Source: Deltaproteobacteria bacterium (GTDB taxonomy: Bacteria > CG2-30-53-67). Taken from it: DNA of 38,646 nt. Below the pieces are notes generated by a model. That model saw only the letters and a program-made list of their open reading frames with translations, had not been told where the DNA came from and ran no database searches. How positions within the stretch are numbered: the stretch's first letter is position 1; every line of letters starts with the position of its first letter. Positions 1 through 38,646 of the stretch are shown in pieces. The DNA lies in the NCBI GenBank assembly GCA_013151235.1, contig JAADIO010000028.1, positions 1 to 38,646 on the forward strand, in the 5' to 3' direction. The position numbers and the translations under genes were made by a program.

Positions 1-974
1 TGGCCCTGGCCATTATCCAGCTCTCTTTTAATCTCTTGAAATATTTTTTTCAATATCTCGTCATCCACAAGAAATATACTTTTTTGAAGCTTAACCGGGC
101 CAATTGCAGGCGCTCAATGTTAAAACAGATTTACCATTACAGCATCTACAGTTTCATTATTTCCATCGCGTTGAAACTGCTTTTTTACACGGACTCCGTG
201 GTTATCGGATCTTTGCTGACCGTAAGCAAAATTACATTCTATGCAATTCCGGCCACCTTGATGCAATATATGGAAAAATTTATTTACGCGGCAATCTCGG
301 TGCTAACACCAGTAATCAGCTCTTACGATGCAGTGGGTGAAGGAACGAAAAATAGGAATATATATATCCTTGGTTCGCGATATGCGCTCACGCTAAGCAT
401 ACCTGTACTTTTCGTGCTCTATACGAACGGCACATCATTCATATCGCTTTGGATGGGGCCAGAATATGGTCAAAAATGTTCAACTGTTTTAAAAATTTTG
501 ATCATAGGATATATTTTTGCTTTTCCCCAGATGATCGCAAACGGGATACTCAAGGGAACAAGCAGACATAAGGTATTCGCGTACATACTTATCGTAGAAG
601 CAATTGCAAACCTTGCAATCAGCATAATACTGGTTCGGGCCTATGATATTGAAGGCGTGGCTTTCGGCACAACATTACCGTTGATTATCACAAACTTCAT
701 ATTGGTCCCCCTGTATACCTGCAAAACATTGGGCCTACGTTATGGCACCTATCTCTGGAGGAGCTATGCAACCCCATCAGTCTTGCTCGTTCTGCTTGGC
801 AGCCTCTATTACGTAAGGCCCATAGAAACATCGAGTTACACAGAACTGATTGTTTATTCCGCCTGCATTACTTTCGTTGTAGCGGTTTTCTCGCTTACCT
901 ATATTTTCGACAAAGCACACAGAAATTGGCTCTTAGGAAACCTGAAGAAGTTTCTGCTCAGCCCTTGGGCCTAA
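1..974 (+). CDS. Polysaccharide flippase / Wzx-like oligosaccharide exporter (5' partial)
   Basis: Frame open from position 3. Many hydrophobic helices. Motifs YTDSVVIG..L, FYAIP and FISLWMGPEY are typical of the C-terminal half of polysaccharide biosynthesis flippases. Adjacent to a sulfotransferase and GT2. Confidence 0.8.
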   Translation, partial: ALAIIQLSFNLLKYFFQYLVIHKKYTFLKLNRANCRRSMLKQIYHYSIYSFIISIALKLLFYTDSVVIGSLLTVSKITFYAIPATLMQYMEKFIYAAISVLTPVISSYDAVGEGTKNRNIYILGSRYALTLSIPVLFVLYTNGTSFISLWMGPEYGQKCSTVLKILIIGYIFAFPQMIANGILKGTSRHKVFAYILIVEAIANLAISIILVRAYDIEGVAFGTTLPLIITNFILVPLYTCKTLGLRYGTYLWRSYATPSVLLVLLGSLYYVRPIETSSYTELIVYSACITFVVAVFSLTYIFDKAHRNWLLGNLKKFLLSPWA

Positions 975-1005
975 TTTCAGAAGCCGACCCGGAGTTTAAC
1001 ATTCA

Positions 1006-1923
1006 ATGAAAGAACCTATATTTATCATAGGATGTCCACGATCGGGCACAACCTTGCTTGCAAGAATGTTGGAGCCTACATCATACGGAAAACCGGTAGA
1101 ATCACACTTCATCACGAAATACTACAAGCAACTGAGTCAATATGGGGATCTTTCTCAATGGAAGAACTTTAATGCGCTTTTGACAAGCATCTTGAGGGAA
1201 AGGCCGGTTCAACAATGGAACTTAAATATTGATCTTGAAAAATTCTATCGTGGAATGGAAGAGTTTCACTATTCAGAGATTGTCAATAAATTATGTCTTC
1301 TGCGCGCTAAAACACGAGGACGGGCAGCATGGGGAGATAAGACCCCCAATTACCTGTTCGACCTAGACATTCTGGATCAACTTTTCCCAGACGCAAAATA
1401 CATCTATATCGTCAGAGATGGAAGAGATGTTGCACTGTCCATATTGCAAAAGCCGTGGGGACCGAACAATATCTACTGTTGTGCTGAATACTGGGAAAAG
1501 TGCAATAATAAACACAAGACAGTCCTTGATAAGTTGACGAAAAATCGCCAGCTTTATCCCGTCAAATATGAGAACCTGATTCACGATCCAAATAAGATTA
1601 TTGCTTCAATCTATGATTTTCTTTGCGAACCATACGACTCGGGCAAAATTACTCCCCTGATTGCACATGTAAACAAGGAGAATTGCAACAGATGGAAAAC
1701 AATCATGACACCGCACCAAGTCCGAATTTTTGAATCGATCGCGGAAAAGACCCTCAATCGATTTGGTTACGAAACAACTTATCACAAATCGAAAGGTATT
1801 ATACCTCTTGCCTTCTTTTACCACCTTCATAACCAAATCCACCGAAAGTGGTATCTGTTCAAATTAAACACGATTGATACAATTAAGATAAAACTTGGGC
1901 TCAAAGAACCTTTTACAGAATAA
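1006..1923 (+). CDS. PAPS-dependent sulfotransferase (Sulfotransfer_3-like)
   Basis: 5'-PSB loop IIGCPRSGTT, WGDKTP, 3'-PB motif YIVRDGRDVALS and KYENL. GGAG upstream. Confidence 0.9.
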   Translation: MKEPIFIIGCPRSGTTLLARMLEPTSYGKPVESHFITKYYKQLSQYGDLSQWKNFNALLTSILRERPVQQWNLNIDLEKFYRGMEEFHYSEIVNKLCLLRAKTRGRAAWGDKTPNYLFDLDILDQLFPDAKYIYIVRDGRDVALSILQKPWGPNNIYCCAEYWEKCNNKHKTVLDKLTKNRQLYPVKYENLIHDPNKIIASIYDFLCEPYDSGKITPLIAHVNKENCNRWKTIMTPHQVRIFESIAEKTLNRFGYETTYHKSKGIIPLAFFYHLHNQIHRKWYLFKLNTIDTIKIKLGLKEPFTE

Positions 1924-1943
1924 CATAAGCGGGCGACTGACCG

Positions 1944-2876
1944 ATGACAGAAACAGACCTTTCAATTATTATTCCAGCCAAAAACGAAAGCAGCGAGTTA
2001 GGAGAAGCGTTAGACAGTATTGCACATCATATGGCAAATCATGTCCACCATGAAGTCATAGTTGTAGACAATGGTTCCACAGATGATACAGTTGCTATAG
2101 CAAAAAGCAAAGGTGCAAAAGTAATATCAAGAGAAAAATCAACTATAGCAGGTCTTAGGAATGCCGGAGTAGAAATATCCCACGGGAACATTATCCTCTT
2201 TATGGATGCAGATGTCCGGCTTACAAAAAAGTGGGGAGAAACAATCTCGGATGTACTGAAATTTCTGCATGAAAACCCACGTGTCATTACCGGAAGTCGG
2301 TGCCTCGTACCGGAAGACGATAACCTGTTTCTGAAATACTGGTTCTCACGAATGACTCAAAAGAACTCCACATACATTAATTCGGGGCACATGATAACAA
2401 CAAGGAAATTATTTGATCTGGTCGGCGGTTTTACGGAAAACATGATTACCGGAGAAGACTATAACTTCGGCCAGAAGGCTCTCTTACAAGGAGGGATCAT
2501 CATTGAAAACAATGGGTTGCAAACCATCCACACAGGATACCCCAAAACTTGTTCGGCATTCATCAATCGGGAACGATGGCATGGTACAGAAGACTTCAGA
2601 ACGTGGAAGAATATATGTGCATCTAGAGAAGCCACTATCGTTTTAGTACACATCATCCTTGTCGTTCTCTCTATTCTGATTTTCTCGGTCAGAAGTCCCT
2701 GGTCCGGAATAATCTTTTATTTCCTTACAATGCCTCTCTTTTTAAGTACCCTAACAATAGCCAAATTCGGCAAGCCGTTGAGGCCATCTTATCTGATATT
2801 GACGAGTTTCATATTCTATCTATACATAATAGGCCGTTCGCTTTCTCTTTTTGACAGGATACGCAGTCGTCCCTAA
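1944..2876 (+). CDS. Glycosyltransferase family 2
   Basis: LSIIIPAKNE, VIVVDNGSTD, RNAG, DxD motif FMDAD, GGF..ED and C-terminal TM helices. The last codons and stop lie inside the IS left inverted repeat. Confidence 0.9.
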   Translation: MTETDLSIIIPAKNESSELGEALDSIAHHMANHVHHEVIVVDNGSTDDTVAIAKSKGAKVISREKSTIAGLRNAGVEISHGNIILFMDADVRLTKKWGETISDVLKFLHENPRVITGSRCLVPEDDNLFLKYWFSRMTQKNSTYINSGHMITTRKLFDLVGGFTENMITGEDYNFGQKALLQGGIIIENNGLQTIHTGYPKTCSAFINRERWHGTEDFRTWKNICASREATIVLVHIILVVLSILIFSVRSPWSGIIFYFLTMPLFLSTLTIAKFGKPLRPSYLILTSFIFYLYIIGRSLSLFDRIRSRP

Positions 2877-4343
2877 AAAAGTCGTAACATATTGAATTAT
2901 ATGCTTTATTTATGCCTTTTATTGTGTCATAATTACTGGAAATTGCTTATGAACCCCTAAAAACATGGTGATTTATGCAACCGAAAAAGATGCCTGAAAG
3001 CGGCCAGGGAGATCTTTTCCGAGCCCGTCTCGACCAGATCCTGAATCCGAAACATCCCCTCTTCATCCTGGCCAACCAGATCGACTGGAAGAGTTTTGAA
3101 GAGGACTTCGGAGCCTTCTTCGTGGAGAAGCAAGGCCGACCCGGTCTTCCCGTCCGTCTCGTCGTGGGACTGCACTACCTGAAATACACTTTTGATGAAA
3201 GTGACGAGTCGGTGGTGGAACGCTTTCTGGAAAACCCCTATTGGCAATACTTCTGCGGATTCGACTTCTTTCAGCATGAGTTTCCTCTGGATCCTTCATC
3301 CCTCGTCCGCTGGCGGAAACGGATCGGGCCGAAGGGAGCGGAGAAACTCTTGTTGGAAACGGTGAAGACGGCCAAGCAAAACAAACTCCTCAAGAAGAAC
3401 CATGTAAATCGTGTTAATGTCTATACCACCGTCCAGGAAAAGGCGATTGCCTTCCCCACCGATTCCCGGCTTTATCACAAGATGCGCAAGGACCTGGTTG
3501 AAGCTGCCAAAGAGCGTGAGATCAAATTACGCCAGAGCTACACCCGCAAAAGCAAAACCGCTATTTTGAAACAAGGTCGTTACCGCCATGCCCGCCAGAT
3601 GAAAAGAGCGAAAAAGGAAACCAAAAAACTTCAGATCTATCTCGGTCGCGTCATTCGTGATATTCAACGGAAATCCCCTCATCCGGATGTTTCCCTGAAA
3701 GAGAAACTCGATCTTGCCCAAAGGATCCTTCAACAAAAACAGAAAGACAAGAACAAGATTTACAGCGTTCACGCCCCGGAAGTGGAATGCATCTCCAAAG
3801 GCAAGGCCCATAAAAAATATGAATTCGGCTGCAAGGTCTCCGTGGTTACCACTTCTAAAGACAACTGGATCGTGGGCATTGATGCAATTCACAGCAACCC
3901 CTATGACGGCCATACCTTGAAACAAACGCTGAAACAGGCGACGCGGATCACCGGTTGGAGGCCGAAGATGGCCTACTGTGACCGGGGATACCGAGGGGTC
4001 TCCAAGAGTGTCCCAGATGTCGAGGTCCACCTTCCCAAACCAAAAAGAAAAGGGCTGAACCGTACCGTCTTGAAGTGGCTGAAAAGAAGGTCTGCGATTG
4101 AACCGGTCATCGGGCATCTCAAATCGGACAACCGGATGGAACACAACCACCTGCAGGGCAAAGAGGGCGACCGGATCAACGCAATGTTCTCCGGATGCGG
4201 CTTTAATATGAGAAAGCTCCTCCGGGCTTTCTTATGCTCGATTTTCAAAGTGTTTTTATCGCTTCAACAAACGGGATCGGATCGAATTGACCAAGATAAT
4301 CCAATTTCAATGACTGCATAAAAACGACTTTTTCAGGGACGAC
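2866..4343 (+). mobile_element. IS5-family insertion sequence (about 1.48 kb)
   Basis: Terminal inverted repeats GTCGTCCCTAAAAAAGTCGT (2866-2885) and ACGACTTTTTCAGGGACGAC (4324-4343) match 19/20 and enclose a single transposase. No target-site duplication visible. Confidence 0.9.
2975..4321 (+). CDS. IS5-family DDE transposase, probably inactive
   Basis: GRPGLP.RL, ENPYWQYFCG, KGKAHKKYEFG, CDRGYRG and RRSAIEPVIGH. The usual VDTTVQEK motif reads VYTTVQEK. Confidence 0.92.
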   Translation: MQPKKMPESGQGDLFRARLDQILNPKHPLFILANQIDWKSFEEDFGAFFVEKQGRPGLPVRLVVGLHYLKYTFDESDESVVERFLENPYWQYFCGFDFFQHEFPLDPSSLVRWRKRIGPKGAEKLLLETVKTAKQNKLLKKNHVNRVNVYTTVQEKAIAFPTDSRLYHKMRKDLVEAAKEREIKLRQSYTRKSKTAILKQGRYRHARQMKRAKKETKKLQIYLGRVIRDIQRKSPHPDVSLKEKLDLAQRILQQKQKDKNKIYSVHAPEVECISKGKAHKKYEFGCKVSVVTTSKDNWIVGIDAIHSNPYDGHTLKQTLKQATRITGWRPKMAYCDRGYRGVSKSVPDVEVHLPKPKRKGLNRTVLKWLKRRSAIEPVIGHLKSDNRMEHNHLQGKEGDRINAMFSGCGFNMRKLLRAFLCSIFKVFLSLQQTGSDRIDQDNPISMTA

Positions 4344-5173
4344 TAGTTAGGTTCTATTTGATCCCATAAGAAGAACTTGAAACCAAACCCTTCAAGCCCA
4401 AGTAATTCCAGATCGCGTATGAGCGGACGAATTAGCTGATAAGTTGCTGCAGGGTCGTTCCCTGTGAACTCTGTTTCGTCAGGCTTGTCAAGAAGAACAT
4501 AAATTGCAGAAAATTCTAGATTTCTTACCAATCCACATAAATATTCCAATTGATATTTATAAGTTTCAGTGAGACTTTTCTCCTCCTGCTTCACATCAGG
4601 AAGGTCAATTTTCTCCAAATCAAACTTTTTAAGCAGAATATTCACAAAGGACTCAAGAAATCCAACATTGTCCCGCCAAAAGTCTCGAAAGCGATCTGGG
4701 AGACCCTTTAGTTCCTTCAGTAAATCTTGAAGTTTGTCTCCAGTGATGTCACCTAGATAGGCATGAGCAAACAACGATATGCGTCGGCGGTTTTGCTTGT
4801 CAAATTTTCTGATTAGATCAGGATAATCAGCTAAATATGAGAGGTATGCAAGTAAAATACGTGAAATTATATTTCGTAAGTGATACTGGAGGGTAACATC
4901 TTCAAGATTTTGGCCGGCTGAGAACTCAAAGCGATCATATGAAACAGGCAGGAAGCGATAATTAATTGCGTTCTTCTCGATCATTCGCCTTAATGCGGTT
5001 TTTCCACCGCCGCGGGGCGCAAGAACAACGCTTGCATTGGGCGTGGTTGGATCACCAATCACTGCATCGAAAAATGGAGGAGGAACAAAATAATCTGCAA
5101 GATTAGGCTCCTCATCTGCATTCGTCTTTGCAAAAGGGTGTGAGGTAAAGCCAAGATTTTCAAACAGAGGCAT
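4343..5173 (-). pseudogene. P-loop NTPase, 3'-truncated at the IS; putative integron gene cassette
   Basis: Walker A APRGGGKT and Walker B IYVLLDKPDE. ATG at 5173 with AAGGA RBS. AT-rich. The stop codon TAG is formed at the IS right end shortly after Walker B. Confidence 0.7.
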
Positions 5174-5191
5174 TTCGCTATCCTTTTTTAT

Positions 5192-5226
5192 GGCCAACAA
5201 TGATTATACAGTCTGTATAAACCGGC
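5192..5226 (-). other. Putative attI recombination site at the 3' end of intI
   Basis: The minus strand reads intI stop, then palindrome TTATACAG-A-CTGTATAA (5204-5220), then core-like GTTGGCC (5198-5192), then RBS and ATG about 25 nt later, as in a promoterless cassette. Confidence 0.5.
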
Positions 5227-5763
5227 CTATAGTCCATCGGCCGGGCTCCGAACGCCATGCCCTCCTTTGTTCAATACATGAGTATAGATCATGGTTGTGC
5301 TGACATCTTTGTGCCCGGGAAGTTCCTGAATTGTGCGAATGTCATAGCCCGCTTCCAACAGATGCGTGGAGAAGGAGTGACGAAAGGTGTGGCAAGTTAT
5401 TCGTTTGACGATACCTGTCGCAAGAACAGCCCGGCGCACTGCGTGCCGGGCAAGGGTCGGATGCACGTGGTGGCGGCCTTCTTCTCCGGTCCTGGTGTTC
5501 TTCCAACGGTTCTCCTGCGGGAAGACCCATTGCCAGCGCCACTCCTTCGGAGCATTCGGATATTTGCGATCCAACGCACCGAGTATCCGGACGCAGCCCC
5601 ACCCTTCGGCCATCTCTGCCGGGTGACGGACATTATGGAAATAGATGAATCGCTTGACCCAATGGCAATAGGTCCGTTCCGTTCGGCGGCTGTAGTGGCG
5701 GACGCGCAGGGCCTCCCGCATTTGGTCGAGGAGTTTCGGCTTGCGGGGGCGTGGCGGCTGCAT
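5227..5763 (-). pseudogene. intI: Integron integrase with a large in-frame internal deletion
   Basis: N-terminus [30 protein letters not shown]. Integron-specific insert [33 protein letters not shown] and TMIYTHV are present. The SAM-like domain end and box I Arg region are missing, leaving 178 aa versus roughly 320 expected. Confidence 0.9.
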
Positions 5764-6065
5764 GGCAAAAACGCTCAGGGTTGAGGCACAAACAACTGGA
5801 GGAGAAAAAGTATCGAGCATTTTGTACCTATTCTTTAGGATGAATATACGTGATCCTATATTTCGAATCTTCTTCTGTCAAGACCTTTTTAGCCGGGGCT
5901 TCCCCCGATTTTGCAGGAAACCTGTGAAGCGGAGAAACGCGGGCCCCGGCAAAGGGCCGGAACAAAACCCAGATGAAAAGCACTGGACTCCCTGTCTGCT
6001 TCCGTAAAGGCAGGTGTTCCCCGTGGTTCATGCTTTCCGGTTTTGACTTCAAGCGCAAGAAGGGA

Positions 6066-6094
6066 TTGACATCCCCAAGCGGTCCCGATAAGAT
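6066..6094 (+). promoter_or_regulatory. Sigma70-type promoter of the dpp-like operon
   Basis: TTGACA (6066-6071), 17 bp spacer, TAAGAT (6089-6094); 10 nt before ATG 6105. Confidence 0.65.
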
Positions 6095-6104
6095 TCCCGG
6101 CGAC

Positions 6105-7643
6105 ATGAGATCCCGACCGATTCCACTTCTTCTCCTTCTCTCCATCCTCTTGTTGCCCGCTGCCTGCGGCGGCAGGGCCGTATCTTCCGGCGCTCTCGTC
6201 GTCGGGATAGAGGCGGCCCCCACCAGTCTCGACCCGCGCTATGCCACCGACGCCGTATCGGAACGGATCAACGGGCTGATCTACAGCGGCCTGGTACGTC
6301 TCGATGCGAAGGGGAGGGTCGTCCCCGGCCTCGCCCGGAGCTGGGAGATCCCGGATCCCCGGACCTACCGGTTTCACCTCCGCCGGAACGTCTCCTTCCA
6401 TGACGGGACCCCCCTGACCGCCGCCGATATCCGCTTCACCTTTGAATCGATCCTCGATCCCGCCACCGCCTCCCCGCATCGGAGCACCTTCGAAAAGATC
6501 GAGCGTATCGAGACACCCGATCCATGGACGGTAATATTCATCCTCAAAGAACCTTTCGCCCCCTTCCTGGTCGGCCTCACCATGGGGATCGTCCCCGCAA
6601 GGACCGCGCGGAGGCTGGGGAAGGGCTTCGCAGAACACCCCGTGGGGACGGGTCCCTTCATGCTGGTCCATCGGGAGGAGGGGGACAGTTACACACTGAA
6701 GGCCGACCCGGACTACTTCGGCGGGCCGCCGAAACTGGAGAAGGTCGTCTTCCGGGTCATACCGGACAGTACCGTCCGCTTCCTCGAACTCCGGAAGGGA
6801 AGCGTGCAACTGCTTCTCAACGGAATCGAACCGGACTATCTCCCCCTGGTCCGCAGGAACCCGGAACTCCGCACCCTCACGGGACCGGGGGTCAACTATT
6901 CCTACATAGGTTTCAACCTGACCGACCCGATCCTGAAACACAGGAGGGTCCGTGAGGCGATCGCCCACGCCGTCGACCGGAAGGCGATCATCCGCTACCT
7001 GCTGAAGGGAACGGCCCGTGAGGCCACGGGGCTCCTGTCGCCCCTCAACTGGGCCTACAACGGCAGCGTTAAGACCTTCGACTACGACCCGGCGAAAAGC
7101 CGGGCGCTGCTCGATAAAGCGGGCTTCACCGATCCGGACGGGGCAGGGCCGAAGATGCGCTTTACCCTGACCTTCAAGACATCCCAGGACGAGCTGCGGA
7201 AACGGATCGCCGCCGCCCTGCAGCAGCAATTCCGGAAGGTCGGGATCGGGATGACGATCCGCTCCTACGAGTGGGGGACCTTCTACGGCGACATAAAGTC
7301 CGGAAACTTCCAGCTCTATACCCTCTCCTGGGTCGGGATCACCGAGCCGGACATCTATTACTATATCTTCCATTCATCGAACATCCCGCCGCGCGGGGCC
7401 AACCGGGGACGATACAAGAACCCGGAGATCGACCGGCTCCTCGAGGCGGGACGGCGGGAGACCGATCCTGCGAAGCGGAAAAGGATCTACGGCAGGGTGC
7501 AGGAAATACTCGCCCGCGACCTGCCCTACGTCAGCCTGTGGTACTACGACAATGTCGCCGTATTTTCCAAAAGGCTCCACGGCTTCGTTCTTGACCCGAG
7601 GGGAGATCTCTTTTCACTGAAGGACGCGTGGATCGCGAAATGA
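6105..7643 (+). CDS. dppA: Peptide/nickel ABC transporter substrate-binding lipoprotein (SBP family 5)
   Basis: Signal peptide with lipobox PAAC. SLDPR, PGLARSWE, FHDGTPLTAADIRFTF, PVGTGPF and VREAIAHAVDR. Start placed at the ATG that begins the signal peptide. Substrate (dpp/app/nik) not resolvable. Confidence 0.9.
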   Translation: MRSRPIPLLLLLSILLLPAACGGRAVSSGALVVGIEAAPTSLDPRYATDAVSERINGLIYSGLVRLDAKGRVVPGLARSWEIPDPRTYRFHLRRNVSFHDGTPLTAADIRFTFESILDPATASPHRSTFEKIERIETPDPWTVIFILKEPFAPFLVGLTMGIVPARTARRLGKGFAEHPVGTGPFMLVHREEGDSYTLKADPDYFGGPPKLEKVVFRVIPDSTVRFLELRKGSVQLLLNGIEPDYLPLVRRNPELRTLTGPGVNYSYIGFNLTDPILKHRRVREAIAHAVDRKAIIRYLLKGTAREATGLLSPLNWAYNGSVKTFDYDPAKSRALLDKAGFTDPDGAGPKMRFTLTFKTSQDELRKRIAAALQQQFRKVGIGMTIRSYEWGTFYGDIKSGNFQLYTLSWVGITEPDIYYYIFHSSNIPPRGANRGRYKNPEIDRLLEAGRRETDPAKRKRIYGRVQEILARDLPYVSLWYYDNVAVFSKRLHGFVLDPRGDLFSLKDAWIAK

Positions 7644-7688
7644 CCGTTCAAGTCGTTCCAGCCGTTTAAGCGGTTTGAACTGTTTGGA
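7644..7688 (+). repeat. Degenerate 9-bp tandem repeat, 5 units
   Basis: CCGTTCAAG TCGTTCCAG CCGTTTAAG CGGTTTGAA CTGTTTGGA immediately after the SBP stop codon. Confidence 0.6.
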
Positions 7689-7732
7689 CTTCATCCGGAT
7701 CACAAAACCGGTGAACCACAGGAGGGAACGGG

Positions 7733-8663
7733 TTGTCCCGCTACATCATCAAAAGGCTTTTATTACTGATCCCCGTCGTCTTCGGCGTGGTCACTCTCGT
7801 CTTCTTCCTGGTCCACCTGATTCCCGGTGATCCCGTGGAGGTGATGTTGGGGGAGCAGGCGCGGGCCGCCGACAAGGCGATGCTGCGCCATGAGCTCCAC
7901 CTGGACCGTCCCCTGATGGAACAGTACCGGATCTATCTTGAGGGACTGGGGGGACCTGGGCCGCTCGATCCATTCCCGCGAGCCGGTATCCGCCCTGATC
8001 GCCCGGCGTTTTCCCGCGACGCTCCTCCTGACACTGGCCGCCATGCTGGTCGCCGTCTTCATCGCCATTCCCGTCGGGGTCGTTTCGGCCACGAAACAGT
8101 ATTCGCTCATCGACAATCTTTCGATGTTCTTCGCACTCCTCGGGATCTCCATGCCGAATTTCTGGCTCGGCCCCCTTCTCATTCTCCTCTTTTCGATCCG
8201 GTTAGGCTGGCTTCCCGTCTCCGGCATGGGGGGGCTGGAACATCTGGTCCTGCCGGCGATCACCCTCGGCACCGCCCTGGCCGCAATCCTTACCCGGATG
8301 ACGCGGGCCGGGCTCCTGGAGGTCATCCGTGAACAGTATATCGTGACCGCCCGGGCCAAGGGGCTGGCGGAAAGAAAGGTGCTCTACAAACATGCCCTGA
8401 AGAACGCGCTGATCCCGGTGATCACGATCCTCGGCCTCCAGTTCGGGGCTCTCCTTTCCGGCTCCATCATTACCGAGACGATCTTTTCCTGGCCGGGAAT
8501 CGGACGGCTCGTGATCCAGGCCGTGAACCGGCGGGACTATCCGCTCGTCCAGGGCTGCGTCCTCGTCATCGCCCTGAGTTACGTCCTGGTCAACCTGGCG
8601 ACCGATCTTTTCTACAATGTGGCCGATCCCCGGATCCGGGTCGGAGGAGGGAAAACATCTTGA
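7733..8663 (+). pseudogene. dppB: Peptide ABC transporter permease 1, frameshifted near 7949 (real lesion or sequence error)
   Basis: The N-terminus (YIIKRLLLLIPV..PGDP..EQY) is in the 7733 frame. The rest (GDLGRS..RFPATL..YIVTARAKGL..RDYPLVQG) is in the 7938 frame. The switch occurs at a G6 run, 7948-7953. Confidence 0.85.
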
Positions 8664-9466
8664 CGAAACACCGAATGGCCATGATCGGCCTGCTGATTAT
8701 CCTTCTCCTTCTGGCTATCGCCCTACTGGCGCCCTTCCTCGCCCCCTATGATCCGTCCGGCCTCGACCTGGCCGGGAACCTGGCCTCCCCCTCTCTTGCC
8801 CACCCCCTCGGGCAGGACAAACTGGGCCGGGATATCCTGAGCCGCATCCTCTACGGCGCACGGGTCTCCGTCAAGGTCGGCGTCTTCACCGTAGGGATCT
8901 CTCTCATCATCGGACTGGCCGTCGGATCCCTGGCCGGCTATGCAGGCCGGTGGGCCGACGAAATCATCATGCGGATCGTCGATATCCTCATGGCCTTTCC
9001 GGGAATCCTGCTGGCCATCGCCATCACCGCCGTCCTGGGGCCTTCCCTGAATCACGTGATCCTCGCTCTCTGCCTCACCGGCTGGGTCGGCTACGCCAGG
9101 CTCATACGCGGGCAGATTCTATCCGAACGGGAACGCGAATACGTCCAGGCGGCCCGATCCATCGGGGCCGGCCCCCTCCGGATCCTCCGCCGTCACATCC
9201 TCCCGAACACGCTGGCCCCGGTCATCGTCGAGGCGACCTTCGGGATGGCCGGAGCGATCCTCTCCGAGGCGGGACTCTCCTTTTTAGGGCTCGGCACCCA
9301 GCCCCCCACCCCTTCGTGGGGCGCCATGCTCAACGAGGGAAGCCATTTCCTCCTGATCGCACCGCATCTCACGATCTTCCCCGGGCTGGCCATCATGCTG
9401 GTGGTCCTGGGGTTCAACTTTTTGGGGGATGGACTGCGGGACTGGATGGATGTACAAATAAAATAA
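8660..9466 (+). CDS. dppC: Peptide ABC transporter permease 2
   Basis: HPLGQDKLGRDILSR, EAA loop EYVQAARSIGA, LSFLGLG.QPPTPSWG and FNFLGDGLRD. TTG start overlaps the upstream stop. Confidence 0.92.
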   Translation: MTKHRMAMIGLLIILLLLAIALLAPFLAPYDPSGLDLAGNLASPSLAHPLGQDKLGRDILSRILYGARVSVKVGVFTVGISLIIGLAVGSLAGYAGRWADEIIMRIVDILMAFPGILLAIAITAVLGPSLNHVILALCLTGWVGYARLIRGQILSEREREYVQAARSIGAGPLRILRRHILPNTLAPVIVEATFGMAGAILSEAGLSFLGLGTQPPTPSWGAMLNEGSHFLLIAPHLTIFPGLAIMLVVLGFNFLGDGLRDWMDVQIK

Positions 9467-9668
9467 GATGGTCTCGTAAAAAGTCACAAAACCCTTCGAC
9501 CCTTCGGCCGGCTCAGGACAGACCCTTCGACATACTCAGGAGAGCCTTGCTCAGGGCGAACGATGTAAGTTATTGATATTCCGTTCGTGTGGTTCGGTGA
9601 GCTCACCATGCTCGGAAGCCTGTCGAACCATGAACAAAATCCGGAAAACGACTTTTTACGACACCATA
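9467..9668. mobile_element. MITE copy 1 (202 bp) with internal REP-like hairpin, IHF site and nested REP units
   Basis: Terminal IRs GATGGTCTCGTAAAAAGTC / GACTTTTTACGACACCATA. AAATAA on both sides (9461-9466, 9669-9674). Homologous to 19374-19505. No ORF. Confidence 0.8.
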
Positions 9669-9710
9669 AAATAAGCGCCCCCAAATAAAATTCGGGGGCG
9701 CTTATTTTAT
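9666..9710. terminator. Bidirectional intrinsic terminator
   Basis: Perfect 17-bp inverted repeat ATAAAATAAGCGCCCCC ... GGGGGCGCTTATTTTAT with A/T tails, between convergent operons. Confidence 0.8.
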
Positions 9711-9728
9711 ATACATTTCAAGCCGGCA

Positions 9729-9893
9729 CTACTCCTGAAGCCGCCGGACCTCCCGCTTCGCCTGAATGTAACGGGGGTTGATGGAAAGAGCCAGCTCGAA
9801 GATCAGCGAACCGTTTTTCCGCGCCAGACTGATCCACTGCAGCACATCGGGGAGGGACATAATTTTAAGATTACCCTGGATCTTACCCACCAC
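9729..9893 (-). pseudogene. 54-aa remnant: DUF4388-like N-terminus joined to a TPR-like C-terminal end
   Basis: Hand translation VVGKIQGNLKIMSLPDVLQWISLARKNGSLIFE-LALSINPRYIQAKREVRRLQE*. GAGGGG RBS. GTG start overlaps the end of ttcA. Below the ORF-track size cutoff. Confidence 0.6.
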
Positions 9894-10662
9894 TTCGGGT
9901 CCCCTCTTTTTCTGCAGTTCCCGACGGTTGCGTCATTGGTCGCGGCAGATAGGATGCCCGGACATTTTGCAGGGAACGCAGAAGGTTTCCTTTCACACCG
10001 GGGGTCTCCGATTCCAGTTCAAGGAGAAGTTCCTTGATACGCCTGCGCCGGGAATGGACGCCCCCTTCATCACAGACCTCTTCTTGTACCGGCAATGCAT
10101 GGAGCCGGGCATAGTCCCGGAGCCATTCTTCGCGGCAATAGGCCAACGGCCGGATCAGCACCACTTCGCCATTAAAGAGTTCCTGCCGGGGAAGCATGGT
10201 ACTGATGTTCCCCGCATAAAACATATTCAGCAGACAGGTCTCCATGAGATCATCCGCATGATGTCCGAAGGCGATCTTGCGAATCCCGAGATCCCGGGCC
10301 GTCCGGAAGATCAGATTCCTGCGGATGCGGGAACAGTGAAAGCAACAGCTCTCCGGCAGGTCCCCGGCACCACAGACCACCCGCCCGGCATCCGCCTCCA
10401 CAATCCGGTACTCTTCTCCGGTTCTGCGGAAATAGTCCGTCAGGGCGCCGACCCGACTGCGACAGGTTCCGAGATCAACATGAATGGGAATCAGGGTGTA
10501 GTGAACCGGGGCGTGTAAGGCATTTTCCCGCAGGAGGTGGAGAAGGCTCAGACTGTCCTTGCCTCCGGAAACGGCGACCAGGATCCGGTCGCCGTCATCG
10601 ATCAACGGGTAATCCCGGAAGGCTTCCCCCATCTTGCGTCGGATCCGTTTGATTAACCCCAT
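9883..10662 (-). CDS. ttcA: tRNA 2-thiocytidine biosynthesis TtcA-family PP-loop ATPase
   Basis: PP-loop AVSGGKDS, CxxC (CFHCSRIRR), GHHADD..ET..LN and LIRPL. Confidence 0.85.
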   Translation of the reverse strand: MGLIKRIRRKMGEAFRDYPLIDDGDRILVAVSGGKDSLSLLHLLRENALHAPVHYTLIPIHVDLGTCRSRVGALTDYFRRTGEEYRIVEADAGRVVCGAGDLPESCCFHCSRIRRNLIFRTARDLGIRKIAFGHHADDLMETCLLNMFYAGNISTMLPRQELFNGEVVLIRPLAYCREEWLRDYARLHALPVQEEVCDEGGVHSRRRRIKELLLELESETPGVKGNLLRSLQNVRASYLPRPMTQPSGTAEKEGTRSGG

Positions 10663-10708
10663 TGCGTATCAACAAGAAAAGGCGGCCGGCACGGACGAGA
10701 AAGCGCCT

Positions 10709-11932
10709 TCATGATTGTCCTTTTGGCGGGTCCCCGGCTTTCAGAAAAAACGCCGCATTACGCAGCCGAGCCTCATCGCTGCCCAAGATTTTTCGTACCT
10801 CCCGGAGACGTTCCGCCGCCACCGTCCGGCTCGGATAGAGCCCGAGACAGAGACGGTAGCAGGTCCGGCCCTGATAACGTCGGGAAAGAAGGAAGAAGTC
10901 GTCGGGACGATGGAGTTTGATGAAGGTACTCTTCAAAGATTCGTTTTCACAATCGAGTTCCACTTCGATCAGAAAGTCCGCCTTTGAAAAACTCGTCGCA
11001 AGCCGATCCCAGAGGGCCACCGCCTGCGCCATCTCTCCGGCACGAAAATGGGCCGAGGCTTGCTTCCAGGGGTCCTTCTCCTTTTTGACGGCAGGAACAT
11101 GCGAAGGAGGAGGCGCTTCCGCTTTTTTCTCCGCCTTTGCAGCCGCCGCAGGAGGTTGAAACGGGACGAGTTCCCTTCCGACTCGTATGAGGTTCTTCCG
11201 GATTTCCCGGGCCAGGTCCGCGTCCTTCACCGGCAGAGCGGCTGCCATCTCGTAAAAAGCCAGCTCCCGATGAAGCTTTGCCGCCGCCGGGTCTACGGAA
11301 ACATTTCGATCTCCCGCTTTCCGATCGGTATTTCCCTCCTCGTTGGAAATGGAATCCTCCACCTTTTGAGACCCGACGGCCATGCCGGCACGATTATAGA
11401 AATCCGCCTTGCGATCCAGGTCCTCCGTACAGGCCGCGGCGGTACTGTAATATTCTGCGGCCTGCAGAAAGAACGCATTCCGGAAATAGATCCGTCCAAT
11501 CTGCGCGTAGACCATGGACTTGTCGATGCGCCGACCATAGGGACGGATTCCCGCATTGAGACCGGGGTCCATCGCAATTGAGTAGACGGGCAGCTTCGTT
11601 GCCCCGGCGTCCCCCTGACGGCGGCTCATATCGAGAATTTCGAACCATAACCGGACGGCATCGTTCACCCGTCCCCGATCCTCATACATCTCCGCCAGGG
11701 TCAGCTTGAACGCAAGATTCTCCGGTTCCTTCCGGCTCAGCTGTTCCAGCAATTCGATCGAAAGAGCCGGATCCTCCGCATACATGGCCCCAATCGAGGA
11801 ATAAGAGGGATGATAGAAATATTTTAGGGGGAAAGAAGACCGTGCCGGAAGAAGGTTCCCCGGAAAAGCCGAACATCCCGCAAAAAGACCGGCACACAAG
11901 AACATCCCGCAAAGATAAAAAAATATTTTCAC
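10709..11932 (-). CDS. TPR-like repeat lipoprotein with possible C-terminal SPOR-like domain
   Basis: Lipobox FAGC, TPR-like helices (LAEMYEDRGRVNDAVRLW; IGRIYFRNAFFLQAAEYY), Ala/Pro linker, C-terminal CYRLCLGLYPSR. Confidence 0.6.
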   Translation of the reverse strand: MKIFFYLCGMFLCAGLFAGCSAFPGNLLPARSSFPLKYFYHPSYSSIGAMYAEDPALSIELLEQLSRKEPENLAFKLTLAEMYEDRGRVNDAVRLWFEILDMSRRQGDAGATKLPVYSIAMDPGLNAGIRPYGRRIDKSMVYAQIGRIYFRNAFFLQAAEYYSTAAACTEDLDRKADFYNRAGMAVGSQKVEDSISNEEGNTDRKAGDRNVSVDPAAAKLHRELAFYEMAAALPVKDADLAREIRKNLIRVGRELVPFQPPAAAAKAEKKAEAPPPSHVPAVKKEKDPWKQASAHFRAGEMAQAVALWDRLATSFSKADFLIEVELDCENESLKSTFIKLHRPDDFFLLSRRYQGRTCYRLCLGLYPSRTVAAERLREVRKILGSDEARLRNAAFFLKAGDPPKGQS

Positions 11933-11971
11933 GTTTATCTGTTTTGCCTCCCTGGACAGAATTCTTTGCCG

Positions 11972-11999
11972 ATTATATCAAGGACGCTCAGCTTTGCAA
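11972..11999 (-). promoter_or_regulatory. Sigma70 extended -10 promoter for the TPR lipoprotein/ttcA operon
   Basis: Minus strand TTGCAA, 16 bp, then TATAAT preceded by TGn. GGAGG lies downstream, before GTG 11932. Confidence 0.6.
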
Positions 12000-12230
12000 G
12001 AGAAAAGGACGGCCTTGGCTGGATCACTGGAGCCACAATGGAGGCTTTCTAACGCTGGAATACTATAGAAGATTGTGGAAAGTCCTGAAAAAATTACGAT
12101 TGACATAACCCGAAAAAAAGAGGTAATCCTATCGGGGATACACCGCTGGACGAAAACGGGCGACTAATAATCACCGGAACAGGCGTACAAACCCGGGCGG
12201 AATCAGTGTCCATAATGAAGGGAGGTACTC

Positions 12231-13355
12231 ATGTCCAGAAAAGAACGTAGAGGTGGCAGAATCGGAAGGTTAGTTTTCATATGTATCAGCCTGCTAGCTG
12301 CGGGCCTGATTTTCAGTAGCGCCGGGGCGGATAACTGCTACGCATTCCGCAGGCTGTTCGGTAGATTCAGAGGCATGGAAAAGGAGCACAAGGGGAGAGG
12401 AACTCAACAAGGAAAGAGCTGCGATTCCATGATACCTGCTATCATTGAAGGTTACGGCACGGACGGACCGTGGGGCATGGAAACGGAAACCATAACAAAC
12501 CCCCTGTGGAGCAGAAAAAAGGTCTCTGTCTTTTTCCCGCGCGGGATGGAGGGCAAAACGCCTGTGATATTCTTCTCCCATGGTTTCGGAGCAACCGACT
12601 GGAGACGCGCATACGAACCGCTAATCAGGCATATGGTCAGCCGGGGTTATATCGTCATATACTCCCCCTATCCGACCATAAGGGCTGACATAAAAAAGCG
12701 TTACAAGACACTCTGGAAGGGTTTCGAGCTGGCAGTGAAACGGTACGACAACCGCATGGACCTGACCCATGTCGTATTCGCCGGTCATTCGTTTGGAGGC
12801 GGGGCCACGCCTGCCATGGCCTACAAGGGCCTCGTGGAAAAGGGGTGGGGCAGAAAGGGCGCACTGCTGTTCATAATGGCGCCGTGGTATTCCTTCGACA
12901 TATCCCCGGAAAAACTGCGGGCGCTCTCTTCCATGCCTATACTTACCGTAATACAAGTATACGACCGGGACCAGATAAATGATCACCGTATGGCCATAGA
13001 TATATACAGAAATATGCAGTTCCCGAAAGGAAAAACGTATTTCCAAGTCGTAAGGTCTCTGGAGATCAACGGTTGCAAACTTATCGCAGATCACGCCACG
13101 CCGGGCCGCAACCCATCCATCCGCCTTAAACAGTACACCGTTTTCAAGGCCTTCGATGCCGCCGCCGATTATCTTTTTCACGGGAAAACGACGGGAGAAA
13201 AGGTTCTGGAAGATCCGGATTCCGGCGGGACCAAAGGGAGCATTCAACCGATCCTTCCCGAGCAGAACCCTGAACCGGAAAAGCCCGAGGATACATACCG
13301 CTTCCCGTGGCATGGCAAGAAAAACCCACGGATCAGACTCGAAAAGTGGAGGTAG
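12231..13355 (+). CDS. Secreted alpha/beta hydrolase (chlorophyllase/cutinase-like)
   Basis: GGAGG RBS, signal peptide, PVIFFSHGFG, nucleophile elbow GHSFGG, candidate Asp and His (ADH). Confidence 0.8.
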   Translation: MSRKERRGGRIGRLVFICISLLAAGLIFSSAGADNCYAFRRLFGRFRGMEKEHKGRGTQQGKSCDSMIPAIIEGYGTDGPWGMETETITNPLWSRKKVSVFFPRGMEGKTPVIFFSHGFGATDWRRAYEPLIRHMVSRGYIVIYSPYPTIRADIKKRYKTLWKGFELAVKRYDNRMDLTHVVFAGHSFGGGATPAMAYKGLVEKGWGRKGALLFIMAPWYSFDISPEKLRALSSMPILTVIQVYDRDQINDHRMAIDIYRNMQFPKGKTYFQVVRSLEINGCKLIADHATPGRNPSIRLKQYTVFKAFDAAADYLFHGKTTGEKVLEDPDSGGTKGSIQPILPEQNPEPEKPEDTYRFPWHGKKNPRIRLEKWR

Positions 13356-13458
13356 TCCTTTACACCGGACGGCCTCCCTTCCAGAGAAACGGCCTCCATT
13401 TTGTGGGACCGCATCTCTCTGAAAGGAAACCCCGGTTTCGTTTGCCGGCTGAACCGCC

Positions 13459-15150
13459 TCAGTAGACACCCACTTGGTCGAAGGCCGACCGAACTCCGGA
13501 CAGCTCGACCCCAGTACCGTACAAGTCAGTGGCAGACTGCTCCAGGGCCACCCTTGCATCAGGGAAACGGGAGGTGGAAGACAGATAGAACATTGCATAA
13601 TAATAGATCTGCTCCGCCTTTTGAAGCCCGATATCCGGGTTCGTGACTATAAGATATGCCGCCTTATTCGGAATCCCCGAGTTGATATGTACGCCTCCGT
13701 AATCGTTTGACTGGTTGCACATCGCTGTAAGGTATTCTTCCTGCGTGTTTTCGGGCTGCCCCCAACTGGATAGCGGAGAGGAAGGATTGTAATCATTCGC
13801 GGGATATGCATCCGTACGGAAGGGAGGGTCGTCCAGCCTGCGCATTGCGTAATAAGCCGGATCCGTATCCGCTATCTTCATTATCTCCTCGCCCGACCAG
13901 TAAGGAAAATCGTCGCCGTAATCAAGTGATACGAACATCCCCATTACGTCGGACCACGATTCATTCAAGGCACCGGACTCCTTGCAATAGATGAGATGGT
14001 TGATCGACTCCGTAACACCGTGGGTTATCTCATGAGCGACGACATCTATTGCGCCCGACAAGGGAGCGAAATATGTACCTCCGTCTCCGTATACGACCTC
14101 GTTGCCGTCCCAAAAGGCGTTTTCATAATTGACATCATAATGTACGGTGGAGACCAGACCATGCGAGGTACGAAAACCGCTCTTGGCGTACCATTTGAAC
14201 AGATAACCGAAATTGTTCAGATAGTACTTCATTACGTAGTTACCATAATAGTGTGCGTCCACAGCGGCGGGGTCATCCCAGTAGTTATCGGAATCAGTCA
14301 GGATCGTGCCCGGGGTAGTTACGGTATTGCCGGCGGAAAAGGTTCTCACAAGAAGGCGAGAGTGAGACAGGGACGGCCTGTCCGCAAGGACAAAGGTCAC
14401 CCCATTGTAATATACCGGGAAACTCTTCACCACACCGTCCACCCCGGCTCCGCTCCCCGGCGGGGCGGTCTGAGACATAACCCTATTATCTACGATGAGT
14501 ATATGTCCATCCACAGCATCCACATAGACATTATATCGTGCCGGGACCGGATGTCCCGTAAACGGAAATTCGACACGGTAGGCCGGATTCATCGCACCCT
14601 CCCAAGGCAGGACAAGGAGGGTGGTCTTTACCGGAGATACCGGAATGGCAAGGTAATCCCTCGCGATCTTCGCACCCTGCTCCGGCGACAACTCAGCCTG
14701 AGGAACCTGACGCCCCCCACCTTTCATGTTGTTCACAACCGTCCGTACCTGTCGACCGAGGATCCGGAGTATTATTCCCCCGCCCATGACATCAAGCCCC
14801 CCCGCCTTCTGCCGAAACCGGACAAATATCCCCACGGGCGTTGAACGACTGGTTGAAAAGCGCAAATCCTTCTCCGGTTCGTGCAAACCGAACAGGCTCC
14901 GATTATCCTGGAGGAAGGCCCGAGCAATTTCCACCGGGTCGGAGGATCCAGGCCTGGTCAGAACCCCGGAAATGGATCGAACCACGGCGTGTCTCTTATC
15001 CCAACGTACATACAGAGACTGTGACGACAGACTGCGCATACGGGACAGGCATTCCTGCCGCCCGTCCCGAAGCGGCGCGGCAAGCGCCCCGAAGGCACAC
15101 ATGGCAAGGAGCAAACCGACGAGCAGCAAAACAGGTATTGATTTTTTCAT
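13459..15150 (-). CDS. Thermolysin-family (M4) metalloprotease precursor
   Basis: Signal peptide, FTP/PepSY-like propeptide, AAVDAHY, NAFWDG, HEITH, GALNESWSD and GGVHINSG. Confidence 0.93.
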   Translation of the reverse strand: MKKSIPVLLLVGLLLAMCAFGALAAPLRDGRQECLSRMRSLSSQSLYVRWDKRHAVVRSISGVLTRPGSSDPVEIARAFLQDNRSLFGLHEPEKDLRFSTSRSTPVGIFVRFRQKAGGLDVMGGGIILRILGRQVRTVVNNMKGGGRQVPQAELSPEQGAKIARDYLAIPVSPVKTTLLVLPWEGAMNPAYRVEFPFTGHPVPARYNVYVDAVDGHILIVDNRVMSQTAPPGSGAGVDGVVKSFPVYYNGVTFVLADRPSLSHSRLLVRTFSAGNTVTTPGTILTDSDNYWDDPAAVDAHYYGNYVMKYYLNNFGYLFKWYAKSGFRTSHGLVSTVHYDVNYENAFWDGNEVVYGDGGTYFAPLSGAIDVVAHEITHGVTESINHLIYCKESGALNESWSDVMGMFVSLDYGDDFPYWSGEEIMKIADTDPAYYAMRRLDDPPFRTDAYPANDYNPSSPLSSWGQPENTQEEYLTAMCNQSNDYGGVHINSGIPNKAAYLIVTNPDIGLQKAEQIYYYAMFYLSSTSRFPDARVALEQSATDLYGTGVELSGVRSAFDQVGVY

Positions 15151-15201
15151 AACCGTTCTCCTTTTGTTGTTATTCTGTTATCGAACCATAAAACAACTTG
15201 T

Positions 15202-16233
15202 TCACTCCACACGCGCTATAAATTCGAATATCATATCGAGCATGGTGCTTCCCGAGACGCTTTCGAGAGAGCCTATGGAATGACCTGCGGAATCGACTCG
15301 TACAAGTTGAATCGAATCGTTGCAAAAAGACCATGTCGTGATCGAACCGTTCACCGTGGCGTCGGCATCACCGCCGTCCACGATCCCGCTGCATTTCGCC
15401 GTTACCCTGTCTTGAAGAAAGGACCGCTCGCCTATTATGACGGGATCTATAAATGCCTTAGGGCTCGCGGATACGACCCACGGATCGATTGTCCATGTCT
15501 GGTCCTCCCAGTGACTAACGTCCTGCAGTACCATGTCGTCGGATCCGACAATACCCATATAAGGTCTTACCACGACGGGAGAGCATGCCGCCGAATTAAG
15601 AAAGTGCTCCGATGGAGGCCCCGATATAGCGATGTATGCATCGAATATCTCAGGGGCCTCGCACCAAATACGATTCACCATCATCCCGCCGTTCGAATGG
15701 CCGACGATGAAGAATCTCGTGATCTTGTACTGCGCATTGATGAAAGCAACCAGGTCGGACATGAACTGCATGTCGTCCCCGCCGCTCGTCATCACATAGT
15801 TCTCCCAAGTGTAGGCCTTAGGCTCTTCCGCGATTGCCTTCCCCTGAGGGAATACCGCAAGCACCTTATTGTCGATAAGTACCTGTTCGTTCACATCGCT
15901 GTAGTCGGAACCGACCTTGCTCAGATTGATGCCGAGTTCATACGCAAAATTGTGTTTAGTTCCTCCTCCACCATGCAGGAAGATAACGGTCTTGTCCGCG
16001 TTGGTCGCCCGGTATATATCGAAACTGTTCGGCGCCGTGTCAAGAGTCAGGTCCGACGCAACAATCACAGTAGGCTGCTCGGGGAGGGTCGTAGTTATGG
16101 AGCCGCCACCCGAACCACCTCCCGAGCCGCATCCGAAAAAGAGGGCAGGCAACATAATAAACAGCGGGATAAAAATAATGTAGGCTCGATTTTTCTCGAT
16201 GAACGCAGTCACTCCCGATTCAGCCAACACCAC
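15202..16233 (-). CDS. LpqC/PHB-depolymerase-like alpha/beta hydrolase lipoprotein
   Basis: Lipobox FFGC followed by a Gly/Ser linker. LHGGGG, VFPQG, GHSNGGMM..R..CE, GH near the C-terminus. Confidence 0.8.
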   Translation of the reverse strand: MVLAESGVTAFIEKNRAYIIFIPLFIMLPALFFGCGSGGGSGGGSITTTLPEQPTVIVASDLTLDTAPNSFDIYRATNADKTVIFLHGGGGTKHNFAYELGINLSKVGSDYSDVNEQVLIDNKVLAVFPQGKAIAEEPKAYTWENYVMTSGGDDMQFMSDLVAFINAQYKITRFFIVGHSNGGMMVNRIWCEAPEIFDAYIAISGPPSEHFLNSAACSPVVVRPYMGIVGSDDMVLQDVSHWEDQTWTIDPWVVSASPKAFIDPVIIGERSFLQDRVTAKCSGIVDGGDADATVNGSITTWSFCNDSIQLVRVDSAGHSIGSLESVSGSTMLDMIFEFIARVE

Positions 16234-16375
16234 CTCCTACGCTAACTTTTATTTGAACACCGATGCTGAAAGACCCGATCAACGTGCGAACTGTATACCC
16301 GGACACGAAACTCCTCACTGCCAAAGTCAGACCAGAATTCAATCACATACCGCCACGGCTATACGATGCCCCATC

Positions 16376-17626
16376 TCAGAGAAGGGGTATACCCGTATAT
16401 GCTCGGAAGATCCCCTCGGTGCAATACAGATCGCTGCATGTGGGGTCCGCCGGGTCTTTCCTGTTATAGTATATATAAGGGCCGTCGCCGGTTATGAAAA
16501 CCTCCGGGTCGGTGCGCGCACGAAGCAAGGTGTCGTCGCTTATCTGTCGGAAAAACGGGTTGGCCGGATCTATGTTGGCAAGCCATATCGAGGTCGGATA
16601 GTCGTAACCATTTATAGTTAATTGCATAAATATATAAGAATGTCCGTTGTAGACGAACGGTTCCGGCGAACCAATCCTTGCCAGAGGCGCCACAATGGAA
16701 TAGATCTTCGTCCATTCCAGCCGGCCGTCATTGTTTGCATCGATACGACGATAGATCCTTATAACCGACGAGCGGCTATTGGCATCATATATGTTGACGA
16801 AAAAGATATATTCGTCGTTATACTCGGGCGCCGGCCACATCCAGGGGGAAGTGGTATTCTTGTAACCTTTGTCAAAGGTCATTTGTTCCAGGGCCTTTGT
16901 GTCTACATCATAACTGAAGACCTGAGATGTCCCGTCTATCGGGGACTTCGCAACAAAGATAACGCTGTGGGAACCTTCCACCCAGCGGACGGGCCTTCTC
17001 GAAGGGGCGATTAGGGGGATCCGTCCTTGCATTGTATAATTGTTGATTTGCCGCCAATCGTGATTATGAGAAGTGTCCATATACGTAATGCGGGGGGCGG
17101 GATCATCCATGTCCGAGCTTCCGTAAGGCGCACTGAATGCATAACGTGGAGAGAGTGTCGTGTGGACCCAGGCACCGGCAGGATCCATCTCCGCAATGGC
17201 GATCCTGGCGGTTTCCGCGGTATGCGGACGATAAGGTAAGAACCTGGTATAGACGATCTTCGGACCCTCCGAGGTCTGCAGCCACTCCGGACCGTTCATA
17301 GTAATATTAACAAGGTCATTCGTGTCCAGGGCATAGGCATCCACCAATACGGCCTTCCCGGATGAGGGCTCAAACATGCCGGAGGAATCCAATTTGCCTA
17401 TCCAGAGACGCCCCTTACTATCGACCCAGGTGAACTGCGAGCCGGTCTGGTCATACTCGGGATCAATCAGGTCATGCTGTGATGAGACCTGTGTTTCATT
17501 CGGCAGGAACTCAAGACCGAGGGCAACAGCCGAAAACTCAGGCAGGCAAACTGCTTCAACCAAGCATAATGTAAAGGCTAAAACTCTAAACATAGCCCAT
17601 ATCGCTCCGCTCTTCATGCTATACAT
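16376..17626 (-). CDS. Secreted hypothetical protein, probably beta-propeller (TolB-like repeats)
   Basis: ATG 17626 after AAGGGG, hydrophobic signal, repeated DPE/GPEW/SPEP motifs and QVFSYD..LEQMT. Beta-rich. Confidence 0.6.
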   Translation of the reverse strand: MYSMKSGAIWAMFRVLAFTLCLVEAVCLPEFSAVALGLEFLPNETQVSSQHDLIDPEYDQTGSQFTWVDSKGRLWIGKLDSSGMFEPSSGKAVLVDAYALDTNDLVNITMNGPEWLQTSEGPKIVYTRFLPYRPHTAETARIAIAEMDPAGAWVHTTLSPRYAFSAPYGSSDMDDPAPRITYMDTSHNHDWRQINNYTMQGRIPLIAPSRRPVRWVEGSHSVIFVAKSPIDGTSQVFSYDVDTKALEQMTFDKGYKNTTSPWMWPAPEYNDEYIFFVNIYDANSRSSVIRIYRRIDANNDGRLEWTKIYSIVAPLARIGSPEPFVYNGHSYIFMQLTINGYDYPTSIWLANIDPANPFFRQISDDTLLRARTDPEVFITGDGPYIYYNRKDPADPTCSDLYCTEGIFRAYTGIPLL

Positions 17627-17783
17627 GCCACCCCTTTCAGACCCTGCGTACGGGTCGTCTTCTCCCTTCCAGGGTTGGTGTGCGGTCAGACTCAAAACAG
17701 TCCGCCCCTCCATACCCGGTCCGCCGTTGCCGGATTTATGCTCCTCAAGGTGAATCAGGCCGAGCCACCACACGCACCGGGTT

Positions 17784-18038
17784 TCAAACAGATACTTTCC
17801 GGCGTCTCTTTTCAAATTTGTTCAGGCTGTCTATGAGACAACCGATGACATCCGAGGCGACCGCTATAATTTGCGGATCCGAGCATCCAGCCCTCTTCAA
17901 CGCCCTGAAGAATGCCGTCGCAACACACTTGGAAAACGTCTCCGGATCATTCAACGCCTTGACGATCTTTTCTTCCAGAATCATTCCGCCCCTCACGGAT
18001 TGTGGGGATCCCTCATTTTGCATTCCATTTGTAACCAT
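17784..18038 (-). CDS. Small helical hypothetical protein (84 aa)
   Basis: AAGGAAG RBS before ATG 18038. Fills the gap between two co-directional genes. Amphipathic pattern ATAFFRALKRAG.SDPQIIAVASDVIG. Confidence 0.6.
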   Translation of the reverse strand: MVTNGMQNEGSPQSVRGGMILEEKIVKALNDPETFSKCVATAFFRALKRAGCSDPQIIAVASDVIGCLIDSLNKFEKRRRKVSV

Positions 18039-18064
18039 AGCCACTTCCTTCCGGCAAATGCCTC

Positions 18065-19354
18065 CTATTGTACGTGAAAAAGATTGTAGAGGAGCGTCTG
18101 CAGCGGCACAGTGCCCCCGGACTCGTTTATTGTATAGATCATTGGAAGGTTCCAATAATACCGCTCCGGTACGCTCATGCGCAGATGGCCGTCGTACTTC
18201 TGTTGAGATACCACACGCCATTTCGACCATGTATTGTCCAGCCGGGAGTATCCTCTCATAAGGACCTCTCTCCGGTCGCGGCCCACCTGGAAGAGATAAA
18301 GGTTGCCCAAGGGAGACACAGTGATATTCTGGTAGTTCCCGAACCCGGCCACCTTGTAAGGTGGCTCCCATGAGGCGGTCGAGGCATCGTATCGCAGGTA
18401 CATGATGCCGCCATCTTCATATGTCAGGTGGATATTGCCCGAATCATCCGCCGCAACACTCCAGTGCGAACCGTAAGGATCACCCGAGGCAGCGGTCATC
18501 TGCGTAATCGTCCCATAGGTCCAGGACGCGTCCAGGGGGTCTGAATCGTTCCGCCATGCCCACATCTTATAACGCTCCTCGGCGCCCGCACTTCCACGCA
18601 CATCCTGCATGATCAGAACGGTCTTGGACCCTACGGCTATGATCTTCGCACATTTCTCGGGAAGATCGTTCACCGTCCCGAAGAGATAACCGGTATCTTG
18701 CCATGTGGCCCCTTGATCCGTACTGTAGAAGACCTGGATCTGAAAAGAACCGGCCGAGACCGACTCCAGACGGAAAGCGCACCATAACACACCATGCGAG
18801 TCTTCAGCAATCGTCGCACGGCTCCCGAGGTCATTCACGTTGGAACGGAAAACGGCAGCCCGTGTTGAAGGATCCAGGCTCCATGACCTGGTCAACGGAT
18901 CATACAGAAACCTGCAAAAAACAACGTTTGAGTTCGGATAAGGATCCAAGGTGGAGAAAACCAACAAAAGGTTGCCGTCAGCATCGATAACACCGTCGCT
19001 TACAGCCAGAGACCTTCCGGAGACTCGAGCCTCGATCGACCATGTAGCCCCATGATCCAGTGATTTGTAAAGAGTAAGAGGGTTGCCTTCGTATCCAGCC
19101 TGTTGGACCACGGCGGCAATAGCGCCGTCGCGCGTCACCCATATATGGCGCATATAGCGGTGGGCCAGGAAAAGATCGGAATAGCTGTATATCCCGGTCG
19201 GCACATCCCTGGCGAGGAAAAATATCGCCTCCGCGATATCGTCATGCGTAAAGAGGAAAACAGACAAGACGACCATGCATGTGCAGAGCACCGCCCGACA
19301 GGTTCTCCCGGCAAACCGGTAAGATAACACCTCATGCCTCCCATAGACTGCCAT
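18065..19354 (-). CDS. BNR/Asp-box (sialidase-fold) secreted protein
   Basis: AAGGAGG RBS, N-terminal hydrophobic segment, Asp-boxes SLDHGATW and STDQGATW, D.SGNIHL repeats. Confidence 0.7.
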   Translation of the reverse strand: MAVYGRHEVLSYRFAGRTCRAVLCTCMVVLSVFLFTHDDIAEAIFFLARDVPTGIYSYSDLFLAHRYMRHIWVTRDGAIAAVVQQAGYEGNPLTLYKSLDHGATWSIEARVSGRSLAVSDGVIDADGNLLLVFSTLDPYPNSNVVFCRFLYDPLTRSWSLDPSTRAAVFRSNVNDLGSRATIAEDSHGVLWCAFRLESVSAGSFQIQVFYSTDQGATWQDTGYLFGTVNDLPEKCAKIIAVGSKTVLIMQDVRGSAGAEERYKMWAWRNDSDPLDASWTYGTITQMTAASGDPYGSHWSVAADDSGNIHLTYEDGGIMYLRYDASTASWEPPYKVAGFGNYQNITVSPLGNLYLFQVGRDRREVLMRGYSRLDNTWSKWRVVSQQKYDGHLRMSVPERYYWNLPMIYTINESGGTVPLQTLLYNLFHVQ

Positions 19355-19373
19355 TATGCCACCTCCTTTTTAT

Positions 19374-19505
19374 GATGGTCTCGTAAAAAGTCACAAAGCC
19401 CTTCGACAGGCTCAAGGCGAACGGTGTAAGTGATTGATATTCCGTTCGTGGTGAGCCTGTCGAACCATGAACGGAATCCGGAAAACGACTTTTTACGACT
19501 TCATC
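19374..19505. mobile_element. MITE copy 2 (132 bp) with REP-IHF-REP hairpin
   Basis: Terminal IRs GATGGTCTCGTAAAAAGTC / GACTTTTTACGACTTCATC, flanked by TTAT on both sides. Internal 23-bp stem (19402-19424 / 19442-19464). Confidence 0.8.
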
Positions 19506-19550
19506 TTATCTTTTATGAAGCAAAGAAACACGATCCGAAGATCCCATGCA

Positions 19551-21047
19551 TCAATGCCTATGATCGGTCGCCGGCGGGACCTGCACCGCACGACTGGGAA
19601 GGTTCCGCTCCCCGTCCTTGTTTGCAGAACCCCAGCCTCCGCCCATCGACTTGTAGCACTCGACGAACGCTATAAACAGAGCCTTCTTCGTCTTTATGTT
19701 CGCTATCTCGGTGCTGTACAGGTTCCGCTCGGCATCCAGAACATCAATATAGCTGACATACTGGGCATCGTATCGTTCCCGGGCGAAATGCAGGTAGTCC
19801 TTCAACGCCTTTATGTGGCGTTCCTGGATTTTCAATTTCTCCTGCAGTTTTCGGATCTTAAACAGGGAATCGTTCACTTCCTGCAGTGCCGTCTGAATGG
19901 TGCGCAAATATTCGTTGAGCAGTTCCACACGCTGCGCCTCCGCACGCTGGATATCTCCCTTAATCCGCCCGGCGGAAAAGATCGGACCTGCCACATCGAG
20001 GCCTGCGGACCAATAGTTCGCCGTATCCCTTAAAAATTCCGACAGCGCCGTACTGGCATATCCGAACAGCCCGGTAAGGGAGATCTCCGGATAATATTCA
20101 TCACGCACGACATCTATCATGGCATCGGCTGCAACCAGATTTTCTTCACTCATTCGTATGTCCGGGCGCCGCTCAAGCAGATCAGCGGGGAGCCCCTGTG
20201 GAATTTCAGGCATGATCGACATACCGATTCCCTTCCCTCTGCGGATTTTACCCGGATTACGTCCCAGCAAAACCGATAACGCATCCTCCTGCAGCGCTAT
20301 CTGCAGTTCAATGTCCGGAACGGTCTCCGCAACACTTTCAAACGCGGAACGTACTTGGGCCAGTTCCATATCCGAGACCTGCCCCCCACGGAATTTGTCT
20401 TCAAAAAGCCGCAAAAATTCCTCCCTTGACGCATAGGTCCGGCGGGCCGTATCCAACATACGATCCAGCGACAACAAACTCATGTAGCCTTCAGCCACAT
20501 CGGCGGTAAGAGTAAGGATCACAGCATCCCGTGCATACTCCGAAGCAAGAAGGTCCGCCCGTGCTGCTTCGCGTTTCTTGCGCAGTCGTCCCCATATATC
20601 CACTTCCCAGTTCACAGCGGCCTGGAACCTGTATGAAGACTGGCGCCGATCGGGGCCGAGGCTCAGAGACGGAATGTTCCGTTCCAAGCTCTGTTGTTCG
20701 CGCCCGGCTCCAATACCGTAGTCCAGACTCGGATAGAGAGCGGACTGAACGGACTGAAAACGCCCGGCGAACTCCTGCACCCTGGCGGTTGCGATGCGTA
20801 CGTCCTTATTTTTTTTGAGAGCAACATCTATGAGGTTGTTCAGCACCGGGTCATGGAACAGTTCCCACCAACGGACATTAGCTACCCCGGCCGCCACCGG
20901 ATACGCGATGCACCATTGCCGGGGCATCTTGACCTCAGGCCTTTTATAGACCCGCCCGGCCGTACACGCAGCACACAATACGACAAGCGTACAGACAATC
21001 AACAGACGTAGGACCGTCTTCTTTCCCTTCAGCGCGCTCGACCGCAT
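19551..21047 (-). CDS. Efflux outer-membrane factor lipoprotein (NodT/OprM family)
   Basis: Lipobox CAAC, WWELFHDPVLNNLI, WEVDIWGRLR, LPADLLERRPDI, YIDVLDAER and YKSMGGGW. Confidence 0.92.
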   Translation of the reverse strand: MRSSALKGKKTVLRLLIVCTLVVLCAACTAGRVYKRPEVKMPRQWCIAYPVAAGVANVRWWELFHDPVLNNLIDVALKKNKDVRIATARVQEFAGRFQSVQSALYPSLDYGIGAGREQQSLERNIPSLSLGPDRRQSSYRFQAAVNWEVDIWGRLRKKREAARADLLASEYARDAVILTLTADVAEGYMSLLSLDRMLDTARRTYASREEFLRLFEDKFRGGQVSDMELAQVRSAFESVAETVPDIELQIALQEDALSVLLGRNPGKIRRGKGIGMSIMPEIPQGLPADLLERRPDIRMSEENLVAADAMIDVVRDEYYPEISLTGLFGYASTALSEFLRDTANYWSAGLDVAGPIFSAGRIKGDIQRAEAQRVELLNEYLRTIQTALQEVNDSLFKIRKLQEKLKIQERHIKALKDYLHFARERYDAQYVSYIDVLDAERNLYSTEIANIKTKKALFIAFVECYKSMGGGWGSANKDGERNLPSRAVQVPPATDHRH

Positions 21048-21112
21048 CTCTCGTGATCCTTCAATCCGTTCCATTAACATGACATTTCGCACCGTACCAC
21101 CACCGGCAACGC

Positions 21113-22033
21113 TCACGGTTTTCCCACCGGCTTGGAGAACCGGGATACAAACTCCCATATAAACCTGCTTGTCGATACATCTCCGCCATCCGGCGACACG
21201 ATCTTTTCGGGCCAGCCGTGCCCCTCTCCCAGCACCAGGTATAGTTCAACCGGGGCGCCATCGCTGCATCTGTATTTCGTCTCTCTTGCACGTCCCCGCA
21301 CCGTACGCTCCACGGGGGGCGAACAGGACCGGGAGCGCGTCAACAGCCTCATGGTCTCCGGGACGGATCTGTGCCTGACCCCGGACTTACTGTGGGTCCC
21401 TTCCCCACCATTGAACGGTACGTTCTGATCCCGCTCGCCGTGTATATGGAGCACCGGTATGCCCCTGGCCGCATCACAGTTGTCGACCGCCAGGGTGCCT
21501 GCGACGGAGACAACCGCAGCTATCTCGTCCGGAATCTCGCAGGCAAGGCGATAGGCCATCATGGCTCCATTTGAAATCCCGGCGACATACACCCTGCGCC
21601 TGTCGATCGGATACCGGCCGGCGATCTTGCTGATAACCTCCTTTATGAAACGCACATCGTCCACCTGCTGCCTTACAGCACGGCCGCAACAACTCCCGGC
21701 ATTCCATACCCTCCTGTTCCTGTTAAAACTGAACCGCCCACCGGTACCGTTAGGATAGGCCACGATAAAGTGACCGGCATCGGCCACGGCATCCATACCC
21801 GCTATCTTTTCCATATGATTTGCATTGCCGGTCCCACCGTGCAGAACCAGCATCAACGGGACCTTGCCACCGCCAGGCAGAGACGGGCTGTAGAGAATAT
21901 AGCTACGCGCCTGTCCATCGACGACTATGGTGTGCAACCTGGACTGTCCGCATGCGGAAGAACTTCCCATGTTCACCCCCACCAAAAAGAGCGTGCACAA
22001 AAAGATGACTCGGATGACTCGAAAACAGATCAT
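21113..22033 (-). CDS. LpqC/PHB-depolymerase-like secreted esterase
   Basis: GGAGG RBS before ATG 22033, signal peptide, LVLHGG, WNAGSCCG, DDVRFI, GISNGAMMAYRLACE, HGERD and GHGWP. Confidence 0.88.
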   Translation of the reverse strand: MICFRVIRVIFLCTLFLVGVNMGSSSACGQSRLHTIVVDGQARSYILYSPSLPGGGKVPLMLVLHGGTGNANHMEKIAGMDAVADAGHFIVAYPNGTGGRFSFNRNRRVWNAGSCCGRAVRQQVDDVRFIKEVISKIAGRYPIDRRRVYVAGISNGAMMAYRLACEIPDEIAAVVSVAGTLAVDNCDAARGIPVLHIHGERDQNVPFNGGEGTHSKSGVRHRSVPETMRLLTRSRSCSPPVERTVRGRARETKYRCSDGAPVELYLVLGEGHGWPEKIVSPDGGDVSTSRFIWEFVSRFSKPVGKP

Positions 22034-22082
22034 GTTGCCTCCCTTGTCACATGCCGGAACCAACGCCCGGTGCCTACCCGAT

Positions 22083-22721
22083 TCATTCGCTTTCTCCGTC
22101 CAGCAGTTCCGCGGCACCCGCCTCGAACTCCTTCAATTGAGCAAGATTGTTATAAAGTTCGGTCACGATAGCCTCCAGCCACTTTATCTGCGCCTCTATG
22201 TTTTTCCTCTCTGACAGGATCTCTTCAATAGAGACGTGCTCGGGTGGCCTTCCCTGATGGTCGAAGAGAAAGCGAATCCCCTCGCCGATCTGCCTTTTGG
22301 CATTTATATACTCTACCTGCTCCGAGATAAAGGTCTTCGCCTTATTCGACTTGAAATGGCGTATGGCCATCTCCCGAAGTGCCTGTTGCTGCGTGTTCAA
22401 GCCGGCCGGAGCAACCTCGGCGCTCTTGGGTTCGGTATCGACAAGGCCTATTTTTTGCCTCTCTCCCGGCACGAAGAACTGGACAACCCTTCCGTCGTCC
22501 GCACGTACAAGAAGCGCCCATTTCACATCCCGGGCGTGTTCGTTCATCTCCTCCTTGAATATGCCGGCATCGGCATAGGTCTGGTAGAAGCAATACTCCT
22601 TCCGGTGCATCACAAACCCCACGAACTCATCCTGCTGGGAGCACGTGGGCACTTCGGCCCCCGGGGCTGTCTCTTTAGCGGACTTCCCGCTCTCGTCGTC
22701 TCTGTAATTCGCAGAATTCAT
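22083..22721 (-). CDS. Hypothetical protein with C-terminal coiled coil
   Basis: ATG 22721 after AGGTGG, co-directional in the operon. Heptad-like C-terminus (IEAQIKWLEAIVTELYNNLAQLKEFE). Start uncertain. Confidence 0.6.
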   Translation of the reverse strand: MNSANYRDDESGKSAKETAPGAEVPTCSQQDEFVGFVMHRKEYCFYQTYADAGIFKEEMNEHARDVKWALLVRADDGRVVQFFVPGERQKIGLVDTEPKSAEVAPAGLNTQQQALREMAIRHFKSNKAKTFISEQVEYINAKRQIGEGIRFLFDHQGRPPEHVSIEEILSERKNIEAQIKWLEAIVTELYNNLAQLKEFEAGAAELLDGESE

Positions 22722-22809
22722 TTTCCACCTAGAAAATTCATTCCCATACTCATCCCCCCCTCGACCAAATCCAACGCGGCAGCAAGCGACACGGTGCCCC
22801 ACCTTCCGT

Positions 22810-23718
22810 TCACGAATAACCGAATTCACACGCCAGCCGTACCACCTCGGGACGCAACCCTTTCCCGTCTCCGCGCCACGGCAACGATTCGTCGAGTGAA
22901 GGGATACGGGGCGTATGTGCCCTGAAGGCCGGACGACGAAGAAAATTCGGATCGTTGGCGAACAGTGCATTTATAGGTCCGAAGCCTGCAAATGGAGACC
23001 GTTCCGGATGCATCATGGAGTCCACGGCCTCCGCATCGTCACGGATCCCCAGCCAGTTGCAGATCCACTTGAGGTGTCTCTCCGGACTGCTCATGAAGGA
23101 TTCTCCTCGAATACGTATCCAACGCTCTGGAGCAACCTTGTCGAGAAAGTTCAGGATATTGACATTGATATCATGCCAGGCTATCTGCGGATCGACTGTG
23201 ACACTGTCACTCTCGAAGTCAAACGAGTTAACGAATAGCGCGAAGATACCGTTATTGAGATTCATGACCGACTTACCCTGCGGTATCGGGTGACGTACCA
23301 GATGGATAAATCTTGCACCGGGGAAGACTTGCAGGATCCTGTCCAGCCGTTCCATGGAGACCGTGTAGGCCGGACTCTTTTCCACCGGTATCAGGGGGTC
23401 CAGCCTGTCGACCAACTCACGATACACCTCACCGGTACAACGTTCCTCCCTTGCCGAGGCCCAGTGCAGCGCCATATGGATTGTGTCGCCGGTCTGTTCC
23501 CCGGCATATATCTCCGCAACAGCCCTGAGCAGGCCGTGCCTGCGGTTACTGTCTCCCCCGATTTCCTTGGATACCCGTCGCCAAAGGTCTTTCAGTTGCC
23601 GCACATTGAAAAGATTCAACTCTGGCAGACCGAACGCCTGAGGGTGTTGCCCAATCATGGCATTGATCACGGACGTATAGGAGCGCGGCGGCGCCATTAG
23701 AAAAAGCGGTTCAACCAT
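22810..23718 (-). CDS. Sulfotransferase, CurM/Ols ST-domain-like
   Basis: LFLMAPPRSYTS, GQHP..FGLPELNLF, VEKSPAY, FIHLVRHP and DPNFL. Starts right after the upstream stop. Confidence 0.85.
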   Translation of the reverse strand: MVEPLFLMAPPRSYTSVINAMIGQHPQAFGLPELNLFNVRQLKDLWRRVSKEIGGDSNRRHGLLRAVAEIYAGEQTGDTIHMALHWASAREERCTGEVYRELVDRLDPLIPVEKSPAYTVSMERLDRILQVFPGARFIHLVRHPIPQGKSVMNLNNGIFALFVNSFDFESDSVTVDPQIAWHDINVNILNFLDKVAPERWIRIRGESFMSSPERHLKWICNWLGIRDDAEAVDSMMHPERSPFAGFGPINALFANDPNFLRRPAFRAHTPRIPSLDESLPWRGDGKGLRPEVVRLACEFGYS

Positions 23719-23719
23719 A

Positions 23720-26569
23720 TCAAGGTACCCACGACCAGACTTCAACCTTAAAGAACCTGATCATCGCAAGCGACATAACCTTCCAAACCGGTTGCGGGCC
23801 GCATTCTATCTTCGCGTAACCCGTCATACCGGACTTAAGCAGACCGTCGCGGTTGTCCAGCAAGACCTGGACCTTTACAACATTACCCGAACTCTTCGGG
23901 GTCACCACGGAATCGATCTGCGTCACTTTCCCGTTGAAGATCTTATCGTAATATGTGAATGTCCTCCCGCGAACCGACGCGTCGGCAGCCGCATAGCCGA
24001 TATCCGGTTCGGGAACTTCGATCTCGGCCAGTACCTGCGAAGTGTTCTCTGCAATTCCGAACGGATCACCCTGCCCCAGATAATGCCCCTTCAGTTGCTT
24101 CAGGTTCATCCCGACCAGCTTGCCGTCGAAGGGCATACGTATAAAGGTCTGCTCCACTCTGGAGTTGTAGTAATCATATTTTTCCCGGTAGCTCTGCAAC
24201 TTTCCCTTTGCAGCCTCTATCTCGTCGGGAGTCGCTCCCGACTTCACCAACGCCAGTTTGGCGCGCAACTCTTCAACCTCCTTCGCATCCACCTCCTTCT
24301 CCTGTCTGGCGTCCTCCAATTCCTCCAGCGAGATCGTCTTTGTAACGTAAAGTCTTTCCATACGGGCCATTTTGTCACTGCTGAATTTGAGTTTGGTTTC
24401 CTGCACATTCAATTCACGCTCGACCAGTTGTAGCTCTTCCGGTCTCGGCTTGCTCATCAGCTCGTGAACAATCGCCTTCTGTTCATCTATCTTGGCCTTG
24501 TAAATCTGTAACTGCGAAGTATAGTCATCATCTGCCAGCTTGGCGACCACCGATCCCTTTTTCAGAAATTCACCGCCATCATAGTAGACATCCCTGATCA
24601 CTCCGGCGACCTCCGAAGTGATTTCCTGGCGCTGACTCGGCAGCACGACAAAACTCCCCGACGGCTCGTAATGGTAGGGCACTATCAGCAACACCAGCAG
24701 GGCGAACGGGGCCGAACGCATCAGATACTTGAAGACACCCCTTTTCTTGTCCGACCTTGCCACATCAATCGCTTCCTTATTGATGGAAACTTTCTTCCAC
24801 CGTTCGAATTGCAGAGACCGCTCATATACCTCGCTGATCTTTCTCGCCTTCGCTGCAAGACGAAAGAGCAACAAGACCACCAAGACTAGCGTTATAAAAA
24901 CCCCGGCGCCTCCGAAGTGGTATTTTACGTAACTGCCAAACATCAGGATAAAAACGACGAATGTCAGTATCATGAATAGCGCAGAGGCCAGTGCATACGC
25001 CACAAGCACATTCCGATCGAGTTTTCCATACCGATTGCCCTTCAGCTTGTTTACAATGGACAGCGCCGCCTTGGAACGCAAATTGTCCTCGTTGAGCCAG
25101 GCGACCATAAGATAATAGCCGCTGCTCTTCACCAGCGGATTGGCCGAGAGGTAGAGTGAAGCTACCGCTATTACCGCCAAAGTGAGGGAAAAGGACGCAA
25201 TCAGCGGGGTGGTCGGTCTTGATACGAACCAGGCCAGTATGCAAAGAGCGATCAGCGAGAAACGCCCCAGAAGAGGCGCTGCGTGAAACCATATACGCTC
25301 CCGCCGGAAAAGCCGCTCCCAGTTCCTTACCCTGACATGGAAGCGGGGATAAAAACCGAAATGAAGCTCTATGAAAAATGAATCTACCGGCAGGTTGTAG
25401 GAATAGGCAACAATGGCGATCAGAAAGGTTGCCAGAAGATTGTCCGTAAACATGCCTATCATGGTGTGGGCAAAGTAGGTAAAATGGACATAACGTATGC
25501 CAATCATGAACCGGGCGAAATCCTCCTTCATCATGTCCGCATGGCGGTAGGCCACAACAAACGCCGTAATAAAGAGGGGCGGAAGCAGGTAGACAACGTG
25601 CCGCAAGGGCCTACAGACCGGCAACACTGCCTTCAGGAAAGGCGCTGGATGGAATAGATGCCATCCCCTTTTTTCCGAACGATCGTCCCCGGTATGCCGG
25701 GGAGCCAGACGGGGATAGGCCTCCTCTATTATCAACCTGTTCAATATCTTCAATGCTCTTTTTTCACGATCCCCCAAGTCCCGTGACGACCTGCTGCGAA
25801 AAGACGAGGTTTCATCCATCAGACGTACGATCTCGTCCGTCAGGTGCAAGGACGGCTTCTTGGACAGGACCTGTTCGGAAAGATCGGGGATCTTAAGTAC
25901 ATCGTTGAGCCATTCAACACTGTTTTCGTGCGCTCCGGCTTCGTGCAGATCATAACCGTCGTTCCGTACGGCTGCACAAAGGTCTACGAGATCGGATGGA
26001 CGCCGGAATTCACGGGAAGTAAAATCAGCTTGGTCGGAGACGAGCCCCTTTATGCGGGTTGACTCCGGGCCGACCCCCTTCTCCTCCTTCTCAGAGGCAG
26101 CGCCGGAATCCCGACCGTCCCCGGCCATACCGACATCGGCCGCGCCGCGTGCAATTGCATCGATATCCCCGGCGTCGTGTGCCTCCGCACGTACCCCGGT
26201 ATCGGATGGACCCGTAAGACGGATAGGCTGATTATCCACCTTACGCCGGTAGGCGGCACACAAAGGGTGAGCCTCGGCATCAAGACCCAGGATCTTCATT
26301 TCGTCCAGAAGGGCAAACAGCTTTTCTAACTCCTCCATAGTGATGCCGTGACCGAACCGGTCCTCGAAGACGGAAGCCAACTTATCAAAGTTATCGCACA
26401 GCGGCATGACTTCGAGAACAAAGAACTGCCACGGCTCCAACTGATAGGTAAGCCCTTTCCAGTTGTCCTGTATCCTGTATTTCCAATCTCCGTCCACTGT
26501 CTCCCTGAAGGCAATCAGGCCCTGCCTCAATAAGGGGGGGAGTGCGACACGCTGAGAATTCGGAATCAA
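23720..26569 (-). CDS. PqqD/RRE-like + degenerate M50-peptidase-like membrane domain + HlyD-family membrane-fusion protein
   Basis: TTG start with AGGAGG. Multiple TM helices with AAPL and SANPL..SSGYY. C-terminal lipoyl-half/coiled-coil/IRMPFDG and LLKSGMTGYAKI..G. Confidence 0.8.
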   Translation of the reverse strand: MIPNSQRVALPPLLRQGLIAFRETVDGDWKYRIQDNWKGLTYQLEPWQFFVLEVMPLCDNFDKLASVFEDRFGHGITMEELEKLFALLDEMKILGLDAEAHPLCAAYRRKVDNQPIRLTGPSDTGVRAEAHDAGDIDAIARGAADVGMAGDGRDSGAASEKEEKGVGPESTRIKGLVSDQADFTSREFRRPSDLVDLCAAVRNDGYDLHEAGAHENSVEWLNDVLKIPDLSEQVLSKKPSLHLTDEIVRLMDETSSFRSRSSRDLGDREKRALKILNRLIIEEAYPRLAPRHTGDDRSEKRGWHLFHPAPFLKAVLPVCRPLRHVVYLLPPLFITAFVVAYRHADMMKEDFARFMIGIRYVHFTYFAHTMIGMFTDNLLATFLIAIVAYSYNLPVDSFFIELHFGFYPRFHVRVRNWERLFRRERIWFHAAPLLGRFSLIALCILAWFVSRPTTPLIASFSLTLAVIAVASLYLSANPLVKSSGYYLMVAWLNEDNLRSKAALSIVNKLKGNRYGKLDRNVLVAYALASALFMILTFVVFILMFGSYVKYHFGGAGVFITLVLVVLLLFRLAAKARKISEVYERSLQFERWKKVSINKEAIDVARSDKKRGVFKYLMRSAPFALLVLLIVPYHYEPSGSFVVLPSQRQEITSEVAGVIRDVYYDGGEFLKKGSVVAKLADDDYTSQLQIYKAKIDEQKAIVHELMSKPRPEELQLVERELNVQETKLKFSSDKMARMERLYVTKTISLEELEDARQEKEVDAKEVEELRAKLALVKSGATPDEIEAAKGKLQSYREKYDYYNSRVEQTFIRMPFDGKLVGMNLKQLKGHYLGQGDPFGIAENTSQVLAEIEVPEPDIGYAAADASVRGRTFTYYDKIFNGKVTQIDSVVTPKSSGNVVKVQVLLDNRDGLLKSGMTGYAKIECGPQPVWKVMSLAMIRFFKVEVWSWVP

Positions 26570-26599
26570 TTAAATAACCTCCTGATAATGGAACGGGAC

Positions 26600-28048
26600 T
26601 TAGAAAAACCCGTCCGGAGCAAAAAATATTTCACACCCTCCGCGCGGATTATGTACATACCGGTCTCCATCCAGGGGGAGAACACGCGGCCCGAAGGGAT
26701 TGGCCGTACCGAGGAAAAGCCCATATGGACTCGAGGACATGGTTCGCAGACCTATGTTATAGGGATTCCCCATGCCGTCTGTGGTTACCGGAACCCAGTT
26801 TTCCCCGTCAATGCTTCTGTAAAGATCAAACCCGGCCTGGTTTTCAAGTATGAACTCTTCGCCTACATTATTTACGATATTTATAAACGCCTCGGGCCAC
26901 GAATCCCTCTTCGCATAGCCAAGGAGACAGCTCCAATCGAAGGTTGAAAGATAGAGCCATCCTTTGTATTCGCACATACGCCAGAAATAGCCGTTGAAAA
27001 AGTTGTCGAAACCCGGCAGATACCCCGAAAGCGGGGTCTTGCGCCCAACCGGGGTAGTGCGCTCCTCGCCGACAATCAATTCCCAATATCCGTCCGGGTA
27101 TATTCGTATCAATTCCGGCGCCGCGGGACCAACCTTGTGCTTTCGGTCTATGCCTCCCCCCTGTATGCCGCTCCCCACGTAGAGCACGCCCTTGAAAGGA
27201 TACATACTCAGTGCGACCTGATTCTTCGGACCGCGGAATGCTCCACGATCCATCACCTTTTCCCACTTGTATGGAGGCTCACCCATTCCGTCGGTACGCC
27301 AGACTTGGTATCCATCCAGATTCAAAGTCCCCGCGTACAGATGGTCGCCCAGCCCGGCCATTTCGAAGACCGTCTGGTTGCCGGGGTCTCCGAACCCACG
27401 TTCACTCACCGGCTGCCAGCCTCCGGAGAGTGGATCACGGCTTTCATAAATAACCGAGTGCCCCGACACATTGGGATTCCCTCCACGTGAACCGGCAGCA
27501 GTGGTAAAAAGACGTCCCCTGAACTCAGTAAGAGACCGTATGGTGGTAACGGGCAGTCCAATCAGTCCCGGTTCGCACACCGCCTCGAAGTGCACCCCGT
27601 CTTCGCTTCGGAGCAGTAGGGGCCCCGGCCCCTTGGCCGGCGACCAAGTGCTGACGTAAAGGGCATCCTCGTACCGCCCCGGATCCCTGTAAGTGATCAT
27701 ACCGCGGTAGCCGAGTTCCCTGGGAATAGGCTTTCCATGGCTGCCTCGTATTATTGGGGATTTGAAGACACGCTCCCACTCGGCCTCGACCGGATCATAA
27801 CGCCATATCTCGGCACCCAGGTCCAGATCGAAGGGATCCTCCGGGCAGGGGACCGGCCAAGGGTCGAGTCCTATAGGCAACCTGGCTTTCATCAAGGGGA
27901 AATTCCCGCGAGTTGTGGCCACATACAGATGGTCCCTGAACCAGGCCATCGAGTGCGCGTAATTGTTCAAACCGTGGCCGAACCCCTCCCTGGCCACAAG
28001 GTGGAAATCTTTACTGCTGAATCCCGGATAAATACCCAGCTTGTTCAT
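26600..28048 (-). CDS. Hypothetical repeat (probable beta-propeller) protein
   Basis: Repeated units GFG..N....M..F.D.LY.GT / F.G.LY.G / Y.G.LY.ST. ATG overlaps the upstream stop (TAATG). Confidence 0.7.
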   Translation of the reverse strand: MNKLGIYPGFSSKDFHLVAREGFGHGLNNYAHSMAWFRDHLYVATTRGNFPLMKARLPIGLDPWPVPCPEDPFDLDLGAEIWRYDPVEAEWERVFKSPIIRGSHGKPIPRELGYRGMITYRDPGRYEDALYVSTWSPAKGPGPLLLRSEDGVHFEAVCEPGLIGLPVTTIRSLTEFRGRLFTTAAGSRGGNPNVSGHSVIYESRDPLSGGWQPVSERGFGDPGNQTVFEMAGLGDHLYAGTLNLDGYQVWRTDGMGEPPYKWEKVMDRGAFRGPKNQVALSMYPFKGVLYVGSGIQGGGIDRKHKVGPAAPELIRIYPDGYWELIVGEERTTPVGRKTPLSGYLPGFDNFFNGYFWRMCEYKGWLYLSTFDWSCLLGYAKRDSWPEAFINIVNNVGEEFILENQAGFDLYRSIDGENWVPVTTDGMGNPYNIGLRTMSSSPYGLFLGTANPFGPRVLPLDGDRYVHNPRGGCEIFFAPDGFF

Positions 28049-29133
28049 TACAAGACCTTTACTGCGAACCGATCCCGCAATAGCACGCTTGTCGCGATAT
28101 ACGCCTGAAGCCCCTCTCTCGCGAACTTGAAATGGGGGAAAGGTCCCCTGGGAACCGACTCCCTGGTATGGAAAAACCAACCATCCCCTTCACGGAAAAA
28201 GCGGTCGCTGCGGAAGTGCCTTCGTCTTGGTTCACCGTCACGATGTGGCTTCTCGCTCTGAATCGAACCATCCCAGAACTGTCTGCACACCCTGATGAAA
28301 TCGGACGGGTGCGTCACCGGAAAAAAGTGCCCTGCGTTGCGTATCCGCCTGAAGAACGCCCCGGGCCATACCCTAAGAAGATACTCACCAGTCATCATCG
28401 CCTGCGAACGTTCTCCGTATACTGCCATGATCGGTATATCAAACTTTTCAAATCGCTGTATGGATAAACCGTCATCAACCATCAACTCTTCCGCCGCCCT
28501 CGTAGTATCCATCAACCGTAACCACTGCCTTGCGGCCCTGAGGCTGTTCCTGCCCAGAACAAAGGGACCAACCAGTTTCTTTAATTCATCCGGGATCTTC
28601 CCTCCTCCCAGGCGAAGCTGCGCTATCTTCGTCAGCAATCGATAGCCGAAGAAGGGGTCACGGATATCTATCTCAAGGTTGTTACGATCGAAGATCTCCT
28701 GCACCTTTTCTCCGAACTCCCATTTCGTTATCCCCGCAAGCCCGCGCACAGCCGAAATATGGGTGTCGAGAAGGAGCAGGCTTTCGAATTTACGCGGCTC
28801 CATGCAGGCGAGATGAAGGGCTACTGTTCCACCAAAACTGTGGGCCACAAAATGCGCTCGATCGATCTTCAGATGATCCAGAAGCTGGCGCAGGTCCATC
28901 GCCATATTGTGTGCCGAATAACCTCCCGGAGGCATACCGGAACGTCCGTGTCCCCTCAGGTCGTACAACGTAATCCTGAACCGTTCGGCGAACTCCGGGA
29001 CGTGATGATAGTACCAGAAGGCCATACTGGCGGCCAAACCGTGTACCATAACCAGGTCCTCACGATCCGCTCCCGGCCCGCTGCCCAACTGCATGTAATT
29101 GATTTTGGTGCCGTTTATCTTTACCGTGGGCAT
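28048..29133 (-). CDS. Alpha/beta hydrolase (possible thioesterase) with C-terminal DUF6316-like domain
   Basis: MVHGL, YDLRGHGRS, AHSFGG and AGHFFP. Tail RDGE....FRSDRFF...DGWFFHTRE...GPF. Confidence 0.85.
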   Translation of the reverse strand: MPTVKINGTKINYMQLGSGPGADREDLVMVHGLAASMAFWYYHHVPEFAERFRITLYDLRGHGRSGMPPGGYSAHNMAMDLRQLLDHLKIDRAHFVAHSFGGTVALHLACMEPRKFESLLLLDTHISAVRGLAGITKWEFGEKVQEIFDRNNLEIDIRDPFFGYRLLTKIAQLRLGGGKIPDELKKLVGPFVLGRNSLRAARQWLRLMDTTRAAEELMVDDGLSIQRFEKFDIPIMAVYGERSQAMMTGEYLLRVWPGAFFRRIRNAGHFFPVTHPSDFIRVCRQFWDGSIQSEKPHRDGEPRRRHFRSDRFFREGDGWFFHTRESVPRGPFPHFKFAREGLQAYIATSVLLRDRFAVKVL

Positions 29134-29136
29134 ATG

Positions 29137-30735
29137 CTACTCCAGATATCCAAGCAATTTCAGTTGTGCCTTAATGGCGTCCTCTTCCTCACGAGACATC
29201 TCTTCTCCATCGGCCGCCCGGTTGTCCTCAGTCAGGCTCGCCCCACCGATTAGAACCGGATTATGCGCAAGGTGTTCCGGCGAAAATATCCCCTCCGGAA
29301 TCTCTCCCTCGAAGTCCTCGGGCACGGCTATTCCCAAACTGTAGAGAAGGATCGATGCCACATCCATGATCCGCATGGACTGTGGTCCCGCCCCATTTAC
29401 GATGCCGGGCCCCATGGCGAAGAAAACACCCTCCGGATGATGTGTTCCCGCGATCTCCGGACGTTCTTCCACAAACGGTTTCTTGTTCTTTATGGAGACG
29501 AATCCGCAATCACGCAGGGTCAGCAACAAGTCGGGCGCGTCCTCCATGGCCGCCCCGGCAAAGACATCTTCCCGATTGTAAATACCGCTCAATATCCGCT
29601 CATCCGTGGCCGGATCCCTGAGTTCCTCGAGATCACGTATAAGCTGCTCCCGGAACGTTTCGTAATCCTCCGGCCTGATACCGGTGCCATCTTCCCCGTC
29701 CGACACCCGAATATAAATGCCGTTGCTGGAAGGTGTGCGACAGTACGCGGTCGTGCGGGACCAATCGAGATTCGCAAACATGCTCTGCTCACGCCGAAAC
29801 GCCTCTTCCGTCCGTTCCGTCTCCTTCCAGTGCAGGTAGCCCTTCTCGTGCAGGTAGGCATTGATCCTGACCACTTCGTAGGTAGAGGTAAAGCCATGAT
29901 CCGAGGCAAGGAAGACCTGGACCTCCGGCCCAGCCTGCGTTACCAGCTGTTCCAGGAACTGATCAAGCTGCCGGAAATAGTCCATGCAGAGCCCGTGCAT
30001 CCTTCGATGATATACATCTGCCTCACCGTCCACCCGGTCAGGATCGATAAAGGCCCAGGCCTGGTGCTGAAGCTTGTCGACTCCGTCAAACATCACCGCG
30101 AGCAAATCCGGGTCTTCGTGTTGAAGTATATATTCCGCAATCATGAACCACTGTTTTTCTCTCGGCAGATGATAGCGGACCCACCTCTCCCGATCTTCAT
30201 CCGAAAGCAACTGGATAGCCTGCTTCTCGTTCTCGAAGTCCCAGGCCAGCTCCCTCGGGTTGAAACCCGGCAACCCTTTGAGGCGCTCGTAAAACTCCCC
30301 GGGACGTGTATTCCTGCGCAGATGTCGCCAAGGGACGAACCCAGGTACGATAAAACCGTTCAGATTCTCAGGGGGCGGCGCCGTGAACGGAAAGTTCAGC
30401 GCCGCCACCGACCTCCCGCATCGACTAGCAATCGACCATATGGTCTCGGTCCGTATATCCCTCGCGTCATACAGGGTAAAGAAGACATCGTCCATCCGCT
30501 CTTCCGCACGGATGAAATCGAATACCCCGTGATGCCCGGGACTCCTCCCGGTCATCAACGAAACCCAAGCCGGAGGCGTAAGCGGGTTGGGTGTGGAAAG
30601 AAGCTTGCACCGCGTCCCTTCCCTGTAGATCCCGGACAGAAAAGGCATAACAACGCCTTCTCTCCCGTCATGACTGGCCAGCTTGTCTAAAACAGTGAAT
30701 GTGGCTCCATCCAGTCCGATAAACAATGTTCGCAT
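29137..30735 (-). CDS. Alkaline-phosphatase-superfamily protein (nucleotide pyrophosphatase/phosphodiesterase-like)
   Basis: IGLDGA, nucleophile region TPPAWVSLMTG..PG.HG, D..QH, SDHGF, GTHHPEG and L..LGYLE. Confidence 0.88.
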   Translation of the reverse strand: MRTLFIGLDGATFTVLDKLASHDGREGVVMPFLSGIYREGTRCKLLSTPNPLTPPAWVSLMTGRSPGHHGVFDFIRAEERMDDVFFTLYDARDIRTETIWSIASRCGRSVAALNFPFTAPPPENLNGFIVPGFVPWRHLRRNTRPGEFYERLKGLPGFNPRELAWDFENEKQAIQLLSDEDRERWVRYHLPREKQWFMIAEYILQHEDPDLLAVMFDGVDKLQHQAWAFIDPDRVDGEADVYHRRMHGLCMDYFRQLDQFLEQLVTQAGPEVQVFLASDHGFTSTYEVVRINAYLHEKGYLHWKETERTEEAFRREQSMFANLDWSRTTAYCRTPSSNGIYIRVSDGEDGTGIRPEDYETFREQLIRDLEELRDPATDERILSGIYNREDVFAGAAMEDAPDLLLTLRDCGFVSIKNKKPFVEERPEIAGTHHPEGVFFAMGPGIVNGAGPQSMRIMDVASILLYSLGIAVPEDFEGEIPEGIFSPEHLAHNPVLIGGASLTEDNRAADGEEMSREEEDAIKAQLKLLGYLE

Positions 30736-30747
30736 TGGTCCATCCTT

Positions 30748-31032
30748 TCAGATACCCTTGTCCACCAGGAATGAGGCAACCCGGCCGACAGATAGATCGG
30801 ACACATAACTGCCGTCCTTCATAAGGAGGTCCTGGAATCCAAACTTGCGCTTGAAATGCTCTTCAATGGCCACGCACAACTGTATGATATCGACTGAGGC
30901 GAAATCCAGGTCCTTCACAAGTAGAGTCTTCCCCGTGACAGTATCTTCCAGGTCCAGCCCCCAGTCCTGTATCAGGTCCATAACAATCTCTATGACCACC
31001 TTCTCAGCATCCGACTTCCGATTTACAGGCAT
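30748..31032 (-). CDS. Stand-alone acyl carrier protein
   Basis: 94 aa, acidic, DLDFASVDIIQL phosphopantetheine motif, AIEEHF. Directly downstream of the PKS. Confidence 0.85.
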   Translation of the reverse strand: MPVNRKSDAEKVVIEIVMDLIQDWGLDLEDTVTGKTLLVKDLDFASVDIIQLCVAIEEHFKRKFGFQDLLMKDGSYVSDLSVGRVASFLVDKGI

Positions 31033-31050
31033 CCCTTAACTCCCACTCTC

Positions 31051-34000
31051 TTAATTCTGATGATCCGCAGCAATCGCGATAATACTTCGGTCCACCTCTT
31101 CCAGGCGTACCCCCACCACAGTGCCGTTCCGCGCCACAAGCGCAAGACCCCAACCGTTATCCGTGAATGATACCTCGAAGTCCTCCGGTCTTCCTTGCAG
31201 TCCCGACCCGAGATATTTCGCCGCCGCCTCCTTTGCACACCATATTCGTATAACCTTTTCACGCATCTCTTTCGAGCTGTGTCCAAGCGATTCACGCTCC
31301 TGCGGCGTCATGGCCGATTCCAGCAAATCGGTGCGCACCGCCCGTTCCAAGGACTCCACATCCACACCAACACCCAGCCCCGGCTCCGCCACCGCCGCTA
31401 CGCACAAGCCATGATCATGGCTGAGAGATACCGGCGGAGCAGGCGATACAACATCGCGCCATATGCCGTCCACGAACGGAGCGCCAGCGTCCTCGTGCCT
31501 GACCCTTATATCCGCCGGAAACAACAGCTTACCGCTCTTTTCGTAAACCCAATGGCGCACCGCCTCCTTTATGCATGCACGCCCCAGCAACCATTGGATC
31601 CGATACGAAAGCCCCCCCTCGAGGAGACGCCACTCCCTGCGCTCCTCCTCACCCAGGACGGCGCACGCCAATATCCTAAGGAAGATCCCGCTCGATTGAC
31701 GGCAGAAGTCCTCAGCCAAGTGAGGCAGGATCCAAACCAGGACCCCGGGAGCCCCGAGCATCTCCTTCACGCTGCCGAGACACCCTTTATGCGGGTTCAT
31801 CCGCACATTGAAGAACCGCTCCGGGACCGGATAAAAAACGTTAATAAGGTTTTCGACCTTGAGGATCGTTCTCCCCACACTGTCCACACACTCGAAATCC
31901 CATCTCTTGGGAGCATCTACATCACCGGGCAACAATCCCAACGGTTTGTGGCGGCCCTTCATCTTCAACCCCGACTGATCCTTGGGATGTGGTTGCCGGA
32001 TTTCGATACGCCCTATGGTTGCGGGGAAACAATTGAAACTCGTGCCAATCTTATGTGCTATCCAGTAAGCGGACAACTGCCCCACGGCATCGAGCAATAC
32101 CGGATTCAAGACCATTTCCGCGGTTTCATCGTCACGGAAAAATCCTCGCAGGGAAACAGGGGAGAGAAACGCATCCATTCCCTCTTCGTTCCACCCTTCG
32201 ATTTCCTGAATGCTCCGGAAGACGGGTCCGTGAAACATTCCTACACGGTAAAGGTCCCTTCCATCCCACCGCGGAGGGTGTACACTCTCCAGCTCCGCCA
32301 GCATCCCGGATATCTCCACATCTCCCCAGAGGAAATCGGCCGAAACAGCCTTCTTCCCCTCAATCAATGCAACGGCATGACATCTGTCGGGATCTCCCGG
32401 AGACGATTCGACCTGTATGGTAAGAACTGCTTTTCCTTCGTCCAATGCAATCCAATCGAATGCCCTGACATTTTCGATCGCAGAAACGGCCCGGTCTCCC
32501 CGAAACAGGACGGCCGCCTCGGCCAGGATCTCAAGTGTCACCATCAGCGGGACACAGGCCAGACCTGTAAGACAGGGATCAAAATCCGATACCGGTCCGG
32601 AGAGGACGTGATCCCGCAGAAAATTGTTCTCCGCAACGGACAGGGCGCACTCGGCAACCAGGTGTTCATCATCACATTCAACTATGGAATCGATAAACGG
32701 CGTATATAAATCCTCTGCAGAGGGGGCATGCCTGCCGGCATCATCCGGAAAGGCGTACCGTTCAACGATCCTTTGCTGCTGATCCAGGAAATCAGACATC
32801 AGGTCGAAGTGCCTCTTCATAACCCCGTCCAGGTCGTCCGCCTCATCGCCGGGAAGCATGTGATACCGTTCCGACGACGAGGCCCGCGGTACGGCGCAAA
32901 CAGTCCCCGGCAATCGTGACTCGGCACCCGACTCAACAATACTTTCCAGCTCATCCTTGTCATCTTTATCCAGGTGGATCACAGGCATGGTATTGTCCAA
33001 GCGCATGGTAGGCCGGCAAACCGCTGCAGCCCCCCCTATTTCAGCGATCCGGACATCGCGCGAAACGAACATACGCTCCAGCTTCACCCCCATGTCGTTT
33101 ACATAAAGAGTGCCGAGAGAGACAAGGAACTGTTCCAGACAGTTCTTCCGTTTCAGGTTCGTGGCCAGGGCCATGTACTCACGACCGGCCAGTATATCCT
33201 TGACGAAGGAGGCCAGGTTGCCTGACGGACCTACTTCCAGGAAGTACCGCACCCCCTCTTCGTACATCTTCAGTACGGTCTCGCGGAAACGGACCTTACT
33301 GGCCCATTGTCCGGCCGCAAGGGAGCGTACCCCTTCAGGATCGTCCGGAAAACAATCCACCGACACACAGGAATAGAGTGGTGTACGCGGGGCTCCCAAC
33401 CCTATCTTTTCGTAATAGGCAAGAAAGGCCCGACTGACCGCTGCGAATTGCGGCGTATGATATCCACGGTCGAACGGGAGGAGGGCGCAGAGCCCTCCCT
33501 TGGCGGTCAACCCCTTCCTGAGACGCTCGATACTCTCCGGCGGACCGAAAAGAACGAGCTGATTACGGCAATTCTCCATCGCCACGACCACCTCTTCGCC
33601 GAAAGGAACCATCTCTTTTTCTATCTCGGATCGCTCCAGAGCGCCCACAGTCATCAGGGCGCCTTTTGCAATACTCCCCTCCTCCAAAACTCTGAGATAG
33701 ACCTGGTTCAACTCACGCACGAAGTCAGCCAATTGCGAGCGGTCATCATACCGAATCGCCCCGGAGGCAACCAGCGCGGAAGACTCACCGGTGCTGTGCC
33801 CAACCATCACGTCCGGCACGACCCCGAAACGATCCAGGATCGCGTACATGGCCTGGCCTGCGACAAAAACCGATTCGGAACCTATATCCATCGTGTATAG
33901 CAACTCCTCCAGTTTCGCACGCCGTTCTTCGGTAAGTTCCGACGCCGGGGGGAGGAGGATATCGGTGCGGGTCTCCCCCTGCGTCTCGTTGTAGAGTCCT

Positions 34001-35829
34001 TTCCAGAAATCGAACCACTCGCGTACTTCATCAAAACAGATCATAAGCTCCGAGAACATGCCGAGATATTGAGACCCTTCGCCCGGGAAGAGAAACGCCA
34101 GCTTGCCGTCAAGGGGACGGCAACTGTAGACGATGCCGCTTCGGGTAGACCAGCGGTCGCGCACCGTATCTTTCCGTAACCTCTTCAAGGCATGTTCAAT
34201 CTTCTTCAAGCAGTCGTCACGGCTCTTTGCCACCAGTGCCAGCCGATCGGGGGCGGCGACAGACGTGGAAGCCAGCGTAGCGGCTACATCACACAACGCA
34301 AGATCCGGATTACCGGCGATCCACCCCGCCGTATGTTCCAGAATGTTCATCAATCCCATTCTGTCCGGCGCAGAGAACACGCATAACTCAAACGGCCACC
34401 CGGAACAGTCACGGGGCCGTCGCGCCCCTTCGGGCGCCTCCTCCAGTATGGCATGGCTGTTGATCCCTCCGAACCCGAAGGAATCAACACCCGCCATACG
34501 CTGTATCCCCGGGACAGAGATCCAGGGTTTGGGTTCCGTATTCACATAGAAGGGCGTACTCTCCATCCCCAACTTACCCGAAACCCGTTCACATCGCGTG
34601 GGGGGGAGGACCTTGTGATGAAGCGCCAGTGCACTCTTTATCAATCCTGCGATTCCCGCTGCAGGAATACAGTGGCTGATCATGGATTTTACGGAACCCA
34701 GGGCGACCGATCCCTGCAACCCCTTCCGCTCTCCGAAAACCCGTTTCAAGGCCGATATCTCCGTCCGGTCTCCAAGCGGAATTCCCGTCCCATGTGCTTC
34801 AATAAGTTCAACAGAAGCAGGATCAACACCGCTCTCGTCGTAGGCCCTGCTGATCGCAAGAGACTCCCCTTCCAGGCTTGGTGCCAACACCCCGTGCCCC
34901 CGCCCGTCGCTGGACAGACCCACCCCCCGGATTACCGCATAGACGCGATCCCGATCGGTGATTGCGTCGTGCAGCCGTTTGAGTACTACAACCCCCAGAC
35001 CTTCACCGAGAAGTGTCCCGTCACTCTTCTCGTCAAAGGGGAGAACCTCTCCCCGCTCACTAAGCGCCCCCAGCAGCGTGAATATTACCGAGACTTCGGC
35101 AGGTATGGATGCATTGACCCCTCCGGCCAGCATCAAGCGGCAACGCCTGTTTCGCAATTCATCCATGGCGGCGCTGACGGCTATGAGCGATGAAGAACAT
35201 GCCGCGTCCACGATATAATTGGGGCCCTTGAAATTCAACCTGTTAGCGATACGACCCGTCATGGCATTCGGTACAAGGGATGCAGCTATATCCGCGTTGA
35301 ACTGCGGCAGCTTGCTTTCCAGCAGGCCCCTAATTCGAGACAGCTTGTCCTCCGCCAGCGAGGGTATCATCCCCCTGAGGATCTCGATCGTCTGGTCGAT
35401 AACAATGTTGTGCTGTATAAGATTTCCCTGCCCTCGGTGGAGGTAGGTGCTGTGACCGAGTATGATCCCGGAATCCTCATGATCGTACTCCGCATTCAGG
35501 TAGCCGGCATCATCGAGGGCGTCACGGGCACTCTTCAGGGCAAGAAACTGGTCCGGCTCCCCACCGTCCACGGAATTGGGCATAATACCGAACTCCTTGG
35601 GGTCGAAACGATAAAGATCCCCGAGAAAACCGCCGTAAGGAGTCTGTATCCTACCGGAAGAGAGATAGCGATCAGCCTCCCATTCCACTGGAGGCTTGCC
35701 TACCGCATTGACGCCCGCGAGGATATTCCTCCAATATGTTTTCAGGTCCGGAGCGGAAGGGAACATGCACGCCATCCCGATTATGGCTATAGGCTCCGAC
35801 CTGTCCCGATCGTTCTTTCTAAGATTCAA
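31051..35829 (-). CDS. Type I PKS/PUFA-synthase-like protein KS-AT-DH-PPTase
   Basis: KS: IAIIGMAC, DAACSSS, HGTG, KSMISH, SFGFGG.N.H. AT: FPGEGSQ, GHSTG, GYHT. DH: FLRDHVLSG..P, FHGP, PVLLDA. Sfp-type PPTase: SLSH, GVDVE, WCAKEA. TTG start after AAGGGG (alternative GTG 35853). Confidence 0.92.
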   Translation of the reverse strand: MNLRKNDRDRSEPIAIIGMACMFPSAPDLKTYWRNILAGVNAVGKPPVEWEADRYLSSGRIQTPYGGFLGDLYRFDPKEFGIMPNSVDGGEPDQFLALKSARDALDDAGYLNAEYDHEDSGIILGHSTYLHRGQGNLIQHNIVIDQTIEILRGMIPSLAEDKLSRIRGLLESKLPQFNADIAASLVPNAMTGRIANRLNFKGPNYIVDAACSSSLIAVSAAMDELRNRRCRLMLAGGVNASIPAEVSVIFTLLGALSERGEVLPFDEKSDGTLLGEGLGVVVLKRLHDAITDRDRVYAVIRGVGLSSDGRGHGVLAPSLEGESLAISRAYDESGVDPASVELIEAHGTGIPLGDRTEISALKRVFGERKGLQGSVALGSVKSMISHCIPAAGIAGLIKSALALHHKVLPPTRCERVSGKLGMESTPFYVNTEPKPWISVPGIQRMAGVDSFGFGGINSHAILEEAPEGARRPRDCSGWPFELCVFSAPDRMGLMNILEHTAGWIAGNPDLALCDVAATLASTSVAAPDRLALVAKSRDDCLKKIEHALKRLRKDTVRDRWSTRSGIVYSCRPLDGKLAFLFPGEGSQYLGMFSELMICFDEVREWFDFWKGLYNETQGETRTDILLPPASELTEERRAKLEELLYTMDIGSESVFVAGQAMYAILDRFGVVPDVMVGHSTGESSALVASGAIRYDDRSQLADFVRELNQVYLRVLEEGSIAKGALMTVGALERSEIEKEMVPFGEEVVVAMENCRNQLVLFGPPESIERLRKGLTAKGGLCALLPFDRGYHTPQFAAVSRAFLAYYEKIGLGAPRTPLYSCVSVDCFPDDPEGVRSLAAGQWASKVRFRETVLKMYEEGVRYFLEVGPSGNLASFVKDILAGREYMALATNLKRKNCLEQFLVSLGTLYVNDMGVKLERMFVSRDVRIAEIGGAAAVCRPTMRLDNTMPVIHLDKDDKDELESIVESGAESRLPGTVCAVPRASSSERYHMLPGDEADDLDGVMKRHFDLMSDFLDQQQRIVERYAFPDDAGRHAPSAEDLYTPFIDSIVECDDEHLVAECALSVAENNFLRDHVLSGPVSDFDPCLTGLACVPLMVTLEILAEAAVLFRGDRAVSAIENVRAFDWIALDEGKAVLTIQVESSPGDPDRCHAVALIEGKKAVSADFLWGDVEISGMLAELESVHPPRWDGRDLYRVGMFHGPVFRSIQEIEGWNEEGMDAFLSPVSLRGFFRDDETAEMVLNPVLLDAVGQLSAYWIAHKIGTSFNCFPATIGRIEIRQPHPKDQSGLKMKGRHKPLGLLPGDVDAPKRWDFECVDSVGRTILKVENLINVFYPVPERFFNVRMNPHKGCLGSVKEMLGAPGVLVWILPHLAEDFCRQSSGIFLRILACAVLGEEERREWRLLEGGLSYRIQWLLGRACIKEAVRHWVYEKSGKLLFPADIRVRHEDAGAPFVDGIWRDVVSPAPPVSLSHDHGLCVAAVAEPGLGVGVDVESLERAVRTDLLESAMTPQERESLGHSSKEMREKVIRIWCAKEAAAKYLGSGLQGRPEDFEVSFTDNGWGLALVARNGTVVGVRLEEVDRSIIAIAADHQN

Positions 35830-35872
35830 ACTGTGTCCCCTTCTCACGTACACCCATGGACGGCAACCAGGG

Positions 35873-38646
35873 TCAACATTCCGCTCTCCCCCGTCCCGCC
35901 TTACTGCCCAGCCGGTTCAACTCCGCATTGGAGACGCACTCCATGTCGTCTATGGTCAAAACGATATCGCCGTTCGTATCGTAGAAACAGACATCAGCGC
36001 ACACAAGGTGGCTTTCTTCTACGCGCGTCCTTTCAAAACGCATGAAGAGTTTCTCCGGACAGGAATCAACATACCGGATGATTTTCCCGAACCTCGCGGG
36101 AAGGGCCGTCTCGTCCCGGAACTTTCGTGCCCATATGATAGCCATCTGGGCGGCCGCGTCGATCAGCGCCGGATCGTAACACCATAGGTTATCGTCACGA
36201 GTGGCACATCGCAGCCAGTACGACGGCTTCGACGATCTCAGCAACGATAGTGAACCTTCGGGCGTAATCTCCATGATCTCTTCGATCACCCGCAACAGCG
36301 GACCGTGGAACAACCAGTTGTCGTATGCCTCTTTAACCGAAAGCCCCTCGCCCCGGAACAACTTGGGAGCGAACGAAGGACGGGCGGGCAGTTCGTCCAC
36401 CAACAATATCCTGGCGCGGTAAGCTGCACGTTCCTTGACGAGATCGTCGATCAGCAGCCGGACCTCAACCTCAGATCCGTCTCCGTTCATTTCGGCAACT
36501 GGGCCGATACGAACATACACCTTGCGCTCACCTCCCTCGAAGCGTATACCGTGCAGCATCCTGCACTCTTCCACACGAAGAATTGTACGGCCGCGCCCGG
36601 CATGAATGGCAGCCTCCGACATAATCTCCAGCGCAGCCGCCATGGGAAGGACGGGAATGCCATCGATACAATGCTCCTGCAGATAGATATGATTCTTCTC
36701 CACATCCAACCGGAGAATCATATCCCCCCCGTCCCCATCCCTCTCCATGCAGCCATCCAACATGGGGCCGATGTAAGCCGAGGTATCAGCCTGGTATGAC
36801 TCGGTGGTTGCGCGCAGCTCTCTGTGCGCAGCCTCATGCGCCTCCCATCGCCCCTCGCCACAGACCACCTCGACATCCTGCCCGGCCGCAAGTAGTTCCT
36901 CCTTGAAGCACCTCCGTCCGGACTCCGCGCTCACCAGCCTGATCCCTCTCGCGGCAAATTTCTCTTCCGTGGCCGAGATTACCATTCCGGCTCCGAATTG
37001 CGTAGCCCCCCACGGCCCCCAGCACAAGGCCCTGACCTTCACCCCCGCTCCCCAAAGACCGCTCAACTGCCAGCAGATACGGTTCATAATCTCATTCGCC
37101 GTCGCGTAGTCAGTCTGACCGCTGTTGCCGTAACGTCCCGCCACAGAACTCATAACGACGAAGAATTTCAGTGACTCCGGATCGAGGTATTTCTGCAGCA
37201 ACATGAGTCCCATAACCTTTGTCTCAACGACTCGGGACCAACTATCGCCCGTCTTGTCCCTGAGCAATTTGTCCTCGATGATCCCGGCGCCGTGGATCAC
37301 GGCGTTTACCGAGCCATGCTCCCGTCGGATCTCTTCGAAGAGTCGACTCATCTCCCCTTCATCCATGACATCAACAGCGTAATAATGGACCGTTGCCCCC
37401 CTCCTTCTGAAATCATCCATGTTGTTTCGCATCTCCCTTTTCGCAAGTATCCCGCGGATCTTCCTTTCTATCTCGGCTGGCATAAGTTTCCGGCCGCCGG
37501 AGTGGGCATTGGAGATAAAATACCGCCGTAACTCGGCGGCGGTGGCCAGCGACGAAGTATCTTCCGGTTCTTCACCGGGCATGGGGCGGCGTCCCGTAAG
37601 GATCAAAACATTCCCGGGAAGGGCCAGATCACGGAGCAGTTCCGCGGTAATCCCTCTCCCCCCTCCCGTAGCCAAAACAACAAGATCACGCAGATCCCCT
37701 TCCGAGCCGGTAAGGTCAACCTCTTCCGGAACCGTTCTAAAGATCATCCGACTCCCATCTGCATACCCTATTTCCTGTCGTCCCCCCAAGTTTTCCATTT
37801 CGTTCAACAGGGCAGCGGCGACTTTATCTTCTCCGTCACCGGGGTCGAAATCCACCGCCTTCATGATAAACTGCGGCGCCTCGTCCAGGAAGGACTTGAG
37901 CAGTCCAACACCACCGCCCTGTATGGACAAGCCGTGGAGATCAGCGACCCCCGTGCGTCCGAACCCCCCTCCCATTGAGCTTGCAGAGATGAGGACCGCA
38001 CCGGGTTGCAGTCTTTCGTACAGATTCCGCAGGATTAGGAAAAAGGATTTCTCGTTGCGCAGCAACTCCATCCTCCACTCCTCCATGCCGGAGCGTGGAG
38101 AAATCCGTGCGGCAGACAGAGGAGCAAGATGGATCACACCATTTACACGTTCCGTATTTACAGCGAAGTCTATGCACCACTCGTTCAGTAATTCCTCACT
38201 CTCCAGGACAGAGCGCTGTACCACGTAAACCTTGCACCCCCTCTCCTCAAGAAGGTGTTTCAAAGAATCAGAGATACCGGAGATATCCTCCGTAAGCACG
38301 AAGAGGCCGCCTTCGATCGGCCGCATGACCGAGGGATCCAGTGCCTCTTCACAGGGGACCATGACATGCCGGAACGGAGGAATGTCGACAGCATCCTCTT
38401 CTTCCGTTCCGGCATAATCAAAAGGGACGGCAGGATCTCCCGTAACCGACAGGCTTTCAAGCTTCTTTATGATCCCCATGAGCGTTTGCTCTCTATTCAG
38501 CTCGGCGGTATCCCCCAACGCCTTTGCATACGATTCCGGAAGCCTCTTCATCAACTCCCCCACGATCTCCACCCTCTTGATCGAATCGATACCGAGATCC
38601 GCCTCCAGATCCTGATCCAGGCCGACCATCTCGCGGGGGTAGCCGG
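35873..38646 (-). CDS. PfaA-like type I PKS, C-terminal part ACP-KR-DH (5' partial)
   Basis: ACP GYPREMVGLDQDLEADLGIDSIKRVEI (PfaA signature). KR ATGGGRGIT, HGAG and GNSGQTDYATANE. DH YLQEHCIDGIPVLP, FHGP and DPALIDA. Confidence 0.92.
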   Translation of the reverse strand, partial: GYPREMVGLDQDLEADLGIDSIKRVEIVGELMKRLPESYAKALGDTAELNREQTLMGIIKKLESLSVTGDPAVPFDYAGTEEEDAVDIPPFRHVMVPCEEALDPSVMRPIEGGLFVLTEDISGISDSLKHLLEERGCKVYVVQRSVLESEELLNEWCIDFAVNTERVNGVIHLAPLSAARISPRSGMEEWRMELLRNEKSFFLILRNLYERLQPGAVLISASSMGGGFGRTGVADLHGLSIQGGGVGLLKSFLDEAPQFIMKAVDFDPGDGEDKVAAALLNEMENLGGRQEIGYADGSRMIFRTVPEEVDLTGSEGDLRDLVVLATGGGRGITAELLRDLALPGNVLILTGRRPMPGEEPEDTSSLATAAELRRYFISNAHSGGRKLMPAEIERKIRGILAKREMRNNMDDFRRRGATVHYYAVDVMDEGEMSRLFEEIRREHGSVNAVIHGAGIIEDKLLRDKTGDSWSRVVETKVMGLMLLQKYLDPESLKFFVVMSSVAGRYGNSGQTDYATANEIMNRICWQLSGLWGAGVKVRALCWGPWGATQFGAGMVISATEEKFAARGIRLVSAESGRRCFKEELLAAGQDVEVVCGEGRWEAHEAAHRELRATTESYQADTSAYIGPMLDGCMERDGDGGDMILRLDVEKNHIYLQEHCIDGIPVLPMAAALEIMSEAAIHAGRGRTILRVEECRMLHGIRFEGGERKVYVRIGPVAEMNGDGSEVEVRLLIDDLVKERAAYRARILLVDELPARPSFAPKLFRGEGLSVKEAYDNWLFHGPLLRVIEEIMEITPEGSLSLLRSSKPSYWLRCATRDDNLWCYDPALIDAAAQMAIIWARKFRDETALPARFGKIIRYVDSCPEKLFMRFERTRVEESHLVCADVCFYDTNGDIVLTIDDMECVSNAELNRLGSKAGRGRAEC

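Follow-up and report, generated by a model that had tools for sequence, protein, structure and literature searches.

A conserved gene cluster of a deltaproteobacterium with a putative pathway to an exported sulfated long-chain lipid

Here we report a gene cluster of a deltaproteobacterium that may encode a horizontally mobile "secondary lipid" pathway, the end point of which would be an exported sulfated long-chain lipid. Because a synthase machine, a sulfate-adding enzyme and an outer-membrane channel are encoded together, such a lipid is probably made and exported; the product has never been observed, each chemical step is inferred, and we give the pathway as a whole an even chance of being correct. 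The window, i.e. the whole stretch of DNA analysed (38,646 nt), is an entire contig. A literature search gave no published description of the cluster, in line with the original prediction, which knew of no characterised product.

Open reading frame and family searches placed 11 genes on the minus strand between 19551 and 38646 (Table 1). All are present in the order first proposed, and the claimed tight coupling was confirmed by gaps of 3–30 nt between the longest open reading frames at the first six junctions and by a TAATG overlap that joins the hydrolase and propeller genes. The same-strand run extends downstream to 13459, with secreted proteins, and upstream onto another contig (C18). The original prediction had called for this upstream contig; C18 shares 69 exact bases with the end of the window, inside the ACP motif, and the large synthase gene therefore begins there.

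Table 1. Genes of the cluster and of its possible downstream extension (window positions unless C18 is named).
Feature	Position	Strand	Evidence or remark
Large synthase, 5' part: unassigned N-terminal region, FabK/PfaD-type ER, KS, AT, ACP start	C18 71408-76922	+	
Large synthase, 3' part: ACP end, KR, PKS-type double-hotdog DH	35873-38646 (ORF 35873-38644)	-	Runs off contig
Second synthase KS-AT-DH-PPTase (PKS-type DH; C-terminal Sfp-type PPTase)	31051-35853	-	Pfam
Discrete carrier protein, 94 aa	30748-31032	-	Weak NCBIfam ACP matches, best 5.2e-5, all below cut-off
NPP/alkaline-phosphatase-superfamily phosphodiesterase-like enzyme	29137-30735	-	PF01663 1e-42
Serine alpha/beta hydrolase with C-terminal DUF6316	28048-29133	-	Abhydrolase_1 1.8e-26, DUF6316 1.4e-15
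Beta-propeller protein	26600-28048	-	No Pfam/NCBIfam match; AlphaFold model
Inner-membrane protein: cytoplasmic N-terminal part, membrane domain, periplasmic HlyD-type adaptor	23720-26569	-	
Stand-alone PAPS-type sulfotransferase (ST)	22810-23745, likely start ATG 23718	-	Sulfotransfer_3 4.3e-23
Small helical protein, ST partner	ORF 22083-22970, likely start 22721 or 22610	-	No family
Exported PHB-depolymerase-type esterase	21113-22117	-	NF050058 163.6 bits, above cut-off 150; Esterase_PHB 1.8e-11
TolC-type outer-membrane factor (OMF), lipoprotein-like signal	19551-21158	-	OEP 7.6e-46, two stretches
Secreted BNR-like protein	18065-19354	-	BNR_2 6.3e-5, below cut-off
Unknown secreted protein	16376-17815	-	
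Second PHB-depolymerase-like lipoprotein	15202-16233	-	NF050058 6e-17, below cut-off

The 3' part of the large synthase matched KR (Pfam, 2.6e-36), PKS_DH_N and PS-DH, as well as positions 1633–2579 of TIGR02813. The part on C18 contained NMO (321–537), KS (691–1081) and AT (1248–1551) domains, with a FabK-type match at 324–585. A direct join across the 69-nt overlap, on which the ACP count depends, gave an open reading frame of 2739 aa with a single ACP motif at 1834. The architecture is ER-KS-AT-ACP-KR-DH; the "PfaA-like" ACP-KR-DH gene of the original prediction was right in those domains but incomplete, being cut off by the contig end. The ER fused at the N-terminus means that a PfaD-type reductase is present, contrary to the earlier statement, and the single motif leaves no room for plural ACPs in a PUFA-type tandem array. 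The second synthase matched ketoacyl-synt (1.4e-55), Acyl_transf_1 (2.8e-20), PS-DH (1.4e-8) and ACPS (4.5e-17) in Pfam; its translation retains the Cys-His-His of the KS, and its 330 relatives all carry generic names only. Both synthases are iterative type I FAS/PKS proteins, and their dehydratases are solely PKS-type.

The genome (99.25% complete) has five places with KS, two being the cluster synthases and the rest open reading frames of FabF/FabB size. The cluster shares with canonical PfaABCDE a KS-AT-ACP-KR backbone, an NMO-family ER, an Sfp-type PPTase and an LGIDSI-type ACP motif, but has one ACP; neither a KS-CLF nor a FabA-type dehydratase was found in the genome, and the scores of the PfaA model TIGR02813 (764.8, 516.9 and 247 bits) are all below the cut-off of 1010.1. 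The earlier view that these genes lack PfaC-type KS-CLF and FabA-type DH and are not a canonical EPA/DHA cluster is thus upheld. The core architecture already appears in the literature under the heading of uncharacterised "secondary lipid synthases" (PMC3098273; PMC13291983), whose fused pfaDA and pfaBC-PPTase genes make up Types M-T in the scheme of Shulse & Allen 2011 (PMC3098273), an arrangement also noted for Renibacterium (PMC13291983). As far as the available portions of these sources go, secondary lipid synthases and the Azotobacter phenolic-lipid ArsA/ArsD fatty acid synthase, which makes C22-C26 chains (PMC3098273, PMC4824345), resemble the cluster in that a PfaA-like KS-AT-ACP-KR protein has an ER fused ahead of it, that the KS-AT-DH protein encoded with it ends in a PPTase, and that gene transfer has given them a patchy distribution; we also count as a likeness that their products, where known, are long-chain and non-PUFA. 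The same portions do not mention the carrier protein, NPP, hydrolase-DUF6316, propeller, ST with helical partner, pseudo-protease-HlyD protein or OMF for these systems, and the window's genome, unlike Ars, has no type III PKS.

The serine motif of the carrier protein is unusual, F(A/E)S(V/I/M)D, with the Ser conserved in 31 of 32 aligned copies. The phosphodiesterase matched a bacterial NPP in a profile search of the PDB (3.1e-7), and its active site is intact (T53, D9, D217, H224, D279, H280 and H432 invariant in 17 sequences); no transmembrane segment or signal was found in it, which places it in the cytoplasm. The hydrolase, with H98-S99-x-G101 and H269 invariant (17 sequences), is a candidate cytoplasmic chain-release or transfer enzyme. 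It is fused to the propeller as a single open reading frame in 5 of 41 loci. The propeller is the most conserved protein of the cluster (69–76% identity across phyla) and belongs to no described family; its AF2 model (pLDDT 91.7) matched only generic propeller folds (TMq ≤0.48). Nine long propeller relatives were scanned for fused lipid-type tailoring enzymes, with a methyltransferase in three (one also matching the CMAS family), a PlsC-type acyltransferase in one and an NAD-dependent reductase/epimerase in one.

Against the PDB, about 260 residues of the ST aligned with the CurM ST (1.6e-19) and the OLS ST (2.9e-15), the next family scoring 0.034. It is of the CurM/OLS kind, these "activating" enzymes being its only clear solved relatives; in both the sulfate is later eliminated, an observation that speaks against a sulfated lipid. 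The PPRSYTS loop, PEL and RHP motifs are present, and the PEL Glu sits at what we take to be the position of the catalytic base. The cluster ST shares family, PAPS-type loop and PEL Glu with the CurM/OLS ACP-ST-TE module, but is free-standing with its own helical partner, has Asn in place of the His two residues past that Glu, and has export genes attached; a PF00975 thioesterase was found neither in the cluster nor in the genome. Alphaproteobacterial cluster versions have two ST paralogues, and in several distant orthologues (from Nevskia and from some of the alphaproteobacteria) the adjacent ST copy has a degenerate PAPS-binding loop, which also does not favour a sulfated product. The conserved core of the small protein spans only about 125 aa (10 sequences); in Pseudomonas and Ideonella, as here, this protein is encoded next to the ST, and in P0273 the ST is fused with two copies of it. 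In the one Pseudomonas-group locus checked (L063) the arm consists, in this order, of a sulfatase-family gene, the ST, the small protein, the esterase and two genes, one CysD-type and one CysN/APS-kinase, which form a dedicated PAPS supply. The window's own genome encodes an APS kinase.

The adaptor had been described as an M50-HlyD protein. Its HlyD part stood (HlyD_D23 6.4e-12 and HlyD_3 1.1e-10 in Pfam, RND_mfp 3.4e-23; weak DevB-family match, 1.3e-6), but the protease did not: it rested solely on a weak match to daptide_HExxH, a model of intramembrane proteases (1e-9; 38 bits, where the cut-off is 300), HxxxH occurs nowhere in the protein, and HExxH is absent from 35 of 36 orthologues. The M50-like part is a pseudo-protease, within a membrane domain of eight hydrophobic segments (two overlapping) at 322–630. 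Signals are present on the esterase, which has a hydrophobic N-terminus, and on the OMF (hydrophobic segment 49–67, then Cys), and absent from the synthases, carrier protein, NPP, hydrolase, propeller and ST. An energised transporter of the inner membrane (ABC, RND, MFS) is missing both from the conserved set and from 19551–38646; the drive for export is therefore unexplained, a further observation against the sulfated lipid. The heterocyst glycolipid pathway with DevBCA-HgdD (Anabaena/Nostoc) follows the same logic of a Pfa-like synthase, a long hydroxylated chain, an HlyD-type adaptor and a TolC-type channel, but the cluster has no ABC partner (DevC/DevA), glycosyltransferase or thioester reductase, and its head group would be sulfate. 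The genes at 15202–19354 possibly extend the cluster downstream; their gaps (142–249 nt) are wider than those of the core, and among six loci with an OMF match the BNR-like orthologue lies beside the OMF in three and unk479 in one.

Searches with the propeller gene gave 41 loci, and the genomes concerned span six phyla or more; cultured strains of Aquipseudomonas alcaligenes, Nevskia soli and Ideonella azotifigens are among the carriers. Within 10 kb of it lie the adaptor (36 loci), hydrolase (35), NPP (33), carrier protein (31), KS-AT-DH-PPTase (29), ST (24) and esterase (22). The small protein (7) and OMF (6) are seldom this near, partly owing to the flank limit; these counts, too, sit poorly with a sulfated lipid. 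Of the genomes with no ST in the locus, all four that were tested carry one elsewhere (three Pseudomonas-group, Ideonella; 53–65% identical), directly upstream of the large synthase gene in the three regions mapped. The NPP gene was not found in either Ideonella genome with this query and their loci also have no carrier protein, so these two genes are not essential to the core chemistry, a further point against the pathway as proposed. The gene set stays nearby although often rearranged; the tailoring and export genes are linked to the PKS genes in this set, which leaves the original idea unrefuted. The propeller is missing from all 60 relatives of the window's genome, and the cluster was therefore acquired by transfer. 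On sequence evidence, the cluster forms a conserved unit in different phyla and has been widely transferred.

In the proposed pathway, the synthases would build a long, largely saturated chain with at least one hydroxyl kept, the discrete carrier protein would handle it, the hydrolase would release it, and the propeller may serve as a tailoring scaffold. The ST would transfer sulfate from PAPS to a chain hydroxyl, and the adaptor/TolC conduit would carry the anionic lipid out of the cell, with the exported esterase possibly trimming it there. That the partners belong together is indicated by the fusions of hydrolase with propeller, ST with small protein, and propeller with tailoring enzymes. 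Sulfate would be retained rather than eliminated because the thioesterase is lacking, because of the second ST paralogue in alphaproteobacteria, because an envelope-spanning exit route lies nearby (adaptor in 36 of 41 loci), and because ST-bearing homologues without a TE probably yield sulfated metabolites, according to the available part of PMC11730487.

The main rival is a terminal olefin, and the wording "sulfated lipid or olefin" of the original prediction was apt because the ST is of the CurM/OLS kind. Here the ST would sulfate a beta-hydroxyacyl chain on the carrier as activation, and the hydrolase (DUF6316, propeller) would then hydrolyse the thioester and trigger decarboxylation with sulfate loss; the product would be a long terminal alkene, by the mechanism of CurM and olefin synthase. 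The solved ST relatives, the carrier protein and the hydrolase with intact Ser-His conserved beside the ST, the synthases without their own thioesterase, and the mechanism in PMC11730487, as far as available, all fit. We nevertheless consider this route unlikely, though not negligible: the PF00975-type thioesterase is missing, the hydrolase is of the Abhydrolase_1/6 type (the CurM TE is not named among the best 60 of 303 PDB matches), the ST is fused to neither ACP nor TE, and a TolC-type exit, an exported esterase, a sulfatase-family gene and a second ST paralogue would all be superfluous for a hydrocarbon.

There is a slim chance that two systems are co-located, a lipid synthase with release enzymes and a separate sulfation and secretion module (ST, small protein, adaptor, OMF, esterase) acting on a peptide or glycan, for which RaxST/RaxA/RaxC are the model. 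In the Pseudomonas group the ST arm indeed forms an operon of its own with divergent transcription, and the adaptor membrane part resembles peptide-maturation proteases, but the modules remain linked through many rearrangements across phyla and the adaptor has no protease motif. Sulfotransfer_3 also weakly matches tyrosine sulfotransferases, yet with a score no better than chance (0.034, where the CurM ST gives 1.6e-19); no peptidase-containing ABC exporter occurs in 19551–38646, and the small protein has no tyrosine among the listed invariant or 90%-conserved columns. A cell-bound structural lipid of the outer membrane or surface layer, sulfated or otherwise modified and inserted by the adaptor/OMF, as with heterocyst glycolipids and cyst lipids, is a variant of the sulfated-lipid reading, the one difference being where the product ends up. 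It has a rather small chance. In its favour, envelope lipids are what the sole characterised relatives of such synthases produce (PMC3098273; PMC13291983, as far as available), the adaptor has its weak DevB-family match and lipoprotein-type hydrolases adjoin the OMF, but no evidence here separates it from secretion. With a probable lipid product not yet identified by anyone, this is a real and unstudied gene cluster.

The gene cluster on the minus strand of this contig (C45), which the window spans entirely, is real, conserved and horizontally spread. Family searches resolved eleven genes from position 38646 down to 19551 (see table), with 3-30 nt between the longest ORFs at the first six junctions and a TAATG overlap between the stop of the hydrolase gene and the start of the following gene, which encodes the propeller protein. 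The family assignments, the short gaps and this overlap together bear out the tightly coupled run described in the original prediction. An assembly artefact can be ruled out because independent genomes repeat the same gene order. A search of sequencing runs listed no RNA run; one DNA run held a quarter of the sampled words.

Features of the contig, with the number of propeller loci in other genomes (out of 41) in which the gene was recovered
Feature	Position	Strand	Match or remark	Loci
Gene 1, at contig end		minus	end of ACP, then KR, then PKS-type DH	
Gene 2, KS-AT-DH-PPTase		minus		29
Gene 3, carrier protein		minus	94 aa; weak ACP matches only	31
Gene 4, NPP/alkaline-phosphatase-family enzyme	29137-30735	minus	PF01663, 1e-42	33
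Gene 5, alpha/beta hydrolase		minus	C-terminal DUF6316	35
Gene 6, propeller protein	26600-28048	minus	no family match; beta-propeller in model	
Gene 7, adaptor	23720-26569	minus	polytopic membrane protein, HlyD adaptor at C-terminal end	36
Gene 8, sulfotransferase	22810-23745	minus	Sulfotransfer_3	24
Gene 9, small protein		minus	no family match	7
Gene 10, PHB-depolymerase-type esterase		minus	163.6 bits (NCBIfam cut-off 150 exceeded)	22
Gene 11, TolC-type outer-membrane factor		minus	OEP, 7.6e-46	6
Three proteins further downstream			BNR-like protein, unknown protein, second PHB-depolymerase-like lipoprotein; export-type N-termini	
Lipase and peptidase, just past the secreted hydrolases of the cluster	12231-15150	plus (lipase)	chlorophyllase/PAF-acetylhydrolase-like lipase; secreted thermolysin-type M4 peptidase	0 (M4 peptidase)
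Mobile-element remains, between polysaccharide genes and a peptide ABC transporter	2975-5820		IS-type DDE transposase (DUF772 + DDE_Tnp_1); ORC/CDC6-like fragment; 197-aa phage-integrase-family ORF	
End of a polysaccharide-type gene set	1-2876		lower G+C (0.41); flippase-like C-terminus; second sulfotransferase (Sulfotransfer_3 1.5e-29, also Sulfotransfer_1); family 2 glycosyltransferase	

The large synthase gene continues on a second contig of the same genome (C18). At the 3' end of C18 there is a further match to the PfaA model (TIGR02813), within an open frame left incomplete by the end of that contig. The final 69 bases of C18 and of C45 are identical once one of them is reverse-complemented, and this overlap falls inside the ACP motif. 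If it represents a direct join, the gene encodes 2739 aa and has a single ACP motif, at 1834, though collapse of a repeat at the break is not entirely ruled out. The large synthase frames of the two Pseudomonas-group regions checked (loci L063 and L061) also have a single ACP-motif site each. The C18 part comprises an unassigned region of ~320 aa, an enoyl reductase (ER) of the NMO/FabK type that is fused to the synthase (NMO 1.4e-10, residues 321-537; FabK-type 8.4e-21, residues 324-585), KS, AT and the start of the ACP; the EF-hand protein and the heat-shock gene set encoded upstream of it are outside the cluster. In translation, both KS domains retain Cys-His-His and both AT domains GHSxG.

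The whole genome, which is 99.25% complete, contains five KS places: the two cluster synthases, FabF/FabB-size ORFs of 428 and 430 aa, and one weak partial match. Since no further synthase was found among them, the synthase set is taken to consist of two proteins (ER-KS-AT-ACP-KR-DH and KS-AT-DH-PPTase). The expectation that this is not a canonical EPA/DHA cluster was confirmed by TIGR02813 scores below the curated cut-off of 1010.1 bits (764.8 for the C18 part, 516.9 for the second synthase and 247 for the part in the window), the single ACP motif, the lack of a KS-CLF protein among the five KS places, and the type of both DH domains, which match PS-DH and are thus PKS-type, not FabA-type dehydratase/isomerases. 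The system thus differs from PfaABCDE PUFA synthases in lacking tandem ACPs, KS-CLF and FabA-type DH; it does have a PfaD-type ER, fused and located on C18, whereas the original prediction had seen neither the PfaC parts nor PfaD in the window.

The arrangement matches that of fused pfaDA plus pfaBC-PPTase (Types M-T or ArsAD-like), ER-KS-AT-ACP-KR(-DH) with KS-AT-DH-PPTase, which has been described as that of an uncharacterised synthase, with only a handful of such lipids known (PMC13291983). Shulse & Allen 2011 distinguish 20 pfa-like cluster types, 14 without a known product, including a single-genome type S in Desulfobacterium autotrophicum and a type O in Dinoroseobacter and others (PMC3098273). 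In the Azotobacter system, ArsA synthesises the C23-C25 chains of phenolic lipids and ArsD is a PPTase (PMC4824345); the type III PKS partners ArsB and ArsC, which take over the acyl chain there, have no counterpart in this genome at its 99.25% completeness (no PF00195 match). A cluster for PUFA, phenolic lipids or heterocyst glycolipids was ruled out because defining parts are missing. None of the 330 relatives of the second synthase has more than a generic name. The core synthase is of a kind that is catalogued but uncharacterised; our literature search found no publication on a pfa-like synthase combined with sulfotransferase and export genes, and nothing usable on DUF6316, and as far as that search reaches the tailoring and export set is undescribed.

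A search with the propeller gene, restricted to one genome per species, yielded 41 loci (L-numbers). The propeller is 69-76% identical in MAGs labelled Desulfobulbaceae, Syntrophales, Nitrospirota, Thermodesulfovibrionales, Candidatus Brocadia, Desulfobacterium and Spongiibacteraceae, and equally in Pseudomonas/Aquipseudomonas and Ideonella isolates; it is 45-50% identical in alphaproteobacteria (Roseivivax, Frigidibacter, Bosea), Nevskia, Oceanococcaceae and a Desulfobaccales MAG. Partner genes were counted by tblastn of the proteins of the window against the 10-kb flanks of the propeller, and all rows were retained even though contig ends shorten several loci. L014, L016, L017, L018, L020, L021 and L033 repeat the full order from the synthase as far as the esterase or beyond, the last of them stopping short of the position of the outer-membrane factor. 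Four genomes without the sulfotransferase in the locus were searched whole, and it turned up in all four (three of the Pseudomonas group, one Ideonella; 53-65% identical); in the fifth genome searched, that of Bosea, it was already in the locus. In the three mapped regions the sulfotransferase gene lies just upstream of the big synthase gene. Tailoring or export genes that did not accompany the PKS genes in other genomes would have refuted the original prediction; the partner counts, the recurring order and the recovery of the sulfotransferase in four of four genomes leave the co-occurrence unrefuted.

The propeller gene is absent from all 60 relatives of this genome that were searched (2 from its own genus, 6 from its family, 5 from its class and 47 less closely related). 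Judged from sequence alone, this absence and the identity across phyla point to horizontal transfer of the cluster. Gene content varies among the carriers: in Nevskia soli (L041, 12506-14776) the cluster is accompanied by an SDR gene and, on the opposite strand, by a wax-ester synthase/DGAT gene (3.6e-70), and alphaproteobacterial versions have added SDR, methyltransferase, BNR-like protein and FAD oxidase genes.

Among all PDB sequences, the only clear relatives of the sulfotransferase are those of CurM (4gbm, 1.6e-19) and olefin synthase (OLS; 4gox, 2.9e-15), whereas the next family reaches 0.034 and tyrosine and heparan sulfotransferases score 0.03-0.07. The enzyme contains a PAPS-type loop (PPRSYTS), RHP, and the Glu of a PEL motif, which we take to be the position of the catalytic base in CurM; two residues past this Glu, it has Asn where CurM/OLS has His. 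It is not embedded in a synthase after an ACP, as in CurM/OLS, but in the window is encoded by a separate gene, five genes downstream of the second synthase and four downstream of the discrete carrier protein. The scanned divergent operon of a Pseudomonas-group locus (L063) contains, in this order, a sulfatase-family gene, the sulfotransferase, the small protein, the esterase, and CysD-type and CysN/APS-kinase genes, the last two of which are a private PAPS supply; the genome under study encodes APS kinase elsewhere.

The small protein has ~125 conserved helical residues. Four relatives of the sulfotransferase are longer than the enzyme itself (570-591 aa; 60-62% identical), and in the one checked (P0273) the small protein makes up the extra part, present twice in tandem (2e-21 and 4e-11). 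On the basis of this fusion and the conserved adjacency, sulfotransferase and small protein are a predicted functional pair. A presumed propeller-sulfotransferase fusion (P0276, 803 aa, sulfotransferase-related) was dismissed because BLASTP found no propeller in it. In Nevskia (L041, L044, L046, L047 and L050) and likewise in alphaproteobacteria (L036, L040, L043 and L053), the PAPS-binding loop of the sulfotransferase copy that adjoins the propeller is degenerate (e.g. APGAEAAR for PPRSYTS), and this copy may be a pseudo-enzyme; both alphaproteobacterial loci examined (L036 and L048) contain a second sulfotransferase-like ORF. The genome under study has 8 Sulfotransfer_3 places in total.

The NPP enzyme scored 147.4 bits against PF01663 (cut-off 23), and a profile of 17 orthologues matched bacterial NPP at 3.1e-7. 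It shares the Thr nucleophile and metal-ligand positions of the NPP/alkaline phosphatase superfamily: T53 aligns with the nucleophile region of NPP and is invariant in the 17 sequences, as are D9, D217, H224, D279, H280 and H432, presumably the ligands of the two-metal site. Neither a signal nor a membrane segment was detected in it. In most loci the gene adjoins that of the carrier protein or lies near it; by this query the enzyme is missing from both Ideonella genomes, and their loci lack the carrier protein. The Ser of the carrier protein is kept in 31 of 32 copies, the exception being a Leu in L045 (13332-13601). Cleavage of the phosphopantetheine arm and turnover of a sulfonucleotide are guesses at the function of the NPP enzyme, whose substrate is unknown.

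The HS-x-G motif and C-terminal His of the hydrolase are kept in 17 of 17 aligned sequences, and its 303 PDB matches are generic alpha/beta hydrolases; the CurM thioesterase is not among the 60 matches listed. In a Syntrophales MAG (L016, 8922-10000), two consecutive stops split the hydrolase from a DUF6316 segment in the same frame, which could be a divided gene or a sequencing error. The propeller protein was modelled as a beta-propeller (pLDDT 91.7, pTM 0.92). A fold search returned only generic propellers (TMq <=0.48), its profile had no match among PDB sequences, and in the protein atlas it is merely 'hypothetical' or, automatically, 'putative exo-alpha-sialidase'. With 4343 representatives at E <= 1e-3 and 832 at E <= 1e-30, this is a large family, and no function has been assigned to it. 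Many of the best matches are 730-870 aa long; among nine long relatives scanned, three contain a SAM methyltransferase (one also matching the cyclopropane-fatty-acid-synthase family), one a PlsC-type acyltransferase, one an NAD-dependent epimerase/reductase and three extracellular-type domains (TSP3, PKD, subtilase), and one contains nothing recognisable. In five of the 41 loci (L022-L026), hydrolase-DUF6316 and propeller form one open frame. These fusions to tailoring-type domains and to the hydrolase suggest that the propeller may be a platform for enzymes of lipid tailoring or release; complex prediction for hydrolase-DUF6316 and propeller scored 0.00, which counts neither way.

In the adaptor, an N-terminal cytoplasmic part is followed by eight hydrophobic segments within residues 322-630, two of which overlap, and by an HlyD part from ~640 (matches to HlyD_D23, HlyD_3 and RND_mfp). 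Of the 'M50-HlyD' label that it had been given, the second half holds. The membrane part weakly matches a model of HExxH intramembrane proteases (1e-9), but HxxxH occurs nowhere in the protein, Pfam M50 is unmatched at E 0.01, and 35 of 36 orthologous frames are without HExxH. The single bearer, the most distant one (L042, Desulfobaccales MAG; 23% identity), has HEVKH at residue 168 of the open frame and may be a still-active, ancestor-like form. Compared with a tripartite exporter, adaptor and outer-membrane factor are present but none of the genes at 13459-38646 encodes an energised inner-membrane transporter (ABC, RND or MFS); this search did not extend to the remaining genome or to the loci of relatives. 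Esterase and outer-membrane factor have export-type N-termini. A weak terminator-like site separates the outer-membrane factor from the following gene, and the BNR-like protein stands beside this factor in three loci.

The pathway that we propose builds on the observed parts list, the conservation of the unit, the sulfotransferase family, the linked PAPS supply and the fusions, and its chemistry is inferred throughout. The synthases would build a long chain that retains a hydroxyl and, given the ER, the PKS-type DHs and the lack of a FabA-type isomerase, is mostly saturated; discrete carrier, hydrolase and propeller would handle and release it, the sulfotransferase would sulfate it, and the anionic lipid would leave through the adaptor and the TolC-type channel. 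For this exported sulfated long-chain lipid pathway as a whole, we consider the case evenly poised.

The alternative is an olefin route, in which the sulfate serves as a leaving group; the kinship of the sulfotransferase with CurM/OLS speaks for it. The dedicated thioesterase of CurM/OLS carries out hydrolysis, decarboxylation and sulfate loss; that of CurM belongs, we assume, to PF00975, which matched neither the cluster proteins, including those adjacent to the sulfotransferase, nor anything else in the genome. Another hydrolase could replace it, but the export genes, the sulfatase-family gene and the second sulfotransferase paralogues of alphaproteobacteria also speak against elimination, and we regard an olefin product as unlikely. 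One published account holds that sulfotransferase-bearing homologues without a thioesterase probably give sulfated metabolites (PMC11730487).

Beyond an exported sulfated lipid as such, the cluster could be a widespread, transferable pathway for a new class of sulfated very-long-chain lipids, by way of three unprecedented parts: a CurM-type sulfotransferase that stands alone, pairs with a helical protein and adds a sulfate that stays on and is not eliminated; a new beta-propeller family as docking platform for lipid-tailoring enzymes; and a pump-less exit, where an HlyD adaptor carrying a fused, dead intramembrane protease leads to a TolC channel. Taken jointly, these three parts make a tentative reading that we would sooner doubt than assert.

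Clusters with Pfa-like 'secondary lipid' synthases are common and few of their products are known (PMC13291983; PMC3098273). Carriers of the present cluster span sulfate reducers, Nitrospirota, anammox bacteria, the Pseudomonas group, Burkholderiales, Nevskia and roseobacters, and several are cultured type or collection strains, among them Aquipseudomonas alcaligenes NBRC 14159, Nevskia soli DSM 19509, Ideonella azotifigens JCM 15503 and Roseivivax halotolerans JCM 10271. With such strains one can test directly what the product is, whether the sulfate is kept or eliminated, and whether export works without a pump. A new anionic long-chain lipid in aquatic, sediment and wastewater bacteria could affect cell-surface properties, biofilms or granules, and could also serve as a biomarker.

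Follow-up and report, generated by a model that had tools for sequence, protein, structure and literature searches.

Sulfotransferase (ST) domains are part of CurM, from the curacin A pathway, and of OLS, the olefin synthase of Synechococcus, and in both systems the sulfate is a leaving group that is not kept, which counts against reading a related locus as a source of sulfated lipid. In heterocyst glycolipid synthesis, a long-chain hydroxy lipid is built by an HglE-type, Pfa-like polyketide synthase (PKS), derivatised, and exported to the cell surface by DevBCA-HgdD. Among PUFA synthases (PfaABCDE) and their relatives, "secondary lipid synthases" have been sorted into types A-T (Shulse & Allen 2011, PMC3098273), and the swf clusters of sponge symbionts combine a mono-modular iterative PKS/FAS with a sulfotransferase, with an alkyl sulfate as the predicted product (Della Sala et al. 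2013, PMC3908369; both as described in the sections consulted).

The locus presented here lies in a window, by which we mean the whole stretch of 38,646 nt that was analysed. An ORF check places all eleven genes listed in the original prediction on the minus strand, and with Pfam and NCBIfam it confirms the run as real and its parts as rightly named, apart from the corrections given below. One of these concerns its extent: the run was taken to end at 19551, and the cluster in fact continues, since other loci have homologues of 18065-19354 and 16376-17815 next to the cluster. The features are as follows.

35873..38646 (-), PksA, C-terminal part: Pfam KR (2.6e-36), PS-DH, PKS_DH_N and partial PP-binding; 5′ end open
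31051..35853 (-), PksB, KS-AT-DH-PPTase (Pfam, NCBIfam)
30748..31032 (-), free ACP-like protein, 94 aa; weak NCBIfam ACP matches
29137..30735 (-), AlkP-superfamily enzyme, NPP/Phosphodiest family (PF01663, 1e-42)
28048..29133 (-), serine alpha/beta hydrolase with C-terminal DUF6316 (Pfam)
26600..28048 (-), cytoplasmic beta-propeller, 482 aa; AF2 model
23720..26569 (-), inner-membrane adaptor (Pfam HlyD_D23, HlyD_3; NCBIfam RND_mfp)
22810..23718 (-), ST1 sulfotransferase (PF13469 Sulfotransfer_3, 4.3e-23)
22083..22610 (-), unk, small helical orphan protein; no Pfam or NCBIfam match
21113..22033 (-), PHB-depolymerase-family esterase, secreted or lipoprotein (PF10503 Esterase_PHB; signal sequence)
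19551..21047 (-), NodT-family outer-membrane factor (OMF) lipoprotein (OEP; TIGR01845, 330.5 bits)
18065..19354 (-), secreted BNR-like propeller; weak BNR_2 match, N-terminal hydrophobic segment
16376..17626 (-), secreted TolB/PD40-like propeller (Atlas lead 0.91); no match in family-model searches

Several starts were chosen within longer ORFs (26600-28180 for the cytoplasmic propeller, 22810-23745 for ST1, 22083-22970 for unk, 21113-22117 for the esterase, 19551-21158 for the OMF, 16376-17815 for the TolB/PD40-like propeller); ST1 probably starts at 23718. With the likeliest starts, the junctions from PksA to the OMF are 19, 18, 12, 3, -1, 30, 1, 199, 49 and 65 nt. All seven up to ST1 lie between -1 and 30 nt, the -1 being a TAATG overlap of hydrolase and propeller, so these genes are tightly coupled, as was proposed; the larger gaps all come after ST1. 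Our comparison set consists of 80 related loci with 10-kb flanks from about six bacterial phyla. Homologues of 18065..19354 adjoin the cluster in Rubrivivax and in 8/80 loci, and those of 16376..17626, commonly in two copies, lie between exporter and PksA in Rubrivivax and occur in 9/80 loci; judged by this company, both secreted propeller genes belong to the cluster.

The window holds only one end of PksA, and the upstream contig has now been recovered. The N-terminal 1838 aa form the end of the neighbouring contig C18, whose end overlaps that of the window contig exactly over 69 nt, and simple joining of the two parts gives a protein of 2738 aa. On C18, residues 1-320 carry no assigned domain and are followed by a FabK/NMO-type ER, KS, AT and the first part of the ACP, so that the joined order is FabK-type ER-KS-AT-ACP-KR-DH. 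Motif inspection finds the active-site Cys, HGTGT, GHSYG and AFHS, and the ACP does carry the predicted LGIDSIKRVEI. The statement that no PfaD is seen has to be corrected: this FabK/NMO-type ER is fused to the N-terminus of PksA, and it does not match the pfaD family model. A Pfa-like, non-canonical PKS is borne out, without the tandem ACPs of PUFA synthases: the five complete PksA orthologues all have a single ACP. PfaA is the best NCBIfam model, with scores (793, 251, 516) under the cut-off of 1010. Thus the locus shares with PfaABCDE the KS-AT-ACP-KR order, the LGIDSIKRVE motif, a FabK-family ER and a PPTase in the cluster, and differs in its one ACP and in the lack of a pfaD match; no KS-CLF or FabA-type DH was found, nor any third PKS KS elsewhere in the genome.

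PksB shows the KS Cys, AT motifs GHSTG/YHT and PPTase motif WCAKEA, is 45-62% identical in 67/80 loci, and by Pfam and NCBIfam contains neither ACP nor KR. The free ACP has the motif DFASVD, weak NCBIfam ACP matches (E 5e-5) and no Pfam match; in variant clusters its orthologue is the N-terminal domain of an ACP-sulfotransferase fusion, and there PP-binding is matched. None of the types in the text of PMC3098273 combines ER-KS-AT-ACP-KR-DH with KS-AT-DH-PPTase, type S (D. autotrophicum) falling outside that text. The swf clusters resemble ours in having an iterative PKS, a sulfotransferase and an undescribed product. As far as the consulted sections of PMC3908369 describe them, they differ in that SwfA is a single KS-AT-DH-ER-KR-ACP protein, SwfB is an ST-thioester reductase and a radical SAM gene is present, with no second KS-AT-DH-PPTase, AlkP enzyme, propeller, adaptor or OMF.

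The AlkP enzyme, 61-69% identical in 55/80 loci, lacks a signal peptide and is predicted to be cytoplasmic. The same is predicted for the hydrolase, a candidate for the chain-releasing enzyme whose elbow reads AHSFG and whose C-terminal part contains a GH motif; in one protein (P0097, 860 aa) it is fused to the propeller. The latter, whose start we corrected to 28048 (P0001 is the window protein), serves as the cluster's signature protein. No Pfam or NCBIfam family matches it, at least 1653 homologues exist, and the 120 among the matches listed are 66-76% identical across phyla. Its AlphaFold (AF2) model (pLDDT 82, pTM 0.88) supports a beta-propeller fold for 26600..28048, with Foldseek matches only to generic Kelch/BNR-type propellers at TM <0.5.

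The adaptor gene was originally read as M50-HlyD. The HlyD part stands (Pfam, NCBIfam, Foldseek), whereas the likeness to M50 is weak and partial, and HExxH is found in 0/64 homologues. Residues ~6-112 form a beta3-alpha3 domain, 182-293 a shuffled helical module, ~300-630 the polytopic M50-like domain and 640-949 HlyD; the first of these is predicted to be cytoplasmic and the last periplasmic. In the AF2 model, the HlyD part folds like MacA/EmrA (Foldseek E 1e-16), and the OMF exceeds the NodT cut-off of 210 and has a signal peptide/lipobox-like N-terminus. The envelope-spanning export that was predicted would rest on adaptor and OMF, with no energy-coupled inner-membrane transporter: unlike MacAB-TolC and EmrAB-TolC, the cluster has no ABC, RND or MFS pump, nor any ATPase, and the adaptor is fused to M50-like and sulfotransferase-linked cytoplasmic domains. 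The adaptor also matches the DevB family weakly (1.3e-6, score 28 vs. a cut-off of 129). A Pfa-like PKS lipid and an adaptor/TolC-type route recall heterocyst glycolipids; the differences are the absence of a glycosyltransferase and of DevC/DevA, with a sulfotransferase in place of glycosylation. The secreted esterase (GISNG elbow; NF050058, 163.6 bits vs. a cut-off of 150) is found in 15/80 loci.

Across the comparison set, the conserved core is PksA, PksB, ACP, AlkP, hydrolase and propeller (hydrolase 72 loci, ACP 53), and the shortfalls are mostly contig ends. The ST/export genes adjoin this core in the window order in 14 loci and are otherwise rearranged, with at least four gene orders across six phyla through which the linkage is kept. 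As examples, in Rubrivivax ST-unk-OMF-adaptor-propellers sit upstream of PksA, and in A. alcaligenes est-unk-ST is divergent from PksA. Pseudomonas loci have just the adaptor beside the core and lack an OMF within 10 kb, and the esterase, a second esterase family and the OMF vary among lineages; both observations count against the explanation we favour below. An arrangement conserved in 80 loci is far beyond chance, and the proposal that genes for synthesis, sulfotransfer and envelope export are encoded together is supported by their co-occurrence across genomes.

ST1 is 55-76% identical in every cluster-bearing genome tested. Its only PDB sequence matches, CurM ST 4gbm (1.6e-19) and OLS ST 4gox (2.9e-15), place it in the CurM/OLS family of PAPS-type sulfotransferases; it is predicted to be cytoplasmic, and the genome encodes an APS kinase domain. 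The unk family is small (79 representatives in 1.84 billion proteins, conserved core ~128 aa, likely ORF 22083-22610), and unk follows ST1 in 29/29 ST-containing loci. In L040, ST and two copies of unk are fused, and a 110-aa module of the exporter's cytoplasmic region (182-293) recurs in the orthologues of unk from L019 and L023 (42-43% identity, E 4e-23 and 5.5e-20). On this linkage, unk is likely the partner through which ST1 docks to the exporter. That the fusion is seen in one locus and the module shuffle in two counts against the favoured explanation.

The family of ST1 raises the question of a dissociated olefin synthase, in which ST1 or an ACP-fused ST2 would sulfonate a beta-hydroxyacyl-ACP and the hydrolase would then hydrolyse it, CurM/OLS-fashion, with decarboxylation and loss of sulfate, yielding a long-chain terminal alkene. 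In the variant clusters, AlkP is replaced by an ACP fused to what its matches indicate is a true CurM-type sulfotransferase, ST2: the didomain matches CurM ST (3.9e-59) and OLS ST (1.6e-57) over full length, and AlkP is missing exactly where this fusion occurs, a complementary exchange in 10/10 genomes. The variant ST thus stands behind an ACP as in CurM/OLS, a cytoplasmic serine hydrolase adjoins the carrier genes, and PksB, without KR and ACP of its own, would fit a special terminal module. In the window, however, separate genes encode ACP, ST and hydrolase, ST1 lies among the export genes, AlkP is in ST2's place, and the synthase contains an ER and is predicted to be iterative rather than modular or fatty-acid-loading. 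ST1 accompanies ST2 in 5/5 variant genomes with only 25% identity between the two, so they probably do different jobs, and the fusions tie ST1 to the exporter rather than to an ACP. ST1 reads PELNLF where CurM, OLS and ST2 read PELHLL, the Asn replacing a His that we take to be important. In the PDB the hydrolase comes closest to generic esterases/lactonases, with the CurM TE outside the best 60 of 303, and there is little reason why a plain hydrocarbon should require periplasmic esterases and a conduit of adaptor and OMF. We regard an olefin synthase as possible but doubtful.

The adaptor could also be read as part of a route to a lipidated peptide or protein, in which its beta3-alpha3 domain would be RiPP-recognition-like, its M50-like domain what is left of a peptide-maturation protease, and the PKS chain would be joined to a ribosomal peptide ahead of export. 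JGI labels its homologues "putative peptide zinc metalloprotease", an NCBIfam daptide HExxH intramembrane protease matches weakly (1e-9, C-terminal part only), and the AF2 model begins with strands 18-25, 28-35 and 40-44 and then three helices, which we take to be the topology of a PqqD-like domain. An in-register hhalign alignment of these helices to three PqqD sequences has a probability of only 19.6% (P 0.0012), Pfam PqqD and M50 models match 0/14 adaptor members, and HExxH is missing as noted. No conserved short precursor ORF is seen: the one small protein that is conserved, unk, is ST-fused in one lineage and behaves like the partner of an enzyme. Nor does the cluster encode a ligating enzyme, be it of the condensation, GNAT or another type; the peptide is improbable. 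That a PKS lipid cluster merely neighbours a separate sulfotransferase/efflux island would agree with the variable esterase and OMF, the 199-nt and further gaps after ST1, and the 28/57 full-flank loci whose ST/export genes lie beyond the 10-kb flank. Yet 5/5 genomes lacking ST in that flank have an ST1 orthologue (55-64% identity), directly upstream of PksA in three and elsewhere in the others, so tailoring and export genes do accompany the PKS core. In other sampled Burkholderiales genomes (the order of G042) propeller and ST1 are both found in 0/250, and their divergences correlate (r 0.85, 351 pairs from 27 loci, kin not being independent). With the linkage persisting through rearrangement and, in the window, the adaptor gene overlapping or abutting those for propeller and ST, two unrelated systems are very improbable.

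We favour a system for a sulfated lipid. PksA would act as an iterative, fully reducing synthase, and PksB and the free ACP would together form a terminal module, PksB also activating the carriers. Processing and release of the ACP-bound chain may fall to AlkP, whose role is a guess, and to the serine hydrolase, which is paired with the conserved propeller, whose role is also a guess. At the cytoplasmic face of the pseudo-M50/HlyD adaptor, unk would hold ST1, which would use PAPS to sulfate a lipid hydroxyl. The anionic product would exit, without a transporter, through a conduit formed by MacA/EmrA-like adaptor and NodT channel, and the secreted esterase and propellers may act on it once it is in the periplasm or has reached the surface of the cell. 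Since the cluster has no pump or ATPase, the driving force for export is unexplained, which counts against this explanation. As the original prediction supposed, no characterised product for this combination, and no description of the cluster, was found in the literature that was searched. The likeliest class of product is that of long-chain hydroxy lipids that are sulfated and may carry a terminal alkene. On comparative grounds, the PKS-sulfotransferase-export cluster is a real unit across about six phyla, and with a probability of roughly 0.55 it would represent an undescribed, horizontally mobile PKS lipid system that joins cytoplasmic synthesis, sulfation and export via both membranes.

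Pfam and NCBIfam assign the parts of this gene cluster as the original prediction had listed them. The window is the complete contig C45 of a 2.62-Mb genome in 73 contigs, and positions 19551-38646 are filled by eleven ORFs, all on the minus strand.

Genes of the cluster (coordinates; strand; product by Pfam and NCBIfam)
35873-38646; minus; PKS fragment with the end of an ACP, a KR, and a PS-type DH (PksA)
31051-35853; minus; KS-AT-DH-PPTase protein (PksB)
30748-31032; minus; ACP-like protein, 94 aa, weak matches only
29137-30735; minus; Phosphodiest/NPP-family enzyme of the alkaline-phosphatase superfamily (AlkP)
28048-29133; minus; alpha/beta hydrolase with DUF6316
26600-28048; minus; propeller, 482 aa, no Pfam or NCBIfam family
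23720-26569; minus; adaptor, 949 aa, with HlyD domains
22810-23718; minus; Sulfotransfer_3 protein (the sulfotransferase ST1)
22083-22610; minus; small partner of ST1, the second protein of no family
21113-22033; minus; esterase of the PHB-depolymerase type
19551-21047; minus; NodT outer-membrane factor

Taking the likeliest starts, the first seven junctions measure 19, 18, 12, 3, -1 (TAATG), 30, and 1 nt, and those further downstream 199, 49, 65, 196, and 438 nt. Signal sequences are predicted for the esterase, the outer-membrane factor, and two extra propellers encoded at 16376-17815 and 18065-19354, and none is predicted in AlkP, the hydrolase, the propeller, ST1, or its partner. A promoter/terminator scan stayed at chance level (7 found vs. 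8.1 expected; 16 vs. 9.6). Among the sequencing runs listed, there is one DNA run with 0.26 of the words, and no RNA run.

Other features of the window (coordinates; strand for those that follow the cluster; product)
within 1-5820; Polysacc_synt_3 fragment (polysaccharide gene)
1006-1923; second, unrelated sulfotransferase (polysaccharide gene)
1944-2876; GT2 (polysaccharide gene)
2975-4321; IS transposase
next after the transposase; ORC/CDC6-like ORF
5227-5820; short integrase-like ORF
13459-15150; minus, as the cluster and after it; secreted thermolysin-type M4 protease
15202-16233; minus, as the cluster and after it; lipoprotein-like alpha/beta hydrolase

Positions 1-5820 look like a separate mobile island. 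The GC content there is low, 41-48% vs. about 55% elsewhere. Among the related loci that we describe below, the 15202-16233 hydrolase has a homologue (38% identical) beside the cluster in L060 alone, and the M4 protease has none beside the cluster in any other locus.

The upstream contig that the original prediction wanted recovered can be identified. The last 69 nt of contig C18 are the reverse complement of the C45 end, a sequence that occurs in no other contig, and the PksA gene runs on there. The C18 part of PksA (1838 aa) has 320 residues without assignment, and after these an NMO/FabK-type enoyl reductase, a KS, an AT, and the first part of the ACP; simply joining C18 and C45 gives a protein of 2738 aa with the order ER-KS-AT-ACP-KR-DH. 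Directly upstream of PksA, C18 (locus L001) carries at 4971-13661 genes for DnaK, Hsp20, a DnaJ-like protein, a MerR/HspR-like regulator, and ClpB, and also upstream is a gene for a 259-aa EF-hand protein. With EF-hand and heat-shock genes in that place, the cluster begins with PksA.

The synthase differs from a canonical PUFA (Pfa) synthase, as had been proposed. A single LGIDSI (ACP) site is found in each of five complete or near-complete PksA orthologues, compared to 4-9 tandem ACPs in the canonical enzyme; the window's own PksA is broken at the ACP, with the 69-nt contig overlap, and has at least one. Both KS domains, in PksA and PksB, keep the catalytic Cys, the DH domains are of the PS-DH type according to Pfam, and a PfaC-type KS-CLF with FabA-type DH was not found in the genome, where the other KS matches are FabF/FabB-sized ORFs only. 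The scores for the PfaA model TIGR02813 (793.4 bits for the C18 part and 250.8 for the window part of PksA, the two halves being scored separately, and 515.8 for PksB) are under the cut-off of 1010.1. On PfaD the original prediction has to be revised: it saw none, and an NMO/FabK-type ER is fused to PksA (PF03060, 1.4e-10; FabK model, 6.8e-22), though the NCBIfam pfaD model gives no match to it at E 0.001. The AT motifs are GHSYG/AFHS in the first AT and GHSTG/YHT in the second. Compared to the PDB, the KS-AT regions hit PKS modules of a generic kind, first among them a trans-AT bimodule and CurL, and this does not place the synthase.

A locus scan with one genome per species found 101 related loci, of which 80 were kept. 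By their titles, they belong to Burkholderiales, Pseudomonas, Neptuniibacter, Nitrosomonas, Xanthomonadales, Desulfobulbaceae, Syntrophales, Nitrospira, Thermodesulfovibrionales, Ca. Brocadia, Myxococcota, and Verrucomicrobia; from these titles we assign them to six phyla. Using tblastn with the window's proteins, we observe the hydrolase in 72 of the 80 loci, PksB in 67, AlkP in 55, the ACP in 53, the adaptor in 45, ST1 and its partner in 29 each, the outer-membrane factor in 22, and the esterase in 15, with full 10-kb flanks available for 57 of the 80. The window's gene order is found in 14 loci. Five genomes in which ST1 is not in the flank were searched whole (two Rubrivivax, A. alcaligenes, a Nitrosomonas, and an Ideonella), and all five have an ST1 orthologue with 55-64% identity. 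Three different gene orders are seen among such genomes. Both Rubrivivax have ST1-partner-outer-membrane factor-adaptor, two copies of a homologue of the 16376-17815 gene, a homologue of the 18065-19354 gene, and then PksA; A. alcaligenes has esterase-partner-ST1 upstream of PksA and divergent from it; and in Ideonella ST1-partner-outer-membrane factor-adaptor leads into PksA. Together with the 80 loci, these five genomes show that the tailoring and export genes do co-occur with the PKS genes, contrary to the pattern that would have spoken against the original prediction.

Elsewhere, an HSL-type esterase follows the propeller in 38 loci. In 14 loci, ST1 is directly preceded by a small AP-superfamily/sulfatase-like protein (for instance L015:14097-14888 and L064:11966-13141); this protein has a weak match to the STM4013 hydrolase family, and is a second phosphatase/sulfatase-type enzyme tied to a sulfotransferase. 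A genome search finds neither of these two genes in the window's genome.

The propeller is the signature protein of the cluster. Its homologues number at least 1653, in more than 1600 clusters when sequences are grouped at 90% identity, and the 120 of them that are listed are 66-76% identical and come from many phyla. An AlphaFold-type model is a beta-propeller (pLDDT 82, pTM 0.88), for which Foldseek returns generic Kelch/BNR/sortilin propellers alone (TM 0.31-0.49), and an Atlas search its own unnamed clusters and nothing else. In one homologue (P0097) the hydrolase is fused to the propeller, which pairs the two proteins.

The distribution is patchy. Of 250 further genomes sampled within the order of a Burkholderiales carrier (G042), none has the propeller and none has ST1, and the propeller is absent from all 13 other genomes of the window's class, in which the PksB matches are FabF-sized genes only. 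This pattern is best explained by transfer; in a plasmid collection we found no propeller homologue. The pairwise divergences of propeller and ST1 correlate with r = 0.85 over 351 pairs, which come from related genomes and are not independent, and the correlation fits joint inheritance.

Among solved structures, ST1 matches only the sulfotransferases of CurM, from the curacin A pathway (4gbm, 1.6e-19), and of the olefin synthase OLS (4gox, 2.9e-15), with which it aligns over the PRSxxS, PELxL, (D/E)KSPxY, and LVRHP stretches. The ST1 family has PELNLF vs. PELHLL in CurM, OLS, and the second sulfotransferase ST2 described below. The window's genome has an APS kinase domain, so it can make PAPS. 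The partner, a helical protein of about 128 aa, is downstream of ST1 in every locus that has ST1. Its family is small (79 representatives among 1.84 billion proteins), and none of the 79 is fused to a known domain. A Verrucomicrobia locus (L040) has ST1 and two partner copies in one frame of 588 aa, and the partner orthologues of two other loci (L019 and L023) carry an N-terminal module of ~110 aa that is 42-43% identical to residues 182-293 of the adaptor (E 4e-23 and 5.5e-20). These arrangements connect ST1 and its partner with the side of the exporter that faces the cytoplasm; a binding of ST1 to the partner is putative, suggested by gene fusions.

The adaptor had been described as an M50-HlyD protein, of which the HlyD half stands. 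Pfam finds HlyD_D23 (6.4e-12) and HlyD_3 (1.1e-10), the periplasmic part is matched to MacA and EmrA (Foldseek E 1e-16), and the NCBIfam RND_mfp model scores 82, under its cut-off of 95. A model of the 949 aa (mean pLDDT 75) begins with an N-terminal domain of a sheet and three helices, after which a disordered linker leads to the shuffled helical module. Next come about seven long helices that form the membrane part and enclose a beta-hairpin, and then the periplasmic adaptor. The M50 half did not hold up. Homologues are labeled 'peptide zinc metalloprotease' at JGI, and the C-terminal part of an NCBIfam model for a daptide HExxH intramembrane protease matches with 38 bits (cut-off 300). This single match is under cut-off, none of 64 homologues has an HExxH motif, and none of 14 family members matches Pfam M50 even at E 1; neither by motif nor by family model does the adaptor qualify as an M50/site-2 protease. 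The conserved stretches in the M50-like part are AHSYRAT-like and NPLIKSSGY-like, and the membrane part is best called a pseudo-protease-like membrane anchor, faintly M50-like. The fold of the N-terminal domain resembles that of PqqD/RRE domains, for which hhalign against three PqqD sequences gives a probability of only 19.6%; a PDB sequence search with the adaptor gave no match. The outer-membrane factor is a clear NodT (TIGR01845, 330.5 bits vs. a cut-off of 210). The adaptor and this factor resemble a tripartite efflux system, but Pfam and NCBIfam identify no ABC, RND, or MFS component in any ORF of 16376-38646, that is, no energy-coupled inner-membrane transporter.

In 14 of the 80 loci (Neptuniibacter, Ideonella, Thermomonas, and Ca. 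Thiodiazotropha among them), the hydrolase comes directly after PksB, and the ACP and AlkP genes are gone from that place. These variant clusters encode an ACP-sulfotransferase didomain of 439-460 aa. Its sulfotransferase, ST2, is only 25% identical to ST1 and matches the CurM (3.9e-59) and OLS (1.6e-57) sulfotransferases over its full length. Whole-genome searches show a clean exchange: five of five variant genomes have the full didomain together with ST1, and none has an AlkP orthologue, whereas five of five main-type genomes have AlkP (66-68% identity) with the free ACP and ST1 only, and none has the didomain. The main type is also that of the window's genome. We infer that AlkP and ST2 have equivalent tasks in handling the ACP-bound chain; by homology, that of ST2 would be to activate a beta-hydroxyl for release.

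Two further observations concern these enzymes. No close fusion turned up when longer, fused forms of AlkP were sought; a distant protein of 948 aa (P0189, 23% identity, E 5.7e-4) unites an AlkP-superfamily domain with TPR repeats and sulfotransferase domains in one chain, a hint that the two kinds of domain are combined elsewhere too. The window's genome also has, at G000:C14:7157-7978, a sulfotransferase-like ORF that is 26% identical to the Neptuniibacter ST2, with no PKS gene found adjoining.

How does the cluster compare with known systems? ST1 and ST2 are homologous to the CurM sulfotransferase; off-loading of the CurM/OLS type proceeds by sulfonation of a beta-hydroxyacyl-ACP and a subsequent decarboxylative elimination. 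In CurM and OLS, however, ACP, sulfotransferase, and thioesterase are one polypeptide, whereas separate genes encode the ACP, ST1, and the hydrolases in the window, with seven kb between those of the ACP and ST1, and in the variant clusters only ACP and sulfotransferase are fused; the upstream synthase is also of another make. The sponge-symbiont swf cluster (PMC3908369) has SwfA with KS-AT-DH-ER-KR-ACP and SwfB as a reductase-sulfotransferase fusion; compared to it, our cluster has an unlike domain order and lacks such a fusion, and genes for a thioester reductase or a radical SAM enzyme are absent. No secondary-lipid type described in the text of Shulse & Allen 2011 (PMC3098273) matches the cluster, Type S not being among those described there. 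Literature searches found no description of the cluster, which is thus undescribed as far as these searches go, and none of DUF6316; those on CurM, discrete sulfotransferases, and terminal alkenes returned known ST-TE systems or reviews. The cluster consists of known kinds of parts in a new arrangement, widespread and uncharacterised.

From these observations (genes and domains, unit character, sulfotransferase family, fusions, and the AlkP/ST2 exchange) a pathway can be proposed. An iterative reducing PKS would build a long chain, with PksB and the free ACP as terminal module; its release would fall to the hydrolase/propeller pair together with AlkP or ST2; ST1, docked at the exporter, would sulfate the product; the adaptor/outer-membrane factor conduit would carry it out; and the secreted esterase and propellers would act on it outside the cytoplasm. 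This keeps the outline of the original prediction, which was largely right, and corrects several details (PfaD/ER and M50). The main alternative takes sulfation as merely providing a leaving group, with a plain terminal olefin as the product. We consider it less probable, since ST1 is found in addition to ST2 and has its links to the exporter.

One joint reading goes further than the sulfated, exported lipid, and we consider it unlikely to hold as a whole, with a probability of about 15%. AlkP would be a non-orthologous replacement for the CurM-type, ACP-linked activating sulfotransferase, such that most clusters would use a phospho- or nucleotidyl-ester, not a sulfate ester, to activate the beta-hydroxyl on the ACP-bound chain. 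The hydrolase/propeller pair would then release the chain with decarboxylation as an alkenol, which ST1 would sulfate at the mouth of a pump-less pseudo-protease/adaptor/outer-membrane factor conduit, for export as an anionic alkenyl-sulfate surface lipid or surfactant.

If the proposed pathway holds, nitrifiers, anammox bacteria, sulfate reducers, myxobacteria, Verrucomicrobia, and common Burkholderiales and Pseudomonas share a widespread and unnoticed way of making and exporting a sulfated (or sulfate-activated) polyketide lipid. The route includes three families without assigned function, namely the propeller, the sulfotransferase partner, and the pseudo-M50 adaptor, and a biosynthetic sulfotransferase joined to an exporter through gene fusions. 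In that case, the natural exchange of a CurM-type sulfotransferase for an enzyme of the alkaline-phosphatase family points to a new chain-release chemistry. Several of the carriers are cultured type strains, in which the question of the product can be tested directly.
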